From a virus: DNA of 64,000 bases. The DNA is taken from positions 1-64,000 of the IMG/VR virus record IMGVR_UViG_3300014613_000018; one strand, written 5' to 3'. A program made the translations under genes and the position numbers. This document shows positions 1 through 64,000 of this stretch, in pieces; the first letter of the stretch is position 1; every line of letters starts with the position of its first letter. The notes under the pieces are model-generated. The model made no database searches and was not told where the DNA came from. It was given only the letters and a program-made list of their open reading frames with translations.

Positions 1-340
1 AACCATCATCCCATCTCCAATAATGCACCGTTCCATCTTCCTCTATATCCTTGTGTACAATATCCCTATCACCACTCACGCCTGTAAGCACGAAACCCAG
101 CGTATCAGCCGCCGCTGAACTGGCATAGTAGCTGTACGAGGTTGCGGAGGGGGAGGTGAACCTTGTACCATAAATATAAGTACCTCTAATTTTACTTGTA
201 ACTAAGGTATCACCATGCATATCAATTGTTCCAGTAGGTGCTACTCCAAATTTAACCCAACTTGGCACACCATTTTGCCAACCAAAATCTACTCCAAAAC
301 TTATTCCTACTAAAAGTAATAGTATAATTATTTTCTTCAT
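1..340 (-). CDS. Signal-peptide-bearing tail-module protein, runs off the window edge (not in ORF track)
   Basis: ATG at 340; manual translation MKKIIILLLLVGISFGVDFGWQNGVPSW...SPSATSYSYYASSAAADTLGFVLTGVSGDRDIVHKDIEEDGTVHYWRWDDG, open to position 1; segment paralogous to 3945..5030. Confidence 0.8.
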   Translation of the reverse strand, partial: MKKIIILLLLVGISFGVDFGWQNGVPSWVKFGVAPTGTIDMHGDTLVTSKIRGTYIYGTRFTSPSATSYSYYASSAAADTLGFVLTGVSGDRDIVHKDIEEDGTVHYWRWDDG

Positions 341-349
341 TTCACAACC

Positions 350-799
350 CTAGTATGTAAACACAATATCAAATGTAGTAGCTGCTGCACTTGCTATGTA
401 CCATAAATCTACTTCAGCACACATAGGCACACTAAAACTACAATGTGGATAAATAGTTACATAAGGCCCTCCTGTTGCAATACCTACATACAAAGTTTCA
501 GCAGCACTGGTATTCAACACACTAAATGATAATGCAGTATTACCACCAAACGCATAACTTAATTCTACTAAACCAGCTGTTAAATTATTTATTGCTAATG
601 TAGGTGCTGTACTTGCACTTGGAGCTACACTTGCAATAACATAACCATCTGTAGTAAGTTTCACCCATTTAATGTTAGTAGTACCATCTTCAACACCAAT
701 GATAACATGCTCACCACCATTATTCCTTAAAGATTCACCATCAGATAACGCAAAACTTACACTAGCAACAAGTAACAATATTCCTATCAGCTTTTTCAA
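350..799 (-). CDS. Hypothetical beta-rich protein with Sec-type signal peptide
   Basis: TTG start after GAAAGGAG; N-terminus MKKLIGILLLVASVSFA. Confidence 0.7.
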   Translation of the reverse strand: MKKLIGILLLVASVSFALSDGESLRNNGGEHVIIGVEDGTTNIKWVKLTTDGYVIASVAPSASTAPTLAINNLTAGLVELSYAFGGNTALSFSVLNTSAAETLYVGIATGGPYVTIYPHCSFSVPMCAEVDLWYIASAAATTFDIVFTY

Positions 800-832
800 A
801 GTAAACTCCTTTCAAGTATATAAACTACACTT

Positions 833-842
833 TAATATACAA
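833..842 (-). promoter_or_regulatory. Putative late promoter motif TTGTATATTA
   Basis: Same or similar motif in the intergenic gaps upstream of 16552 and 28133. Confidence 0.45.
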
Positions 843-857
843 ATTTTTTAATTTTTA

Positions 858-1460
858 CTACCGTGGCTTGATTCCCGACAAGTATTCAAAGCTTTTAGAC
901 TCTTCATCTAAATCTCTAATGTAAGCCTTATTTATATTACTATCATCTGTTAACATTGGTTGCGTTACATTTGCGTAGTCACCATAGTCATCAGACATAT
1001 ATGTAGTAAATACTAGCTGAGCACCAAATAAATCTAATGGTACGGCAATGTTAGATACTTTAACCTCTATGTAAACATTTCCTTCTCTAAAACTTTTGAA
1101 ATATGCTTTAATAGTATCTTCTAAATCAATAGTATAATTACCATGAACTAAGACTTCTCTAGTACATTCTTCATAAGCATTAGAACCTATGTTGAAATTA
1201 ACACAGAAACTATCAGGAGCACCTGCAAAGGTAGCAGTAATAATTAGCTCTGCTTTAACAGCATACATAATCTCAATAGGATTAATAACTACCTTAGCCC
1301 CTACAGCACGATAGCTTGAAGTAGTATACCTAGCGTCTCCTGCAAATAGTGTGTATCTCTTTGTTTGCCAATAAGCATGTGAATGATGCATAAGGCTACT
1401 AGGCTCGGCTGACTGTCTGAGATTATTTCTTCGCTGTAATCTTCTACTGTCAATTTTCAT
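858..1460 (-). CDS. Hypothetical tail-module protein
   Basis: 200-aa ORF directly downstream of the fibre gene. Confidence 0.6.
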   Translation of the reverse strand: MKIDSRRLQRRNNLRQSAEPSSLMHHSHAYWQTKRYTLFAGDARYTTSSYRAVGAKVVINPIEIMYAVKAELIITATFAGAPDSFCVNFNIGSNAYEECTREVLVHGNYTIDLEDTIKAYFKSFREGNVYIEVKVSNIAVPLDLFGAQLVFTTYMSDDYGDYANVTQPMLTDDSNINKAYIRDLDEESKSFEYLSGIKPR

Positions 1461-1469
1461 AAATACTCA

Positions 1470-3929
1470 TTAATTATAAATGAAATCGACTGTGTGGACA
1501 GAATTTGTGTCAACAGAACCAATTACTAAAGTGGTATTGGCATCGTTGGCTCTTCGATAGTCTGTTCTATTCATCATTAAATTAATTGCTCCTGAAGCAG
1601 CTACCGAATACCCTGTAGTACACCCATTCACATCTATTTTGCTACCATCAATTCTTCTCATGCTTGTAGAAGGAGAATCAAAATAAATCGCAGTGCCGTC
1701 TACAGCATTATACAAGCACACATTACAGTTCTCTATAAATATATCAGCATACCCACCAAAATATAACACATTTGCTGTACCATAATTAATAAAATTACAA
1801 TTCTTAGCAAAGAAATAATGCCCTCCCCCTGCTGTAGCGTCTAAGTCTACTAAGGGATTGGCGGCCTCGCTACTAATTATTTCACAATTAGTAAATCCTA
1901 CACAAGCATAAGGTACTGCTGTTTTAGTAGAGTAAACTCTGCCTGTAATTAATAAATCTTTAAATTCAACTTGTGCTGCCTTTGTAGTTAGGGGTGAAGA
2001 TAACGGAATATCCATTGCAGCAACATTACTTACATCAATATCATCTAAAATAAAACAATCGGCACCAAACCCTTGCACAACAATTTTAGTATAAGCATAT
2101 GTACTATATAAGTCAGGAAAAGTTACGGTTCCTCCTGAATCATTGTGGTCTGGACAAATTAAAATTGTAGCTAAATCTGGAGGATTAGCGGCTATAGCAT
2201 CTAGAGCACCTTGAAAAGTTGAATAAAAGCCTCCTTGATTACTAACTACGTATACATCGGCTAGTGCAAATCCTTGTGATTCTACCAAAGCCCAAGCCTT
2301 ATACAGACTCCCGTAACGCTCTGTAATAGATAACATGTCACCAATCAAGCCCCCATGAGAAGCCGATGAGTCATTATGTGTTTCCGCAGACAATTGTGCA
2401 GAATTAGCTAAACTAATAGTATCTTCACTACTTAATGTTTGATAAATACCATTAGCATCAAACCCTCTAATTCTAATATATGGTCTTCCACTCTCTTTCC
2501 ACGGAATGCTAACTGTACCTACACTACCATTATAAGTACCATACTCTGTTCCCGGTGTACAAGTAGGATAACTACCTTCATTTATCCATATTCCATAACC
2601 TTCACAACTAGCCGGTAATCCTGAAACTGTAACATCTACTCCTACAAATCCTGCTGTATCTGTTAACACAAATGTTGGCCCTGCTACTGCTACTCCTATC
2701 GCACTTGTAGTACCACCAACTACTGCATCTACTCTACTACTCCAGCTACTAACATTACCTGCATAATCTACTGCTCTTACAAACACACCATAAGGTACAC
2801 CTAAAGTTTGATTTCTTAATCTAAATGTTACACCTAAAGGCACGCTCATTCCACCTGCATCTGAATTAGCATAAACAGGTACGGTAAACTGATCTGTAGT
2901 AATTGCACCACCGGGAGTAGCTAACCTTACAAACTTAAATTCATAAAAATTAGTATCAATCTCATTGTTCAAATCACAAGTAGCTTCTAAATATCCATTA
3001 AGAGGCATTTGTGTAGTAGCTCTTTCAACTGTACCTGTAACATAGCCTAACTCACTACCTGTAGTAAGTGCTAATCCTGTAGGTGTTGAAGGTGCTTCAG
3101 TGTCACCATAAATCCTCATTATTTTCTGAATATCATTAGCTTCAGGCCACATGTAAGTAAAGGTTCCTGCTACTGCATTGATAACCTTACCTACAATAAT
3201 GTAACTAACTAATGGTGAAGTAGTATTATCAGGAAATGCTGCACCTGCAAGTAAAGTATAAGTTCTATTATGCATAATTGGTGAATTAGGATCATAGTTA
3301 CCATCATTAATCCTAGTACCAATTTCACTATCAGTTAAATATGTTACTTCAGCAGTTTCAACTTTTAGGTATAAATAATCATCGTCACTTGTACCTGCAA
3401 CAGTTTTAGCAATAGTAAAATCCTCAAACTCACCAAGTAAGTTCCATTTACCTACATTTAATCTAAAGGAACTTGCTACAGGCGCATCTATTAAACCTCC
3501 AAGTAACCGCATACCTTGTGCTACCCAAACTTCACTTACATCTGCTGCCACTGCTGTACTTGAAAACACTACATCTAGTCCACTTGTGCCTACAGTATTC
3601 CAAGTCATATCATCTGAAGTTACAGCTATAGAACCACTAAATGCACCACTGTTTTTCTTCCATTTAACATGGGTAGCATCTATCATCTCTAATGTTATTA
3701 CTTGACCTTCAACTAAATCATTATTAGCTTTAACCTTTAACACTGGAGCGTTTGTCATAGCTTGAATTTTTAATTGATAGCCTTGTAAAAATTTAGCCAT
3801 TTCTCTACGGTCATAATTGTTAATGTCCTGAATCCAGTTAATATCATCAGGGTTAACTAAACCGCCTTGTTGTATATCTACTTCCTTGTACAGATTAGTT
3901 TCATCAAAGAAGTCACTGATTTCAGGCAT
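1470..3929 (-). CDS. Tail fibre/spike-like protein with Fn3-like domain and C-terminal pectin-lyase-like beta-helix
   Basis: APSTPTGLAL...YGVFVRAVDYAGNVSSWS Fn3 signature; YSTFQGALDAI followed by FTNCEI/AKNCNF/IENCNV repeats; position after baseplate. Confidence 0.65.
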   Translation of the reverse strand: MPEISDFFDETNLYKEVDIQQGGLVNPDDINWIQDINNYDRREMAKFLQGYQLKIQAMTNAPVLKVKANNDLVEGQVITLEMIDATHVKWKKNSGAFSGSIAVTSDDMTWNTVGTSGLDVVFSSTAVAADVSEVWVAQGMRLLGGLIDAPVASSFRLNVGKWNLLGEFEDFTIAKTVAGTSDDDYLYLKVETAEVTYLTDSEIGTRINDGNYDPNSPIMHNRTYTLLAGAAFPDNTTSPLVSYIIVGKVINAVAGTFTYMWPEANDIQKIMRIYGDTEAPSTPTGLALTTGSELGYVTGTVERATTQMPLNGYLEATCDLNNEIDTNFYEFKFVRLATPGGAITTDQFTVPVYANSDAGGMSVPLGVTFRLRNQTLGVPYGVFVRAVDYAGNVSSWSSRVDAVVGGTTSAIGVAVAGPTFVLTDTAGFVGVDVTVSGLPASCEGYGIWINEGSYPTCTPGTEYGTYNGSVGTVSIPWKESGRPYIRIRGFDANGIYQTLSSEDTISLANSAQLSAETHNDSSASHGGLIGDMLSITERYGSLYKAWALVESQGFALADVYVVSNQGGFYSTFQGALDAIAANPPDLATILICPDHNDSGGTVTFPDLYSTYAYTKIVVQGFGADCFILDDIDVSNVAAMDIPLSSPLTTKAAQVEFKDLLITGRVYSTKTAVPYACVGFTNCEIISSEAANPLVDLDATAGGGHYFFAKNCNFINYGTANVLYFGGYADIFIENCNVCLYNAVDGTAIYFDSPSTSMRRIDGSKIDVNGCTTGYSVAASGAINLMMNRTDYRRANDANTTLVIGSVDTNSVHTVDFIYN

Positions 3930-3944
3930 CTATATTTCCTTTCT

Positions 3945-5030
3945 TTAATTTGCACTTCTGGTAAGTTCCAGATAATTATTGTCGGCTCTAACAAGCAAAG
4001 TAAGTGTGGCATCTACAGCAGCAGTCCAATTACCTGTAAGATAAAAGTTTCCACCATCTGTAATTGTGGAAGAATTAGTATTTGAACCTCCTACTAAGTA
4101 TACTATTTGTCCTGCAATAGGGTTGTCTAAATCTGTTATTTCTGTAGCACCTGTATTTGCAGAAGTAGTAACAACATTTCCACCTGCAACACTAGGGGTT
4201 GCGTCACCATCTGCTATTGTCATTGGGGTATAGTACATTTGTGAGTTCATGTTGGTTAAATCTAAATCCCCAGTTTCACCTAATTTAATCAAACCACCCC
4301 CTGAAGTGTTGGGGTCAATTTCCACATCATCAACCGAGGCAAGAATCAGGTCATCTGTCAGGCTAATGACTCGCAAATCAGTGGCGTTGACCGCTGCTAG
4401 CTGCCCTACTCCTGCGCCAACAGTGAGCCTTCCTGCCGAATACACCTCAGCATCAAAATACCACACGCCAAGAGCATCATCCCATGACCATGTATGGACA
4501 GTTCCGTCTTCCTCAACCATCTTGAGCACAATATCCCTATCACCACTCACTCCCGTCAACCTGAACCCCAGCGTATCAGCCACCGCAGAACTGGCGAAGT
4601 ACTGATAGCTGGTGGCGGAAGGGGAGGCAAATTTAGGTGAAGATATATTGACCCCAAAGAGTCCGTGATCAGATTCTACACTGTCTGATGAAAAATAGCC
4701 AGAAATTACCATGTTAGTTCCAGTAATATGATCAGATTGTAATGAATCTACATCTACATAAGCACTCACACCCAGCAAATTAACATCTAACTTAATGTGG
4801 TCTACATCTATACTATCCCCAGCTAAATTAGTAAACCCTGCATTAGTAAAAGTAGAAGTTGTTGCTGTTAAATTCTCTATATAAGCATACCCTGCTGTCT
4901 GTGGGCTACCCTTAAAACTAGTTCCTACTCTCAAACTAGTTGCATAATAATCATATCCCCAACTAGGAGGAAACTGACCTAAACTAACTCCTACCACAAC
5001 AAACAAGATTCCTATAATTAGTTTATTCAT
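3945..5030 (-). CDS. Fibre-like protein with signal peptide and tailspike-type C-terminal domain
   Basis: MNKLIIGILFVVVGVSLG N-terminus; C-terminal DATPSV...GQIV...TLTL...LELTRSAN pattern typical of fibre tips. Confidence 0.55.
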   Translation of the reverse strand: MNKLIIGILFVVVGVSLGQFPPSWGYDYYATSLRVGTSFKGSPQTAGYAYIENLTATTSTFTNAGFTNLAGDSIDVDHIKLDVNLLGVSAYVDVDSLQSDHITGTNMVISGYFSSDSVESDHGLFGVNISSPKFASPSATSYQYFASSAVADTLGFRLTGVSGDRDIVLKMVEEDGTVHTWSWDDALGVWYFDAEVYSAGRLTVGAGVGQLAAVNATDLRVISLTDDLILASVDDVEIDPNTSGGGLIKLGETGDLDLTNMNSQMYYTPMTIADGDATPSVAGGNVVTTSANTGATEITDLDNPIAGQIVYLVGGSNTNSSTITDGGNFYLTGNWTAAVDATLTLLVRADNNYLELTRSAN

Positions 5031-5039
5031 TTTATCCTC

Positions 5040-5543
5040 CTATAATCCACTATCAGCTTCAGTAATTGTCCAGTGTTCAGTAGCAATAATTATCTGCCCC
5101 GCTGTAATACCACCACCACTATTATCATAATTCAATGTTACACTTTCAGCAGGACTTGTGCTATTCCTTAAATAAATTGGAGGCTTAAACTTAATAACTA
5201 CTTTATAGTAGTTAACTGCTCCTATTGTTAACATTTCAAACATTTCAGCATCACCTAATGCTATCAATCCTGCAATATCATCAGCAGCTACTCCAGCAGA
5301 AGTCACTACTAAAGATTGTGTACTTCCATAAGCTGCAATATCTACATTTACAGAATCACCACTGGTCATTGCAAAATCGTCACTTATTAGTAATTTAATG
5401 TAACTAACAAAATCTGCCTCATCAGTAGTAGGCTGTATCAATACATCTGTAATACTGCCTGTTTTCCATGTTTCTTGTGCAACAACTGCCTCACCTCTAG
5501 GCATATTGTAATGATAGTAACCTTGTACTGTTGTGTCTGCCAT
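5040..5543 (-). CDS. Hypothetical virion protein
   Basis: 167-aa ORF tightly packed in the tail operon. Confidence 0.55.
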   Translation of the reverse strand: MADTTVQGYYHYNMPRGEAVVAQETWKTGSITDVLIQPTTDEADFVSYIKLLISDDFAMTSGDSVNVDIAAYGSTQSLVVTSAGVAADDIAGLIALGDAEMFEMLTIGAVNYYKVVIKFKPPIYLRNSTSPAESVTLNYDNSGGGITAGQIIIATEHWTITEADSGL

Positions 5544-5546
5544 TAT

Positions 5547-7067
5547 TTACCAAATCCTTTCATGTTTCAACCCTCCCATGTCCATTGCAATCTCTAATGG
5601 TAAATGGGCTGTACCTATTATTGTATAATTACTCATAACCAACCATTCAGTTACGAGGTACTCAAAAAACTCTAATTTATCTGAATCTCCATCACCATTC
5701 AATATCGTAATTGTCACACTACCATCATTTTCATCTAAATCATAATAGTAACAATTCCTATCAGTATCAGTACCAAAACTTCTCAATCTATCAATGTGCT
5801 CAAAGTATTTTACACTTTCAACTAAATAGCATCTTCCACTGGATATTCTAAAAGTATCAACATTACCTCTAAATTCTTGTACTCCAGTTTTATCACCTAT
5901 TATCCAAGGGTCTCCCATGTCTACAGTATCTAAATCAAATAAGATGCTACTTCCAATTATATCACTGTCAGATACTAATGCCATTGTAGGTCTATTAAAT
6001 ATTAAGCTCAAGTAGTTCCATTGATTCTCTAATATACAATCTTCAAATGTATAATTAACGGTTGTAGTACCATCACTCATTGCTACATTCAAATCTGTAG
6101 CATTAGGTCTAGTTAATACTAACATAGTACCCTTATATAACAGTGTTTGTGGTGTTGCTGCACCTGTAGCAGGTTTAATGAAAATATCTAATCGCCAAGA
6201 TGATTTTCCATGTAAATTAGACTTGCTGATTGCAGTAGCAGCAGTCTCAAGGTAAGTATGTACTGCACCAATTTCAACACTTAAATCCTTACGAAACATA
6301 CTATCAGTATCCCACATTGCAGCATTAGGTAAAGTAAAACTATTACCACCAACAATCTCATTAGCAACACTTGTTCCACTACCTTCAGTAAACTTCCAAT
6401 AGGCTATAGTTTTATCATCAATCTCCATTTCAGTAGGAGGTTTATACCAATGATAATTCCTGTTACCCCACACTGCATTAACTTTAGCCCTGTCTATTTC
6501 AACATCTACTTCATAACCTAATGTGTGATAAACCATAAACTTAAAAGCATTTAATGTGCCTCTTAAACTCAACACATTAGCAGCTTGCATGGCTAACATT
6601 CTAAGTGTATCTTCACCCACATCAGTATTACATTCAATACCATTATTACTACAGATATATTCTAAAAATAAATATGGTGCTCTTGTAGGGTCAACTATTC
6701 CATGTACTTTAACAAGACCATCCTTGATAGGCTTAAACATGCCATTCTCTAAAATCTCCATAATAGCATCGGCTAGTCCATCAGGGTCATTCTTCTCAGA
6801 CTTCAATGATACGGGTGAAATATCCTTAAACCTTACTCCATAGTAATTATCAATATCAATATCTGCATCATGGGAAAAGTCAATTCCAGTACAGCCAGTT
6901 AAAGTAAATGTAGTAGTGCCAACAGTAATACCAGTGTAAGTAAACTTATCGTTCCCAATATATGCATCGCCACCTCCTACGAGAAAATTATCCTGTGCAC
7001 CTATCGGGGTAACTTCTACACTTGTAGCACCTTTTAACACAGCATTTACAAGTCTGCCTTGCATCAT
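5547..7067 (-). CDS. Baseplate wedge / P2 tail protein I-like with LamG (ConA-like) domain
   Basis: DPTRAPYLFLEY...LRGTLNAFK P2-I pattern; IAYWKFTEGSG...NQWNYL...FRGNVDTFRIS LamG pattern; follows baseplate J. Confidence 0.7.
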   Translation of the reverse strand: MMQGRLVNAVLKGATSVEVTPIGAQDNFLVGGGDAYIGNDKFTYTGITVGTTTFTLTGCTGIDFSHDADIDIDNYYGVRFKDISPVSLKSEKNDPDGLADAIMEILENGMFKPIKDGLVKVHGIVDPTRAPYLFLEYICSNNGIECNTDVGEDTLRMLAMQAANVLSLRGTLNAFKFMVYHTLGYEVDVEIDRAKVNAVWGNRNYHWYKPPTEMEIDDKTIAYWKFTEGSGTSVANEIVGGNSFTLPNAAMWDTDSMFRKDLSVEIGAVHTYLETAATAISKSNLHGKSSWRLDIFIKPATGAATPQTLLYKGTMLVLTRPNATDLNVAMSDGTTTVNYTFEDCILENQWNYLSLIFNRPTMALVSDSDIIGSSILFDLDTVDMGDPWIIGDKTGVQEFRGNVDTFRISSGRCYLVESVKYFEHIDRLRSFGTDTDRNCYYYDLDENDGSVTITILNGDGDSDKLEFFEYLVTEWLVMSNYTIIGTAHLPLEIAMDMGGLKHERIW

Positions 7068-7068
7068 G

Positions 7069-8787
7069 CTAAATCATCACCCTAGCAGTTTTTGTAATTC
7101 CACTTGCACCTTCAGGAGCACCTAATTCACCTGCGGGAATTAATGCACTTATACCTTTTCGTGTAACTACAATGTTACCTATCTGTGCAATTTCAGTCTC
7201 ACCTAATTGAATATTATCGTCACCTGTAGCATCAGTACTACGCTTAAACACGGTAATTTCAACATCTCCTACAAGGCTTCTATTCTGCAAATCAAATATA
7301 TCAGCTTCAAGTAAATTCTTTTTTAGTAAATTTCCCCAACCATTCAAGTAATACAAACTCTGATCATCCTTTTTCAAGGGGTCTAAGTAATCCTGAATAG
7401 TCTCAATCACTATATCCTTAACATCATTAGTAAAATTTCTTCCCGGTGCTGGTGCAACTTGACAATTCACATCCACATACACATATTCGGGATTCAATAT
7501 ATTCAAAGTGTGCATAGCATTTTTCCTATTTGCCATATACTCTAAAATATCCTCTTTTAATCCTTCAGAAGGAATACCACCATCAGCAGGTACAACTTGT
7601 ATAGCTACTGTATTATAACTAACTACAGCCTTAGTTCTTGCTACTCCAGGTACTAATGAAGTTAAATAATCATAATCTAACAATGAATTAGCACTACTCT
7701 TAATCCTGTTATTCCTTATAGCATTAACTTTAGCTTGTCTATTTGTTTCTCTATCTTGACCATAAGTATAACTTGTAGAGTATGTTACTTCATCTCCTGC
7801 TGAATGTGGATTCTCTAAACCTGTTACACTCTGAAACACATTGCCTACTATTGAAGTATAAGTAAAACTGTCACCATCTATATATGCAACTCCGCTATCA
7901 TTAAATGAACTTATACTACCATCATCTACTACTTCTATTGTAGTATCAGTAATACTAACATTCTCTAGTAACTCAGCCTTACTAGGAGCTTCATTAGTAA
8001 CGCTTGTAACATGTGAATACCTTTTAACAAAACTTAATTCACCGGGAGCTACATTGCCTTGAGCACCATCACACAATCTATAAGCTACTGTACAAATTGA
8101 TCCGTTTGGAGGTCTTTTACCAAACACACCATTGCCTGTGTAAATTGTAGGCTGTCCTACATAATCATATTCTACAACATAGTGTAGTGAATCTGCACCA
8201 CTATTAACAAAGTCACTTACCTCTGTCCAAGTATCATTACCTACTCCAAACAACACACCACCATAAGCTACTGGATAATCTGGAACTACAAATGTTTGAT
8301 AACTTGTACCATCCCCTGTATAGGATGTATATTTAGTCTCACCTTGTAATGCATACGCATACTTACTTCCTGCACCTGTAAATACTGCCTCACTTAACAG
8401 TTCAAACTTAATCTTTGTACCTTCATCTATGGTTTTCTCTAATACTGCTCTTGCAGGAATAGTTTGAGCACCATTAGTTGTAATTAGAACTTTAATCCTA
8501 GATGCTATACTTCCTCTAACCTTGTAGCCTAACTGTCTGCAAGAAGCATGAACAGCTTCATCATTTACAGCATAAATAACAAAATTCTGTGAAATCTTTG
8601 AATCTGCTTGCTGACTAACTAATGAGCCTAATTCGCTTGCAATTTTAAGTAATGCTATTCCAACATCTGAAGGGCTTTCAGAAGTCCAAGTTAATCCAGC
8701 AGTTACTAATTCTCGCTTCTTTGCTATCTGTAAGTCGTATAAAGTTTTTGCATCGTAAGGCAAGTAGCTCAAGAACTCAGTTGCCAT
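7069..8787 (-). CDS. Baseplate J / gp6-like wedge protein
   Basis: WTSESPSDVGIALL, LGYK, GNGVFGKRPP, GAQGNV, DYDYL..VPGVAR motifs; follows gp25. Confidence 0.85.
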   Translation of the reverse strand: MATEFLSYLPYDAKTLYDLQIAKKRELVTAGLTWTSESPSDVGIALLKIASELGSLVSQQADSKISQNFVIYAVNDEAVHASCRQLGYKVRGSIASRIKVLITTNGAQTIPARAVLEKTIDEGTKIKFELLSEAVFTGAGSKYAYALQGETKYTSYTGDGTSYQTFVVPDYPVAYGGVLFGVGNDTWTEVSDFVNSGADSLHYVVEYDYVGQPTIYTGNGVFGKRPPNGSICTVAYRLCDGAQGNVAPGELSFVKRYSHVTSVTNEAPSKAELLENVSITDTTIEVVDDGSISSFNDSGVAYIDGDSFTYTSIVGNVFQSVTGLENPHSAGDEVTYSTSYTYGQDRETNRQAKVNAIRNNRIKSSANSLLDYDYLTSLVPGVARTKAVVSYNTVAIQVVPADGGIPSEGLKEDILEYMANRKNAMHTLNILNPEYVYVDVNCQVAPAPGRNFTNDVKDIVIETIQDYLDPLKKDDQSLYYLNGWGNLLKKNLLEADIFDLQNRSLVGDVEITVFKRSTDATGDDNIQLGETEIAQIGNIVVTRKGISALIPAGELGAPEGASGITKTARVMI

Positions 8788-8788
8788 T

Positions 8789-9229
8789 CTACTCCTTTCC
8801 TACAGGAAGCAAAGTATATTGTTCTACTGAAGTGCTTACTACTCGATATTGTGCTAAAATCACTACTTTAGAATTAGTAGTATCATTTACATCCTTACCA
8901 GCAGTAACCCTTAAATCAGCAATTCTAGGCTCCCAATTTTCAATTCCCTGCTTTAACCATTCTTCATGTAAAGCTAATTTATCTCCACTAAAAACTGTAA
9001 ATAACATTTTAGGTAAATTGGAACCAAATGAAGGTGTTCCATATAAATCTCCTCTATTATAAGTTGCAATATGAAAGATACTTGATTTAACACTATCCTC
9101 ACCTTTTGCAACCTTTGTACCTCCTGAAGTTGTAACCCTTAATGGAAAAGCAAAACCGGAACCTAATAACTCTTCATCAGACTCAGGGTTAATTTCTCTT
9201 AATCGCTCATATTCAATAGATTTAGACAT
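8789..9229 (-). CDS. GPW/gp25 baseplate protein
   Basis: GSGFAFP, PSFGSNL, IENWEPRI motifs. Confidence 0.85.
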   Translation of the reverse strand: MSKSIEYERLREINPESDEELLGSGFAFPLRVTTSGGTKVAKGEDSVKSSIFHIATYNRGDLYGTPSFGSNLPKMLFTVFSGDKLALHEEWLKQGIENWEPRIADLRVTAGKDVNDTTNSKVVILAQYRVVSTSVEQYTLLPVGKE

Positions 9230-9441
9230 TATTGAATAACTCCTTCGGAATGCAGGGGTGGGTGGCTACCTGAGTGAGTACAACCCCCACCAATAGTATC
9301 TACTTTAACTTTACCACCTTTTACATAAGCATCTATTGCGTCTGCCATTGCACTACAAATCTGTGCTACACTATCTTCACCTTGAGTTGCACTTCTAAAA
9401 GCACCCTCTAAAGCACTTGCTAATGCTGCTTTATTTAACAT
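9229..9441 (-). CDS. Small baseplate/spike-associated protein
   Basis: 70 aa between spike and gp25; ADAIDAYVK helix, CTHSGSH. Confidence 0.55.
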   Translation of the reverse strand: MLNKAALASALEGAFRSATQGEDSVAQICSAMADAIDAYVKGGKVKVDTIGGGCTHSGSHPPLHSEGVIQ

Positions 9442-9453
9442 TATTTCCTTTCA

Positions 9454-10071
9454 TTATTCTGCTGCCTTAACTGTATTTGAACAAGTATGTGGTTTTCCGC
9501 TAAAAGGACAAAGATGTAAAGGAGAACCTGTAACCACACCATACACAGAAGCATCTGAATTTATATCAGTTTCCATGTGAATATTACATTTAATTCCATA
9601 GAGATGCATCGTTCCGTCCTGTTGTAATAGCAACATGCCACCATCAGTTTCAAAGCTGCAACTTCCCTCATTATCATTATATTTTACCTTGATCCCACTT
9701 ACAGTAACTTTACCATTTATATTAGGGTCTGTAAAATCTTCTGGAATTGTAGAATTAGCACTTCTAGGAGCACCAAAATATTCGCCTACATCGGGGTTTC
9801 CATCTCGCAATCTAAAAGATACTTCTGAACCTACTCTAGGTGTATCTACCGTACCTATTCCACTACCACCGGAACTTGCTTGATCTGTTAACCACGGGCT
9901 TTCACCATCTTCACCATAAACATCAGGACAACTAACCTTAATCCTATTCCTACTTTCAGGGTCGCCTTCATTTACAGTTACTACACCGACAAGCTCTTTA
10001 TTGGCAAATCTTAACTGACTCTCTAATCTTCGTAATCTTCGTTCAATATCTGCAATGTAACTATTAGTCAT
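9454..10071 (-). CDS. Baseplate spike, gp5/gpV OB-fold
   Basis: GVVT...DPESRNRIKV..P...SPW...PRVGSEV..GNPD motif; ATG at 10071 preferred over GTG at 10089. Confidence 0.85.
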   Translation of the reverse strand: MTNSYIADIERRLRRLESQLRFANKELVGVVTVNEGDPESRNRIKVSCPDVYGEDGESPWLTDQASSGGSGIGTVDTPRVGSEVSFRLRDGNPDVGEYFGAPRSANSTIPEDFTDPNINGKVTVSGIKVKYNDNEGSCSFETDGGMLLLQQDGTMHLYGIKCNIHMETDINSDASVYGVVTGSPLHLCPFSGKPHTCSNTVKAAE

Positions 10072-11764
10072 TATTACCTGCCAAACCACTAGCTTGATTT
10101 AACATTCCATTTAGAAATCCTTCAAACTCAGGTTGATAATTATATGCAGCTTCAGCTTGATCCATCTTCTGCTGAAAAAATCCCGATATACCTTCATACT
10201 GTGGAGCTTGTGCATCATCTCCTGCATGTACACTTCTAGTTAAACCTACTTCTGAGGAAGTCCAACTCTCAGGAAAATCTATATAAACATCTGTAGCTGA
10301 ATTTCTAAAATACCCACTAGCAGGAATATTACTATGTACCATGAAAGGTGTTATACTTTGAAATGCTGAAGCCTCATTAGAACCTACTGCAATAATAGGT
10401 ATTGGCGGCATTGGAGTTGACGGGTCTAAATTAGTAGGCGAAATCCAAATATATGTACTTGCTCTAACTCGCTCCATCCAATACTCATTTGCTAAAATCT
10501 GTGCTTCAGTAATATGTGAACCTCTAATCATGGTTCCATCAGAAGATTGACTCATATACCAACCTTCCATGCTATTATCAGAGTAAACTTTAATCCATAC
10601 TGGTTGACCTAATCCACCTCCACCTAATCCGTGTGCCTCTGGCATTGGAATAGACAAAGCATTCATATTCATTGTTAGCCAAGTATCATACCCTGAAGTT
10701 GCAGCTATTCTATGCTTTGAGCCTGTAATCAAATAAGGCCCTGTAAACACCTTATCAAACAGTGCTATTCCTCTAGGAACAACTTGTCTAACTTGTCCTA
10801 CTCTAGCATTAGGAATACCCTCATTTAACTGACAATCTTTAGCTGAAACAAATGCTAATTCATCCTGTTGCTGTAACTGTTCAGCAATTATACTTGCAGC
10901 TTCTTCATTACTCACATTCTCATAAAAATGTACTCTAGTCACCTGTCCAAATACTGCTGCTACAACTTCAGAACCTCGCATTTGTATCTGATCTACATTA
11001 TCATCTTTAGGCAATGTTTCAACACTAATAGGCTGATTAGGATTATTACTTCTAATCTCTACTCTTGAACTCACTCCTAAAATGTTACTTTCAGGTTTGA
11101 AATTCTTTAATTTCAAAGACTTCCTATCATCTTGATAATCTTTTTCAGGATAACAATGAATAGGTAGCCACTGGTCTACTGTACTCTTATCATACTCTAA
11201 TTTATATAAACTTAATAGCCATTTACCGGGGTCTTCTGAAGGTTCAACTTTCCACTTCATTCCAAACTGTGAAGCTAATCCTTCAAGTAAACTAAAATCA
11301 GTCTTCTTACTTTGAGTGGTAGTATCGCTAATGAGTACATCACCATTTTCAATTGTACCTACTTCTAAAACATTGTAATCATTCAATACTTCTGTAACTA
11401 CCTCTAACAAAGTTTTATTTGCAAGCTGTCTATCAGTCTCACTCACATCCATTGCCTTTAAGTAACCTGTAAATGTAAGTGTAACCTGCTGATTAACAAA
11501 ATCTGGAGCATACTTATTAAGAAACACTACTGTCATTGGTAAAATACCCTCATTTATATAACCCATTGAAAGTTGCATTACTGACCCTAATCTGGTTAAA
11601 TCTGTGGCCCTCTCTAATCCCGGCCCTTCATTGATAACCATTACTACTTGGTCAAACTTATCAACATCTTCAACAAATTCAACAGACTCAACTAAATGAG
11701 TAACACCTAATTCATCAAAAGGCTTACCATTATACGACATTTCAAAATAAGGTGCTCTTGACAT
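10064..11764 (-). CDS. Baseplate hub, phage late-control D (GPD)-like, with C-terminal extension
   Basis: MGY, Q..KTDFSLLEGLASQFG, GIPNARVGQ, FTGPYLITGSKH motifs. Confidence 0.8.
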   Translation of the reverse strand: MSRAPYFEMSYNGKPFDELGVTHLVESVEFVEDVDKFDQVVMVINEGPGLERATDLTRLGSVMQLSMGYINEGILPMTVVFLNKYAPDFVNQQVTLTFTGYLKAMDVSETDRQLANKTLLEVVTEVLNDYNVLEVGTIENGDVLISDTTTQSKKTDFSLLEGLASQFGMKWKVEPSEDPGKWLLSLYKLEYDKSTVDQWLPIHCYPEKDYQDDRKSLKLKNFKPESNILGVSSRVEIRSNNPNQPISVETLPKDDNVDQIQMRGSEVVAAVFGQVTRVHFYENVSNEEAASIIAEQLQQQDELAFVSAKDCQLNEGIPNARVGQVRQVVPRGIALFDKVFTGPYLITGSKHRIAATSGYDTWLTMNMNALSIPMPEAHGLGGGGLGQPVWIKVYSDNSMEGWYMSQSSDGTMIRGSHITEAQILANEYWMERVRASTYIWISPTNLDPSTPMPPIPIIAVGSNEASAFQSITPFMVHSNIPASGYFRNSATDVYIDFPESWTSSEVGLTRSVHAGDDAQAPQYEGISGFFQQKMDQAEAAYNYQPEFEGFLNGMLNQASGLAGNND

Positions 11765-11982
11765 TACTCTCTCACCAAGTTATAGTAACCTCTAATCCTG
11801 CGAATTTTACTTATCTCTTCTCTAGTAGGAATTAGTAACCGTGTACCTTGCTTGAGACTAAGAATATCTACCCTAGGATTAAAGTAACAAATAACACTTT
11901 TATAATACTCATTATAAACACCAAACTCTTTAATTATTAATAAATCTAACCTGTAAGGCTTTTCAATATAAGCTATCTTCAT
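11764..11982 (-). CDS. LysM-like tail protein X / gp53-like
   Basis: RLDLL...FG...I..FNP....L.QGTRLLIP pattern; position. Confidence 0.7.
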   Translation of the reverse strand: MKIAYIEKPYRLDLLIIKEFGVYNEYYKSVICYFNPRVDILSLKQGTRLLIPTREEISKIRRIRGYYNLVRE

Positions 11983-12582
11983 CTAAGTAACCTCATAGAA
12001 TGCAACTTCTTGTGCAAAATCTAGGCTGTCAGGCTTAACTGTAAATTCTATTCTACCTAATGTAGCCTCACCATTTAATTGTAATCTTAACCATGTAGTT
12101 TTACTTTTAGTTACAACTCCAAATACTGAGTATCTTCCTAAACTAATTCTTACATAGGGAGCCTTTCTCCACTGTGCAGGAGGTGTGGGCAATGAAGAAA
12201 ACCATCCTGAAACTTCAAATAAATTATTAAATGACTGCCTTACAACATTACCTTCATTATCTAGCTTAGAATGTGGAGGCCCTTCATAAGAGTCACTAAT
12301 ATACAAGCTAAAGTTAACCGGCTGTGAAGAACTATTTAAGTAATGTATCTGTTCTTGTACTCTACCTAAACCAGTATGACTAGCATAATCAGCCCTAATT
12401 TCAGGCTCTTCTAACATCTCTGGAATATGCTGTACAACAAATTCACTAACACCCTTAACAGCATACTCATTACCTGTAGGATCAAACACATTTATTCTCA
12501 TTGTTGCAAATGAACCATCAGTATATTGTTCTAAATTGTTGGTACTAAGTAAACTGGAAGTGGGTATATAAGCACTAAGCAA
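11983..12582 (-). CDS. Tail tube initiator-like protein
   Basis: Between tape measure and LysM protein; PAQWRKAPYVRISLG...GVVT pattern. Confidence 0.55.
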   Translation of the reverse strand: MLSAYIPTSSLLSTNNLEQYTDGSFATMRINVFDPTGNEYAVKGVSEFVVQHIPEMLEEPEIRADYASHTGLGRVQEQIHYLNSSSQPVNFSLYISDSYEGPPHSKLDNEGNVVRQSFNNLFEVSGWFSSLPTPPAQWRKAPYVRISLGRYSVFGVVTKSKTTWLRLQLNGEATLGRIEFTVKPDSLDFAQEVAFYEVT

Positions 12583-14809
12583 GTCTTAACTCCCTTTCTT
12601 CATTCATCATTCTTTGGAACTCATTATACGCCCTTCTAGCAAATCCTTCAGGGTCTTCTTTACCATAAGAGTAAAAATTTAATCCGCCTTGAATAGTAAC
12701 CCCCGAAGCAACAGCCTGTTCACCTCTTTGAACTACTTGTTCATCTTCATGTAAAGGATACATTCCATCTCTAGGTACTCTTGAAACACCTGAAGCCATT
12801 GAATTACCCATTCGTGCTAATGAAATGTCATCCACACCCCACATTGCATCCCAATAGCCACCCATTTGTCCAGCAGTATCACCTAAAATACCTCTACCTT
12901 GACCTACCTCTCCAGACGCTTGCATACGAGAGTATAACCCCCCCGATAGGTCATCTGCTACTTTAATAATAGCAGTAGATATGGTGGTAAAAAACAAGTC
13001 TCCTAAAGATTCAACTTCTGTAACAATCTGACTCCAAATTCTGTCCATTTCTTCATTAAACTTATCCCAATCTCCTGTAAAAAGTGCCTCTAAGAAAGCA
13101 TGTACTGTTTGAAATACTCCCCATAAAATATCTAAGACTATTAGAACAGCACCTATAATACCTGCTATAATTCCTACAACAATCAATAATGTAGGTAAGA
13201 TTGTAGTAACAAAGAAATTAAAGAATGGCATTAACAATTTATCAAATAAGAACACTCCTATAGATGCTAAAATAGTTAAGAGTGTTCCAAATTTACTCCA
13301 CAGCCAATTACCTAAATCCACAAAGAATGCTTTTACTTCATCCCAGTATTTAATTACAAAATAAGCTGCTGTACCTATTGCAAGAATAACCAGAAGAACC
13401 CAACCTAATGTACTTACTATACCACCAAAAATTAAACCTATCCCACCTACTCCTGCAAATAGTACCTTTAATCCTGCAATAATTAGTAATACTCCACCTA
13501 CTGAAGCTAATACTCCAAGTATTAATGTTGCACCTCCGATAGCAGCAGCAATTTCAGGATTCCCCTCTAAGAATGCAGAAATAGCATTAACACCTTCAAT
13601 AACTTTATCTATTAACGGAGTAGCCATTTCTAACAATGGTTTTCCTAATAGTTCCTTAACACTCTGAATACTAGCATCTAATATAGCTTTTTTCTCATTC
13701 CAGGCAGATGTAACAGTATCATAATAATCTTGTGCATATCCAGTAGAATCTTCAATAGCACTAGACATTGCATTAACAGCATCTACACCCTCATAAAAAG
13801 AACCATTTAATTCTATCTGTGCATTATACACATTCAGAAGTCCAGCAACAGCTCTCATTCCAAAGATTTGAGTAAAAGTACGCAAACGACCCCTAGCATA
13901 CTCCTCAACCTCTTCACCAGTCAAGTCACTTCTACCGATTAATTCAGGTGTTAATTCAGGCATAGCACTAAATAAATCTTGCATTATATCAGGTAATGCT
14001 CTCATCTGACCTAAATTATTAAAGATATGAATGTTCATATCTTTTAACATTTCATTTTCAGCGTCACTAATATCAAATATGTGAGTACCCATCATTTTAA
14101 TTTGCATCGAAGCTCTCGAAGCACTTAATCCTGCGGTACGCATCACACCAAATAAAGCAATAGTATCACTCATACTTTGATTGGCAGCTTGCATAACACC
14201 ACCAAAAGTACCAAATGAATGCACATATTCATCAAAGTGAATTTTAGATATTCTTACACCCATTGTCAGCCTATCTAAAATAACTTCTGCATCAGTGGCA
14301 GGCACTTGGAATGAACGCATAGCAGTAGTAAGCATGTCCGCAGATTCAGCGGCTTCCATGTGTCCAATTACAGCACCATGTAAAGTAGTTTCCAGAGTGT
14401 CCATAGCTTCTTGCTGAGTTAAACCGGCAGATAAAAGCTCATAGTAAGCATCCATAGATTCACCGGCTGTAAATCTAGTTGTTCGTGCTAGACTAAACGC
14501 CTGTTCTTCCATAGCAGCCATTTCTTCTCGTGTGGCTCCTAATAGACCTTGTGTGTAAACTAAACTTTCCTCGTAATCAGCATAAGCTTGCATATTCCCC
14601 ATTGTAGTATTCACCAGAGCTACACCGGCACTTAAAGTAATTGCACCTGCTGCCAAATTAGTCATGGCTATTCCAAGTCGGTTCAAAACTTGCTCGTTGG
14701 CAGAATTGGTAGTAAGAAATTTACTCATTAATCTGTCGGCTGAAGTGATTGAACTTAAGCCACTTACGCTGTAGGAAAGCAAAATTCCAATACCCATAGA
14801 ATTATCCAT
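12575..14809 (-). CDS. Tail tape measure protein (TP901-type core)
   Basis: TTRFTAGES..AYYELLSAGL, GQMRALPDIM, IFGMRAV; hydrophobic repeats in the C-terminal half. Confidence 0.9.
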   Translation of the reverse strand: MDNSMGIGILLSYSVSGLSSITSADRLMSKFLTTNSANEQVLNRLGIAMTNLAAGAITLSAGVALVNTTMGNMQAYADYEESLVYTQGLLGATREEMAAMEEQAFSLARTTRFTAGESMDAYYELLSAGLTQQEAMDTLETTLHGAVIGHMEAAESADMLTTAMRSFQVPATDAEVILDRLTMGVRISKIHFDEYVHSFGTFGGVMQAANQSMSDTIALFGVMRTAGLSASRASMQIKMMGTHIFDISDAENEMLKDMNIHIFNNLGQMRALPDIMQDLFSAMPELTPELIGRSDLTGEEVEEYARGRLRTFTQIFGMRAVAGLLNVYNAQIELNGSFYEGVDAVNAMSSAIEDSTGYAQDYYDTVTSAWNEKKAILDASIQSVKELLGKPLLEMATPLIDKVIEGVNAISAFLEGNPEIAAAIGGATLILGVLASVGGVLLIIAGLKVLFAGVGGIGLIFGGIVSTLGWVLLVILAIGTAAYFVIKYWDEVKAFFVDLGNWLWSKFGTLLTILASIGVFLFDKLLMPFFNFFVTTILPTLLIVVGIIAGIIGAVLIVLDILWGVFQTVHAFLEALFTGDWDKFNEEMDRIWSQIVTEVESLGDLFFTTISTAIIKVADDLSGGLYSRMQASGEVGQGRGILGDTAGQMGGYWDAMWGVDDISLARMGNSMASGVSRVPRDGMYPLHEDEQVVQRGEQAVASGVTIQGGLNFYSYGKEDPEGFARRAYNEFQRMMNEERELRLA

Positions 14810-15609
14810 TAGCTCACCACCTGCCTATTTGCAAACCATTCATAAAATTGTTCTTCTGTAGTTGTTGTTCCATATATCTTATGAAAGGCTTTTGGATTCT
14901 TACTAGTTTGAGAATGATACTTAAATAATAGAGTTACCCCATTTGTAATATCCCATAGTTCATTACAAGCTAAAGCTTCTTCCATAGTATTGATATTATT
15001 TTCTTCCAAAATTAAATAAAAAGGTTTAATATGATGGCAAGACAAAAGCCCTTTACTCCCACTATACTGGCATGTATAATTATCTCGTTCAAACACAGAT
15101 TCTTGCCATTGAGTATATTCAGGAGAACACCTTACTTGTTTATTAATAGGTCTACAGCCACCCTTCCACCACGGACAATTCTCGCCAGTAAGCATTTCAG
15201 AAACAACTTCTTTATGCCAGCATTTACAAGACACTACACTCCCTGCTCGTAAACTATCCCCTCTAACTTCTGTCGTATTACCACAATCACATTTACACAA
15301 CCATTTAGTCTTACGCCTATCTAATCTTCTAGCAATTCCTTGAACAACCAATCGCCCAAACCGTTGCCCTGTTAAATCTACAAATGCTCTATCCCGAGAT
15401 AAATCACCTTTGTGACAACCACATGATTTAGTAAGACCTGAAACTAAACTCTGAGCACTAGCAACCTTAACACTTCGTTCTCCCCCACAACTACAGATAC
15501 AAGCCCACATTACAGTCTTATATCCTTTAGGAGAAACCCTATCTCTAGCCCTACCTACAACATACAGCCTACCAAATGTTTGACCTGTTAAGTCTTTAAG
15601 AGTACTCAT
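14809..15609 (-). CDS. HNH homing endonuclease with two DLTGQxFGRL DNA-binding repeats
   Basis: DLTGQTFGRL/DLTGQRFGRL with WxCxCxCG; W..SVFERDNYTCQ...HHI...NGVTL. Confidence 0.85.
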   Translation of the reverse strand: MSTLKDLTGQTFGRLYVVGRARDRVSPKGYKTVMWACICSCGGERSVKVASAQSLVSGLTKSCGCHKGDLSRDRAFVDLTGQRFGRLVVQGIARRLDRRKTKWLCKCDCGNTTEVRGDSLRAGSVVSCKCWHKEVVSEMLTGENCPWWKGGCRPINKQVRCSPEYTQWQESVFERDNYTCQYSGSKGLLSCHHIKPFYLILEENNINTMEEALACNELWDITNGVTLLFKYHSQTSKNPKAFHKIYGTTTTEEQFYEWFANRQVVS

Positions 15610-15875
15610 TAGCCTTTCCCACTAAAAGCTTTACCAACTTTATTTGCAATTAATATAGCAAGTCTTTCATCTTGTTCTTCTTGAATCATTGAAATTCTTG
15701 CCCTTTCCTTTTGTGCTTCTACCATTGTCATGTGGCCTATTATCTCTTCTCTTGTAGGCTTATCCAACTTCTTAACTAAATCCATTAATTGATTTAATCC
15801 TATAAAAAGTATAGTTCCAATGCAAAGAAGACAATAACCTATTCCTAGTAAAACTAATGGTAGAAGCACATTCAT
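15609..15875 (-). CDS. Small membrane protein
   Basis: About 27-residue hydrophobic N-terminus. Confidence 0.55.
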   Translation of the reverse strand: MNVLLPLVLLGIGYCLLCIGTILFIGLNQLMDLVKKLDKPTREEIIGHMTMVEAQKERARISMIQEEQDERLAILIANKVGKAFSGKG

Positions 15876-15965
15876 TTAATAGTACATCCTTAAAAATGTT
15901 TTCAATCTTGCAACTCGTTCAATTCGCTCTTCGTGAGAAATGTACCTCGGCCCCGGTTCTGCCAT
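15876..15965 (-). CDS. Short ORF / -1 frameshift extension of tail chaperone (not in ORF track)
   Basis: MAEPGPRYISHEERIERVARLKTFLRMYY fills the gap exactly; frame is open back to GGATTTT at 15983-15989. Confidence 0.6.
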   Translation of the reverse strand: MAEPGPRYISHEERIERVARLKTFLRMYY

Positions 15966-16552
15966 TAACCGGGAAAGCTCGTAAAATCCTCAACATCCTC
16001 CTGCTCAAAGTCATTAAACCTTTGGAATGCTTGCATAATCCTAAGCGCATCTACAGGTTTAGTTCCTGAGCCGTACATATTGGAAATGTTAAATGTTAAC
16101 ACAGTTTCATCATTAGGAAACACTACTTCAGGTCTCTTTAACTCTGGCAAATCATCTAACTTTTTCTGTAAACCTTCAAGAACCTCTGTATCATCAGTTT
16201 CAGCCATTTGCTTCTGTATCTTAACTCGTTTTCTTTCCCTACGAGCATGTTCCTCACTCATTTTAACATTAGGAGACACTTTACCATCTTCAGTTGTAGC
16301 TAAATATGCATCCTTCAATAGTACCCTACTGCAAAGTGTAATAGCCTTCTTAGTAGCTACAGATTCCCTAACATCTTCCTTAGCTTCCTTATATTCTACA
16401 GAACTTCTAGCCTTATCAAAGTCATCCATTTCACTAGGGCCTAAGTATACAGCAGGAAAATATAATTCCCTACCTTTATACTTCATTCTAACACCCCTGA
16501 ATAAACTAACTTTAGGCCAGCCTAACACTTCTTGATAACTTTTCTCTGCCAT
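15965..16552 (-). CDS. Putative tail assembly chaperone
   Basis: Position between tube genes and tape measure; slippery site near 3' end; ATG at 16552 after GAAAGGA. Confidence 0.55.
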   Translation of the reverse strand: MAEKSYQEVLGWPKVSLFRGVRMKYKGRELYFPAVYLGPSEMDDFDKARSSVEYKEAKEDVRESVATKKAITLCSRVLLKDAYLATTEDGKVSPNVKMSEEHARRERKRVKIQKQMAETDDTEVLEGLQKKLDDLPELKRPEVVFPNDETVLTFNISNMYGSGTKPVDALRIMQAFQRFNDFEQEDVEDFTSFPG

Positions 16553-16596
16553 TTTCAATATCCTTTCTCTTTACTTACACAAAATTAACTCTCAAT

Positions 16597-16608
16597 AATA
16601 CATACAAT
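16597..16608 (-). promoter_or_regulatory. Putative late promoter motif ATTGTATGTATT
   Basis: Repeat of motif at 833, 28179 and 28627. Confidence 0.4.
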
Positions 16609-16677
16609 ATTTCTGAATTTTACAACCGTTTGTTAAATACTTTTATTATTGTAGTAAAATGATTGCTATATAATGCA

Positions 16678-16703
16678 GAACCCGCCAACTTAATGACGGG
16701 TTC
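16678..16703 (-). terminator. GC-rich hairpin, probable terminator
   Basis: GAACCCG...CGGGTTC stem downstream of 16737..17624; weak U-tract. Confidence 0.55.
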
Positions 16704-16736
16704 GTTACTCCTTCTACTCTTGGTAGATGAGCTAGT

Positions 16737-17624
16737 TTAGGCTATTGTAGTCCATTCAAGAACAACAGTACCAGTAGCATTAACCGTATCTGCACCTGTC
16801 CAACCAGCAGCAAAGTTCAAGTTAATAGCCTTAGAATCAGCAGCAGCATTCAGTGAAATACCTGTAAGGATACCAGCAGTAGCACCAACAGGCCCGACCA
16901 CGGTAGCTGTACCATTACAATCCGCAGCAGCACTACCGTCTACATAGTCCTCAAAAGTGGCTGTACCACCAAGAACAGCAAAAGCACCTGTACCTATAAC
17001 TGATCCTATCCCGATGTCTGGGGTGTCCGCATTCACCACTCCCCCACCTTGAAGAGCAACATCCATATAAGTTACCTTATGAAGGTGTACTCCAGCAGGG
17101 AAAGTATAAATTAGTGCGCCTACAATTTCATTAGCAGCGGCAGCAATAGTATATGCAACATTAGTAAGTGTAAGAACAGTGGTATGCTGTACTCCGTCTC
17201 CATATTCGACAGCAGTAACATTTGTACCTGCCACACCAACATTTTGAGTGTTCTTAATAACACCAGTTCTAGCAGTAGTACCATCGGTGAGATTACTAAT
17301 TGCGGTACCGTTGGCAGCAATATTACCTAAATTAACAGCGGCATCAGGCACAGTAATAACTCTATCACCTGTTAAAGCAGGAGCAGTCATTGTAACAACG
17401 CTAGTTCCTCCACCTGTAGGCTCGGCTAAAGCAATACTAGCGCCTGTACCTGCAACAGCATTAGTCAGCATTGCAGTTTTAAGGGTATTTGCAGCAGCCT
17501 CAGTAGAAGCTGAATTAGCAGTCGTTATAGCATCATCAATTGTCTTCCAGTTATCTTTCGGGTCATGGTTCTCAGTGAAGGGTGTTCCACCTACCATCTC
17601 AATGTTAACATAATCGTACTTCAT
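16737..17624 (-). CDS. Ala/Gly/Thr-rich putative virion accessory (fibre/decoration) protein
   Basis: 295 aa after tube genes; strong RBS; LTGDRVITVPDA fibre-like motif. Confidence 0.55.
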   Translation of the reverse strand: MKYDYVNIEMVGGTPFTENHDPKDNWKTIDDAITTANSASTEAAANTLKTAMLTNAVAGTGASIALAEPTGGGTSVVTMTAPALTGDRVITVPDAAVNLGNIAANGTAISNLTDGTTARTGVIKNTQNVGVAGTNVTAVEYGDGVQHTTVLTLTNVAYTIAAAANEIVGALIYTFPAGVHLHKVTYMDVALQGGGVVNADTPDIGIGSVIGTGAFAVLGGTATFEDYVDGSAAADCNGTATVVGPVGATAGILTGISLNAAADSKAINLNFAAGWTGADTVNATGTVVLEWTTIA

Positions 17625-17651
17625 TCTTCAAGTTCCTTTCTCAAAATTATT

Positions 17652-18257
17652 CTACTTCTGTATTGCATCTAAAAGCAAACCTACTACGCCAAAGTTTGAA
17701 GGTGGTTTAAGCATATAAGGTTTAGTAGTTCTTACTATTAGTTCGTTTACAGAAATTCCATCTCTCATTGAATCAAATTTAGGATAAGTTATATCATCAC
17801 ACACACAAAATGGATACTTCCACCTTTTGATCTCAACTAACATTCCTCCTAATAATGGTATACTTTTAGGTAATCTTTGTAACTGTATAAAATCCACATT
17901 CTTTAATGGTGATTTCTGTCCTATCTGAAATGCTTGACAATCATAGTACCATTTATCTAATATACCCTGATAAGTAATTCCTTTTTTCAATGTTACAGCA
18001 CCTATCTTCCTCTTATAAGGATAAATAGGTATTTCTGTAGATTGAGTTACAGAATTAATGGTCAGAGGAGTTGACCTATCTGACAACCCCTCTGCCGATT
18101 CAAAACCAGAGTCTATGATACCATCAATCTCTACTGCAAACTCATGTGTCATTGGATGATCTATTCTAACTAGACCACCTAATTGAGACAAGACAGCAGC
18201 ACCTAATATACCAGTGATACTAGATGGAATTGCATCAAGGACTTTTCCTACATCCAT
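17652..18257 (-). CDS. Second T4 gp19-like tail tube paralog
   Basis: FAVEIDG..GFESAEGL, VTLKKG, W, YPKFDS...VNEL. Confidence 0.75.
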   Translation of the reverse strand: MDVGKVLDAIPSSITGILGAAVLSQLGGLVRIDHPMTHEFAVEIDGIIDSGFESAEGLSDRSTPLTINSVTQSTEIPIYPYKRKIGAVTLKKGITYQGILDKWYYDCQAFQIGQKSPLKNVDFIQLQRLPKSIPLLGGMLVEIKRWKYPFCVCDDITYPKFDSMRDGISVNELIVRTTKPYMLKPPSNFGVVGLLLDAIQK

Positions 18258-18258
18258 A

Positions 18259-18705
18259 CTAAGGGTTAATATCCCAATCTTCTATTGAAAGAATGGCCTC
18301 ATCTACTCTAATACCATCTTCACTCATAGCGTCACCCTTACCTGCTTTAAAATCTTTGCATGTTACTTCGTAATAACGAAAGGTCTTAACCCTTCTGTCG
18401 CCATCTCTACCATGCTTCATTGCCACTATATCTACCTGTTTTCTGGAACCACTCTGATACCAATTATACAGGTATTCTTCTTCAACAAACTCGCCTCTCT
18501 TCAATGTAACATCTGCTATACTTTCAAGACCTAACTGCTTATGAGGACGGTTAGCCATGTTTCCCTCACGGTACTTAGCTTCACCTTTAGTCTTCTGAGG
18601 CTCCGTAAACTCCATGAAACCTGCTACAGCCACACCTTCAATTTCAACAATAAAATCACACAGAAGTAAGGGGTCTTTTCCCGGTCTTTGAATACTTATA
18701 TCCAT
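18259..18705 (-). CDS. Tail tube protein (T4 gp19-like)
   Basis: DPL..FIVEIEG..AGF..YREG...GL..DVTLKRG..LYNW. Confidence 0.9.
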   Translation of the reverse strand: MDISIQRPGKDPLLLCDFIVEIEGVAVAGFMEFTEPQKTKGEAKYREGNMANRPHKQLGLESIADVTLKRGEFVEEEYLYNWYQSGSRKQVDIVAMKHGRDGDRRVKTFRYYEVTCKDFKAGKGDAMSEDGIRVDEAILSIEDWDINP

Positions 18706-18717
18706 ATTCTATACCTC

Positions 18718-21369
18718 CTAAACTTCACTCAGACTTGAGCCGCCGTCCCAGAGTCCGACTTGAAGCTCAACATCTTCTACTGTGTTAACAATCGAGTACC
18801 CTATTTTCACATAAATCTTAGTAGATTCTAAACTATTTCCCGGTGTGGTCTCTGTACAATCAATGTAGTACGGAGTCTCAGCAGGATACCTTACATTAAG
18901 CAATGCACCTGTAGGATTAAGTGTTCTATCTTCTGTTCTAAGATACCCGTCAACAACTTTCCTAATTTTACCATAGGTACTAGGAGCATTAGGAGTAAAG
19001 TTAACCCAAGTTCTAAGGCTAGTAAAAATACTCTGGTTAAGCCTAATGGCAACATCCCTCTTATGCAAGGACTTCCATTCTGCAACAGTAGTCCTTACCC
19101 TATCTCCCATGTTTCTGTAACCATTCCACTCACGAATACAGTTAATGTTACTTGCATTAAGTAATTCGGCTTCTGCATCAGTAACATCATTCTCTATTCC
19201 TACAGCACCTATGATTATCAAGTTTGCACAAGCATCATGGTCGCCTTCCTTACCAAACTGTCCAGCAGCAACACCTATTGCTTGACCTGTCATAAATCCT
19301 GCTTGAGGAACAAGTTTAGTAGTACCTGTAACAGGGTCATTAACCTTTATCCAGTTGTAATACTCAGTAACAAACTTGTTATCTATTCCATCTGTCTGTG
19401 CAGCAGATAATGCCTGTGAAGGTGACAATCCTCTTTCAGCCGTAAATGCGTAACGGAGATACTGCCTACTTGAAGCAGAACAGAACTCGCCCATTGTAAC
19501 ATTTAACAGATTAGTAGCATCTACACCAACACTATCCACTACGATAGGTGCATCAGGAATGAACATTTTAGTAGGTCTGGCTTTAATAGGAATAGTATCA
19601 ATAGCATACACACCTGTATTTAAGGAAGAACTACCAATGTAATCATCCTTATCAGGGGTAGCATCAACACCTCCACCAAATGTAATTATAAGCCCTGAAG
19701 TTCCAACAAGACTAAGTAAAGAAGCTCCTGTAGAATCTTCGCCTACAATAGCATAAACAACATCTGCTTGTGAACCTGTCATATTTTCATCTAATTCCAG
19801 ATGAGTGTTGTCAGTTACAGCAGTAATCTCATACACTCTAACATCGGCAGCAGTAGTAGCACTTGTACAAATGAACAAATCACCCTCTTCAACACCATCA
19901 TCCTCAAATGTTGCTCCTGCATCCACTAAGGTTGCATCTCCAGCAACACTTGTACCTGTACCTGTAGTTTTAATGTTCTCAGCAAATGCATCTATTGTAA
20001 ACCACTCACTATTGGCAGCAATCATGGTCTCAATATAATTAGCATCTGAACTCACAGGACTAAGATTCTCATGTGTTTCAAGAGTCCTAACAGCATTATC
20101 ACCATCCGTTACCTTTAAGGTAGCTTTAAGTGTAGTACCGCCAAACTCTTTAACAATATACAGTGCAAATTCATCTCCTCTTTCACCGGGAGAAACTAAA
20201 TCTGCTGTAACATGACCATAAGCACCGCTTGTTCCCATAATCACATAAATACAATTACTCTGAGTAGTACCAAAGTCTTCAGTTACAGTAACACTTGTAG
20301 TACTAGGCACTGTATCTATTGTATAACAACCTTTGTTAGCACCATTCAGAATTATAAGTTTATCGCCCGGAACAACATTACTTGCAACAGTATCAAGACC
20401 GTCAAGTGCAGTAGTATCACTAAAAGTATCTGTAGAAATAGTCACACTACCAGTACCAGCTAACCATGTTTTAGTAGCAGCAGCCATAGCCGTAAGACCT
20501 GTGCCGCCATAAGTTGCAGTAACAAGAGCGGGAATATCAGCAGAACCACTTGCAAGAGTAGTCAGTGCAACTACAGCATTCCAAGTACCTGCTCCTGTTC
20601 CAGTTATGTAACTCTTAATAGTAGCTCCAGCAAGCACATTCACAGCAGCAACAATGGCAGTAGCAGCAGGAGTAGCTGCACCTAAGTCTATTGTAAGCTC
20701 AGTTTTAGCTGCATTATAAGAACACGCTAAACCACCACCACCACTATCAATAACTTGAACCTTCAAACTATTTCCAGCAATTCCAGCAGTCACAGCATAA
20801 AACACTACACTATTATCAGCATCCGGTGCAGCATGTCCTGCTATAACCGTATGAGCTTGACCATTAAGAACTGTAGTGGCGACTCTTGCACTTTTCTTCC
20901 ATGCACTTGTTAATGCTGTCTTCAAAGTAATATCATAAGTATCTGTTAAAGTTGCAGTTGTAGCATCTGTAGTATTAGCACTTATTGTAAGATTAGTAAG
21001 TGCACCTGTAACTCCTCTAACATCACTCTGAACATTAAGTATTCCATCAGCAGCACCTTTAATAACCTGTGGCTTGAGTACTTCTACCTTATCATCCTCG
21101 GCACCACCTGAATTTCGTGCATCATCTCCAACAACACGAATTACCCACAGTGCTTTACCGCCATTATCAAAGAAACCCTTAACCTCATAAGAACCATAAC
21201 TTCCTGTATAGTACCAACCAAAGGACTCTAAGTACTGATCCCAAGATGTCACCAAAACAGGCACATCAATAGGCCCTCTGTCAGCATCTACAATAGCAAC
21301 AGCAATACCTTCAGCAATACCTGTAACAGGGGCATCCCCAGTAACTTCGGTTATTGTTATATTAGGCAT
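18718..21369 (-). CDS. Contractile tail sheath protein with large insertion
   Basis: RGPID.PVLVTSWDQY..FG, GFFDNGG..LWVIRV, YYNWI..DP, VPQAG, LLN..NINCIR. Confidence 0.92.
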   Translation of the reverse strand: MPNITITEVTGDAPVTGIAEGIAVAIVDADRGPIDVPVLVTSWDQYLESFGWYYTGSYGSYEVKGFFDNGGKALWVIRVVGDDARNSGGAEDDKVEVLKPQVIKGAADGILNVQSDVRGVTGALTNLTISANTTDATTATLTDTYDITLKTALTSAWKKSARVATTVLNGQAHTVIAGHAAPDADNSVVFYAVTAGIAGNSLKVQVIDSGGGGLACSYNAAKTELTIDLGAATPAATAIVAAVNVLAGATIKSYITGTGAGTWNAVVALTTLASGSADIPALVTATYGGTGLTAMAAATKTWLAGTGSVTISTDTFSDTTALDGLDTVASNVVPGDKLIILNGANKGCYTIDTVPSTTSVTVTEDFGTTQSNCIYVIMGTSGAYGHVTADLVSPGERGDEFALYIVKEFGGTTLKATLKVTDGDNAVRTLETHENLSPVSSDANYIETMIAANSEWFTIDAFAENIKTTGTGTSVAGDATLVDAGATFEDDGVEEGDLFICTSATTAADVRVYEITAVTDNTHLELDENMTGSQADVVYAIVGEDSTGASLLSLVGTSGLIITFGGGVDATPDKDDYIGSSSLNTGVYAIDTIPIKARPTKMFIPDAPIVVDSVGVDATNLLNVTMGEFCSASSRQYLRYAFTAERGLSPSQALSAAQTDGIDNKFVTEYYNWIKVNDPVTGTTKLVPQAGFMTGQAIGVAAGQFGKEGDHDACANLIIIGAVGIENDVTDAEAELLNASNINCIREWNGYRNMGDRVRTTVAEWKSLHKRDVAIRLNQSIFTSLRTWVNFTPNAPSTYGKIRKVVDGYLRTEDRTLNPTGALLNVRYPAETPYYIDCTETTPGNSLESTKIYVKIGYSIVNTVEDVELQVGLWDGGSSLSEV

Positions 21370-21701
21370 TAACTACCTCCCTTCTCAACATTCTTATCCT
21401 CTTTATCTTTTTTCACTTGTACCTTATCTTCTTTAGGAGGCTTGATCCTACGCATTCCTTCTTGAGGCTTAATAGCCATTCGAGGTGCGATTATTTTCTT
21501 CTCTGTAACTTTTATCTCTCTACGCCTCTCAAACATCTCTAGTCTGTCCGTATCAAGATACATTGCCACATCTTCAGGAATAAACTTACGCTTTCCTGCT
21601 TCAATAACACCCTTAACTTTAGCCTTAATCTCATAAGGAGTATCTAAACGAAAAGGAATCTTGAAAGGACTTCCAGAAATATTTTTAATGTATTTCTGCA
21701 T
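21369..21701 (-). CDS. Small basic protein preceding sheath
   Basis: 110-aa ORF coupled to sheath gene. Confidence 0.6.
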   Translation of the reverse strand: MQKYIKNISGSPFKIPFRLDTPYEIKAKVKGVIEAGKRKFIPEDVAMYLDTDRLEMFERRREIKVTEKKIIAPRMAIKPQEGMRRIKPPKEDKVQVKKDKEDKNVEKGGS

Positions 21702-21709
21702 TACTTCTC

Positions 21710-22534
21710 CTAACTTTCAACATATACAATTTCAGTATCAAAGTTATGGAACACAGTGATACCACTTACACCTAAGAACCTGTCTTTTTTCCTACTTGAA
21801 TAAGTAAAAATATCATTATCTATTTGTGCTGAACCTGTAACAGGAAAATCCATTAAATCTTCTGTTACCCTAATTACTGTATCATTCTTGTTTACTTCTA
21901 AAGCTGTTCTTGTTTTCCTATGATAGGCAGACTCAGCAAAGCTATCTTGTACTAAACCTACTGCGTCACCGGGAGCTAAAAGTCTAACTTCCTTATAATC
22001 AAGAACCTCTAACCAAGCATGTACATCACCCTTAATTTCCCTTATTTTAGAAATATCAGTACTCTCAAACTCTGTAGGCTCAAACCATACTATTTGATAC
22101 CTGTCATACTGATTCTTTTCCTTAATTAAAGGACAATCTAAATAACTAAATGTAGTATAAAACCTAGATATAAACTCTAACAGTTTCAAATCATTATCTG
22201 GATTCCTTGTAGCAGTATGTATCTTATACTTTACCTTTACAGGAATTGGTTCTGGAAACTCTTTAGCTGTTAACTTATCATAATCTAAGTCTTTATACAC
22301 CTTTTCATGTGTCATTATCTCACGAATTTTAGATATATTAGGATTAAACAAAACAATAGAAGGTGTAGTATACTCCATTTCAGGTACCTCATCATACATT
22401 AAGTAAACAGGTACTCTAACAGTCTCTCCATCTGAATTTACATAGTAAGGTGCATTAGCTCTAAGCCATAATGTTATAGCCTCTGTTAACCCAAATGTTA
22501 AAGGAGTTCTCTGCTCACCGGCTTCATATGCCAT
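21710..22534 (-). CDS. Putative tail terminator/completion protein with C-terminal accessory domain
   Basis: Position before sheath; PSIVL...PIPVKVKYKI pattern. Confidence 0.55.
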   Translation of the reverse strand: MAYEAGEQRTPLTFGLTEAITLWLRANAPYYVNSDGETVRVPVYLMYDEVPEMEYTTPSIVLFNPNISKIREIMTHEKVYKDLDYDKLTAKEFPEPIPVKVKYKIHTATRNPDNDLKLLEFISRFYTTFSYLDCPLIKEKNQYDRYQIVWFEPTEFESTDISKIREIKGDVHAWLEVLDYKEVRLLAPGDAVGLVQDSFAESAYHRKTRTALEVNKNDTVIRVTEDLMDFPVTGSAQIDNDIFTYSSRKKDRFLGVSGITVFHNFDTEIVYVES

Positions 22535-23142
22535 TATTTAACTGCCCTCATTAGTCCTGAAGATACTCCACCTTTCATCATCTCTAAATACTCATCCTTG
22601 TACTGTGAAAGTGGCTCTTTACGGAAATCTCTACTAGGAACCTTCTTTTTCACACCATTACTAGGCAATTTTACTGTGTAACCTCGCACCATGTTCTTTG
22701 CAACTGTGTAAAGTTCAACAGCAGTTTGCATTCCTAACAAGCTACCACCTGATTTCATAGGCCCACTTCTCATTACACCAACAAATGCAGCTCTAAATCT
22801 ATTAGTTTTAGCAACACCTGCCTTAGAAGCGCCTAAATCAGCAGAACCTTCATCTAACATTTTATAAGTAATACTATTAGCTAACTGTGAGCTATCTACT
22901 AAAGGTACTGTACTCCCTTTTAACTGAATCGTTAACTCTCCATTAGGTGCTAATCCACTCTGATTCCTAACAAGCATTTCTTTCATTTTATCTGCTAAAT
23001 CAGAAGCGGCTTTTTTAAGTTTATCTGCACAGTTATCGTCTACAATCTTGTCTACAAATCCTGCTAAAGCCGCAGCTTGCATAGCATTACTGCTTAACCT
23101 TATAGTTGCAAATGAACCTAAACCACCTAATCTACTCATCAT
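22534..23142 (-). CDS. Neck/tail-completion protein (HK97 gp10-like)
   Basis: TIQLKGS..PLVDSSQLANSITY and PSRDF motifs. Confidence 0.65.
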   Translation of the reverse strand: MMSRLGGLGSFATIRLSSNAMQAAALAGFVDKIVDDNCADKLKKAASDLADKMKEMLVRNQSGLAPNGELTIQLKGSTVPLVDSSQLANSITYKMLDEGSADLGASKAGVAKTNRFRAAFVGVMRSGPMKSGGSLLGMQTAVELYTVAKNMVRGYTVKLPSNGVKKKVPSRDFRKEPLSQYKDEYLEMMKGGVSSGLMRAVK

Positions 23143-23635
23143 ACCTTCTAACTACATCTACTACACTGCCTAACTCTGTAAATGCCTCTGTTACATCTTC
23201 AGCAGGGGCTTCTATACTAGGCATGTTAGGCTCAGGTCGTTCTTCTCTAAAGTAAGCATACCACAGCTTAAAACTACCACAGTGAGGACTTTCAGGACGC
23301 ATTTCTACAATCTCTAAATACCTGTCACTGTAAAAGCCATTTATATTAAATTGAAACCTATAACGATTCCAGTTTCCACCATTAGGAGTAGGATCAATAT
23401 CTAGTTTACTTATATGTGCATTCTTGAATATAAAATATCCACTTGACTGCACTCTATCTAAAGACTCAAGCTGCCTAAGCTCTTCGTGTGAGTACCAGAC
23501 AGCCTGAATCTTCATTACCTTAACAAGATCGTAACTATTCTCTTTATCAGCTAATCTATTACGATACCCGTGTGTCTCAGCACCCTCAGCTATCCTGTAA
23601 ACCTTAATCTTAGTTCCATTGATAGAAGGTTCCAT
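23132..23635 (-). CDS. Putative head-closure protein
   Basis: Position between adaptor and neck; TAATG coupling at 23635. Confidence 0.45.
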   Translation of the reverse strand: MEPSINGTKIKVYRIAEGAETHGYRNRLADKENSYDLVKVMKIQAVWYSHEELRQLESLDRVQSSGYFIFKNAHISKLDIDPTPNGGNWNRYRFQFNINGFYSDRYLEIVEMRPESPHCGSFKLWYAYFREERPEPNMPSIEAPAEDVTEAFTELGSVVDVVRRYDE

Positions 23636-24288
23636 TAAATCCAGCCACAAGAAACAATATCTATACCTTTATAGAATTTAAGCAATATACCATTCATTAT
23701 AGGGTCATCTAAAAGCTGATTCTCAATTCCACCCTTATCAAATTTAGTATAAGACCATCTATCTGTAGACTCTCTCCTAACATTGCGTTTAGAAATGGAC
23801 ACATCAACTACTCTATCGCCATCTTCAAGGATATTCTCAAAAGCTATAGGCATTAACCTTTTAGCTACTTCTATTAAAGGTAACGGAGGCATTTCAGAAG
23901 GACTATTTTCATCAACATAACCAAATCTACCTACTACAGTTATATTCTGATTACCTTTAGGAAATACTACTCCATTTTGTAACATTATCTTTGGATATTC
24001 TCTATCATCAGGAACTTGTCTGTTATACACTACATAATCAGTATCCTCAGTTAAACTTCCTAAATAAGTCTCACTAACAGAAGAAATACTAATTATCTCA
24101 ATAGGAAACCAAAGTTCGCTAGTGCCATCTCCATCTAAATGTAAAGTTCTACTTGTAGGAACATAATTTCTATTAGTGAATAAATTAATGATACTCCAGA
24201 TCAAAGCCCATGCTTCTATAAGCTCTTCATCTGGATACTCATCTTCAGTAAACCCTCTAGTTCTTAGGTTCTCTAATGGAACTCCCAT
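23635..24288 (-). CDS. Head-tail adaptor protein
   Basis: I..FTNRNY...LDGDG...P...ISSV...FPKGNQNITVVGRFGY. Confidence 0.7.
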   Translation of the reverse strand: MGVPLENLRTRGFTEDEYPDEELIEAWALIWSIINLFTNRNYVPTSRTLHLDGDGTSELWFPIEIISISSVSETYLGSLTEDTDYVVYNRQVPDDREYPKIMLQNGVVFPKGNQNITVVGRFGYVDENSPSEMPPLPLIEVAKRLMPIAFENILEDGDRVVDVSISKRNVRRESTDRWSYTKFDKGGIENQLLDDPIMNGILLKFYKGIDIVSCGWI

Positions 24289-25079
24289 TATTCTTTCAAT
24301 GCCTCAGCAATCTTAGGTATCATTTCATCCTTAGTTCCTTCATACTCAACATTAACTTCAGTAGCTAATTCTTTAAGCTCAGGAACCTTAAACATCTTCA
24401 TATCATCAATGAAGCCCTCAGTACAGCCTTCTTTATCTAACTCTTCCTTGAATATCTGCATGTTTTCAGAATATATAACTTCATTAACATCAAGTAAGGG
24501 AGCATCTGTAATATCTTCAGGTACAACAATAACATCCTCAACAGGAGTTTCAGTAGATTCTTGTGCTAGTATCTGTTCCTTCAAATCGGCAATTACTAAA
24601 TCTTTGTTATTAAGTTCAATTGCTAATTCCTCTACAACACATTCAAGCTCATCTATCTTATTTTCAAGTAACTCTTTTTCAGAAGGTTCAATAAGCTTAG
24701 GAGGATTATTAGTTAATTCTACTCCTGCCCAATACTGATTCAATTCTACTTCTGCATCTATCTGAGCCTGAGTTTTACCAACCTTGTGACTAATCTTAGA
24801 TGCAGTAATCTTACTATCATATAAATCTGACAACTTGACTACATTAGAAGGTTTACCATCCATAGTCTCTCTAACATCTTCAGGCATGTTAGACCACACA
24901 AGTAAATCATTACCTGCTTTAGAAGTCAACCACATCATCCAATCTTCATCTTCTTGCGAGAACACACCGTTGTAAACAGCAGAAATATCTTTATCAAGTG
25001 CAAAGATATAAGCATTCCCTGTTACAGGATTTCTTTTAGTCAGTTGCCTAGATTTTGCAGTTCTAAAAGTCTTATTCAA
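24288..25079 (-). CDS. Acidic protein with coiled coil and C-terminal SAP/HeH-like motif
   Basis: KVPELKELA...GTKDEMIPKI; TTG start after GAAAGG. Confidence 0.55.
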   Translation of the reverse strand: MNKTFRTAKSRQLTKRNPVTGNAYIFALDKDISAVYNGVFSQEDEDWMMWLTSKAGNDLLVWSNMPEDVRETMDGKPSNVVKLSDLYDSKITASKISHKVGKTQAQIDAEVELNQYWAGVELTNNPPKLIEPSEKELLENKIDELECVVEELAIELNNKDLVIADLKEQILAQESTETPVEDVIVVPEDITDAPLLDVNEVIYSENMQIFKEELDKEGCTEGFIDDMKMFKVPELKELATEVNVEYEGTKDEMIPKIAEALKE

Positions 25080-25095
25080 TTTTCACCTTTCTAAA

Positions 25096-25124
25096 TAAGG
25101 GGCAGCCACTAGGACTACCCCTTA
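25096..25124 (-). terminator. Intrinsic terminator after capsid gene
   Basis: TAAGGGGTAGTCC-tagt-GGCTGCCCCTTA then TTT on minus strand. Confidence 0.7.
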
Positions 25125-25139
25125 TAATCCTAAACTAGA

Positions 25140-26483
25140 TTAAACGTAATCCAGAAGTCTAATATTCTTGACCTTAGCGATAGCTGTAGGGTCAATAATT
25201 CTAACATTAGCATGAATGTGAGTAGTAAACTCATACTCATCACTTCTCGCAATGTACTCTACATGGCTTCTGAAGGTATCATGGATATAAATTACTAAGT
25301 TATCAGGCATAGTCAGTAAAGCATATGTTCCTCTGTTAATAGTACCTGTAGCAGAAGCAGCAGCACCACTATAAGTAGCGGCAGTAAACCCTACTGTAGT
25401 GTACATGCTATTAGCAACGGCAACAATCTCTATAGACTGAGTAGCACCTGTTTTAGTTGTACGAGCAACAAGTTTACCGTCCCTCGCAGCAAAGCAAGCA
25501 GTTAAACCACCAGCAACAGCCAGCACATTAAGATGTCTGGCAAGCTCAGGGGCAGTATAAGTACCAGCAGTAGCAACAAGAGCAGTGTTACCAGAAGCAG
25601 CACCATCAATAGTCTGATTCACAGTAATAGCAGTGTTAGTACCCGTAGTAAGAACAAACGCATCAAGAACAGTACCAATATGCTCACCATAAAGAGCAGA
25701 AGTATATCCTACACTTGCACTATCTTCAATCTCGTCACAAGTAATTATAGGGATACCATCCGGTGAGAATGTCTGACCTATTGTAGAAGCATCTCCTTGA
25801 AGTGTAGCACGATTACCATAAACTTCTCTCCAGTCAGTCTGAAGTAAAGTATTAGAGAACCATTTAAGCATACTCTTCTTGCGTCTTACCTCTTTAGGAA
25901 GGTTACGGTAGCCCTGATAGAAAATATTCCTAGAAATAGTAGCACCTTCAGCATCAATCACATAACCATTTTCAGCAAGTTTAGCAAAACCATCAAATTT
26001 TGCATAGAATGGAGTACCACTAGCAGTATCACCATTAACAATCACATCAGACAAGTCATTAGCTGCCTTCTGCATATTCCTCTGATTAAGACCCGCAAGA
26101 TAACCGGGGCCTTCAATGTTCTCAACTAAGGATTCATAAGAAACTGTATCTGCACCTGTAAACTTTGCAAGTGTAACAGTACCATTTCCAAAATCCGGTT
26201 GCTTAACATCAGTAAATGTCGTTGCCTCTGTTCCCGGCTCTAAGAACCGTCTACCAATGTACTCCTTATCATATTCTTTCCTAAGAGTTTTAAGGAACTC
26301 TATAGGTGCAATCTGCATCATGTCATTAGTACCACGAAGCATCTTTTCAAACTCATTGGTTCGGTCAGCGTTATGTAAGCCCCCCTGAGCCACAAAATCA
26401 CTAGACTCAAGAGCCTTGCGAATCCTAGCCTCTCCCGCTTCTCTGGAAAGTTCCTCTGTCTTACTTGTTCTAATATTTGGCAT
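25140..26483 (-). CDS. Major capsid protein (HK97 fold) with about 130-aa insertion
   Basis: GGL...F, VSYESLVENIEG, AANDL...NGDT, FDGF.KLA, ALLT.PDNL; follows protease. Confidence 0.85.
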   Translation of the reverse strand: MPNIRTSKTEELSREAGEARIRKALESSDFVAQGGLHNADRTNEFEKMLRGTNDMMQIAPIEFLKTLRKEYDKEYIGRRFLEPGTEATTFTDVKQPDFGNGTVTLAKFTGADTVSYESLVENIEGPGYLAGLNQRNMQKAANDLSDVIVNGDTASGTPFYAKFDGFAKLAENGYVIDAEGATISRNIFYQGYRNLPKEVRRKKSMLKWFSNTLLQTDWREVYGNRATLQGDASTIGQTFSPDGIPIITCDEIEDSASVGYTSALYGEHIGTVLDAFVLTTGTNTAITVNQTIDGAASGNTALVATAGTYTAPELARHLNVLAVAGGLTACFAARDGKLVARTTKTGATQSIEIVAVANSMYTTVGFTAATYSGAAASATGTINRGTYALLTMPDNLVIYIHDTFRSHVEYIARSDEYEFTTHIHANVRIIDPTAIAKVKNIRLLDYV

Positions 26484-26493
26484 TTATTCCTCC

Positions 26494-27747
26494 TTATGCC
26501 CAAGCTCTAAGTTCTGGCGGAAGGTTATCTTCCTCATTAGTGTTATCTTCCTCATTATCATCATCATTATCTTCTGTATTTTCATGTTCGTTCTGTGAAC
26601 CCGGATCTTCAGTCTCAACAGCCTTCAGCCTCTTCTCTAAATCTTCAATCTTCTCTTCAAGAGACTTAACCTTTTCACTCTGGTCTTCAGGAATTACAGG
26701 TGCTTCAGGAAGTTCGGGAATACTATCTTCCACTGCCTTCAACTTTTTCTCCCACTCTTCAACCACAGCATCAAGTTTATCCTTGACTACAGACTGAACA
26801 TGCTCTTCAGTAATACTTTCAGGTGTTTCACCCTCAGTTTCCTCTACAAAAGTAACCCCGAGACTCTTCACTACTTCTTCAGTAAAGTCTTCAGGATTCT
26901 TCTCTATCATCTCCTTAAACTCAGAAACAAGTTTCTTAGCTTTTTCAACTTTGTTCATTGAATCCTCTCTTTCTCCAAATACCTCATTAACAACTTCCTT
27001 AAACATAGATTTTAATTCACTAAATTTCCCTTTTATAAAATTATCGTCTTCCTCTGTACCCTCAGTTTTATTTTTTTCGTTTATAGGGACAGTCTCAAAA
27101 CGCTTTTGGTAATTAGCATCATTAGCACTCTTGTAAACACTTCCGTTTTCATACAAGTTAATATTCTTATCTTTAGCAGTTAAAAATTCTGTTCTAGGAT
27201 TTGCAGCACCATCAGGGGGTGTTACAGCGACATGCTCCAAAACAAACCTTTTAATAATACCTACTTGAACCTCAACTTCATCTCCATCATCATTCTCAAA
27301 GGTCTCACTAACTACTTCGTAATCCTTTTCCCAATCAGGAATGTAACCTCCAACTGAAAGTTGCTTATCAATTTCGCCATTCTTAATTTCAGAATAAAGT
27401 TCTTCACCTTCCCACGGGCCATTTTTAAGAGCAAAGTCTACCTTATATGATTTCAAACCTGTAGAAGGGTCAGCTACCTTTTCACCATCTGTAGCAAAAC
27501 CTATTGCAAATGTAGCCCAATGATCTACTTGTAAATCTACTAAGCCTTCACTCGGTTTCCTCTTTTTAGTCTGCCTTGACGCATAAACCATATCATCAAT
27601 AGCAGCTTCAGCAAACCTTTCACGATACCAGTCAATACCAGTATCAGAAGCTACCGCAGTGATATGTTTCAGACCTGTAGAATCATCAATGTAAGCCTTA
27701 GTAGTAGGTATTCTAAAATTAAAAGTACAATATCTACGCTTCTCCAT
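26494..27747 (-). CDS. Prohead protease with C-terminal scaffold-like coiled coil
   Basis: ASD..ID...ERF, DH, LSVGG, LEHVAV...ANP; acidic coiled-coil tail. Confidence 0.8.
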   Translation of the reverse strand: MEKRRYCTFNFRIPTTKAYIDDSTGLKHITAVASDTGIDWYRERFAEAAIDDMVYASRQTKKRKPSEGLVDLQVDHWATFAIGFATDGEKVADPSTGLKSYKVDFALKNGPWEGEELYSEIKNGEIDKQLSVGGYIPDWEKDYEVVSETFENDDGDEVEVQVGIIKRFVLEHVAVTPPDGAANPRTEFLTAKDKNINLYENGSVYKSANDANYQKRFETVPINEKNKTEGTEEDDNFIKGKFSELKSMFKEVVNEVFGEREDSMNKVEKAKKLVSEFKEMIEKNPEDFTEEVVKSLGVTFVEETEGETPESITEEHVQSVVKDKLDAVVEEWEKKLKAVEDSIPELPEAPVIPEDQSEKVKSLEEKIEDLEKRLKAVETEDPGSQNEHENTEDNDDDNEEDNTNEEDNLPPELRAWA

Positions 27748-28133
27748 TAGTATTCCCCTGTCTTCAAGTAAGCAGTAACAGTTCCACTAGCTGCAACAAC
27801 ACCATCCCTAATTAGAGATAACCTGTAATCACCTTGCGCAATTAACCTCTGAGGTACTGGAATTAGATACCTACCTGCAACACTAATTATACCAGTAAAT
27901 GATAAAATAGCATTAGTTCCAGGTGAAGTAGCTCCTCCAAAATCAGAAACAACAGCCCAATCAGTATCAACCTTATCAGACCATTCAAGTGATATTCGAA
28001 TACCGTCTTCTGTACCTTTGGTATAAGTAATATCAATGAATAGCTTTGTGGTAGCTGCACTAACTGCAACGGGATTACTAGGTAAAGATGCAACAGGAAC
28101 TACTACTTCATTATAAGCAAGTTCTTTTCTCAT
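27747..28133 (-). CDS. Hypothetical beta-rich protein, first gene of the head operon
   Basis: 128 aa, TAATG-coupled to protease. Confidence 0.6.
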   Translation of the reverse strand: MRKELAYNEVVVPVASLPSNPVAVSAATTKLFIDITYTKGTEDGIRISLEWSDKVDTDWAVVSDFGGATSPGTNAILSFTGIISVAGRYLIPVPQRLIAQGDYRLSLIRDGVVAASGTVTAYLKTGEY

Positions 28134-28178
28134 TTACCTACCTTTCAAGTATCTATAAATATAAAAATACATCTAATG

Positions 28179-28188
28179 TAATATACAA
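28179..28188 (-). promoter_or_regulatory. Putative late promoter TTGTATATTA of head operon
   Basis: Identical 10-mer at 833-842; both followed by TACTTGAAAGG leader. Confidence 0.5.
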
Positions 28189-28359
28189 TTCTGACAAGCT
28201 TTTATAAACGGTTGTCACACTTTTCTTTTCTTTTAGCGGAATTTTTATTTTCTTTTGTAAGAGTTTTATTGTTTAAGATACTTATTCTTTACTTCTTTCA
28301 GGTATTTTATGTCTTTTACTATTAGACCTGCTAAAAGATTTATTTATATATTTCTTGCA

Positions 28360-28579
28360 GGAAAAAGCTTGTCTTTTTCCTATTCTCAAAGAGAATAACT
28401 TAAACAAATTTCGGTGTATTGTTTAACTTGTCTATTTAACTATACTGTTAAAGGTTTACTCTGTTAGTTACTTCGTAACTTGAGTCTTATCAGACTCAGT
28501 AATACAGCGATTTTATTCTAAAATCTATAAGACAATCATGTTTCATTACTGTCCGTGTTGTTCGTGATACTCACAACAC
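28360..28579. other. Array of short back-to-back hairpins
   Basis: GGAAAAAG/CTTTTTCC, TATTCTC/GAGAATA, TTAAACAA/TTGTTTAA, TTTAAC/GTTAAA, AGTTAC/GTAACT, TGAGTCT/AGACTCA, GTGTTG..CAACAC. Confidence 0.65.
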
Positions 28580-28754
28580 TCAACAATTTTAATCTTTTAC
28601 AAGGGAATTTAATAAAGACAGACTCTTATACATACAATTTTCACAAGATTTTTGCTCCGTAGGTGTTTTTCACAACACCATATCTTATTGCTACTCTAAC
28701 AACTTAGACTTTTCAATTTACCTCCGTTTGTGTTTTTGGCTAAATGTTCGGCCA

Positions 28755-28796
28755 AACACCAAAAAAGTTGGTAATAACACCAAAAAAGTTGGTAAT
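28755..28796. repeat. Perfect 2 x 21-bp tandem repeat AACACCAAAAAAGTTGGTAAT
   Basis: Direct reading. Confidence 0.95.
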
Positions 28797-28917
28797 TAAA
28801 TTGGTGAATTAACCTAATTTCATTTTAGCACCGTACGCTTTTCTTGAATTATTTGTATATTGTAGTGTGTCTCAAGTTTAACGAGATTTTAACATTGAAA
28901 TTGAAAGGGGAAATTGT

Positions 28918-30186
28918 TTGGAACAAAAACCAATGACAGTACGAGAATGGCTGCTTGATAATTGGCAGTCATTTGATAATCGACCTGAGTGCATTAATGC
29001 TGGACATAAGGCTCTTCGTAAAAGTGTAAGAACAGTTAGAAAAGTAGTGAAGCAACTTGAGGATTCTAATTTAGTTAATTGGGGTAGAGAAAAAGGGGAT
29101 ATTCAAGAAAAGAAAGATTTTCAAATTTCTCCAGATAATAAATTAGCACACTTGAGTCTTGTATCTAAAGTACCTCATACTGTAAAAGATTTAATGGATA
29201 TTGCAGAATTGCCTCCTGAAAAATGGGAAATTGCCAGACAACGAGCTAACTTCTGGGGTAATGCTGTAAACCCAAACTGGCAGATTAGAGCTGAGTTTGT
29301 TAGAAAAGTTTCCGAAGGTTGCGAAGAATTTCTAAATCAAGTTAAAGAATCTATGAAAGAATTTATACCTAAGTATCCCAAATTAACTTATATTGAGAAT
29401 GATGATATAAATTATTTACTTGACATAAGTTTAAGTGATGCTCATATAGGTCTTATTGCTAAAGATTACAATGTTAAAATTGCAATTGAAAGGTACTTAG
29501 ATTCTGCTGCTAAGATTATTAATTGGTATAAAAATTATCCTATCAATCAAATTGTATTTACTGTAGGTAATGATATTTTTAATGCTAATGATTCACAAGG
29601 GCAGACAGCTAAAGGTAATAAGAGAGATGAGAGTCCATTATGGAGAGATACTTTTAAGCTAGTGTTTGAAGCTGTAGTACATAACATTGACTTGTGTCAG
29701 ACTATAGCCCCTGTTCACATTAAAATAGTAGGTGGAAACCATGATTATGATAGAGCATTTCATTTAGGATTTGCTTTAGAAATGTGGTATAGGGATTGTC
29801 CACAAGTTACTATTGATAATTCAGATAGTAATTACAAGTTTTATAGATGGAACAAGATATTACTAGGCTATAATCATGGTGATTCAAGACCTATGAAAGA
29901 ATTGCCAATGATAATGGCTACACAAAGTAATCCTCAAGATTGGGCTGAGACTGTTTTTAGAATATGGAATACTGGGCACGACCATCATGGAAAAGAACAT
30001 CATTTTTTAAGTAGACCTATTACTACAGGGGATGATATTCATGGCATAATCATAAAAACTGCACCGGGGCTTTGTGGTCACAGTACTTGGGAGTCTTGGA
30101 AAGGTTACAAGAGTTTAAAGTCGGCAATAGGAACACTATATCATCCTACAGAGGGTGAAATATCTAATTATAAATTTAATATATAG
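28918..30186 (+). CDS. Calcineurin-like metallophosphoesterase
   Basis: SDAH, GND, GNHD, HGD, GHDHH motifs in order. Confidence 0.85.
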   Translation: MEQKPMTVREWLLDNWQSFDNRPECINAGHKALRKSVRTVRKVVKQLEDSNLVNWGREKGDIQEKKDFQISPDNKLAHLSLVSKVPHTVKDLMDIAELPPEKWEIARQRANFWGNAVNPNWQIRAEFVRKVSEGCEEFLNQVKESMKEFIPKYPKLTYIENDDINYLLDISLSDAHIGLIAKDYNVKIAIERYLDSAAKIINWYKNYPINQIVFTVGNDIFNANDSQGQTAKGNKRDESPLWRDTFKLVFEAVVHNIDLCQTIAPVHIKIVGGNHDYDRAFHLGFALEMWYRDCPQVTIDNSDSNYKFYRWNKILLGYNHGDSRPMKELPMIMATQSNPQDWAETVFRIWNTGHDHHGKEHHFLSRPITTGDDIHGIIIKTAPGLCGHSTWESWKGYKSLKSAIGTLYHPTEGEISNYKFNI

Positions 30187-30201
30187 AAAGGCAACTAGAA
30201 A

Positions 30202-30654
30202 ATGAAAATACTTACAACATTTTTTGATGAAGATGTTACTACTACTGTAATAGATCGTAATTCTCAAAGAAATCAAAGTAGACCTAGAATTAGAAGAAAA
30301 GTTGTAGTAATGGCTCAAGTAGATTCAGGTACTAAATTTGAAGATAGAGAAAATATAAATCAGACTGTAGGATTCTATACAGAGATGACATTGTATAGAA
30401 GTAAATCTAAGTACTACTTACAAGTATCTGGAGTGAGTACGGATTCACTACACTTTCCTAGAAGGAATAAAGTAATAGAATTTGAAGAGCCAAATGAGTT
30501 GTTTGATATGATGGGAAAAGAAAATAGTCAGATTTATTGGAGTCCTTTAGTAGAAGAGCTTATTGACATTACTATTGCTAGTCCTTATATTACAGACTTT
30601 GAGAAAAACAGGTGGGAACTTTCAATGGTGGATGGAGTGGAAGATGATAACTGA
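30202..30654 (+). CDS. Hypothetical protein
   Basis: ORF with GAAAGG RBS. Confidence 0.65.
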   Translation: MKILTTFFDEDVTTTVIDRNSQRNQSRPRIRRKVVVMAQVDSGTKFEDRENINQTVGFYTEMTLYRSKSKYYLQVSGVSTDSLHFPRRNKVIEFEEPNELFDMMGKENSQIYWSPLVEELIDITIASPYITDFEKNRWELSMVDGVEDDN

Positions 30655-30865
30655 TTGTTGTTGTTCACAAGTTTATGGCCCTTCTAGGCATAAAGAAATT
30701 GTAATCTGTAAGAATTGTGGTAGGAAACACACTTTTTATTATAATGGTTATGGTGATATTGAAACTCATGTAGATAATTGCTTAGTTTGTGTAATGGCTG
30801 AAGCCAAAGATAAATTAGAGCAATTAACTTTTGTACAAAAATTAAAGAATAAAATTAATGAGTAG
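30644..30865 (+). CDS. Small Cys-rich protein
   Basis: CxxC pairs; ATG at 30644 preferred. Confidence 0.5.
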   Translation: MITDCCCSQVYGPSRHKEIVICKNCGRKHTFYYNGYGDIETHVDNCLVCVMAEAKDKLEQLTFVQKLKNKINE

Positions 30866-30866
30866 A

Positions 30867-30942
30867 GCTAGGGTAACTCAATTGGTAGAGTAACTGATTT
30901 GTAATCAGTAAGTTGAGAGTTCAAACCTCTCCCTTAGCTCCA
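30867..30942 (+). tRNA. trnT: tRNA-Thr(UGU)
   Basis: GCTAGGG/CCTTAGC acceptor; ACTGA-TTTGTAA-TCAGT anticodon arm; TTCAA loop; CCA. Confidence 0.95.
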
Positions 30943-30946
30943 CTAC

Positions 30947-30974
30947 TTGACATTAGAATTATATTGTGTATATT
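30947..30974 (+). promoter_or_regulatory. sigma70-type promoter within tRNA cluster
   Basis: TTGACA-N16-TATATT. Confidence 0.7.
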
Positions 30975-31007
30975 AGATTTGTCAGTAAGACAGAGATATT
31001 TGACAAA

Positions 31008-31083
31008 GGCTCAGTAGCTAAATTGGTTTAGCAACAGACTGTTAATCTGTAGGATATAGGTTCAAGTCCTATCTGAGTCGCCA
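31008..31083 (+). tRNA. trnN: tRNA-Asn(GUU)
   Basis: GGCTCAG/CTGAGTC; ACAGA-CTGTTAA-TCTGT; CCA. Confidence 0.95.
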
Positions 31084-31100
31084 ATATTAATGTAATTTGT

Positions 31101-31176
31101 TGGGATGTAACTCAGTTGGTAGAGTACAAAACTTTTAATTTTGGAGTCAAGGGTTCAATCCCCTTCATCCCAACCA
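31101..31176 (+). tRNA. trnK: tRNA-Lys(UUU)
   Basis: TGGGATG/CATCCCA; CAAAA-CTTTTAA-TTTTG; CCA. Confidence 0.95.
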
Positions 31177-31184
31177 GTAATTGT

Positions 31185-31258
31185 AGCGGGTTTGAGAAGT
31201 GGTATCTCATAGGTCTCATAAGCCTATTTTGGAAGTTCGATTCTTCCACCCGCTACCA
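31185..31258 (+). tRNA. trnM: tRNA-Met(CAU), initiator-like
   Basis: AGCGGGT/ACCCGCT; A11:U24 D-stem; TAGGT-CTCATAA-GCCTA; CCA. Confidence 0.88.
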
Positions 31259-31289
31259 CATTTAACACTTGCTTTGAAAGGAAACTAAA

Positions 31290-31580
31290 ATGAAAAGAAC
31301 AGAATACTTTGAATGTCAGTGTCACAGTCTACAGCATGTTCTCAGAGTTAACATTTGGGATTGGGGTAAACATGACAGATTTAGATACAATTTAGTTTTT
31401 GACTACTCCTTATTAAATCATAAAAATTTCTGTAAAAGAGTTGTTTTAGGTTTGAAGTACATCTTCTGCTATAATAAGACTTTCAATGCTTGGGGAGAAA
31501 CAATTATTAGAGATGAAGATATTCCTAGACTGAAAGCTATCATTGCTGAATATGAGGGGTTGACATCTGAAAATAAATAG
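31290..31580 (+). CDS. Hypothetical phage protein
   Basis: TGAAAGGAAACTAAAATG leader; FECQC.S..H motif. Confidence 0.7.
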   Translation: MKRTEYFECQCHSLQHVLRVNIWDWGKHDRFRYNLVFDYSLLNHKNFCKRVVLGLKYIFCYNKTFNAWGETIIRDEDIPRLKAIIAEYEGLTSENK

Positions 31581-31633
31581 GTTAGATTAGGATTGCTAAC
31601 AGAAATGAAACTTAAACTTGAAAGGAAATTGAA

Positions 31634-32050
31634 ATGAATGAAGGCTATCGTACTCACAGAATTAGAACAGATAACTATACTATTACTACAGTCTACAACA
31701 ACACTATAGGAGGATACCTAGTAGGTCTGTCGTTTTGTTCTAATCTTGACCAACCTAATCATTACAAAGGTAAGCTGATTGCTACAGGTAGACTACACAA
31801 GGTTCCTATATTCTTTGAGCCTATTAGAGAGGATGTAGGAGAGCATCATTTTATTGAAGGCTCAGTTATAACTTACCTTGACAAGTTCTATTCTGATTAC
31901 AACCTTGCAACTAAGCCTATGAAAATTGCTCTTGAAAATAAGCATAGAATACCACGCTGGATTGGTAATTTTCTACAGGAGTACTACAATAAGGTTAACT
32001 TGAAGTATTGGAATGATGTAGTAATCAATAAGGGAGTTATAAATGAGTAA
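31634..32050 (+). CDS. Hypothetical phage protein
   Basis: TGAAAGGAAATTGAAATG leader; SFCS..DQ....GK.IA..R motif. Confidence 0.7.
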   Translation: MNEGYRTHRIRTDNYTITTVYNNTIGGYLVGLSFCSNLDQPNHYKGKLIATGRLHKVPIFFEPIREDVGEHHFIEGSVITYLDKFYSDYNLATKPMKIALENKHRIPRWIGNFLQEYYNKVNLKYWNDVVINKGVINE

Positions 32051-32429
32051 GATAGTTAAAAGTATACTAATGAGTCAAGCACCTGAAAGACCTAACTGGT
32101 TTGAAGGTCACAATATTCCAAGTGCACCTGTAATGCCTAGTAGGAAAATTGAAAGGTACTCTGATTTGAATGATGTTACAATTCTTCTAAATAGCTGGTT
32201 AGGAGACCCTCATTGGGATTTGGATAACACTTATGATACTTCAGATCAGTATCCTAAAGGTGTAGATGTATATACTTTTGAAGATGAGTTAAATAAGTTT
32301 GCTCAGACTTGGGAAGTATACTGGAAAGCACACTACGAATGGAAGAAAACTGTAGAATTTAAGCTGGATATTCAGTGGCGAGTTTATTGGGCAAATTTAG
32401 CATTGGAGGAATTGAATGAGCAAGAATGA
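32043..32429 (+). CDS. Hypothetical protein
   Basis: Overlap-coupled ORF with GGAG RBS. Confidence 0.65.
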   Translation: MSKIVKSILMSQAPERPNWFEGHNIPSAPVMPSRKIERYSDLNDVTILLNSWLGDPHWDLDNTYDTSDQYPKGVDVYTFEDELNKFAQTWEVYWKAHYEWKKTVEFKLDIQWRVYWANLALEELNEQE

Positions 32430-32748
32430 TAATGACACACACCAATATTTAGTTATTAATAGTGGTGAATGGTGGACTTGTGAGGAAGTATTTGATGCTG
32501 ATTTGTATGACATGGTAATTCCATTGAGTAATATTTCAAGGTCTGCCAACGGTGCAAGAGTCGGGGAGTTGGAGGAAGATGCCAAGAGAATGCGCTGGAT
32601 GCTTTCTGGCAATGGCTACTTCATGGAAGAACAGGGACTATGTGGGCATGGGCCATGTGGTGAAGAAGAGCAGAACAAGGCAAGGGCAGAGATAGACACG
32701 GCCATGAGATACCTCACCCCTCCAGCCACGGGAACGGAGGAGAAATGA
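32416..32748 (+). CDS. Chimeric hypothetical protein (AT-rich 5' half, GC-rich 3' half)
   Basis: Composition shift near RVGELEE; ends LTPPATGTEEK. Confidence 0.6.
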   Translation: MSKNDNDTHQYLVINSGEWWTCEEVFDADLYDMVIPLSNISRSANGARVGELEEDAKRMRWMLSGNGYFMEEQGLCGHGPCGEEEQNKARAEIDTAMRYLTPPATGTEEK

Positions 32749-32915
32749 AATGTCCATTGTGCCTCAAAGAGATTGAACTGAAACCAAGAACAGTAGAAGA
32801 CTTGTGCTGGATGGCAGAAAAAGCACAAGCAAGAGGACATGACGAGCTTGCCGAGCGCATCTGGCAAATAGCTGAAGAGATGGAACGGCAGGAAGCGGAG
32901 GCCAGCCATGAGTAA
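32745..32915 (+). CDS. 56-aa protein MKCPLC...EAEASHE (not in ORF track)
   Basis: ATGA overlap, GGAGG RBS; C-terminus shared with 57557..57784. Confidence 0.65.
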   Translation: MKCPLCLKEIELKPRTVEDLCWMAEKAQARGHDELAERIWQIAEEMERQEAEASHE

Positions 32916-33132
32916 GACCGTGGAGCAGATGGCGAGGGAGTTGGCTGAAAAGAAACCGTGTCTGCTTTACTCTTTCGGTGTTACTATAAGTGGTAGTCTA
33001 TTATGTGCCCCTGATCCGTATGCGCTGGAAGGCTGTACTGAGTGTTGGTTGACGAATCTCACTCCTGCCGAAATCACCGCCAAGTACGAAACTCTGATGA
33101 CTGAGAAGGAACAAAATAGGAAGGATTCTTAA
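32908..33132 (+). CDS. Small Cys-containing protein, paralog of 57340..57564
   Basis: MSKTVEQMARELAE...PAEITAKYE. Confidence 0.7.
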   Translation: MSKTVEQMARELAEKKPCLLYSFGVTISGSLLCAPDPYALEGCTECWLTNLTPAEITAKYETLMTEKEQNRKDS

Positions 33133-33529
33133 CATTTTACTAAAACTATTTAATTTACTACTTACTACTATTTCATTACACCCCTTACACTCATATAACA
33201 TTAACCCTCAAGAGGTAGTTGTAAGTTACTATGAGACAGGAAGTATTACTGCAACAGGTGAAATTTACAATCCTGATTTACTTACTTTTGCTTCACCTAG
33301 TTTACCTTTTGGTACTAAACTAATTGTTAGAAATGGTAAGATTGAAGTTAAATTAAGGGTAAATGACAGAGGCCCTTTTGCAGTAGACAGTACAGGTAAA
33401 GCAATCTACCCATTACAACCTCATCCAGTTAGGAAGTTAGATTTAAGTAGAGGTGCATATTTAGCATTGTTTGGTGAATTAGATAGTGGTGTAAATGTAC
33501 TTGAAATAGTAGAAGTGGAGTTTCCTTAA
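33125..33529 (+). CDS. rlpA: RlpA-like (double-psi beta-barrel) lytic transglycosylase, non-canonical or lost start (not in ORF track)
   Basis: Manual translation: SYY..TATGEIY.PDLLTFA..LPFGTKLIVRN..RVNDRGPF..RKLDLSRGA; hydrophobic N-terminus; no ATG/GTG/TTG before the domain. Confidence 0.85.
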   Translation: MLNILLKLFNLLLTTISLHPLHSYNINPQEVVVSYYETGSITATGEIYNPDLLTFASPSLPFGTKLIVRNGKIEVKLRVNDRGPFAVDSTGKAIYPLQPHPVRKLDLSRGAYLALFGELDSGVNVLEIVEVEFP

Positions 33530-33538
33530 AGGAGTAAT

Positions 33539-33901
33539 ATGAAACTTATAGGTGAAGATACACAGGAATTTCTTAATGAGCACTCTAAAGTAAATGAATA
33601 CTTGAATGTGCTTGAAGCTGATTTTTCAGCAATAGGAATAAATGATAATTATGTTGTACTAACTAATATTGGAGTAGAAGATGAAAATATACCTTGTGTA
33701 TGCTTCTATTTTACTTCAAGTGGTAAGCAAATTACACTTCAACAGGGTTCAGATATACTGGCAGATCATAGTGAAATGTTAGTAGACCTAGATGTACTTA
33801 TTCATTTTGCCTATGTAAGCAAGGAAGAAATTGACTCCTTAATTGCCAACGATAATAGAGATAACAGAGCAGAAATGTTCTTGAATACTGTGAGCAGCTA
33901 A
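33539..33901 (+). CDS. Hypothetical acidic protein
   Basis: AGGAG RBS. Confidence 0.65.
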   Translation: MKLIGEDTQEFLNEHSKVNEYLNVLEADFSAIGINDNYVVLTNIGVEDENIPCVCFYFTSSGKQITLQQGSDILADHSEMLVDLDVLIHFAYVSKEEIDSLIANDNRDNRAEMFLNTVSS

Positions 33902-33902
33902 A

Positions 33903-34100
33903 TTGCCACACTATGATTTCAAATGCTTAGTATGTGGCAATGTACAAGAAGTAAAATTACCTATTACAAGTGAGGTACAAGAAATGCCATGCGAAGTGTG
34001 TGGATGTTTAGCTAAAAGACAAATTGGTAAAGGTGGATACCTAGAGTTTAAGGGTGAAGGTTGGTATGAAACGGATTATAAAAAGAAAGGTAAGAAATGA
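33903..34100 (+). CDS. FmdB-family zinc-ribbon protein
   Basis: PHYDFKCLVCG...CEVCG...FKGEGWYETDYK. Confidence 0.85.
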   Translation: MPHYDFKCLVCGNVQEVKLPITSEVQEMPCEVCGCLAKRQIGKGGYLEFKGEGWYETDYKKKGKK

Positions 34101-34357
34101 AAATATTTAAGGAAACTTTAGCAGTAAAAGATGAGCAGAGTCTCGCTCTCTATGCAGATGCAGAAATTTTAACTGTACAAGTACAAAAAGGTGTTCCTCG
34201 CATTTGGTACACAACTAATCAAGTAAGAGGGCTTAAAAGTGTATCAATTTATACTCATGGTACTGGACATGAAATAAATCCTAATGCTGGAAGATATATT
34301 GGAACCTATCAATCACATGATGGAGGATTAGTATTTCATGTGTTTGAAGGTAAATGA
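34097..34357 (+). CDS. Conserved phage hypothetical protein
   Basis: ILTVQVQ...GTGH...YIGT.Q...LVFHVFE pattern. Confidence 0.7.
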   Translation: MKIFKETLAVKDEQSLALYADAEILTVQVQKGVPRIWYTTNQVRGLKSVSIYTHGTGHEINPNAGRYIGTYQSHDGGLVFHVFEGK

Positions 34358-34587
34358 TGCCGGATTACAGTGGTTGTTTGAATAAAGGTTGTATTTACAA
34401 ATACAACTGCTCAAGGTATATGATGGTTGTGAATAATCCTGAATGGCAGACTTATTGTCATTTTGAAAAAGGTAAAGATGGAATCTGTGAAGGTTGGTGG
34501 CCTGTTAAAGATGCTCCATTTAAGTGCCACACACAGGAAGAGATGGAAGAGTTTGAAGCTACTACAGCACAATTTAAGAGACCTTGA
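34354..34587 (+). CDS. Small Cys-rich phage protein
   Basis: MPD..C...C.....C.RY...WQ.Y..F. Confidence 0.65.
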   Translation: MMPDYSGCLNKGCIYKYNCSRYMMVVNNPEWQTYCHFEKGKDGICEGWWPVKDAPFKCHTQEEMEEFEATTAQFKRP

Positions 34588-34649
34588 CAAATGTGAGTTA
34601 GGTGTTATATTACTTTTGTTGTAACTCTAACTGAAAGGAAATTGAAATG
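34584..34649 (+). promoter_or_regulatory. sigma70 promoter plus conserved leader
   Basis: TTGACA-N16-TATATT then AACTCTAACTGAAAGGAAATTGAAATG. Confidence 0.75.
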
Positions 34650-35221
34650 ACTTGGAAAGAAATAAGAAAAAGTTATTTAAGAGGGGCTACGGAGGCTCAA
34701 GATGTACTTACTTCTCCTAGCAACTGGACTGATTTGATGTATTATATTCATTGCTCTAGGCTTATTCTTGGTTTTGTGTTGGGGTTCTTGGCTGCTTTTT
34801 TTCTTTTTGTGATGTAAGGAAACTAAAATGAAAAATCTACTTAGCCGTTGGAACCCTATAAGCCTACTATTCTTCGGGATTGCAGGAATATTCATGTTAA
34901 TGGGATTACTTAATGGATTTGAGTATAAGGCACTTAATCTAATTGTAGTAATAGGCAGTGTAGTAAATGCACTTCTTATTCAGTACCAGAAGGAGCATAA
35001 CATTGATTAGAACAATACTGCAATGGGCATTACCAATCAGTGTATTTCTGTTTGGTATTCCTAAAGTTTACAGATGGAATGCAGCACAGGATGGACACCA
35101 AATTTCTTATTGGAAGAGTTGTAAATGTGTGTGGATAGGAATAGTTCAAGTCGCCTTTGTACTGGCTCTTGTTTACCTGTTTGGTACGGGTGTTTGGGCC
35201 TTCTTTAGTTGGCTATATTAA
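34647..35221 (+). CDS. Three consecutive small membrane proteins (34647..34817, 34828..35010, about 35003..35221)
   Basis: Hydrophobic helices; first ORF found manually behind the conserved leader. Confidence 0.55.
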
Positions 35222-35514
35222 TGCTTCACAATATTAAACAAGAAGCTAAGTGTGCATTTTCAAGTGATACTTATGTGTGGTATTACAAGTGTAGAGAGAA
35301 TGGCTGTAAACACTTGAAAGTTAGAAGGTGAGATTGGAAGCCTATTGATAATTGGAATGATTTACAGCAAATTAAAAACTTTACATTTGGTAAGGAAGCA
35401 GTGGCAATAGAAGTATATCCTAGAGAATCTAAATTAGTAAATGAAGTAAACATGAGGCACTTGTTTATACTGACACAAGAACAAATAGTAGGCTTGAAAT
35501 CGAAAGGACTGTAA
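35221..35514 (+). pseudogene. Conserved phage gene interrupted by in-frame TGA at 35329-35331
   Basis: HLKVRR*DWKPIDNWNDLQQIKN...AIEVYPRESKLVNEVNMRHLF continues in the same frame. Confidence 0.7.
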
Positions 35515-37077
35515 GTGAAAACAATAGAAGTACCATACTACATTGACAATCTTGATCTAAAGAAGGATAAGGCTGTGATAATGACAGATTTATGTAAAGT
35601 ACTTCGAGATGGTGGTATTCCTTGTTATTACAGTACTAAAGTAAATGATATAATTGTACAGTCAGGTAAATTAGCATACACTAAAACTGAAACAGGTTTT
35701 AACTTCATTTGGGAGAGTGAATAATGAAAGAGAAAATAATTAGAGTGTTAATGTACATCTTTACTCCTAAAAAGTATGGCATGAAGTATCATCCTTGTAT
35801 AAAGTGTAAGTGGTGTGAGTTAGATAAGAATGTGTCTCCTTATTATTTTGAGTCTCTACCTCCAGAAAGTAAAATATACTTTTATTATTGTCAAGTTCCT
35901 TTGAAACAAGTGAGAAAAGATATGCTAACAGGTTGTACACTAAAATACAATAAACCTGTAAATGAATCTATTTGTACATTTAGGATTGCTACCAATAGCG
36001 AGGATTGTGGCTATAGAGGTAAGTACTGGGAAGCTAAGAGTGCGGAATGAAATGAATGAGTTAGAAGAACCTGTGGTTGATGATACTCCACAAGATGTAG
36101 AATATTGGAAGAATGCTTTTGCCATGAAAACACAACTGCTGTATAAGGCTAGGTGCGAAAAGATAGATTACTTAATTATGTATTATAGGTTAAGAGATAG
36201 TGTTGAAGGTTTGAAATGTTCATTCTGGAGAAGGTTGAAGTTTCTGTTTACTGGTAAGATAGAAATAGAGGATTAAAAATGCCTAAATCAATGCCTCAAC
36301 CTAATTTTGAATCTTCACAGGAATATTTTAAGGAATACTGTACAGATCAGATTGAAAAGATTACTAATGAAATGGTTAGACTTGACAAACGATTGAAAAA
36401 GTTGAATATTGCAGGTAACTTGTATAAAGAGCGATTTGGAGAGAAGCTTATATTGGAGGAATCTTAGTGGAAAATTGTATAGATAAGTTACTGGAAGTGA
36501 TTAAAGTAAGAGAGAATCACACTGTAGGTAAATATCAAACTCCAGATGAATCTATTCTGAGGTATATGGATAAGCTTGAGAAACGGTATGATAAAGCAAT
36601 GGATGCCATTGTGGATGCTTCTGTTGTTGCTGAAAATGGAAGTATAGCTCCTGCAAAGCTTCAATATGCTTATTTAACTAAAATAATGGCAATTCTTGAT
36701 TATCAGAAGTGTCAAGATATTTCATTTGTTAATAATTTATCTGATTTGGAGGACTAATGTTATGTTTTAGATGTGAACATAGAGCTAAATACTTAGAAGC
36801 AACTTCAAGAGGTGACAAGTATGCACCTAGACCTAGAAGTGAATGTGGTGACATTAATAGTAGTAAAATAGGCTGTTATATGTTTGAACCTTGTCATCCT
36901 GTTGTAACTGAACCTCCTAAAGGTGCTCCAGCAGTATTAAGGTTTCAAGCACCAATGTTAGCATCAAGAGAATATGCTGTAAAAGTATTAGAACGAGAAG
37001 ATAACATTAAACTTGAAGTAATCTATGAAAATGGTAAACAAGTAGCATTAGGATGGAAGGTTAAAAATGAGTCCTGA
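35515..37077 (+). CDS. Run of coupled hypothetical ORFs (35515..35724, 35724..36050, 36052..36276, 36279..36467, 36467..36757, 36757..37077)
   Basis: Stop/start overlaps and RBSs; two are Cys-rich. Confidence 0.6.
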
Positions 37078-37480
37078 ATTAGAGTATAAACTATTCCATA
37101 AGTATCCTACAATATTTAGACAGCGAAAATTGCCAATGACACAATCTGCAATGTGTTTCGGATTTGAGTGTCAAAATGGATGGTACAACATTCTGGATAA
37201 TCTTTGTCAGCATATTCAGGATTATGTTAATGAGAATAATTGTGGCCCTGTAGAAGCTGTACAAATAAAAGAAAAATTCGGTGGGCTGAGATTTTATATT
37301 ACAGGTGGTGATGATGCTATTGATATGTTTATTCAAATGGCAGAAGAGGAAAGTTATCATACTTGTGAATATTGTGGTACTAAAGAGAATGTTGGTATGA
37401 CACGAGGCTGGAATGTAACTTGTTGTGCAGATTGTCATAAAAAGTTTAGATCAGAATTAACATGGAGTAAAAATGAATAA
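37067..37480 (+). CDS. Conserved phage protein with QIKEKFGGLRFY motif
   Basis: FEC..GW, QIKEKFGGLRFY, CEYCG, GW...C..C. Confidence 0.8.
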   Translation: MSPELEYKLFHKYPTIFRQRKLPMTQSAMCFGFECQNGWYNILDNLCQHIQDYVNENNCGPVEAVQIKEKFGGLRFYITGGDDAIDMFIQMAEEESYHTCEYCGTKENVGMTRGWNVTCCADCHKKFRSELTWSKNE

Positions 37481-38099
37481 AACGGATTTAGTTTGTTTGG
37501 ATACATTCAATACTTATAAACCTGTTCCTAATGACATCCTTCATCTTCCAGAGAAGCTATTAGATTATGGTATTAAATGGAAAGGTAAAAGACTATATGG
37601 TGAAGGTGCTGTTAATTGTAATCATGTGCGTATTTATGTAGGAGTGTTTGATGGCATTCATGTTGGGTTTGAATGGACACATCCTAGAGCCAGATTCATT
37701 ACTATTGAAGACTGGATGATGGATTCTGATTATGCTAAGATTTATAGATACAAAGACCTTATGAAAAAAGATTTTAGTAGGCAAGTAGCTAATTATTTAA
37801 GTGTTTATGAAAATTCAAAGTATGATTATTTACAGCTTCTAGGCATAGCTTTAGGTATTAAGTGGTTACAAATGAGTGATTACCGTAAAGTGTGTGCTCA
37901 AGGTGTACTAGATACTCAAGAATATGTATTAAGAAGAGTACATGATACAGAACCATTATTTCCTGAGTCTGCAAATTGGGCAACCTTACCTTGTGCTTGG
38001 ATGAATCATACAGAGAAATTTAGCCTAATGAATGGTGGAAGTAATTCAACATTACTGAAACCAGAATTAAAAACATTTAATGCTAACTGGTTAATATGA
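37473..38099 (+). CDS. Permuted papain-like NlpC/P60 (YiiX/YebB-type) hydrolase
   Basis: NHVRIYVG precedes KYD and VCAQ (His before Cys). Confidence 0.6.
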   Translation: MNKTDLVCLDTFNTYKPVPNDILHLPEKLLDYGIKWKGKRLYGEGAVNCNHVRIYVGVFDGIHVGFEWTHPRARFITIEDWMMDSDYAKIYRYKDLMKKDFSRQVANYLSVYENSKYDYLQLLGIALGIKWLQMSDYRKVCAQGVLDTQEYVLRRVHDTEPLFPESANWATLPCAWMNHTEKFSLMNGGSNSTLLKPELKTFNANWLI

Positions 38100-38117
38100 A
38101 CCTTACAAAGGAGTCTA

Positions 38118-38657
38118 ATGTTACTTAATATACTTTTAGCTACAAGTGCAATATTACTATTAAACAGTGAGTTTGTTGATAATTCTAATGTGGTGTATGA
38201 CACTCTAATGATTAAAGACAGTAATTATAATAACTATTTATACATTTCTGAAACTAATTATTATAAAATTACAGGGAATACTTATGAGATAATTCCTGCT
38301 AATGAAGATTCTCTAATTTTTACACTTACTAATCCAATAGGAGATGAAGAGTTAGAACCTTATACTGGTGATATAATACTTGATCCTAATTTTGTAAGAA
38401 GAGTAAATGAGCAAGGTGATACCATATATGTTTCATTTAGTGAGGCTGGAGAAGATTTTGATTTTTCAATAGTAGAGACACCAATTATTACTGAGAGAGA
38501 AGATAATCTATTTGTGTGGATAGAGGAAGATGGAACAATGTTTCCTTATCCTACAGAACCTTATTCTCCACCGGTATCATTTAGTACAATCTTAATTGTC
38601 TGTTTTGGAGTGTGTATTATTGGACTATTAGGTGTGATTTTATGGAAGGTAAGATAA
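38118..38657 (+). CDS. Acidic exported protein with C-terminal membrane anchor
   Basis: Hydrophobic N-terminus; C-terminal TM helix plus WKVR. Confidence 0.65.
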   Translation: MLLNILLATSAILLLNSEFVDNSNVVYDTLMIKDSNYNNYLYISETNYYKITGNTYEIIPANEDSLIFTLTNPIGDEELEPYTGDIILDPNFVRRVNEQGDTIYVSFSEAGEDFDFSIVETPIITEREDNLFVWIEEDGTMFPYPTEPYSPPVSFSTILIVCFGVCIIGLLGVILWKVR

Positions 38658-39004
38658 TGAAAGGATTTGTTATTTGCAGTGTGCGAGGCCAATCAGAGGA
38701 ATATAGAGTTAAACTTGAACTGTTTGTGTCCAACAAAGAAACTCATGGTTGGGTTATCCATTTGCCTCACAGAGATACAGATCAAAAGGCTAAAGGTTAT
38801 GATATTTGTAAGCAAAATGCCGAAGCTATTAAAAACGCAGATAAAGTGTTTGTGTTTTATAATCCTGAGTCACAAGGAACTCATTTTGATTTAGGAGTGG
38901 CTTTTGCTTTGAATAAACCTATTGAAATTATTGAGTCAGTTGAATATGGAGAAGAAAAGTCTTATCCTAGAATGCTGCAAGAATGGGTAGACACTTTTGA
39001 ATAA
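38657..39004 (+). CDS. Nucleoside 2-deoxyribosyltransferase-like (NDT fold) protein
   Basis: LPHRD...IC..N..AI..AD.V....SQGTHFDLGVAFALNKPI. Confidence 0.7.
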   Translation: MKGFVICSVRGQSEEYRVKLELFVSNKETHGWVIHLPHRDTDQKAKGYDICKQNAEAIKNADKVFVFYNPESQGTHFDLGVAFALNKPIEIIESVEYGEEKSYPRMLQEWVDTFE

Positions 39005-39989
39005 AATTCTTCTTATTGACGCAGATTCTACAATTCCTAATTTAGCATTAATGAAATTATCGGCTTATTACAGAGCTAAAGGATATATGATAGATTTGAT
39101 GAAATTGAATTTACCTTATTATCCCAATAAGAAAAAGAGACATCACGCTATTTCTAACTTAGGTTATGATAAAATATTCTGTAGTGTTATTTTTGAAGGA
39201 AACTTACCCTATATTCATGGTGACAACATTATATTTGGAGGTACTGGTGTAGACTTAACGACAGAGCTAGAACCTGAAATAGAGAACTTACAACCTGATT
39301 ATACTATTTATCCTGAAAATGATACTTCCTATGGCTTTATTACAAGGGGATGTATTAGGAATTGTTATTTTTGTAAAGTACCTAAAAAGGAAGGCCATAT
39401 TAGACAAGTTAATAAACCTACAGACATTATTCAACATAAAAAAGTTAAGTTCATGGATAATAATATTCTTGCACTTCCCAATCACTGCGAGATACTAGAA
39501 GAATTGGCATATTTAAAAGTTAATTGCCAGTTTAATCAAGGGCTAGATATAAGGCTGTTAACTAAAGAAAGCTCTGAATTATTATCTGCGATGAATTATC
39601 TTGGGGGTAGATATACTTTTGCGTTTGATGATAGAAAGCATATTAAAATAATAGAAAAACAAATGCAGCTATTATCTTGGAGGAGGCCATGGGAGATTAG
39701 GTTGTTTTGTTATATTCATCCTACAATGCCTATTGAGGATACCTTGTTTCGCTTAGACTGGATGAAGAAAAATAAGTGTTTACCTTATGTTATGCGAGAT
39801 ATTAGTTGTTGGGATTCGGAATACTCTCATTTTTATATCAGTCTTGCCAACTGGTGCAATCATGTACATTTATGGACTTCAATGCCTTTTGAAGACTTTG
39901 TAATTAAGAAAAATCCTCAGTTAAAGCATACTGAAAGAAATAAACAAGAAATAGAAATTTATAACACAGCACTAAAGGCCATTAGTTAG
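38997..39989 (+). CDS. Radical SAM protein
   Basis: TRGCIRNCYFC CxxxCxxC; PNLALMKLS, DNNIL, FNQGLDIRL. Confidence 0.9.
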   Translation: MNKILLIDADSTIPNLALMKLSAYYRAKGYMIDLMKLNLPYYPNKKKRHHAISNLGYDKIFCSVIFEGNLPYIHGDNIIFGGTGVDLTTELEPEIENLQPDYTIYPENDTSYGFITRGCIRNCYFCKVPKKEGHIRQVNKPTDIIQHKKVKFMDNNILALPNHCEILEELAYLKVNCQFNQGLDIRLLTKESSELLSAMNYLGGRYTFAFDDRKHIKIIEKQMQLLSWRRPWEIRLFCYIHPTMPIEDTLFRLDWMKKNKCLPYVMRDISCWDSEYSHFYISLANWCNHVHLWTSMPFEDFVIKKNPQLKHTERNKQEIEIYNTALKAIS

Positions 39990-39997
39990 GAGCAATA

Positions 39998-40306
39998 ATG
40001 TCTGATTGGAAAGAACGCTCAATTAAAAAGAAGGATTATCGTAGAGGCGGATTAGAGCCTGATCCTCCTAGAAGTAAAAGTAAGAATAAAGCACCTAAAA
40101 TTTATCGAGTAGAGTATAAGTACAATAAACCTTTGTTTGGTAAAGATGACTGGTGGGGTTTTAGTACATACAGGGATTTACAGTTAGCATTAGATAGAAT
40201 TGAAAAGTTAAAGAGAGATATGAGACAATTTGAATGCTCATTATACAAGTCATTTAGAATTGTTAATAAAAAGACTAAAATAGTAGAATATTTGGAGGAA
40301 AGTTAG
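39998..40306 (+). CDS. Basic hypothetical protein
   Basis: AGGAG RBS. Confidence 0.6.
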   Translation: MSDWKERSIKKKDYRRGGLEPDPPRSKSKNKAPKIYRVEYKYNKPLFGKDDWWGFSTYRDLQLALDRIEKLKRDMRQFECSLYKSFRIVNKKTKIVEYLEES

Positions 40307-40308
40307 CG

Positions 40309-41421
40309 GTGAGTTTAGAAACATTTAACCCTCTATCTGTTAGTAGTAAGTTTGCTATTTGTGGCCTTCCTATTCGAGTAGATACTTATAAAACTTGCTC
40401 CTTTGGGTGTAAGTATTGTTTTGCTAACTATCGAAAAGTAATGCACACTGCTGATGAATTACAAGTAGCAAACTTAATGAGTCTGAAAAATAAATTAATT
40501 AAAGTTTATGATAAAAAGCAAATTAATCCTAATAATTTCTTAGATTTTTTATTGACAGAGAATATTACTTGGCATTGTGGTGGGATGTCAGATCCATTTC
40601 AACATGCAGAAAAAGAACTTAAAATTACATCTAAAATGCTTGAAATTACCAATGACTTTGACATATCCATTCTTTTTTCTACAAAAACGGATACTACTTA
40701 TGATTATACTCACCTAGAATCTGATTTGCATTCTTTTCAACTAAGTGTTACTTCTGCAACTACTAATACTGAGTTAGAACCTAATGTGCCTGCTCTTGAA
40801 AAAAGAATCCAGTTTTTTCAAGAACTGAAAGATAAAGGGTTTGCTGTAGGTATTAGAATCCAGCCTTTTATTCCAAGTGTTTCTAATGCTAATATAGTAG
40901 ATTTATTTAAGGAAGCGGATTATTTTTCTATTGAAGGATTAAAACTCGTGCCTCAAAATAAAGAGCAAAAACAATTTTTACTAAATACTTTGAATCTTAA
41001 ATCTACTGATTTTATTCAAAGAGGATTACTGAATCTTTGTCCAGAATTAAGGTGGACTCTTTATCAAGATTTAATTGAAAGACTACAGCATTACAATATA
41101 CCATATTCTTTAGCAGATAATGATTTGCACCATATATCCTCTAGTAAGTGTTGTTGCGGAGAGCCTTTAATTAAAAAATCAACTGAGTTCAATAATACTG
41201 CTTTATTTAAAAAATATGGCAAGTATTACACTATAGATGAAGTAAATAAGGCAATAGGAGCTTGTAAAAAGTGCAAAGTTGCATCCTTGTTTGCTTCTAA
41301 TAGGCAGGAAGAGGGAGTTACAGTTCAAGACTTTTTTAATTTAAGATTTAGTAGAAAATCTTCTCCCTTTTCTCCAAAATTTATGTTCTATCCTCAACCT
41401 AAATTGAACTTATTTAATTAA
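40309..41421 (+). CDS. Radical SAM protein, spore-photoproduct-lyase (SplB)-like
   Basis: DTYKTCSFGCKYCFA, GGMSDPFQ, STK, LEPNVP, RIQPFIP, CCCG. Confidence 0.85.
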   Translation: MSLETFNPLSVSSKFAICGLPIRVDTYKTCSFGCKYCFANYRKVMHTADELQVANLMSLKNKLIKVYDKKQINPNNFLDFLLTENITWHCGGMSDPFQHAEKELKITSKMLEITNDFDISILFSTKTDTTYDYTHLESDLHSFQLSVTSATTNTELEPNVPALEKRIQFFQELKDKGFAVGIRIQPFIPSVSNANIVDLFKEADYFSIEGLKLVPQNKEQKQFLLNTLNLKSTDFIQRGLLNLCPELRWTLYQDLIERLQHYNIPYSLADNDLHHISSSKCCCGEPLIKKSTEFNNTALFKKYGKYYTIDEVNKAIGACKKCKVASLFASNRQEEGVTVQDFFNLRFSRKSSPFSPKFMFYPQPKLNLFN

Positions 41422-41437
41422 AATTAGAAGGAGAGAA

Positions 41438-41881
41438 ATGAGGAAGAAAATGAATAAAAAGGTACAAGTAATAGATAATTTTGAGTTAAGTAGTGTATCT
41501 TTTACAGAGTTTGGGGTTGAAGTTGATGGAGTAGTTTTAGATCACCACTTTGAAGATGCTCCTGTAGCTACTGCAAAGTATAAGGAATTAGGAAATAGTC
41601 TTGTAGGCAGCATTGCTGCTAACTGTGAGTATGTTGGATCAAGTGATTTACCTCCTTGTGCTGGTGTGGATATGACTCAATTTGAAGATGATAAGTTTAG
41701 ATTAATAGAATATGATTGGAAAGATAATGTTCCTTACATGGTTATAGAAAGTGTAAGAACAAAGCAACGAATTAGACTAGAAAATTGTTATCCTATTAAA
41801 TATAGTGTTAAAAATCAAAATGAGTTACCTAAAGGAATTAAAATTGAATATTTACCTTTGGAGGAAGAAAATGAAGTTTAA
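41438..41881 (+). CDS. Hypothetical protein
   Basis: AGGAG RBS. Confidence 0.6.
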   Translation: MRKKMNKKVQVIDNFELSSVSFTEFGVEVDGVVLDHHFEDAPVATAKYKELGNSLVGSIAANCEYVGSSDLPPCAGVDMTQFEDDKFRLIEYDWKDNVPYMVIESVRTKQRIRLENCYPIKYSVKNQNELPKGIKIEYLPLEEENEV

Positions 41882-42065
41882 TCCGATTGAAATTACTTGG
41901 GAAAAACACTGGAAGCAAATAGGAATCCTTAATTTTCAGTTTAATGAGACTGGTACTAGACACTTGTTAGCATTTAGGTTTTCTAAGGGTGTTATAGATA
42001 TTAATGGTAATGAAAAGTGGTCACTTATTATTGCATTTTTGTTTAACTGGTGGTGCAGATTCTAA
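41871..42065 (+). CDS. Hypothetical protein
   Basis: GGAGG RBS, ATG at 41871. Confidence 0.5.
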   Translation: MKFNPIEITWEKHWKQIGILNFQFNETGTRHLLAFRFSKGVIDINGNEKWSLIIAFLFNWWCRF

Positions 42066-42196
42066 TGATAGATTACTTTAATTCTGTAAGATAATCTATA
42101 CTGTTTATCTTACAACACAATCATTGTAACTTCTAATTATTTTACAACTTAAACCTTGTTACTCATCTTGGGTACTTGACTAACCATACAGTTTAC

Positions 42197-42229
42197 TTGG
42201 ATAATTCAGTTAGCGTGTAAATTGACCTT
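42197..42229. repeat. Bipartite repeat TTGGATAATT-N14-ATTGACCTT, copy 1
   Basis: Second copy at 43082-43114. Confidence 0.8.
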
Positions 42230-42239
42230 AATGCAAAGA

Positions 42240-42269
42240 AAAAGGATAGGTATATATACCTATCCTTTT
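42240..42269. terminator. Bidirectional terminator
   Basis: AAAAGGATAGGTAT/ATACCTATCCTTTT perfect stem between convergent genes. Confidence 0.8.
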
Positions 42270-42287
42270 AACTACTTCATACTTTTA

Positions 42288-42845
42288 TTATAGGTAAGGT
42301 CTATTCAATATCTCTATAGCTTCCTCAACATTCTTTTCACTCAGTCCAGTTTTACCATTAACATGAACTAATCTATCCATTAAGTGTTCCATATCACTAT
42401 CATCATCTAGGATGACAAAGCTATCAATAGGCTTAGGAGGATAGCTATCTTCTTTTCTAGCTTCAACCAGTTCTTCCCAATCATCTAGCCACTGTTGGAT
42501 TTCTAGTCCTCTAGGTTTCCATAGTTTAGGTGTAGAAGGCAATTCAAAACATATTCTAGCAGGTAAATCAAATCCACCACAGGCATACAGCATTGATTCC
42601 CAAACATAAGGATCTGCACCATTATGTCGCCATGTAGAACTAATTACAATTTCAGTATCAGGAAAAGCATTGTTAATTCTAAGTAATCTTTCAGTTAATT
42701 CCGGTCTAGGACAGAATGCTTCAGCAAAAGTATGGAAGCCTCTCTTATCACCTTTTTCTTTCATTTTAGTGTGGTGTTCTACATCTCCATTATTTAGTAC
42801 ACCATCAATGTCTAGGAAGATTATTTTCATTTTTAAACCTTTCAT
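42288..42845 (-). CDS. HAD-superfamily phosphatase, Swiss-army-knife RNA-repair type
   Basis: FLDIDGVLN, VISSTWR, RGLEI..WL, FVILDD. Confidence 0.85.
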   Translation of the reverse strand: MKGLKMKIIFLDIDGVLNNGDVEHHTKMKEKGDKRGFHTFAEAFCPRPELTERLLRINNAFPDTEIVISSTWRHNGADPYVWESMLYACGGFDLPARICFELPSTPKLWKPRGLEIQQWLDDWEELVEARKEDSYPPKPIDSFVILDDDSDMEHLMDRLVHVNGKTGLSEKNVEEAIEILNRPYL

Positions 42846-42993
42846 CTATTCTACCTTTAGCAATTCCCATTTGATACTCCATATCCAACAGAGCTTGTAG
42901 GCAGCTATTTTTCCATTCCTTACCTTGACTGTCCACAGTAGTAAGCTCATTTACTAATTCTTCATAACTCAAGTCCTTAACTTCTTTTGACAT
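42805..42993 (-). CDS. Small hypothetical protein
   Basis: GAAAGGAAAATTGAAATG leader; promoter TTGACA-N17-TATAAT at 43063-43035. Confidence 0.65.
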   Translation of the reverse strand: MSKEVKDLSYEELVNELTTVDSQGKEWKNSCLQALLDMEYQMGIAKGRIDERFKNENNLPRH

Positions 42994-43081
42994 TTCAATT
43001 TTCCTTTCTATTTAGTTTACAAGACTACCTTACTATTATAACCTTTCAGCTACATATTGTCAACCCTACAGACCAGTAAGA

Positions 43082-43114
43082 TTGGATAATTTAGGTTACT
43101 CTCGTATTGACCTT
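43082..43114. repeat. Bipartite repeat TTGGATAATT-N14-ATTGACCTT, copy 2
   Basis: First copy at 42197-42229. Confidence 0.8.
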
Positions 43115-43133
43115 TCATGGTAAATCCTTACAC

Positions 43134-43162
43134 TTGACAATCACTATTTTGAATTGTATATT
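43134..43162 (+). promoter_or_regulatory. sigma70 promoter, probable leaderless mRNA
   Basis: TTGACA-N17-TATATT with ATG 5 nt later. Confidence 0.7.
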
Positions 43163-43167
43163 CTAGT

Positions 43168-43892
43168 ATGAAAACTTATGTTTGTGTAAATAGCTGGGCT
43201 GGTAGAAGAGAATATTCTTGTAGTATTTTACTGGAGTTAAAGAAGTCCTATAGAATCCAGCTTTTAGAGGAAGGCTTACTAGGAAACAAACACCATTGTA
43301 AAGATGACATTTTTCTAGTACCTAAATGGTCAATTAAATTTAAGGAGTGATATGAATGATTTTTACAATGAAGACTGGAGACAAGAGATACTAGGTGTCT
43401 TTGCCCCTAATGAAAGAGAAAGATTTCTGTTTGAATTAGCAGAAGAGTACCATTATGAAACTGAAAGATTTGACAGAATGATTTGTCAGCATAGTAAAGA
43501 TGGAATTGCTATGCCTATTACAAGTGTAGAATTTAAACTCTGTTCAGATAGAGCTTATGAGATAAAAAAGAACCTATTAGAAAAAGGAAAATTTAGTAAA
43601 CATCAAATTACCCCTAAAGAATTTATGAGAGCAATTAATGAACCTTGTTGGTGTAGAGGAGGAATACAAAAATTAATGGACAGAAAGGATAATGATGAAA
43701 CCATATAAAGAAGTACTACAAGACAATCTTAATGAGGCTAATAATCTCTATGAAGAACGTGAAGAGATTTGGAGACAACTACAAGCAGTGGATTTAAATG
43801 TGAGAGCGGTTTTATCACAATTACTATACACACTACATGATAGAGGAATACTAGATTTTGAAACTATTAAGAATGACATTTTATATTTTTAA
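43168..43892 (+). CDS. Three hypothetical ORFs (43168..43350, 43352..43708, 43692..43892)
   Basis: Coupled ORFs downstream of promoter. Confidence 0.6.
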
Positions 43893-43906
43893 GAAGGGAT
43901 AATTAA

Positions 43907-44644
43907 ATGAACTTATTTAATAAGACCTTTCCAAACAAACCTGTTGTAATTGGAATGGTACATCTTTTCGGAGATTACGAAGAAGATATTTTAGAAAGAG
44001 CAAAGAGGGAAATTGATATTTACATCGCCCACGATGTAATTCCACTTGTAGAAAACTACGGCCCTCGCTCTACAGACACCAGTGTTATGCTTGCTCTAAG
44101 TTATCTTAATACTTATTATCCTACCTTTAATTATGGTGTTAACTTTTTAGGTGATTGGAGTGTCAGCAGAAGTCTAGCTAATATCTTTAATGCTACTTTT
44201 ATTCAAATAGACTCAGTAGTAGGGCATCTTCCTTCTATCAAAGAAATATCCTTTTTAGCAGACCTCCATTTAGTTAGAAACAATTATTCTAACTTTGCTG
44301 TTCTTGGAGGTGTAAGATTTAAGTATCAACGTTTATGCTCTAAAAGAACTTTACAAGAAGACCTCACTATTGGTAGTCAATTTACAGATGCTATTGTAGT
44401 TACCGGAGAAGGAACTAATATTGAAACACCCAAAAGCAAAGTTCTTGAGTTTAGAGAAACCTTATCTAGCTTTCCTTTAATTGTAGGTGCAGGAGTCACT
44501 ATCAATAACTTACCTAATTATATCAATCATGCCGAAGGATATATCATAGGTTCCTGGTTCAAAGACTTTCATAAAACAGATGAAGAACTTAATCCTGATT
44601 ATGTTGAATCCTTCATGGAAAAACTAAATGAATTGAAAGGATAA
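43907..44644 (+). CDS. BtpA/SgcQ-family TIM-barrel protein
   Basis: VIGMVHL, ENY, GVNFL, GGVRFKYQ, DAIVVTGEGT..ETP, PLIVGAGVT, IGSWFK. Confidence 0.85.
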   Translation: MNLFNKTFPNKPVVIGMVHLFGDYEEDILERAKREIDIYIAHDVIPLVENYGPRSTDTSVMLALSYLNTYYPTFNYGVNFLGDWSVSRSLANIFNATFIQIDSVVGHLPSIKEISFLADLHLVRNNYSNFAVLGGVRFKYQRLCSKRTLQEDLTIGSQFTDAIVVTGEGTNIETPKSKVLEFRETLSSFPLIVGAGVTINNLPNYINHAEGYIIGSWFKDFHKTDEELNPDYVESFMEKLNELKG

Positions 44645-44648
44645 CTAA

Positions 44649-45370
44649 ATGTCAGCAAATACTCCTAAAGATATAAGAAAAATAGAACAAGAACAATTCT
44701 ATAATTATGTAGGTAGTAAACCTGTTAATCTATGGAAACAAAGAAAACAACTTCAGTCACAGCTAAAGAAAATTGAAACTACTCTAATAGAACAAGCTCC
44801 TGTTAAAGTCGGAGATGTTCTTTTAGGAGTTAAGCCTCCGCATTCGTCTCAGTATCTATTCGTTGCAGATATTTATCTTAAAGACGGCACTTACTCATTT
44901 GGTTTAATTCAAATTAGTTTAATCAATGAATTTGCAGATGAAAATGTGTCTATTTATACTTCACCTCTTTACTGCGTATGGCATGGCCTTGATTTAGCTT
45001 CTTATGATTCTTATACTAAAATAGGTTACATTAAAAAAGATAAATTTATTCATTACGATATTCCCACTGAATTAGGTAAAATAAGATGACTAAGGATAAA
45101 GAACTTTATAACTTAGAAAGAAGATATGTAGGAAAAGAAGTTTGGTTTTATGCAACAGATGTAATGAGCAAACATAGATTTTCAGATGGTAGTTGCCCCA
45201 AACAAGGCCCTTTTAAGGGTTTCTGTGATGGATTACATACTGCTGAGTATTTTTCTTATGCTGAGAGTAGGACTAAGTTGTGCTTTAATGGGTTTGCTTT
45301 TATTATTCCAGAAGAAAACCTCAATGTAGTACTAAATATTTGTTTGAAAGATGTTTTTATCAGAAAATAA
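44649..45370 (+). CDS. Two hypothetical ORFs (44649..45089, 45086..45370)
   Basis: GAAAGGA RBS; ATGA overlap. Confidence 0.6.
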
Positions 45371-46910
45371 CACTTACAACGATTTTATAAATTTAAGTTC
45401 ATCATTTACACCATTTCAAATTTCAATTTTCAATTTTTCCATTTGTGTCTATACAGTATCAAACTTGAGATAATTCAACCAAGGGATTCAAAAACTCTAA
45501 AATGAGCTAAGGGTTTTTAACCAATCTCTGTAACTACTTCTAATTTGAAACAATTATTAACCATTATTTGTTTCAACACCTCACTTTTCTTCCAAGTTTA
45601 CTAATTTTTATATCATATATTTTTTTCAGTTTCAATTCTAATTTCAATTATTCAAATTCCACATTTATATTCTTATCCCCTACCCCCATATGTTACACTC
45701 AGGCATCACATACTCATTTGTTATGCTAGAACATGTGTTTTTAACATGTAAGACCAATCTTAAACCTATTATCTAGATTACTATTATAGAAGAGTACTCA
45801 CAACTGTAAAAGGTCAGTATAAGGTTAAATCAATGTACTTGTAATGGTAAGTGTGTAAATAAGCACTCATTAATATTACTTGGTTTACCATTTTCTAAAA
45901 TTATAAAATATAGTATAGATGTCTGTAAGGGCTTGTCCGGCCTGTTTCCTTGCTATTGTCGTTTTATTGCTAACGTAACCATAATAAACTCCCCCTTACA
46001 TACCACATACTAACACAAACAATATAATAAACTGTACTTTAAATAGTGTCATTAAACTAATACCACAGGGCTAATAAATTGCTGTTCAATCTTGAAAGCT
46101 GATTTTCTAAGGTTATTTTATTAGTCAATTGCAATGTATAGTACTCGGGTATTTTAGATATTCACAGGGTATAATTTAGTGTATGTTCAATTGTTCTGTA
46201 ATGATCCGAGAACACAGGAGGATATTTAGTAAAAATTATATACTAGTTTATGGTGAAATATTGGAATAAAATAGTGTTAACCATAATTCCCAGAGTATGC
46301 CGTATATTAACAATTATAAATATATATTAATGTGACACACAGCTTTACATAATACACATTATCGGACACCGTTTCACGAAACTATAAGATACCCCTTAAA
46401 AGCATATAAGCATATGAGTGTATATTCATATAGAAATTTTTAAATATAGGGGTACTTTGCCCTAAATTCTCAAGCTAATAAACTACCATATTACATTATC
46501 TATGGATTATCTCATAATTGTACTATCATAATAATTGACTGTATTATACTACTAGTACAAAAGTGCATATTATAAATTCCTTACAGTCAAGTATAGATTA
46601 CATAATGTCGCGTTTACTTTACATTATGTTGTAAATATGCAACATATAGATATAAGTATACAATGGTTTGCAGTATTGTATATTGAATAGTTTATACTAG
46701 CATGAATAGGTATGGTAGGTTGAAAAATAATGGCTTGTAATAGGTCAAGGATTGAATAACTATATAAGGGTAATAGTAAGTATCCACTAATATAGATAAT
46801 GGCTAGAATTGGCTTAAAATAGGCTTAAATTGGAATATGCTATATACTATACAATAATGATAATAAAAATATAATAGTATAGAAACGTTTCAAGAAACTG
46901 AATGAAGTAT
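45371..46910. other. Long AT-rich non-coding region between convergent gene blocks
   Basis: No ORF of 60 aa or more in six frames over about 1.55 kb. Confidence 0.8.
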
Positions 46911-46911
46911 A

Positions 46912-46945
46912 AGAAAAAAGGGAATATTGATGATATATTCCCTTT
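46912..46945 (-). terminator. Intrinsic terminator
   Basis: AAAGGGAATAT/ATATTCCCTTT stem with T-tract on minus strand. Confidence 0.75.
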
Positions 46946-46950
46946 AATGA

Positions 46951-49394
46951 TTAGGTATTGATTAGTTCCATTATTCTATTTACTATATATTTCCTTTCTA
47001 TTTTATAGTTTTCAGTAAACTCATGTTCAATAGTTTGAATATCTATAGTAATAGATTTCAGCATATCACACAGTTCCAATAGTTCCAAGTGATCAATATA
47101 CTCTTTAATGATAGGTTCTAATACTGGGGGTATTCTATCCTGATTCCTATTGAATATTGTATAGATATGTTCCATTATTCTATTTCCTTTCTTACCTGTG
47201 ATTCTAGAGTATCGATTAATAACCTTATGTTTCTTATTCTAGGGATTATAAATTTCCTGTTTTCCTTATATGTAGCACTATTGGAATATTTTTCATTCAA
47301 TAGTTTATCTATATATAAGTATTTTAGCATTAAACTTAATTTATGCAATTGTACTTTTATATATGTATTTTCCATTATTCTATTTCCTTTCTGTTCTGAA
47401 TTAGCTTTCCTCTAGTATGTATTAGTATGCTTGCCTCTATACATATATAGGCAACATAAGCTCCTATCTCATTATTTACAGTATCCTCCGAAAGGTTATG
47501 ATCAATAGCTTTCTGTTCTGTTTTTCCCAGTAGGTCACTGATTATTGTTTCAATAGTCCTTTCTCTATCTATTCTTATCCAATCCTGAATGCTTGTATCC
47601 TCGGTTTTAGATATTGCAATATCTTTAATTATCTTTATTCTAGGGTTCATTATTCTAGTTTCCTTTCTTATTCGTCACCATATGCGGATTCACATATCTT
47701 ATTACAATTATCGCAGTAAAGACTGGTATCCTCCCAATTCACGAAAATATCTATTATTTCCCATTGTGAGTCATTGTCTATGCTGAATGTTGCCTCCATT
47801 ATCAGGTTATAGTTTTCTTTGAAACATTCATAACATAGTACGCCATTATCAGCCATTAATGCAAACATTGGATAGCCTCCGGGCCATGCATATTTATTTG
47901 CATCAAAGTACAGTATCTTGTCAAGTATTGTATTCATTATTCTAGTTTCCTTTCTTATTTCCGATAAGGGAATATCTATACTTTTTTCCACCTAATCTAC
48001 TATTACAACAGTCACAAATTGCAATAGAATATTCATCAATACCCTCTCCTGTTTCACTGTCATAATTGGGTACTATTGCAGTATCCTTATATAGTGTATT
48101 GGAATTATGAAGGTCAATTATTCCCTGTTCAATAGTTTTTAACCTTTCTGTACTTTCAGGTTCATCATAATAGTAATCTAAGAATGTAACGTCACCTGTT
48201 TCCAGTACTAGCATACATTCTTCACATAGTGTCAAGTTATCGTCAATTATCTTCATGATCATTTATCCTTTCGGTTTATGGTTGCCTAATTCTTAACAAT
48301 GGACAGCCCTTTAAACTGTCCATGATTAAAGATTAGATATTAGCTTTGATCCATTCAATTATTTCAGTCTCGGGAATATAGTGGATATTGTGGAGTTTAT
48401 ATAGTCTAGTATAATCACTATAACTTTCCCAGCTTTCCCGACATTCTACTACCACAGGATAGCAAGTATTTTCTATTACTTGTCCTATATAAAAGTTAAT
48501 ATTGCCTGAATGTTCGGGAATATAAATACTTTCCCCTGTTTTCGTGGAAATTAAGCGTGTGAACCTTTCAGAATGCCCATTAGCTTTACTCCAATAGGCA
48601 ACAGACTGAATTACAAATCTTACCTTATTCATTATAGCATGTCCTTTCTAAGCTGAGTATCAATTTCCCTATCTGATAGCACAGGAACATAAGATATTGA
48701 CAATGGTACAGTTAATTCTGATTTCAGCATGTCGTCAATTTGAGGGAGTATTTCAGATACACTATTACCGGGAACCCTGTGAGTACTAACATGCCCTCCG
48801 CCGTGATTAATTATTACCTTATACATGCTAATTATTATCCTTTCTTTACTTTATTGTTATGGTGACTGATTCTATTGAATCAACATGTTCAATGGTTGCG
48901 TCATAGCACCAGCAATTGGGTTCCTGTTTATCCCGTATGATTTCCGTACAAGTATCTTCCGGTTCAACTATCTCATTTTCAATTATCACCCTTGCTGTTT
49001 CGGCGTTATGGTGATCACATTCACCGCACACAATGGATTGACCATTTTCATCAGTTATTTCATATCTGTACATGATCATTTTCCCTTTCTTCATTGTCCA
49101 TTATGTCCAGTTCTGCGAATATTTCCCAGTCAATATCCTCCGGGAAATCTTCATTTATGGTGTCAAGGATCATTGTTCTATTTCCTTTCCTGTTTAGTTT
49201 CTCAAGCCTGAAAACCAGCCATCCATAATAAAGCAACCTAAAGCAACAGATACCATATAGCAGGTCAAGGCAAGAACCCCAGTGCTAAGGGTGATAAACA
49301 GTATCGATGCAAGGATAATCAGGGCGGTAAGGGCGGTAATAATAAGGGCGATATAGTTTTTCATTTCTTTTCTTCCTTTCGAGTTTGCTTTCAT
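46951..49394 (-). CDS. Block of small genes (46951..47175, 47175..47375, 47375..47650, 47668..47937, 47942..48262, 48333..48632, 48632..48826, 48846..49094, 49194..49394)
   Basis: Most preceded by GAAAGGA-type leaders; TTGACA at 49446-49441; 47668 ORF has the YAWPGGYP phage motif. Confidence 0.65.
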
Positions 49395-49681
49395 TGTGTT
49401 CCCCTTTCACTGGTACAAACCTAATAGGCAAGCTATATAGTGTCAACCCATCTTAAATACTTATATTTCAACAGTTTACAAAATAGCTTAATTTAAGTAG
49501 TCTATTTTTCTTCATTCTTGACCAGATTTAGCGTTATAGTAGTTTATGAAATATTCTTAATTAAACTATATTTTATGTCCTAAAACTATATTGAAATCAT
49601 ATAATAAAACGCCATAATGTTCTGCACACTGGTATATTTTCTATGCAATAAAATGCACTTCAAATTCTATATTTTTCAGGC

Positions 49682-49709
49682 TTGACAATGGGCTTTTTTA
49701 TGCTATATT
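49682..49709 (+). promoter_or_regulatory. sigma70 promoter firing into non-coding repeat region
   Basis: TTGACA-N16-TATATT with TG extension. Confidence 0.6.
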
Positions 49710-49900
49710 CGGGAGTATGTTAGGGAAATTGAAGGATCAGAATGAAGGGCAATTTATTGGAGGATTGAAAATAATCTAAATTTACTGGACACTGAAAAAC
49801 ATACTAAACTATGCGGTTTTTTACTAAATAGTAATATTGTGAATGTTTGCACAATATCTAGTGTTAAGTTAATAGTACTATGAAATTAACAATAGCTAAA

Positions 49901-49951
49901 TAAGAATGATTCTTAGATAGGAACGCCTCTTAGGTAGGAATGATTCTTACT
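49901..49951. repeat. 3 x 17-bp degenerate tandem repeat; first unit contains the perfect 7-1-7 palindrome TAAGAAT-G-ATTCTTA
   Basis: TAAGAATGATTCTTAGA / TAGGAACGCCTCTTAGG / TAGGAATGATTCTTACT. Confidence 0.8.
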
Positions 49952-49956
49952 GCCTT

Positions 49957-50036
49957 AAAAATCTCGTGACGTGAAGGTTAAAACCACTTAGTCAAAAATC
50001 TCGTGACGTATGAGGATTTTCCTCTTAGTCAAAAAT
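49957..50036. repeat. 37-bp period repeat CGTGACGT-N14-CTTAGTCAAAAAT (2 copies)
   Basis: CGTGACGT at 49965 and 50002; CTTAGTCAAAAAT at 49987 and 50024. Confidence 0.9.
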
Positions 50037-53000
50037 TTCACCATTACGATTTTTACCGTTTTTGATACAATATTCATCATACATTTTATCAATCTTATTA
50101 GCCTCAATATCCTTGAGTATAGCCAGTATAGTATCTCTTTTATACATAAGGTTATTGGCTACTGTAATCCTTTTATCTTCGGGGTATTCAGTAGTATTTT
50201 CAATATCATCAATAGCACTATCTAAAGCTGTGAGTTTAATGTTAAGATAGTGTACCATTGCATTTTTAAGTATGATTTCCATATAAATATCCTTTCAAAA
50301 ATCGAGTTTAATGTTCAGTAGTATAGAAGTTCAAAGTATTCTCAGTTATTGGATTCTGAATAGTAATAGAAGTTAAAATACCCCTTATCTATACCCCTTA
50401 CCCCTATTGGAACATAGCCCCTTTTTAATGATAGCCCCTATTTTAGATAGTAGCCCCTTATTATCTTATTTTTGAAATTTTAATAGGATGTATTCTATAC
50501 TCCTCACCTTTAATAGTCACATGATAGGCAATAACTTTACTATCTTCAACTACTCTACCTGAAATAGTTGCAGTAATTTTTCTCTTATTAGGTAAGTGAA
50601 CCCAAACAAGAGTACCTATATTCATTATTCTTACTCACCCCAATCCGATTGTGAATCTGTTTGTCTAATGTCAGTCAAGATTACAACACGTCTACCATAA
50701 GCATGTACTACTTTATGACAATGGTTGCACTTGAAATTTACAGAATTACTACCATAAGCATCAATATTCCCAGTAACAAAATAAGGTACAAAATCTTCTT
50801 TATTACAGTAGGGGCATTTAATCCTGTCATTCATTTCATTATCCTTTTAATTTAGAGTTTTCCTAACACTTCTATTATAGCACAATTAGAAAGTGTTGTC
50901 AAGTGCTAGTTTTTACATCCATTTATAGCCCTGTGTTAATAGTTCATCTTGTTTCTGTTCAAATTTCTTTTTGTTTGAAAATGTATAGACCCCAAAGAAT
51001 TTACTTCCATCAGGATACTTAGATACTCCATCATGGTAGTTTATAACATACTTTACTTTACCTATGTTATATTGAAGGTGCATTAATTTCTCATTCATTA
51101 TTCTTCCCTCCACACAAGTATTTGTGCATACCTGCTAAATGAGATTGAATTGCCAATATTCCAGCCGTAATGAATAATAGTGGTGTCACCTTCAATTAGC
51201 CCTGTAGTGTTTATTACTTCATTGACACTAAATAGCTGATTGTTTAAGAATATTGAGTCAGTAATTTTAGCATCCTTTGCATCAATTACTTTAAGCATGA
51301 TAATTCCTTTCAATTTAGAGTTTTCCTAACACTTGAATATAGTACATTTAGAAACCATTGTCAATAGCTTGTTTGGCTCCATTTAGTCCTGCTCTTTGAG
51401 TAATACAGGTTCCATCTTTAACAACATCCCAAACTTGTCCAGAGATTCTTTCATAGATTAGGTAGCCTTTATACTCTTTAGGTTTTACATTAGTAATATA
51501 GTATTCAGGCCCATAATTGTTAGTTACTGGATTGTGCCAAGGGTTTTTATAGGTTGCCATTATTAATCCTCCAAATCTGCTATTATATTTTCTCTCCATT
51601 TAATTTGCCAAGATCTGTCACTGTTAAATGGTCTTTTACTCCATACCTCAATGTCTTCTGTAAGCATGGTGACTATTGCTTCTGCTGTTTCACCTTCTAC
51701 ATAATTGTAGTCAGAATTATTATAGTACCAACCATATTCATCATAAAAGGTATCTTCAAAGGTACTATCAATATCCTGTTCTATACAGTTATGGTGCATA
51801 TCCTCGGTAAGTAGAATATCATATAATTCTTCATCATTGTTATGCAGTACCTTGAATATCTTACCAGCTTGTGTAGTATGCTGTGCAAAGTAATATACTC
51901 TCATTTCAATTTCCTTTCTCAGTTACCAAGAATAGGCATCTTTTTCCTTAGTAGTATTATCATGCAACACACTAAAATAATTTTCTTTTAAGGTTTCTAC
52001 TTTTCCAGTGTAATCAGCATGAAGCATTACTCCATTAAAATTTACTACTATTTCACATTTAAGATCAGTAGCTAATCTTATCATTTCAGAACAAGTATCA
52101 GTGATAGTTTCTCCACCAACTGTTTCCATTTTTAGAATTAACATTTCAATTTCCTTTCAATTTAGAGTTTTCCTAACAGTAGTATTATAACACTTAGAAA
52201 TCTAAATGTCAATAGGTCTTACTTCAAAACAGATACCTTCAGGTATAGCAATGAATATCATGTTAGTATCTGTAAAATTCATTACTCTAAATTCTATCTG
52301 AGTAATACCTAACTGATCGTTATGAAATGCTTCCTTAGATAGTATTGTCACTGTAGTAATACTTCCATTGACTACATGAAGTATTTCACTGCCAATTGTA
52401 ACATCATCATAAGTAGTAACTTCTAGTCTTAGTTTCATGTTAGTATCCTTTCAATTTAGGTTAGTAATATACATTCTGCTTTAGTGTAATACAGAATATT
52501 GTTAAGATATAATCCTAGTATTCTATTAGAAGGGTAAGTATCATGTAGTACTCCATAGCGAGTAAATGAAATAGCATGTTCTACTGCTTTGATAGTACCA
52601 ATTCCATCGGGAGTATTTACCTTATCTTCTATTTTCATTTTAGTTTCCTTTCAATCTGGTAAAACATTTGAAGGTACTGTTATTGAATACAGTTCTGCAA
52701 TGAAAACTAATCCAGCTTCCCTATCTACTGCTATTACTCCAGTATCAGCATGTTTAGCACAGTAATTATTAGCATCTTCTTCACTTGTAGCTATGTGAGT
52801 TACTCTAAATATCTTACCCATACTTTTACAGTAAATATGCAGATTGTTTGTTATGTTCATGTTATTCCTCTTCCTCATAAGGTTCAAAGATTGAAGGGTT
52901 AATACCTTTGTAAATATTACCTCTTTCACCTACAGGAGTAACCCAGATAGTATTTTTACATACCTTGTAAATTTCATAAAAGCGAACACAAGGATTGGTT

Positions 53001-53918
53001 TTAGAAGTAACTTTCATTCTTGTCTTACAATCTTCAATCTTCATTTCAGTTTCCTTTCAAAATAGAAATAGCTTTTTCTGCTCTTTCAATGATAGTAAGC
53101 TGAATCTTACTTTTTTCATCATATATTTCAGCATTAGGAGCATATTCTTCTATATAAATCAATTCAGCTTTAGCTTCTGCTATGTAGTCATTAAGTACAG
53201 ATATAGCATGTGCAAACATTGAAGACATTTCAATTTCCTTTCTACTGTGCTAAGTGACAATCTTCATGGTAAAGACCGGCAGGACATATTGCGTTACCTT
53301 CCCAGTATACTATTGTATCAAATCTAGTAAATTCTTCTCCACAATGTATACAGCAAGGGGTTTCTGGGCAAGTGACTGTAATTTCCATTTTTTTCACCTT
53401 TCAAAATAGAGTTTCAATTTCCATGTACATATAATAACTATTTTCTAAATGAATGTCAAGGGGTAAAACAATTTGGTTTTACCCCTTTGTGTAAGTAACT
53501 TCTACCATCTAACAAAGATCACTATATCTTCCTGATAGCCTTTTCTCTTTGCAATTATTCCGCAAGTAGCCTTATTGCGAGTATGCAGATACTTACCTTT
53601 CATTTCAGGGTGGTTTTTACCTGTCATTAAAAAGGCCATATAGGTAACATAGAAATCTTCTTGAGATACTTCACAAAGAATATCTCCTCTTTCAGTAGTA
53701 TTAAGTAGCTCAAGGAAGTTAAGCTTTCTATATGTTCTCTTATCCTTCTGTACTGGCTTTTCAATAGGAGGTTCATATATACCTTTAAGTGTAGTAGAAA
53801 AGCCTGATTCCTGTGCTAATTCTCTTGCCTTACTTCTGGAGATATTAGCTGTAAATATTCCATTAGGACTAAGATAACCAAAGTGGCCTGTAGTATCCTT
53901 GTAAATTCCGGGGTTCAT
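50025..53918 (-). CDS. Array of small early-type genes (50025..50282, 50461..50625, 50631..50834, 50913..51098, 51098..51298, 51348..51560, 51563..51904, 51923..52144, 52202..52438, 52456..52638, 52651..52860, 52862..53044, 53046..53228, 53242..53388, 53502..53918)
   Basis: Most preceded by TGAAAGGA(A)..ATG leaders; functions not recognisable. Confidence 0.65.
50834..50902 (-). promoter_or_regulatory. sigma70 promoter plus repeated leader
   Basis: TTGACA-N17-TATAAT; AGTGTTAGGAAAACTCTAAATT. Confidence 0.8.
51298..51364 (-). promoter_or_regulatory. sigma70 promoter plus repeated leader
   Basis: TTGACA-N17-TATATT; AGTGTTAGGAAAACTCTAAATTGAAAGGA. Confidence 0.8.
52144..52212 (-). promoter_or_regulatory. 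sigma70 promoter plus repeated leader
   Basis: TTGACA-N17-TATAAT; TGTTAGGAAAACTCTAAATTGAAAGGAAATTGAAATG. Confidence 0.8.
53388..53487 (-). promoter_or_regulatory. Hairpin abutting sigma70 promoter plus leader
   Basis: AAGGGGTAAAAC/GTTTTACCCCTT stem runs into TTGACA-N17-TATTAT. Confidence 0.75.
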
Positions 53919-54010
53919 TTTAGTATCCTTTCAATTTAGAGTTTCATGTACCTATAATAACTAATTCTTACAAGATTGTCAAGAGGATAGGTATCTATGC
54001 CTATCCTCTT
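53918..54010 (-). promoter_or_regulatory. Hairpin abutting sigma70 promoter plus leader
   Basis: AAGAGGATAGG/CCTATCCTCTT stem runs into TTGACA-N17-TATTAT. Confidence 0.75.
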
Positions 54011-54022
54011 ATTCCATTTAGT

Positions 54023-55147
54023 TTACTCAGGTTCAGGCAGTCTCACAGGCATAAGTAAGGCTATTCTTTCAGTATCCTCATACAATACTGCTGTACTGCA
54101 ATCCTTAACCTTGAGTACCAGAGGATTATTGTCAACAAAGTTAGCAATATCCTGAAGCAAGCAAGCATTAAAAGCTATCTGCCCATTATAACTACCTGTT
54201 CCACATTCGGATTCCCATGACATGCTATCAGTGTTCTCACCATAGGCAGTAATTTTATCATTGTTATAAGCGAGAAGTATCTGATGTGTCGCAGGGTTAA
54301 TCAGCTTGATAGGAATGTTGTCTATTACTTTTCTGTCAAGGTTAATTACTTCCTGATTGTTTGCAGGTATAACCTTTTCATAGGGAGGATATGGCCCTTC
54401 AACTTTGCGTATACTAATCATCCAATCCTCACCGGAAAACTGGGTATAAGTAATGTCACCAGTAGTAATTTCACCAGTAGTAAGGTTAGTAACCTTTGTT
54501 AACAGGCTACCTATTGCCATTGGTGCATACTCTTTCCTATCATAGCTTTCACTTGCCTTAACAAGCTGTAGAAGTGGCTTGATTCCATTACCATCTATAA
54601 TGGTACTCTGATGGAACATTTCAGGTGCATTCTTAAATATCCCCATTACATGCCCATTAGTACCAACCAATTCAGACCTTTCCTTATTGTAGCATATTCC
54701 TGTAAGACTGGCTCTAATTTCATTCCTATCAGCTACAAAGGGCATCAATGAAACCAGCTTGTCAACTATTGCAGTAGTATGGTCTGTTCTTGTGTTGTCA
54801 GCAATCTCAGGCAATGAAGGATAGCTTTCCCGGCTGTCAGAAGGAAGATTAAAGATACCTATGGGAGTGTGTATGTTGAGTTTCTTATTGGCTACTGTAA
54901 GGCTGATTTCACTACCTTTAGGAGTAGCATCAATAGCCTTTACAAGTGAAGCATAGTCAACTACTGCCGTGAAATCATTACTGGTAAGGTCAATTACTTT
55001 TACTACAGTAGTAATGTCAAGGTCTGTAGTAGAGAATGTAGTCTCACAAGTGTTATTTTCAATCAGTACATGGCTCAATGAAGGTAGAGAAGTTTTAGGA
55101 GGCACATGCAGAGCCTTGAGTTTCTTAACCAGTGTTTCCTTGTTCAT
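54023..55147 (-). CDS. dnaN: DNA polymerase III beta sliding clamp homolog
   Basis: 374 aa; TDLD, LTGI, VGTNGH, EGPYPPYEKVIP, IAFNA.LL.D, LLMPVRL. Confidence 0.85.
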   Translation of the reverse strand: MNKETLVKKLKALHVPPKTSLPSLSHVLIENNTCETTFSTTDLDITTVVKVIDLTSNDFTAVVDYASLVKAIDATPKGSEISLTVANKKLNIHTPIGIFNLPSDSRESYPSLPEIADNTRTDHTTAIVDKLVSLMPFVADRNEIRASLTGICYNKERSELVGTNGHVMGIFKNAPEMFHQSTIIDGNGIKPLLQLVKASESYDRKEYAPMAIGSLLTKVTNLTTGEITTGDITYTQFSGEDWMISIRKVEGPYPPYEKVIPANNQEVINLDRKVIDNIPIKLINPATHQILLAYNNDKITAYGENTDSMSWESECGTGSYNGQIAFNACLLQDIANFVDNNPLVLKVKDCSTAVLYEDTERIALLMPVRLPEPE

Positions 55148-55225
55148 TTTAGTTTCCTTTCAGTTTCAAGTTTAAGTAACCAGTCATAACAATTAGAATA
55201 TAGCTAATGAAAATCTAATTGTCAA
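55147..55225 (-). promoter_or_regulatory. Dedicated sigma70 promoter plus leader of clamp gene
   Basis: TTGACA-N17-TATATT; TGAAAGGAAACTAAAATG. Confidence 0.75.
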
Positions 55226-55228
55226 GTG

Positions 55229-55585
55229 CTAGCTTTTAGCCTTTTCAATGGCTACTATGAAAGACCCACAACAATTATAACAGGAGTATCCTATCATGGT
55301 TTCATCCTCATAAGGTTCAAAATAGTCCCTTGAACCACCAACCAGATAGATACCTTCAATGTTCAAGTTATGGTTTCTATCATTAGCATTTTTGTTAGCA
55401 TTAAGTGAAATTGGAATATGCTTAATGAGAGTAAATTCAGCATCCTTGTTATAAGCACAGCCATCAATCATACCATCAAATTTAGATTTAACCTTAATGA
55501 ACAGTGGAGTTTTAGGATCATTTCTGTACTTGTTAACAAAGCTTTTGAAGGTAGCCTTTGTGGGTTTCTTTTTAAGTATTATCAT
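55229..55585 (-). CDS. Conserved phage hypothetical protein
   Basis: T.ATFKSF, SKFDGMIDG, GIYLVG.SRDYF, YNCCGSF; own promoter at 55660. Confidence 0.75.
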   Translation of the reverse strand: MIILKKKPTKATFKSFVNKYRNDPKTPLFIKVKSKFDGMIDGCAYNKDAEFTLIKHIPISLNANKNANDRNHNLNIEGIYLVGGSRDYFEPYEDETMIGYSCYNCCGSFIVAIEKAKS

Positions 55586-55906
55586 TTCAATTTCCTTTCA
55601 AGTTTAAGTTTAGTATCAATTTCTACACAGGTAGTATAACAGGTTATTGCTAAATGTCAACCCCTAAGTTGAAAATTATCTAAATCGTTGAAACACTTGC
55701 ACTTGACATCTAAATTAGGCCACCACATACTCCAGTGTTGAAACAGGATCACAAAAACTAAAAGTGAAATTAGATATTCGGGAAAATCATGGCTAGATTA
55801 CAGCTAAATCCACAAAACTACTTTTAGTATTACAAAATGTTTCGTGAAACTCATATTCAGGTTAGCAATTAGATAAAAGGAGCATAGAATGATGATTGAA
55901 TTTTCC

Positions 55907-55941
55907 CGTGACGTATAGCAAATTTCCTCTTAGTCAAAAAT
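55907..55941. repeat. Third copy of CGTGACGT-N14-CTTAGTCAAAAAT
   Basis: Same arms and 14-nt spacing as 49965 and 50002. Confidence 0.9.
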
Positions 55942-56357
55942 TGATGTTTTTTAATTTCAAAAATTATTATTTAATGGTACTTTTTACAAGTGCATTACAT
56001 TATTTAGTCATTTCAAGTGACCTATTTTAACATTAAATAACTTGATAAATATTACTTTAATTGTTACTTAAACTAGCATTACAGTTATGTGTGTTCAATA
56101 ATAAGTCTTGTACAATAAAATTGAACATGCTAAAATAATGAACAAGTAGTATTAAATAATCAGTCTAATTAATTCTAACACTTACTATTAAGTTTATATT
56201 TTGTGGATAATTTAGGCCGTAATAATGTAGTTTTAATAGGTAAGTTAAGTAGTATACTGATTAGAGAAGTTCAACAGTTATTGAAAGTTAAATGTGAGAA
56301 TTTGAATAAAGAAAAGGACACCCCTTTAAGATGCCCTTTACTCCCTGTAAGATAGCC

Positions 56358-57347
56358 CTATTTAAGTGTACTCCCTTTATTGTTTAGTAATATTCTAATA
56401 TTTTTATTGTTAACTAGAACATTATTACTGACGGCATGGATAGCGTTACCTATATCTACATTAACTTTAGATTGTTGTGTAAGGAATTGTAAATAGGAAG
56501 TTCTTAAACCTATACAGAACAATGTTAATATTACTGTAGTAGTATAGAAGAACCATATAACTAGGGTTAATAGAATGTAGATTAACATTTAGTATCCTTC
56601 GCCTTCTGGATGTCGGCGAGAACTGATTCTGCTATTAGGGTAAAAGGATAGGCATCGCACCAATCAACTGAACTGATGTTTTGCCGACGAGCCTCACGAA
56701 ACAATTCGCACAAGTCGTTTAGGCTGCTCTCCATCCTCCCCACCATCTCGGCGGTTTTGCGGAGGCTGGCGTTTTCTTCTGCAACCAATGCTGCCTTTTC
56801 AAGTGCATCCTTCACTTCATCCAAGTCAGCAATTTTGATTGTTATAGTTGAACTAGCCATTATCCTTCTCCCCTTCCTGATGTGTCTGTCATGTGTGGTA
56901 GAATTTCGGGTTCTGGAGGAGAATACCACAACTTGACATATTCTCTGGGTTTACCTTGTATTTCTTGAATTGTTATCTCTCTGGAAAATTGGTAAGATGT
57001 GGCAAATGTTGACTGTGCCATTACTTCTCCCCTTCCTTTCCCTGCGGGGTGGCGAGGGCTTCATGCTTCCTCATCCATTCGGGCACACTATCACACTCCC
57101 CTGGTTGACCTATCTTGAGATAATGCAACAAAGCATCTCCAATACCACTGCGAGGATCGATCTTTCCTGATACAATCTGACAGGCACACACATACGCCAG
57201 TCTGTTGGCTCCTATCTTGTCAATGTCCCCCGCCCTCTCCTGTGCCGGGGTGAGGGGGGTAATTTTGCCTGACTTCATTCCACAGGCATATTGCGTCATA
57301 CCTATAACAGACGACAGCCACTCCGCATCCACCACCAGCTTACTCAT
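56358..57347 (-). CDS. Hypothetical ORFs (56358..56588, 56582..56860, 56860..57021, 57021..57347)
   Basis: TAATG-type coupling; GC-richer than genome average from about 56590. Confidence 0.6.
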
Positions 57348-57564
57348 TATCGGCTCCCTTCTGCTTCATCATCTCTTCGTACTTGGCGCGGATTTCGGCG
57401 GGGTATGCAAACGCTAACCAACAATGGAAACATGTGTAGTATTCGTCCCCCTCTCGTGAAATCTCCATGTTGGGAGCCACGCATTTCTTAAACATATTGG
57501 GGCATGGCATAGAATCATCTTCAGCCAACTCCCTCGCCATTTCCTCCACGGTAGGTTTACTCAT
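57340..57564 (-). CDS. Paralog of 32908..33132
   Basis: MSKPTVEEMARELAE...PAEIRAKYEE; ATG at 57564 after GGAGG. Confidence 0.7.
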   Translation of the reverse strand: MSKPTVEEMARELAEDDSMPCPNMFKKCVAPNMEISREGDEYYTCFHCWLAFAYPAEIRAKYEEMMKQKGADNE

Positions 57565-57784
57565 GGCTGGCCTCCTCTTCCGTGGCTGGAGGGGCTTCCG
57601 GGGCATCCATCCACGGCTGACAGCCATGTATTTCGGACGGGCTTAGCTCTGTTTGGTATCCACACGCCTCGCAGTAGCACCCCCAATGCTGGACAAAATA
57701 GGTATGAATGCCCATTCGGAATGCAACCTCTCCACACTTGGGGCAGACATGTGAGGGGGCTGCAGGATTTCTGTCTCTCATCAT
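57557..57784 (-). CDS. Zinc-finger protein, Lar restriction-alleviation-like
   Basis: CPKCG...YCEACG...W; ends EASHE. Confidence 0.5.
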   Translation of the reverse strand: MMRDRNPAAPSHVCPKCGEVAFRMGIHTYFVQHWGCYCEACGYQTELSPSEIHGCQPWMDAPEAPPATEEEASHE

Positions 57785-58461
57785 TCACCTTCCTTCGTGG
57801 CTGGAGGGGTGAGGGCAGCAGCTACTATTGCCATGACTCGGTTGGTGTTTGCCATGTTTAGAACATTCTTGCCTAAACACACTCCATATATTCGGTCAAG
57901 TGCGTTTCTGGCCACACCGAGTTCCCCCTCCAACTCCCCGACCCGTTTGCGGAGGCGGTTATTCTTTTTTATGAGATTCCGTACCATTCCGTAGATAGTG
58001 TTATCTATGCCTTCTCCGGCGACAGCATCATCTAAGAGTTCCAAAATAGCTAGTGCTGTTTCTTGTGGGACATAGCTCTTCTCCAACTCCCCGACCCGCT
58101 TCCTGAGTGCGTCCTCGGTGGGGCGGTAACTCTGCCACTGTTCGACCAAATTTGCAACGGTATGGGCTATGGCCTCTACCACATATTCGTTATCAGCCTT
58201 ATGCTCGTCTGGAGTAAATTCTCCCACGAAGTATTGAGCCACATGAACCATCTCATGCACAATCACAAATAAGGGGCAAGAATCAATAGGTACAGACAAC
58301 CTGATAATGCCAATGTTGTGAGATATTTCATAATCTGGATTCAGCTCAAATTCAGCAAAGTTGCCTTTCTGCAACTTAACATTGTCAACAACAGAGACAA
58401 ACAATGGTGCTTGTTCTCCTGCTGGAAACAATCTAAACGGGCACTTCCTCTTCTCACTCAT
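57781..58461 (-). CDS. Mosaic protein with HExxH motif and two RKRVGELE repeats
   Basis: Start MSEKRKCPF at 58461; VHEMVH; ends LTPPATKEGE. Confidence 0.65.
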   Translation of the reverse strand: MSEKRKCPFRLFPAGEQAPLFVSVVDNVKLQKGNFAEFELNPDYEISHNIGIIRLSVPIDSCPLFVIVHEMVHVAQYFVGEFTPDEHKADNEYVVEAIAHTVANLVEQWQSYRPTEDALRKRVGELEKSYVPQETALAILELLDDAVAGEGIDNTIYGMVRNLIKKNNRLRKRVGELEGELGVARNALDRIYGVCLGKNVLNMANTNRVMAIVAAALTPPATKEGE

Positions 58462-58819
58462 TATCGGCCTCCCCGTCGTGTACGGAGCCGTATTCAATTC
58501 TTTCCGACACAAAGGTTCCAACTTCGGAATGATGCAGAATCAGACTATCACCATCCGCCGTATAGAACTCACGCCAGTACATTGTTTGTGGGCTGTAAAT
58601 TATGCCTGCACCATAGACAGATGCAGTCCACTCAAGAACAATCATGCCATCTGTATAGCTGACTCCAATGCACTCCATGTGCTGATAATTGAGCCTTGTA
58701 TCTATTAAGCGAATTGTGGTACCATTCTGCATTGTCATGGTCTGGCCTGGTTCAACTTCAACTTGGTTAGCTATGTAGCTTTTGGGTATCAATGCCAGAA
58801 GTATCAATATCAAATTCAT
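58454..58819 (-). CDS. Putative exported protein
   Basis: MNLILILLALIP after GAGGAATTGAAATG; flanked by 22-bp repeat. Confidence 0.6.
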   Translation of the reverse strand: MNLILILLALIPKSYIANQVEVEPGQTMTMQNGTTIRLIDTRLNYQHMECIGVSYTDGMIVLEWTASVYGAGIIYSPQTMYWREFYTADGDSLILHHSEVGTFVSERIEYGSVHDGEADNE

Positions 58820-58919
58820 TTCAATTCCTCTCTTCCCCATCGTGTACGGAGCCGTTTTCTTCTTCACACTCTACCATATCATCTTTCCTTTCTATTCAAG
58901 TTTTCTTAACTACCTTTGT

Positions 58920-59070
58920 AATATACACCTTTAATTTTCATTGTCAAGTGTCTAGGATTCCTTGATTGTTCCTCCTCAGTCTTCAAGTAATATATCACTA
59001 ATCTTCACAGTGTCAATAGTGGAGATTGAAATAGCTCCTACTTGACAATCGTACAGTGTTGTTATATAAT
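58920..59070. promoter_or_regulatory. Divergent sigma70 promoter cluster
   Basis: Minus: TTGACA at 58947 and 59016, each N16-TATATT; plus: TTGACA 59042-N17-TATAAT. Confidence 0.75.
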
Positions 59071-59108
59071 AGCTAAGTAGTAATTCTTAACATTGAAAGG
59101 AGAATCTA

Positions 59109-59498
59109 ATGAATGAAGAAAAGTTTGTACCTACTACCTTAAAGGAATTTAGAATAGGTGCAATTGTAATGTGTGATTTTGGTAATTATCATAGACCTGA
59201 GTTAAGGGTAGGTAAAATTATCAATGAAACTAAAACTCTATGGAAAGTAGAGTTTAAGACTGGTGTATCTAGTTTTGATAAGGTTTCTGGTAGGCTTAAA
59301 GAAGTTCATTGGAATACCCCTTGGTTGGAACCTTATAATGAAGATAAAGTAATTGAACAGAAGAGGCTAAACATGCTAAGTAATTTGAAGTACAAATTGT
59401 CACAAGGTGAGTTTAACAAGTTAAGTAGTAAAGCCTTAAAGGATATTTGGAGAATCATTTATATTGATCTTGAAATTGTAGGGAAGGATGAAGAATGA
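59109..59498 (+). CDS. Hypothetical protein (SH3-like beta N-terminus)
   Basis: TGAAAGGAG RBS. Confidence 0.65.
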   Translation: MNEEKFVPTTLKEFRIGAIVMCDFGNYHRPELRVGKIINETKTLWKVEFKTGVSSFDKVSGRLKEVHWNTPWLEPYNEDKVIEQKRLNMLSNLKYKLSQGEFNKLSSKALKDIWRIIYIDLEIVGKDEE

Positions 59499-60130
59499 TT
59501 GCTGGCATTCTAGCTTACCTCATTACTGCCTGTGGAATTGCAGCATTTTTCTTCATGTGGATATGGTATGTTACTAAAGAAGAATGGTGTGTAATAGCAT
59601 CCTTATACAGCTTGATTATAGGTGCTGTAGTAATGATATTCTCAATGGTAGTATAATGAGTGTGTTAGTACCTAATCCAATTCTACACACATTGAAAGTA
59701 AAAGCATTTTTGTATGATGCTACTATTTACCCTATCGTTGAAAAGTATGATACTATTGTTGCAGGATTAACATTAGCAGTAATAGTATTGTTTGTAATTG
59801 CAGTAATTTTTATTATACTGTACAAGCAACAAGTAAGTATAACTAAATTTTATAAGGAATGCTTAAATGAAAACTTTGGTTGGTGGAAATGGTAAAGTAT
59901 AGTTTACATTAAGTGGTTTAGTGTACAGAATACTTAACATTAAATGAAAGGAAGCTGAAATGAAAGCCCTGAGTAGATTGTCAATTTTTACAGGTAATTT
60001 TGTAGTCTTAGGAGGTATACTTCAAGGATTACAGAAGGTACAATGGATAGCGAGTTTGAATGTGATACTTTGGATACTGATAGGCGTAATAATGATGGCT
60101 GTAGGTGCAATAGTAATATCTCACGAATAG
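59495..60130 (+). CDS. Three small membrane proteins (59495..59656, 59656..59895, 59960..60130)
   Basis: Hydrophobic helices; coupled starts; two found manually. Confidence 0.55.
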
Positions 60131-60145
60131 TTTGAAGGTTAAATA

Positions 60146-60179
60146 AAAACCCTCCGAGATTAATTTCAAGGAGGGTTTT
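60146..60179. terminator. Bidirectional terminator
   Basis: AAAACCCTCC/GGAGGGTTTT between convergent genes. Confidence 0.75.
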
Positions 60180-60192
60180 CTGTTAGTGTATA

Positions 60193-62020
60193 TTAAGATG
60201 AAGGATAAGCAAGGTCAAACAGAATACTCAATATAGGTTCAGGATGAAATGCTTCTTGTCTAGGTATAAGTACTGCACTTGGGTTAAGTTTACTATTCTT
60301 AAGTACTTGGTTATAAGTAGTATGCTCACTTTCATTAAACCTATGATACAAAGCCTGTAATTCCTCTTTACTTTCAATTACAATTCTCAATTCAATAGGC
60401 TTAAAGTCTATTTCCTCATTAACAATATTACATTTCATTTTCTCACCTTTCATTTTAAGTGTAAGAGAAGAGCAAGACATTACATCTTACTCTTCTCAAT
60501 ATTTACTTACTCTTATACTCTACTTTGATACTACCATCAGAATAGGTAGTAATGATTGATACTATTCTCTTGCTACACACTACCAAACCTTTCCGTTCTT
60601 GTATATTTCTAATGTAAACTCCAAGCTGACCTCTTGACATTAATGTTACATTAGGAAGTGGTTCATCTGGATACCTTTGACACAGGTTTCTAATCAAGTT
60701 AATCTGTTCAGAAGTAGGGCAGTCTGAGTGTGCCATTACATTTCCCTTCAGATTAGTGTTTCCGCTTCAAGTATCTAACATTACTGGGGGAAGTACCTAC
60801 AATGTAATGTGTATCATTATAACTGACTATACACTCATCATTCTTCATAGGCTTATCACCAAATGCCATAAGATACATTGGTTGGCTATTCTTAGGATTA
60901 GTAAACCTTGCCCATATAATCTGTGCTTTAATTAGATCATACAAATCCTTTAACGATATATCATAGGCAACCATGTAGTACTCATAAGGATGGAATGATT
61001 CAGCATTGTCTACTGCTTTCCACACTTCCAAAAATTGACCACCAATAGGATGCTCAATCATGTGGTAACATTCACATATTTGATAGTTGTCAGTGTTTTG
61101 TATTTCTTCGAGCAGTACAGGTGGTTTATAAGTGTTTGATTTAATGGTAGTAATACCATCTCTCTGTTTGAAGATACAAGGCTGAGCGATATTGTACCTA
61201 TGATTCATGTTAATTTTCCTTTAAGTTAGTGTTAAAATCCATAATCTTTCAATTTACCATCTCGTATCAAGGGGTTATCTCCAAAGGTTCCTACCAGTAT
61301 AAATTTAGGCTTATTTACTCCTTTCAACTGGTCAATGTGAGTGAGGTAACTGTAAGTACCCTTATGATGTTCACAGTAATGCTTGTACTCTGTGTAAGTA
61401 CCTGTTACAATGAATGTTTGTTTAACCACTGTTACCCTTTCGTTTTTCTAGTGTTACCTCTAAATGGAAACAGAGGACACAGGTTATTATTACATTCTTT
61501 TACATTACCTTCCCAACCTAAGCATTCCACACAGAACACTTTAATGGCTAAACTTCTAGTATAATTTTTTATTGTTATGTTAGCATCATTGAAAGTCCTG
61601 ACAGTATGTGTAATAGGCCCCTTTCTTTTAGCATTCTTTTTACCTTCAGCAAGTTTAGCAAGATGTTCTTCAGTTAGTTTCATTTTACACCTGTTCCATC
61701 TCAGCTAAGTTCAAGAACTTTTCTATAGTATCATAAGCTCCTCCTCCTTCACTGTAGTAACCATTATGAGATTTATTTTTAGTTTCGTTTCCGAAAGTTA
61801 AGAATTGATGAATTGCACTTCTAACATTGCCGGGAATATTTTTGGAAGTTTCAATATTCTGTTGAAGAATAGCCTTTTGATTAAAGCACACCTTACAAAC
61901 TCGTCTATGCTTCCCTCCACAGAACATCTTTTTACAAAGAATACAAGTACAAAGATATTGACCGTTTTCTTGATCAAAATCCTCAGACCAATCTCGGTCA
62001 CTAAATCTAAAGCCTTTCAT
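60193..62020 (-). CDS. Hypothetical ORFs (60193..60438, 60503..60736, 60753..61208, 61232..61429, 61432..61683, 61685..62020)
   Basis: RBS-preceded tandem ORFs; 61432 has AIK.FCVEC...C....CPLFPFR; 61685 has ENG.Y.C.C..C..F.G.K.R..C..C. Confidence 0.65.
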
Positions 62021-62021
62021 T

Positions 62022-63056
62022 TTACACCCTTTCCAATTCTACAAGCATCATTTCTCTAACCTTAAATGAGATGTACTTGTTTATATCTTTAGGAATTAGA
62101 TTGTTTTCAACTAATGTGTCCATTTCTTCCTCTACTATATCTTTAATAACCCACCTTATTACATCTCCCATTTTAGTAATACTTAAATCCCCTTCTCCAA
62201 ATACTTCTTGAATAGCTTGCTGCAATCTATTTTCTGTTACAGCATATTCAACAAATGCTTGAATTGAAGTTATTTTTTCAGTATCTACTTTAGCCAGTGT
62301 TTTCACTCTAGTTACAGAATGCTTTTCACCTTTCACTTTGAACCTAAGGTTACTACCCTCATAATAAGCAGACCATACCACACCTTCACCCACACCATTT
62401 TCGATTCCTAAAGCCCTAGCAACAGGACACTCCTTTTCTACCTTCTCGGTGATTTCAATAAACTTGTTTTGTGCAAGTTGAGGGTTATTAAAGTCTACAT
62501 CTACAGAGTATGTTTCAAAGTCTTCCACATTATAGATTCTATATGAGGGGCAATGTAATTTACTAGAATCAATCCAGTAACTAACAAACTCTTCATCGTT
62601 AAGATTAGAAACTTTCACACCAAAGATAAAGAATGATTTCTCTACTTGTGAAATTCCAACGCCCTTCTGAATACCCTTACCTGCCCACTCACCATAAATT
62701 GTAGTGGTGTAAATGCTAGGATCAATATTCTCTTTAAAAATAATTGCATTAAGCATAGTCTGGAAGATGTTTTTATGTGACTCCACAAAGAAGGCAAATC
62801 CTGCATTATCATGCTCCATAGTAATAATGTTCTGACGAGATTGAATCCAGAATCCATCAGTAGTATTATAACTGACTCCAGCATTAGTACCATGTAGTTT
62901 AACAGTACCCTTAAATGTGATAATAGGTTTAGGAGCATTAGGATTATATGTAGGCTTACCACTTGTATCTAATCCTATAAAAGTTGCACCTTGAATAACT
63001 GTTTTAATAATACTTCTAAATTGATCAATTTTAGGATACTTAATATGCTTCTTCAT
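62022..63056 (-). CDS. ATP-dependent RNA ligase (Rnl2-related family)
   Basis: KLHGTN motif I, YGEW.G.GIQKGV, GEGVVW, FKVKGEKH. Confidence 0.88.
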   Translation of the reverse strand: MKKHIKYPKIDQFRSIIKTVIQGATFIGLDTSGKPTYNPNAPKPIITFKGTVKLHGTNAGVSYNTTDGFWIQSRQNIITMEHDNAGFAFFVESHKNIFQTMLNAIIFKENIDPSIYTTTIYGEWAGKGIQKGVGISQVEKSFFIFGVKVSNLNDEEFVSYWIDSSKLHCPSYRIYNVEDFETYSVDVDFNNPQLAQNKFIEITEKVEKECPVARALGIENGVGEGVVWSAYYEGSNLRFKVKGEKHSVTRVKTLAKVDTEKITSIQAFVEYAVTENRLQQAIQEVFGEGDLSITKMGDVIRWVIKDIVEEEMDTLVENNLIPKDINKYISFKVREMMLVELERV

Positions 63057-63079
63057 TTCAATTTCCTTTCAAGTTTCAT

Positions 63080-63436
63080 TTAGAGGATGTTAATTTCTAC
63101 TTTTTTAATATCCCCACCGGAACCCCACTGCCAGAATTTAGGAAGTTCTACTGCCTTATTAATAACATCTTTGAGTGTGCCTGTAAATATTCCAAGTTGA
63201 GGCATGTAGTGTGACCCACCTAAATCACAATTAGAGTCTTCACCTGTAACTTCCCAAGTACCATACTCATCTATGGTGTGCATTTTTAGTAAAGCCTTGC
63301 CTCTGTAACCTTTAATAAACTTTCTAGCATTACTAGAGGTAAAAGTGTGTTGCTCATTCTCATATCGTTTAGCTTCCAGTTCAGTAGGAAACTCTGTACC
63401 ATCTGAAGTAACATAAGTAATTTTCTGAGTAATCAT
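63080..63436 (-). CDS. Conserved phage hypothetical protein
   Basis: GEDSNCDLGGSH...FWQWGSGG; own promoter at 63512. Confidence 0.7.
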   Translation of the reverse strand: MITQKITYVTSDGTEFPTELEAKRYENEQHTFTSSNARKFIKGYRGKALLKMHTIDEYGTWEVTGEDSNCDLGGSHYMPQLGIFTGTLKDVINKAVELPKFWQWGSGGDIKKVEINIL

Positions 63437-63508
63437 TTCAATTTCCTTTCAAGTTTCAGTATCAGCACTATTACTGATGCTAGAATATAAGTGTTATGAT
63501 TAGAGTTG

Positions 63509-63901
63509 TCAATAGGTGATTATTTTACCATATTTCACAGCCCAATCATCAGCATTTACAATTTCTATATACTGAACAGGGACAAACACATTGTTTCTAA
63601 TAACATAACAACTTATTCCATTAGAAATTGCTTCAGATACTTCAGCAAAAACACCTTTACCTACATGATTTTGATATTCAGATGCTACAACTATTTTACT
63701 TTTTCTAACAAATTGTAAGCAGCCTTTCATTATCTGCGACCCTGAACTATTAGCCCAAGATTTAGGTCTACTTTTGTTAGGACAAAAGAACTTATATTTA
63801 CTGAAATGTTCTTTGATAAGTTTTGTTTCTTCTGCTTCTCTCTTAGAGTTGTATATCCTCATTGAGTGAGCATAGTAAAGTTGCTGTTTAAACCAAGTCA
63901 T
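63509..63901 (-). CDS. Second NDT-fold-like protein
   Basis: YYAHS...CPN...M..CL..V...VGKGVFAEV; promoter TTGACA-N17-TATACT at 63967. Confidence 0.5.
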   Translation of the reverse strand: MTWFKQQLYYAHSMRIYNSKREAEETKLIKEHFSKYKFFCPNKSRPKSWANSSGSQIMKGCLQFVRKSKIVVASEYQNHVGKGVFAEVSEAISNGISCYVIRNNVFVPVQYIEIVNADDWAVKYGKIITY

Positions 63902-64000
63902 TTTGTTTTCCTTAAAGGTAAGGGTTTATTGATACTGAAGTATAATGTATTTAGGAAGGCTTGTCAAGTGGTAAATGAAAAGAGAGAGAGAATGTAAAGT

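Follow-up and report, generated by a model that had tools for sequence, protein, structure and literature searches.

Islands A and B, two GC-rich patches in the genome of a large low-GC phage, are probably mosaic versions of one operon family, captured by the phage and carrying modules that were exchanged at short linkers. This reading is carried by the pattern of exact blocks shared by the islands, the identity of silent sites within the blocks, the unrelated interiors between them and the variant junctions located at blocks. The source record is that of a myovirus-like phage (114.5 kb, 35% GC, estimated 70% complete), and the window analyzed is its first 64,000 nucleotides. GC content is 0.51 in island A and 0.48 in island B, versus 0.26-0.35 in the flanks. 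The features considered are collected in Table 1.

Table 1. Features of islands A and B, with positions in the window.
Feature	Position	Strand	Description
Island A	32540-33115	+	Imported patch; basis: long exact matches, all to island B
A gene 1 (110 aa)	32416-32748	+	Chimera: native N-terminus, RVGELE linker, 'RMRWMLSGNGYFMEE' domain, LTPPAT tail
A gene 2 (56 aa)	32745-32915	+	One CxxC; ends in EASHE and stop; basis: ORF list
A gene 3 (74 aa)	32908-33132	+	4-Cys family member; 43% identical to B gene 4
Block h1 in A	32560-32575	+	GTCGGGGAGTTGGAGG; encodes VGELE
Block h2 in A	32712-32730	+	Encodes LTPPAT; gene 1 tail
Block h3 in A	32897-32915	+	GGAGG RBS, 6-nt spacer, gene 3 ATG, overlapping gene 2 TAA
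Block h4 in A	32929-32949	+	Encodes MARELAE; 4-Cys family N-terminal helix
Block h5 in A	33067-33090	+	Encodes AEI.AKYE; 4-Cys family C-terminal helix
Island B	56582-58880	-	Seven translationally coupled small genes (41-56% GC) and leader mini-ORF
Second promoter (predicted)	58989-59016	-	Island B operon
Promoter, sigma-70-type (predicted)	58920-58947	-	11/12 consensus positions; heads island B operon
Leader mini-ORF (18 codons)	58821-58877	-	Basis: sequence and repeat R1
B gene 1 (121 aa)	58454-58819	-	Hydrophobic N-terminus; R1 on both sides
B gene 2 (226 aa)	57781-58461	-	HEMVH zincin-like N-domain, two RKRVGELE+module units, LTPPAT tail
B gene 3 (75 aa)	57557-57784	-	4-Cys zinc ribbon; R4 on both sides; tail is h3
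B gene 4 (74 aa)	57340-57564	-	4-Cys family member; carries h4 and h5
B gene 5 (108 aa)	57021-57347	-	ORF
B gene 6 (53 aa)	56860-57021	-	R5 on both sides
B gene 7 (92 aa)	56582-56860	-	Holds 48-nt block 56729-56776
Terminator-like hairpin	56313-56339	-	Closes operon, 3' of AT-rich membrane-protein gene 56358-56588
Block h3 in B	57557-57575	-	Tail of B gene 3
Blocks h4 and h5 in B	h4 57520-57540; h5 57376-57388	-	Inside B gene 4
Repeat R1	58840-58855 and 58476-58491	-	Brackets B gene 1
Repeat R2	57342-57354 and 58456-58468	-	GCCGATAATGAGT; encodes ADNE and next start; brackets genes 2-4
Repeat R3	58081-58098 and 57928-57945	-	In B gene 2; brackets one RVGELE module
Repeat R4	57796-57809 and 57581-57594	-	Encodes PPAT; brackets B gene 3
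Repeat R5	57024-57037 and 56865-56878	-	Brackets B gene 6

Blocks shared by the two islands

The region 32400-33150 was searched for exact matches against the whole 114.5-kb genome. The matches of island A to island B were 32560/57927 (16 nt), 32560/58081 (15 nt), 32712/57796 (19 nt), 32717/57580 (15 nt), 32897/57557 (19 nt), 32929/57520 (21 nt) and 33078/57376 (13 nt), on the opposite strand throughout and with their order kept, which is far beyond chance. The reverse search from island B gave the same set, and the only further genome match of at least 15 nt (33028/24417) was taken as chance. The blocks listed in the initial annotation were thus all present and collinear, within 1-2 nt of the positions given there. 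The 9-mer GGGAGTTGG, common to the blocks, occurs five times in the window, always within blocks, versus 0.28 occurrences expected. The blocks are 13-21 nt long and are located in gene tails, at gene junctions and at one domain joint. LTPPAT and EASHE are tails of genes, RVGELE links domains, one block holds a ribosome-binding site (RBS), start and overlapping stop, and two encode the terminal helices of the 4-Cys small-protein family described below.

Silent positions were compared at the residues identical in A and B inside the blocks, with expectations derived from island codon usage. Identical codons were found at 28 of 31 informative positions versus 11.8 expected (P about 4e-10), a figure biased upward since the blocks were chosen as exact matches. 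Of 9 such codons in the variable middle of the two 74-aa genes (A gene 3 and B gene 4), only 2 are identical, so the segments differ in age or in constraint. Constraint is the core of a first alternative, plain divergence, in which A and B would be old homologous operons and the blocks their most constrained motifs or translation signals, with no recombination there. It agrees with the 74-aa pair being diverged homologues that have kept the same length and Cys skeleton. Amino-acid constraint on the helices of the family partly explains the conservation of h4 and h5, and h3 is largely dictated by its RBS, start and stop. On the other hand, plain divergence does not predict silent sites that are identical within the blocks and not between them. 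Considering also the interiors, repeats and variants described below, we hold this alternative to be unlikely.

The edges of the islands were also informative. As initially noted, the gene starting at 32416 changes near 32540 from AT-rich (0.32) to GC-rich sequence (0.55), 20 nt ahead of the first block; its native N-terminus (residues 1-45) is AT-rich. The GC content of island A steps again at about 33100, where it falls, and roughly the last 8 codons of A gene 3 are AT-rich. Both edges of island A lie inside open reading frames, and the left edges of A and B are at, or adjoining, a block, giving in-frame fusions with native sequence. The attribution of the islands to higher-GC temperate phages was borne out in so far as import from higher-GC temperate elements fits the sequences L011, L106 and L107. 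The family of small-gene operons to which A and B belong probably circulates in higher-GC phages or prophages, presumably temperate ones, of the same groundwater community.

The island genes are expressed early-type accessory genes. RNA contigs of run X5 extend downstream from about 58897, an RNA contig stops at 56269 and RNA cover is absent at 55736-56103. Island A sequence is also present in an RNA contig of X5, which has loose ends at 57520 and 57814.

Interiors, direct repeats and variant junctions

The claim that the sequences between blocks are largely non-homologous held for two of the three intervals. The RVGELE-LTPPAT interiors of A and B gave an hhalign probability of 0.07%, and no BLASTP alignment was obtained between the LTPPAT-EASHE interiors (A gene 2 versus B gene 3). 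As judged from its sequence, A gene 2 is an alternative occupant of the LTPPAT-EASHE slot. The third interval, MARELAE-AEI.AKYE, contains diverged homologues (43% identity, E 1e-12), which is what the initial annotation had named as evidence against shuffling, and it applies to that pair of blocks only. Homologues of A gene 1 (58-78% identity) span residues 55-97 only, with other N-termini and without RVGELE and LTPPAT, and the domain occurs as a standalone 61-64-aa protein adjoining integrase genes in two proteobacterial MAGs. This interior domain has, then, a block-free family of its own with no profile similarity to B, contrary to what plain divergence supposes. Concerning B gene 2, each RKRVGELE precedes an unrelated module of about 44 aa, the homologue P0040 covers residues 10-112 only, and there is a weak structural likeness to the SprT and ImmA zincins.

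Both 74-aa genes match a family of 31 cluster representatives (E of 0.001 or better) that gave no match in Pfam or PHROG. Its members (56-90 aa) share the layout (P)TVEEMARELA N-terminal helix, CP..C...C..CW middle and PAEIRAKY.EM C-terminal helix; the terminal helices are conserved, while the middle is variable and differs in length. In an AlphaFold2 model of the 74-aa protein (mean pLDDT 77), h4 and h5 correspond to high-confidence helices and the middle to low-confidence loops, a distribution also compatible with plain divergence. The DNA comparison covered three sequences of the family, including a member at 42% identity in L011, an unrelated contig (54% GC) that comes from a different metagenome. 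There, the first 20 nt of h4 (ATGGCGAGGGAGTTGGCTGA) stand unaltered at 80 nt from the start codon, and the preceding gene (DUF551) is a different one.

This conservation could be expected if the blocks were RNA or DNA signals (translational coupling, mRNA structure, regulator or small-RNA sites) that freeze silent sites. Such a function would suit h3, which is a coupling junction, and h4, located no more than 14 codons from a start; it would also suit h5 and the gene tails, which the next RBS closely follows, and the recurrence of the 9-mer. Against it, the predicted folds of six block regions were no more stable than those of shuffles (z between -1.3 and +1.2), h1 and h2 are far from any start codon or RBS, and the distance of h4 from the start in L011, behind another gene, does not suit a signal near the start. 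A nucleotide-level function is thus considered quite unlikely as the explanation of the blocks.

Island B contains five exact direct repeats of at least 13 nt, versus 0.04 expected in shuffles, which upholds the earlier observation of repeats inside it. The units that they exactly enclose are gene 1, the set of genes 2-4, a single RVGELE module, gene 3 and gene 6. Besides, the last 12 codons of the leader mini-ORF (ENGSVHDGEERN and stop) are a copy of the tail of B gene 1. Repeats bracketing single genes are not accounted for by plain divergence. They are also left unexplained by intragenomic gene conversion, in which the inverted islands would swap short patches and so keep their most similar stretches identical. 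Both copies are indeed in one genome encoding a RecA-like recombinase, and identity is limited to stretches already similar at the protein level. Nevertheless, the 20-nt core of h4 is identical in L011, and several blocks are common to GC-rich contigs of other elements, so that gene conversion seems very unlikely.

The matches of low-depth contigs from groundwater runs X1, X4 and X6 to island B were limited to short blocks in collinear order, and the contigs of X4 continue into GC-rich sequence. These contigs are known from alignment coordinates, not letters, and at the 80% likeness threshold used diverged homologues would likewise look like blocks only. B gene 3 is missing from X4 contig 9, where 57796 is followed by 57576 at the PPAT block; B gene 4 is missing from X1 contig 4 and X4 contig 7, where 57557 meets 57339 with 8 shared letters at the joint (ATGAGTAA). 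In X4 contig 9, moreover, 57230 and 56782 are connected by 8 other letters; counting the reading frame, this would be an in-frame gene 5-gene 7 fusion. In X4 contig 7 and X6 contig 18, 151 other letters replace 247 around B gene 6. The 48-nt block of B gene 7 is common to four low-depth contigs, and among the low-depth contigs there are one RVGELE unit instead of two and a 74-aa gene with another middle. Blocks shorter than 31 nt should be unable to make false joins in the k=31 assembly (Logan contigs). Variants lacking genes exactly at blocks speak against plain divergence. Recombination at the blocks may have produced them, as opposed to exchange at other sites with subsequent selection, and the 8-14 nt shared at the joints, together with the silent-site identity, suggest exchange within the linker. 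The presence in the same habitat of DNA with other or no interiors between the same blocks supports the shuffling initially proposed; of a dedicated system there was no sign.

Recombination machinery

Such a system, driven by microhomology and building proteins in frame at high frequency, and possibly also flipping the 24 kb that separates the islands, would account for the in-frame chimeras (A gene 1, the leader mini-ORF and the presumed gene 5-gene 7 fusion). However, no dedicated enzyme was found: the 114.5-kb record, estimated 70% complete, showed no reverse transcriptase, integrase, invertase, RecT, Erf, Rad52 or Sak4, and only a general RecA-family (RecA/UvsX-like) gene (G000 93194-94024). 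The contigs of DNA runs X1 and X4, which may be the window's own source, are collinear with it, and in the phage's own population, as represented by contigs, which drop rare variants, there was no recombinant, deletion or inversion junction at high depth. Neither are the blocks portable words in IMG/VR, where matches sit in unrelated genes; the h3 19-mer is also found at unrelated gene junctions in seven contigs. A dedicated diversification system is considered very improbable.

Under the preferred reading, the exchange of modules at linkers, the low-GC myovirus-like phage would have captured both operon versions by horizontal transfer. The linkers would be gene tails with the next gene's RBS, start and overlapping stop, the proline-rich LTPPAT tail, the coiled-coil RVGELE domain linker and the two terminal helices of the 4-Cys family. 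Modules between them would be inserted, lost, duplicated or swapped in frame via recombination in short homologies. The agent could be general recombination, with the phage RecA/UvsX-like recombinase and an SbcD-like exonuclease (28918-30186), plus donor-encoded functions. At 13-21 nt, the blocks offer RecA-type recombination little length to work with.

Relation to known systems and meaning

Boundary or 'linker' sequences belong to the modular theory of lambdoid phages, reportedly treated by Susskind and Botstein in 1978 and by Clark and coworkers in 2001. As in that model, short conserved gene-boundary sequences flank non-homologous genes, relatives have different or no modules between the same boundaries (from alignment coordinates only), the genes are small and of temperate accessory type, and general or phage homologous recombination is presumed. 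In contrast to it, the linkers here are 13-21 nt long and mostly coding, one is at an intragenic domain joint, and the islands were imported into a large low-GC myovirus-like genome with a recombinase of RecA type, not Rad52 type. Relaxed homologous recombination drives phage mosaicism (De Paepe et al. 2014, PMC3945230). In the promoter-early stem-loop (PeSL) cassettes of T4-type phages (Arbiol et al. 2010, PMC2839356; Comeau et al. 2014, PMC4122927), repeated short motifs likewise flank small non-essential genes in plastic regions of a large myovirus genome with a RecA/UvsX-type recombinase, and exchange inserts, deletes or replaces genes. A PeSL is a non-coding promoter plus terminator, whereas the blocks are coding sequence within a translationally coupled operon and contain no significant hairpin, promoters and terminator being at the operon ends only. 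The glycine-rich motifs (GRMs) by which the hypervariable segments of T-even phage gp38 adhesins are set apart (Trojet et al. 2011, PMC3157838; Tetart et al. 1998, as cited in Trojet et al. 2011) resemble the RVGELE modules and the 74-aa family, since conserved in-frame motifs part variable segments and are proposed recombination points; they differ in proteins and folds, there is no known receptor-binding role here, and the principle extends here to gene junctions. As to other mechanisms, the record (estimated 70% complete) has no RVT_1 match, and the variable middles differ in length, unlike a diversity-generating retroelement, whose template and variable repeats differ at adenines and keep their length; it has no Phage_integrase or Resolvase match either, where a shufflon or integron-like site-specific system would require a tyrosine or serine recombinase and its sites.

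Rival models of mosaicism propose recombination at conserved linkers or random illegitimate joins followed by selection, and to our knowledge there are few well-resolved natural cases of the linker model. The blocks could even be active hot spots at which co-infection rebuilds accessory proteins in frame at a measurable rate, selection for recombinability fixing the silent sites. This is rather improbable; if true, there would be a population-level combinatorial diversification of phage early proteins from a community module pool, and the rebuilt small proteins might be host-takeover or anti-defence factors.

The locus is a clear natural example of the known linker route to mosaic phage genomes, and no new mechanism. 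It combines linkers nested at one domain joint and several borders between genes, identity of silent sites within them, gene-bracketing direct repeats, variants from the same samples without genes exactly at linkers, and metatranscriptome expression. It presents a large low-GC myovirus that took up temperate-type cassettes differing from it by about 15-20 points of GC, and it defines a small 4-Cys protein family, conserved at its ends and hypervariable in between, that is a candidate for a role in phage-host conflict.

Anatomy and specificity of the shared blocks

Islands A and B, two GC-rich clusters of small genes, share the short exact blocks h1 (encoding RVGELE), h2 (LTPPAT), h3 (a gene junction), h4 (MARELAE) and h5 (AEI.AKYE), and every block named in the initial annotation was found at the position assigned to it. 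When island A was compared with the whole genome, six exact matches of at least 15 nt were collinear, on the opposite strand and all to island B, while one further 15-mer match was taken as due to chance; the reciprocal test from island B gave the same outcome. Within island B, five exact direct repeats of at least 13 nt (R1–R5) were counted, versus 0.04 in shuffled sequences. The GC content was 51% in island A and 48% in island B, with flanks of 26–35%, and that of the individual modules spanned 0.41 to 0.56. The record is a 114.5-kb IMG/VR virus with 35% GC; its first 64 kb form the window, which encodes tail sheath, baseplate wedge, tape measure, SbcD-like exonuclease and sliding clamp.

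Island A consists of three overlapping genes (110, 56 and 74 aa), the first having an AT-rich native start and turning GC-rich 20 nt ahead of the RVGELE block. Island B is an entire transcription unit, in the order: promoter, 18-codon leader ORF, seven coupled small genes, AT-rich membrane-protein gene and terminator. RNA contigs of at least 99% identity from the groundwater metatranscriptome X5 covered two stretches of island B and another contained island A sequence, and therefore both islands appear to be expressed, as judged from RNA contigs, which cannot prove transcription; a nearby stretch had no RNA cover, which sets it off, though weakly, from the operon. The last 12 codons of the leader ORF copy the tail of the gene that follows, and the ORF resembles what is left of a gene after loss of its body at a tail linker. 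Directly 3′ of island A, a DPBB_1 (RlpA-like lytic transglycosylase) domain (E 1e-12) is encoded in an open frame that offers no ATG, GTG or TTG start ahead of the domain; the 5′ end of the frame may have been truncated on arrival of the island, or an unusual start may be in use. Also, four copies of a repeat of about 30 nt, of an early promoter/leader type, are present, and the assembly of groundwater run X4 splits into separate contigs (5 and 6) at the 31608 and 55582-55611 copies.

Coordinates of the features considered in the analysis (positions in the window unless another sequence is named)
Feature	Coordinates	Strand	Remark
Island A	32540-33115	+	
Island B	56582-58880	-	
Promoter of island B	58920-58947	-	near-consensus sigma-70
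Leader ORF	58821-58877	-	behind the promoter
Terminator of island B operon	56313-56339	-	
RNA cover, X5	56269-57551; 57611-58844		
No RNA cover, X5	55736-56103		
DPBB_1 frame	33101-33529	+	
Repeat of about 30 nt	55582-55611; 52129-52170; 63432-63460		
Repeat of about 30 nt	31608-31637	-	
Chi octamer	57325-57332	-	start of B gene 5
Flanking native genes	32043-32429; 59109-59498		
RecA/UvsX-family recombinase	G000 (whole record) 93194-94024	-	beyond the window
N-terminal extension	L011 673-738		27 residues
Standalone domain protein	L106 2962-3156		alphaproteobacterial MAG
Standalone domain protein	L107 2971-3156		Burkholderiales MAG

Near-identical DNA was present in groundwater metagenome runs of several studies and in one groundwater metatranscriptome. 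Among cultured phages (INPHARED), blastn gave no DNA match to either island and tblastn no match for the 74-aa protein or A gene 1. IMG/VR contained no relatives of the 74-aa family, of B gene 7 or of the flanking native genes, and no member of the 74-aa family was found in GTDB genomes. Searched in IMG/VR, the blocks themselves gave no match for h4, 7 for h3, 14 for h2 and at least 79 for h1, the last count being estimated as near what chance would give with a 15-mer in so large a collection. The matching loci lay in unrelated genes and none encoded an island protein, so the blocks do not behave as widely portable words. About 30 of the 79 h1 matches belong to a strongly conserved stretch of IMG/VR viral contigs with about 40% GC (L018, L020, L022, L025, L027-L029 and some 25 more), often close to the contig end and reading ..KKNRPCPEVGELEGTPSKSVDLIRFY in one frame. 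This stretch, which has nothing to do with the islands, might be an attachment element or a conserved non-coding one.

Coding content of the blocks and of their interiors

Block h3 (GGAGGCCAGCCATGAGTAA) combines a ribosome-binding site and, after a spacer of 6 nt, the start codon of one gene with the overlapping stop of the gene before it. Several other junctions share this layout (GGAGGCC-N4-ATGAGTRA), among them one in island B and another in L011, a contig of another metagenome. Block h2 and the repeats R1, R2, R4 and R5 are the final codons of genes, while h1 is a linker that stands before each of three distinct modules (about 44 aa), of which B gene 2 has two and A gene 1 the third. Blocks h4 and h5 code for the two terminal helices, N- and C-terminal respectively, of a genuine family of small proteins (31 cluster representatives) with the conserved motifs (P)TVEEMARELA and PAEIRAKY.EM and a hypervariable middle, CP..C...C..CW, of varying length; in the AlphaFold2 model, pLDDT was 86–91 in the helices and 53–65 in the middle. 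An E. coli-type Chi octamer, GCTGGTGG, lies in a conserved block in island B and has four copies across the 114.5-kb genome.

The interiors had been described as unrelated between the islands, which held for two of them. Between h1 and h2, island A carries a 'RMRWMLSGNGYFMEE' domain whose profile does not resemble the B modules (probability 0.07% by hhalign); the homologues of this domain itself, at 58–78% identity, have other N-termini and neither h1 nor h2. Between h2 and h3 no alignment was obtained: the occupant in A is 56 aa long and has a single CxxC, whereas that in B is a 4-Cys zinc ribbon of 75 aa. The 74-aa pair (A gene 3 and B gene 4), on the contrary, is a diverged homologue, with 43% identity (E 1e-12). 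No island protein gave a Pfam or PHROGs hit above threshold; B gene 2 shares only the HEMVH N-domain with its one homologue, and its structural neighbours in the Atlas are weak and only zincin-like. The same domain ('RMRW.L.GNGYFMEE') forms a standalone protein of 61–64 aa in two proteobacterial MAGs, of 65% and 70% GC (loci L106 and L107), where it lies directly upstream of a tyrosine-integrase-like gene. This suggests a small protein conserved as a partner of integrative elements, e.g., excisionase-like or regulatory.

Where the residues of A and B are identical within blocks, the codons were also the same in 28 of 31 informative cases, including the non-preferred AGG and TTG, versus 11.8 predicted from island codon usage (P ~4e-10), a test biased by the choice of blocks as exact matches; for the 74-aa pair, the middle portion gave only 2 identical codons of 9. 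Plain divergence under peptide and translation constraints would agree with the coding roles of the blocks and with the homology of that pair, but must also account for these codons, and we consider it unlikely. A nucleotide-level function of the blocks, for which codon identity could speak, seems to us quite improbable. RNA structure was tried as an explanation and rejected: the predicted folds of six block regions were no better than those of shuffles. Conversion between the islands within one genome could also equalize codons; however, in L011 (54% GC) the first 20 nt of h4 are unchanged in a family member only 42% identical and preceded by a DUF551 gene instead of the zinc ribbon. Therefore, conversion within one genome is not the whole story, and as an explanation it is very unlikely. 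The L011 protein has an N-terminal extension, with the direct repeat GATACCGTACGGGAAYAAA twice, 48 nt apart, that has the appearance of a small, recent insertion or duplication immediately ahead of h4.

Probable gene gain and loss at the blocks

Each pair of direct repeats in island B brackets a unit exactly: R1 gene 1, R2 genes 2–4, R3 one RVGELE module, R4 gene 3 and R5 gene 6. Recombination inside any of these pairs would remove the bracketed unit and leave the junction intact. Low-depth contigs of X4 (depth 6–10, versus about 600 for the main phage) have, by their alignment coordinates, only short collinear blocks in common with island B, followed by GC-rich sequence. In X4 contig 7, which is 1805 nt long, and X1 contig 4, the coordinates place h3 straight against the start of gene 5, without the 74-aa gene, the joint having 8 letters (ATGAGTAA) in common. 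X4 contig 7 has one RVGELE unit versus two in the window; around gene 6 it shows, like X6 contig 18, 151 other letters in place of the window's 247. In X4 contig 9, which is 1472 nt long, the LTPPAT tail of gene 2 is joined to the EEEASHE tail without the zinc-ribbon gene, the 74-aa gene keeps both ends with a different middle, and codon 39 of gene 5 is joined to codon 27 of gene 7 via 8 letters, in frame by arithmetic. The left edges of both islands also fall at blocks, with A gene 1 and the leader mini-ORF as in-frame fusions with native sequence. In the assembled contigs of the main population, compared separately with each of the two islands (more than 20 kb apart), neither an inversion nor a deletion joint was seen, so the suggested inversion of the 24 kb between the islands found no counterpart there.

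Probable origin of the mosaic operons

A dedicated diversification system might be thought of for such in-frame exchange, but the record (estimated 70% complete) contained no reverse transcriptase, tyrosine recombinase (integrase) or serine recombinase (resolvase), and we rate it the least probable explanation. Of the RecT/Erf/Sak recombinases that had been suggested as worth seeking, RecT, Erf and Sak4 were not found in it either, nor was Rad52; a RecA/UvsX-family protein (105 bits) was the only recombinase family found.

Lambdoid phages offer the closest known case with their linker, or boundary, sequences, where relaxed homologous recombination is the driver (PMC3945230). In T4-type phages, PeSL cassettes act in a similar way, but they are non-coding promoter-terminator units (PMC2839356, PMC4122927), a defining feature that the island blocks lack. 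For blocks read in frame, the nearest parallel is given by the glycine-rich motifs between hypervariable segments of gp38 (PMC3157838). The best reading of the sequences is probably modular phage evolution by the classical linker model: mosaic operons of small genes, all of one family, would reside in higher-GC, probably temperate, elements and would swap, acquire and drop modules at short conserved sequences, and two versions would have been captured by this low-GC phage.
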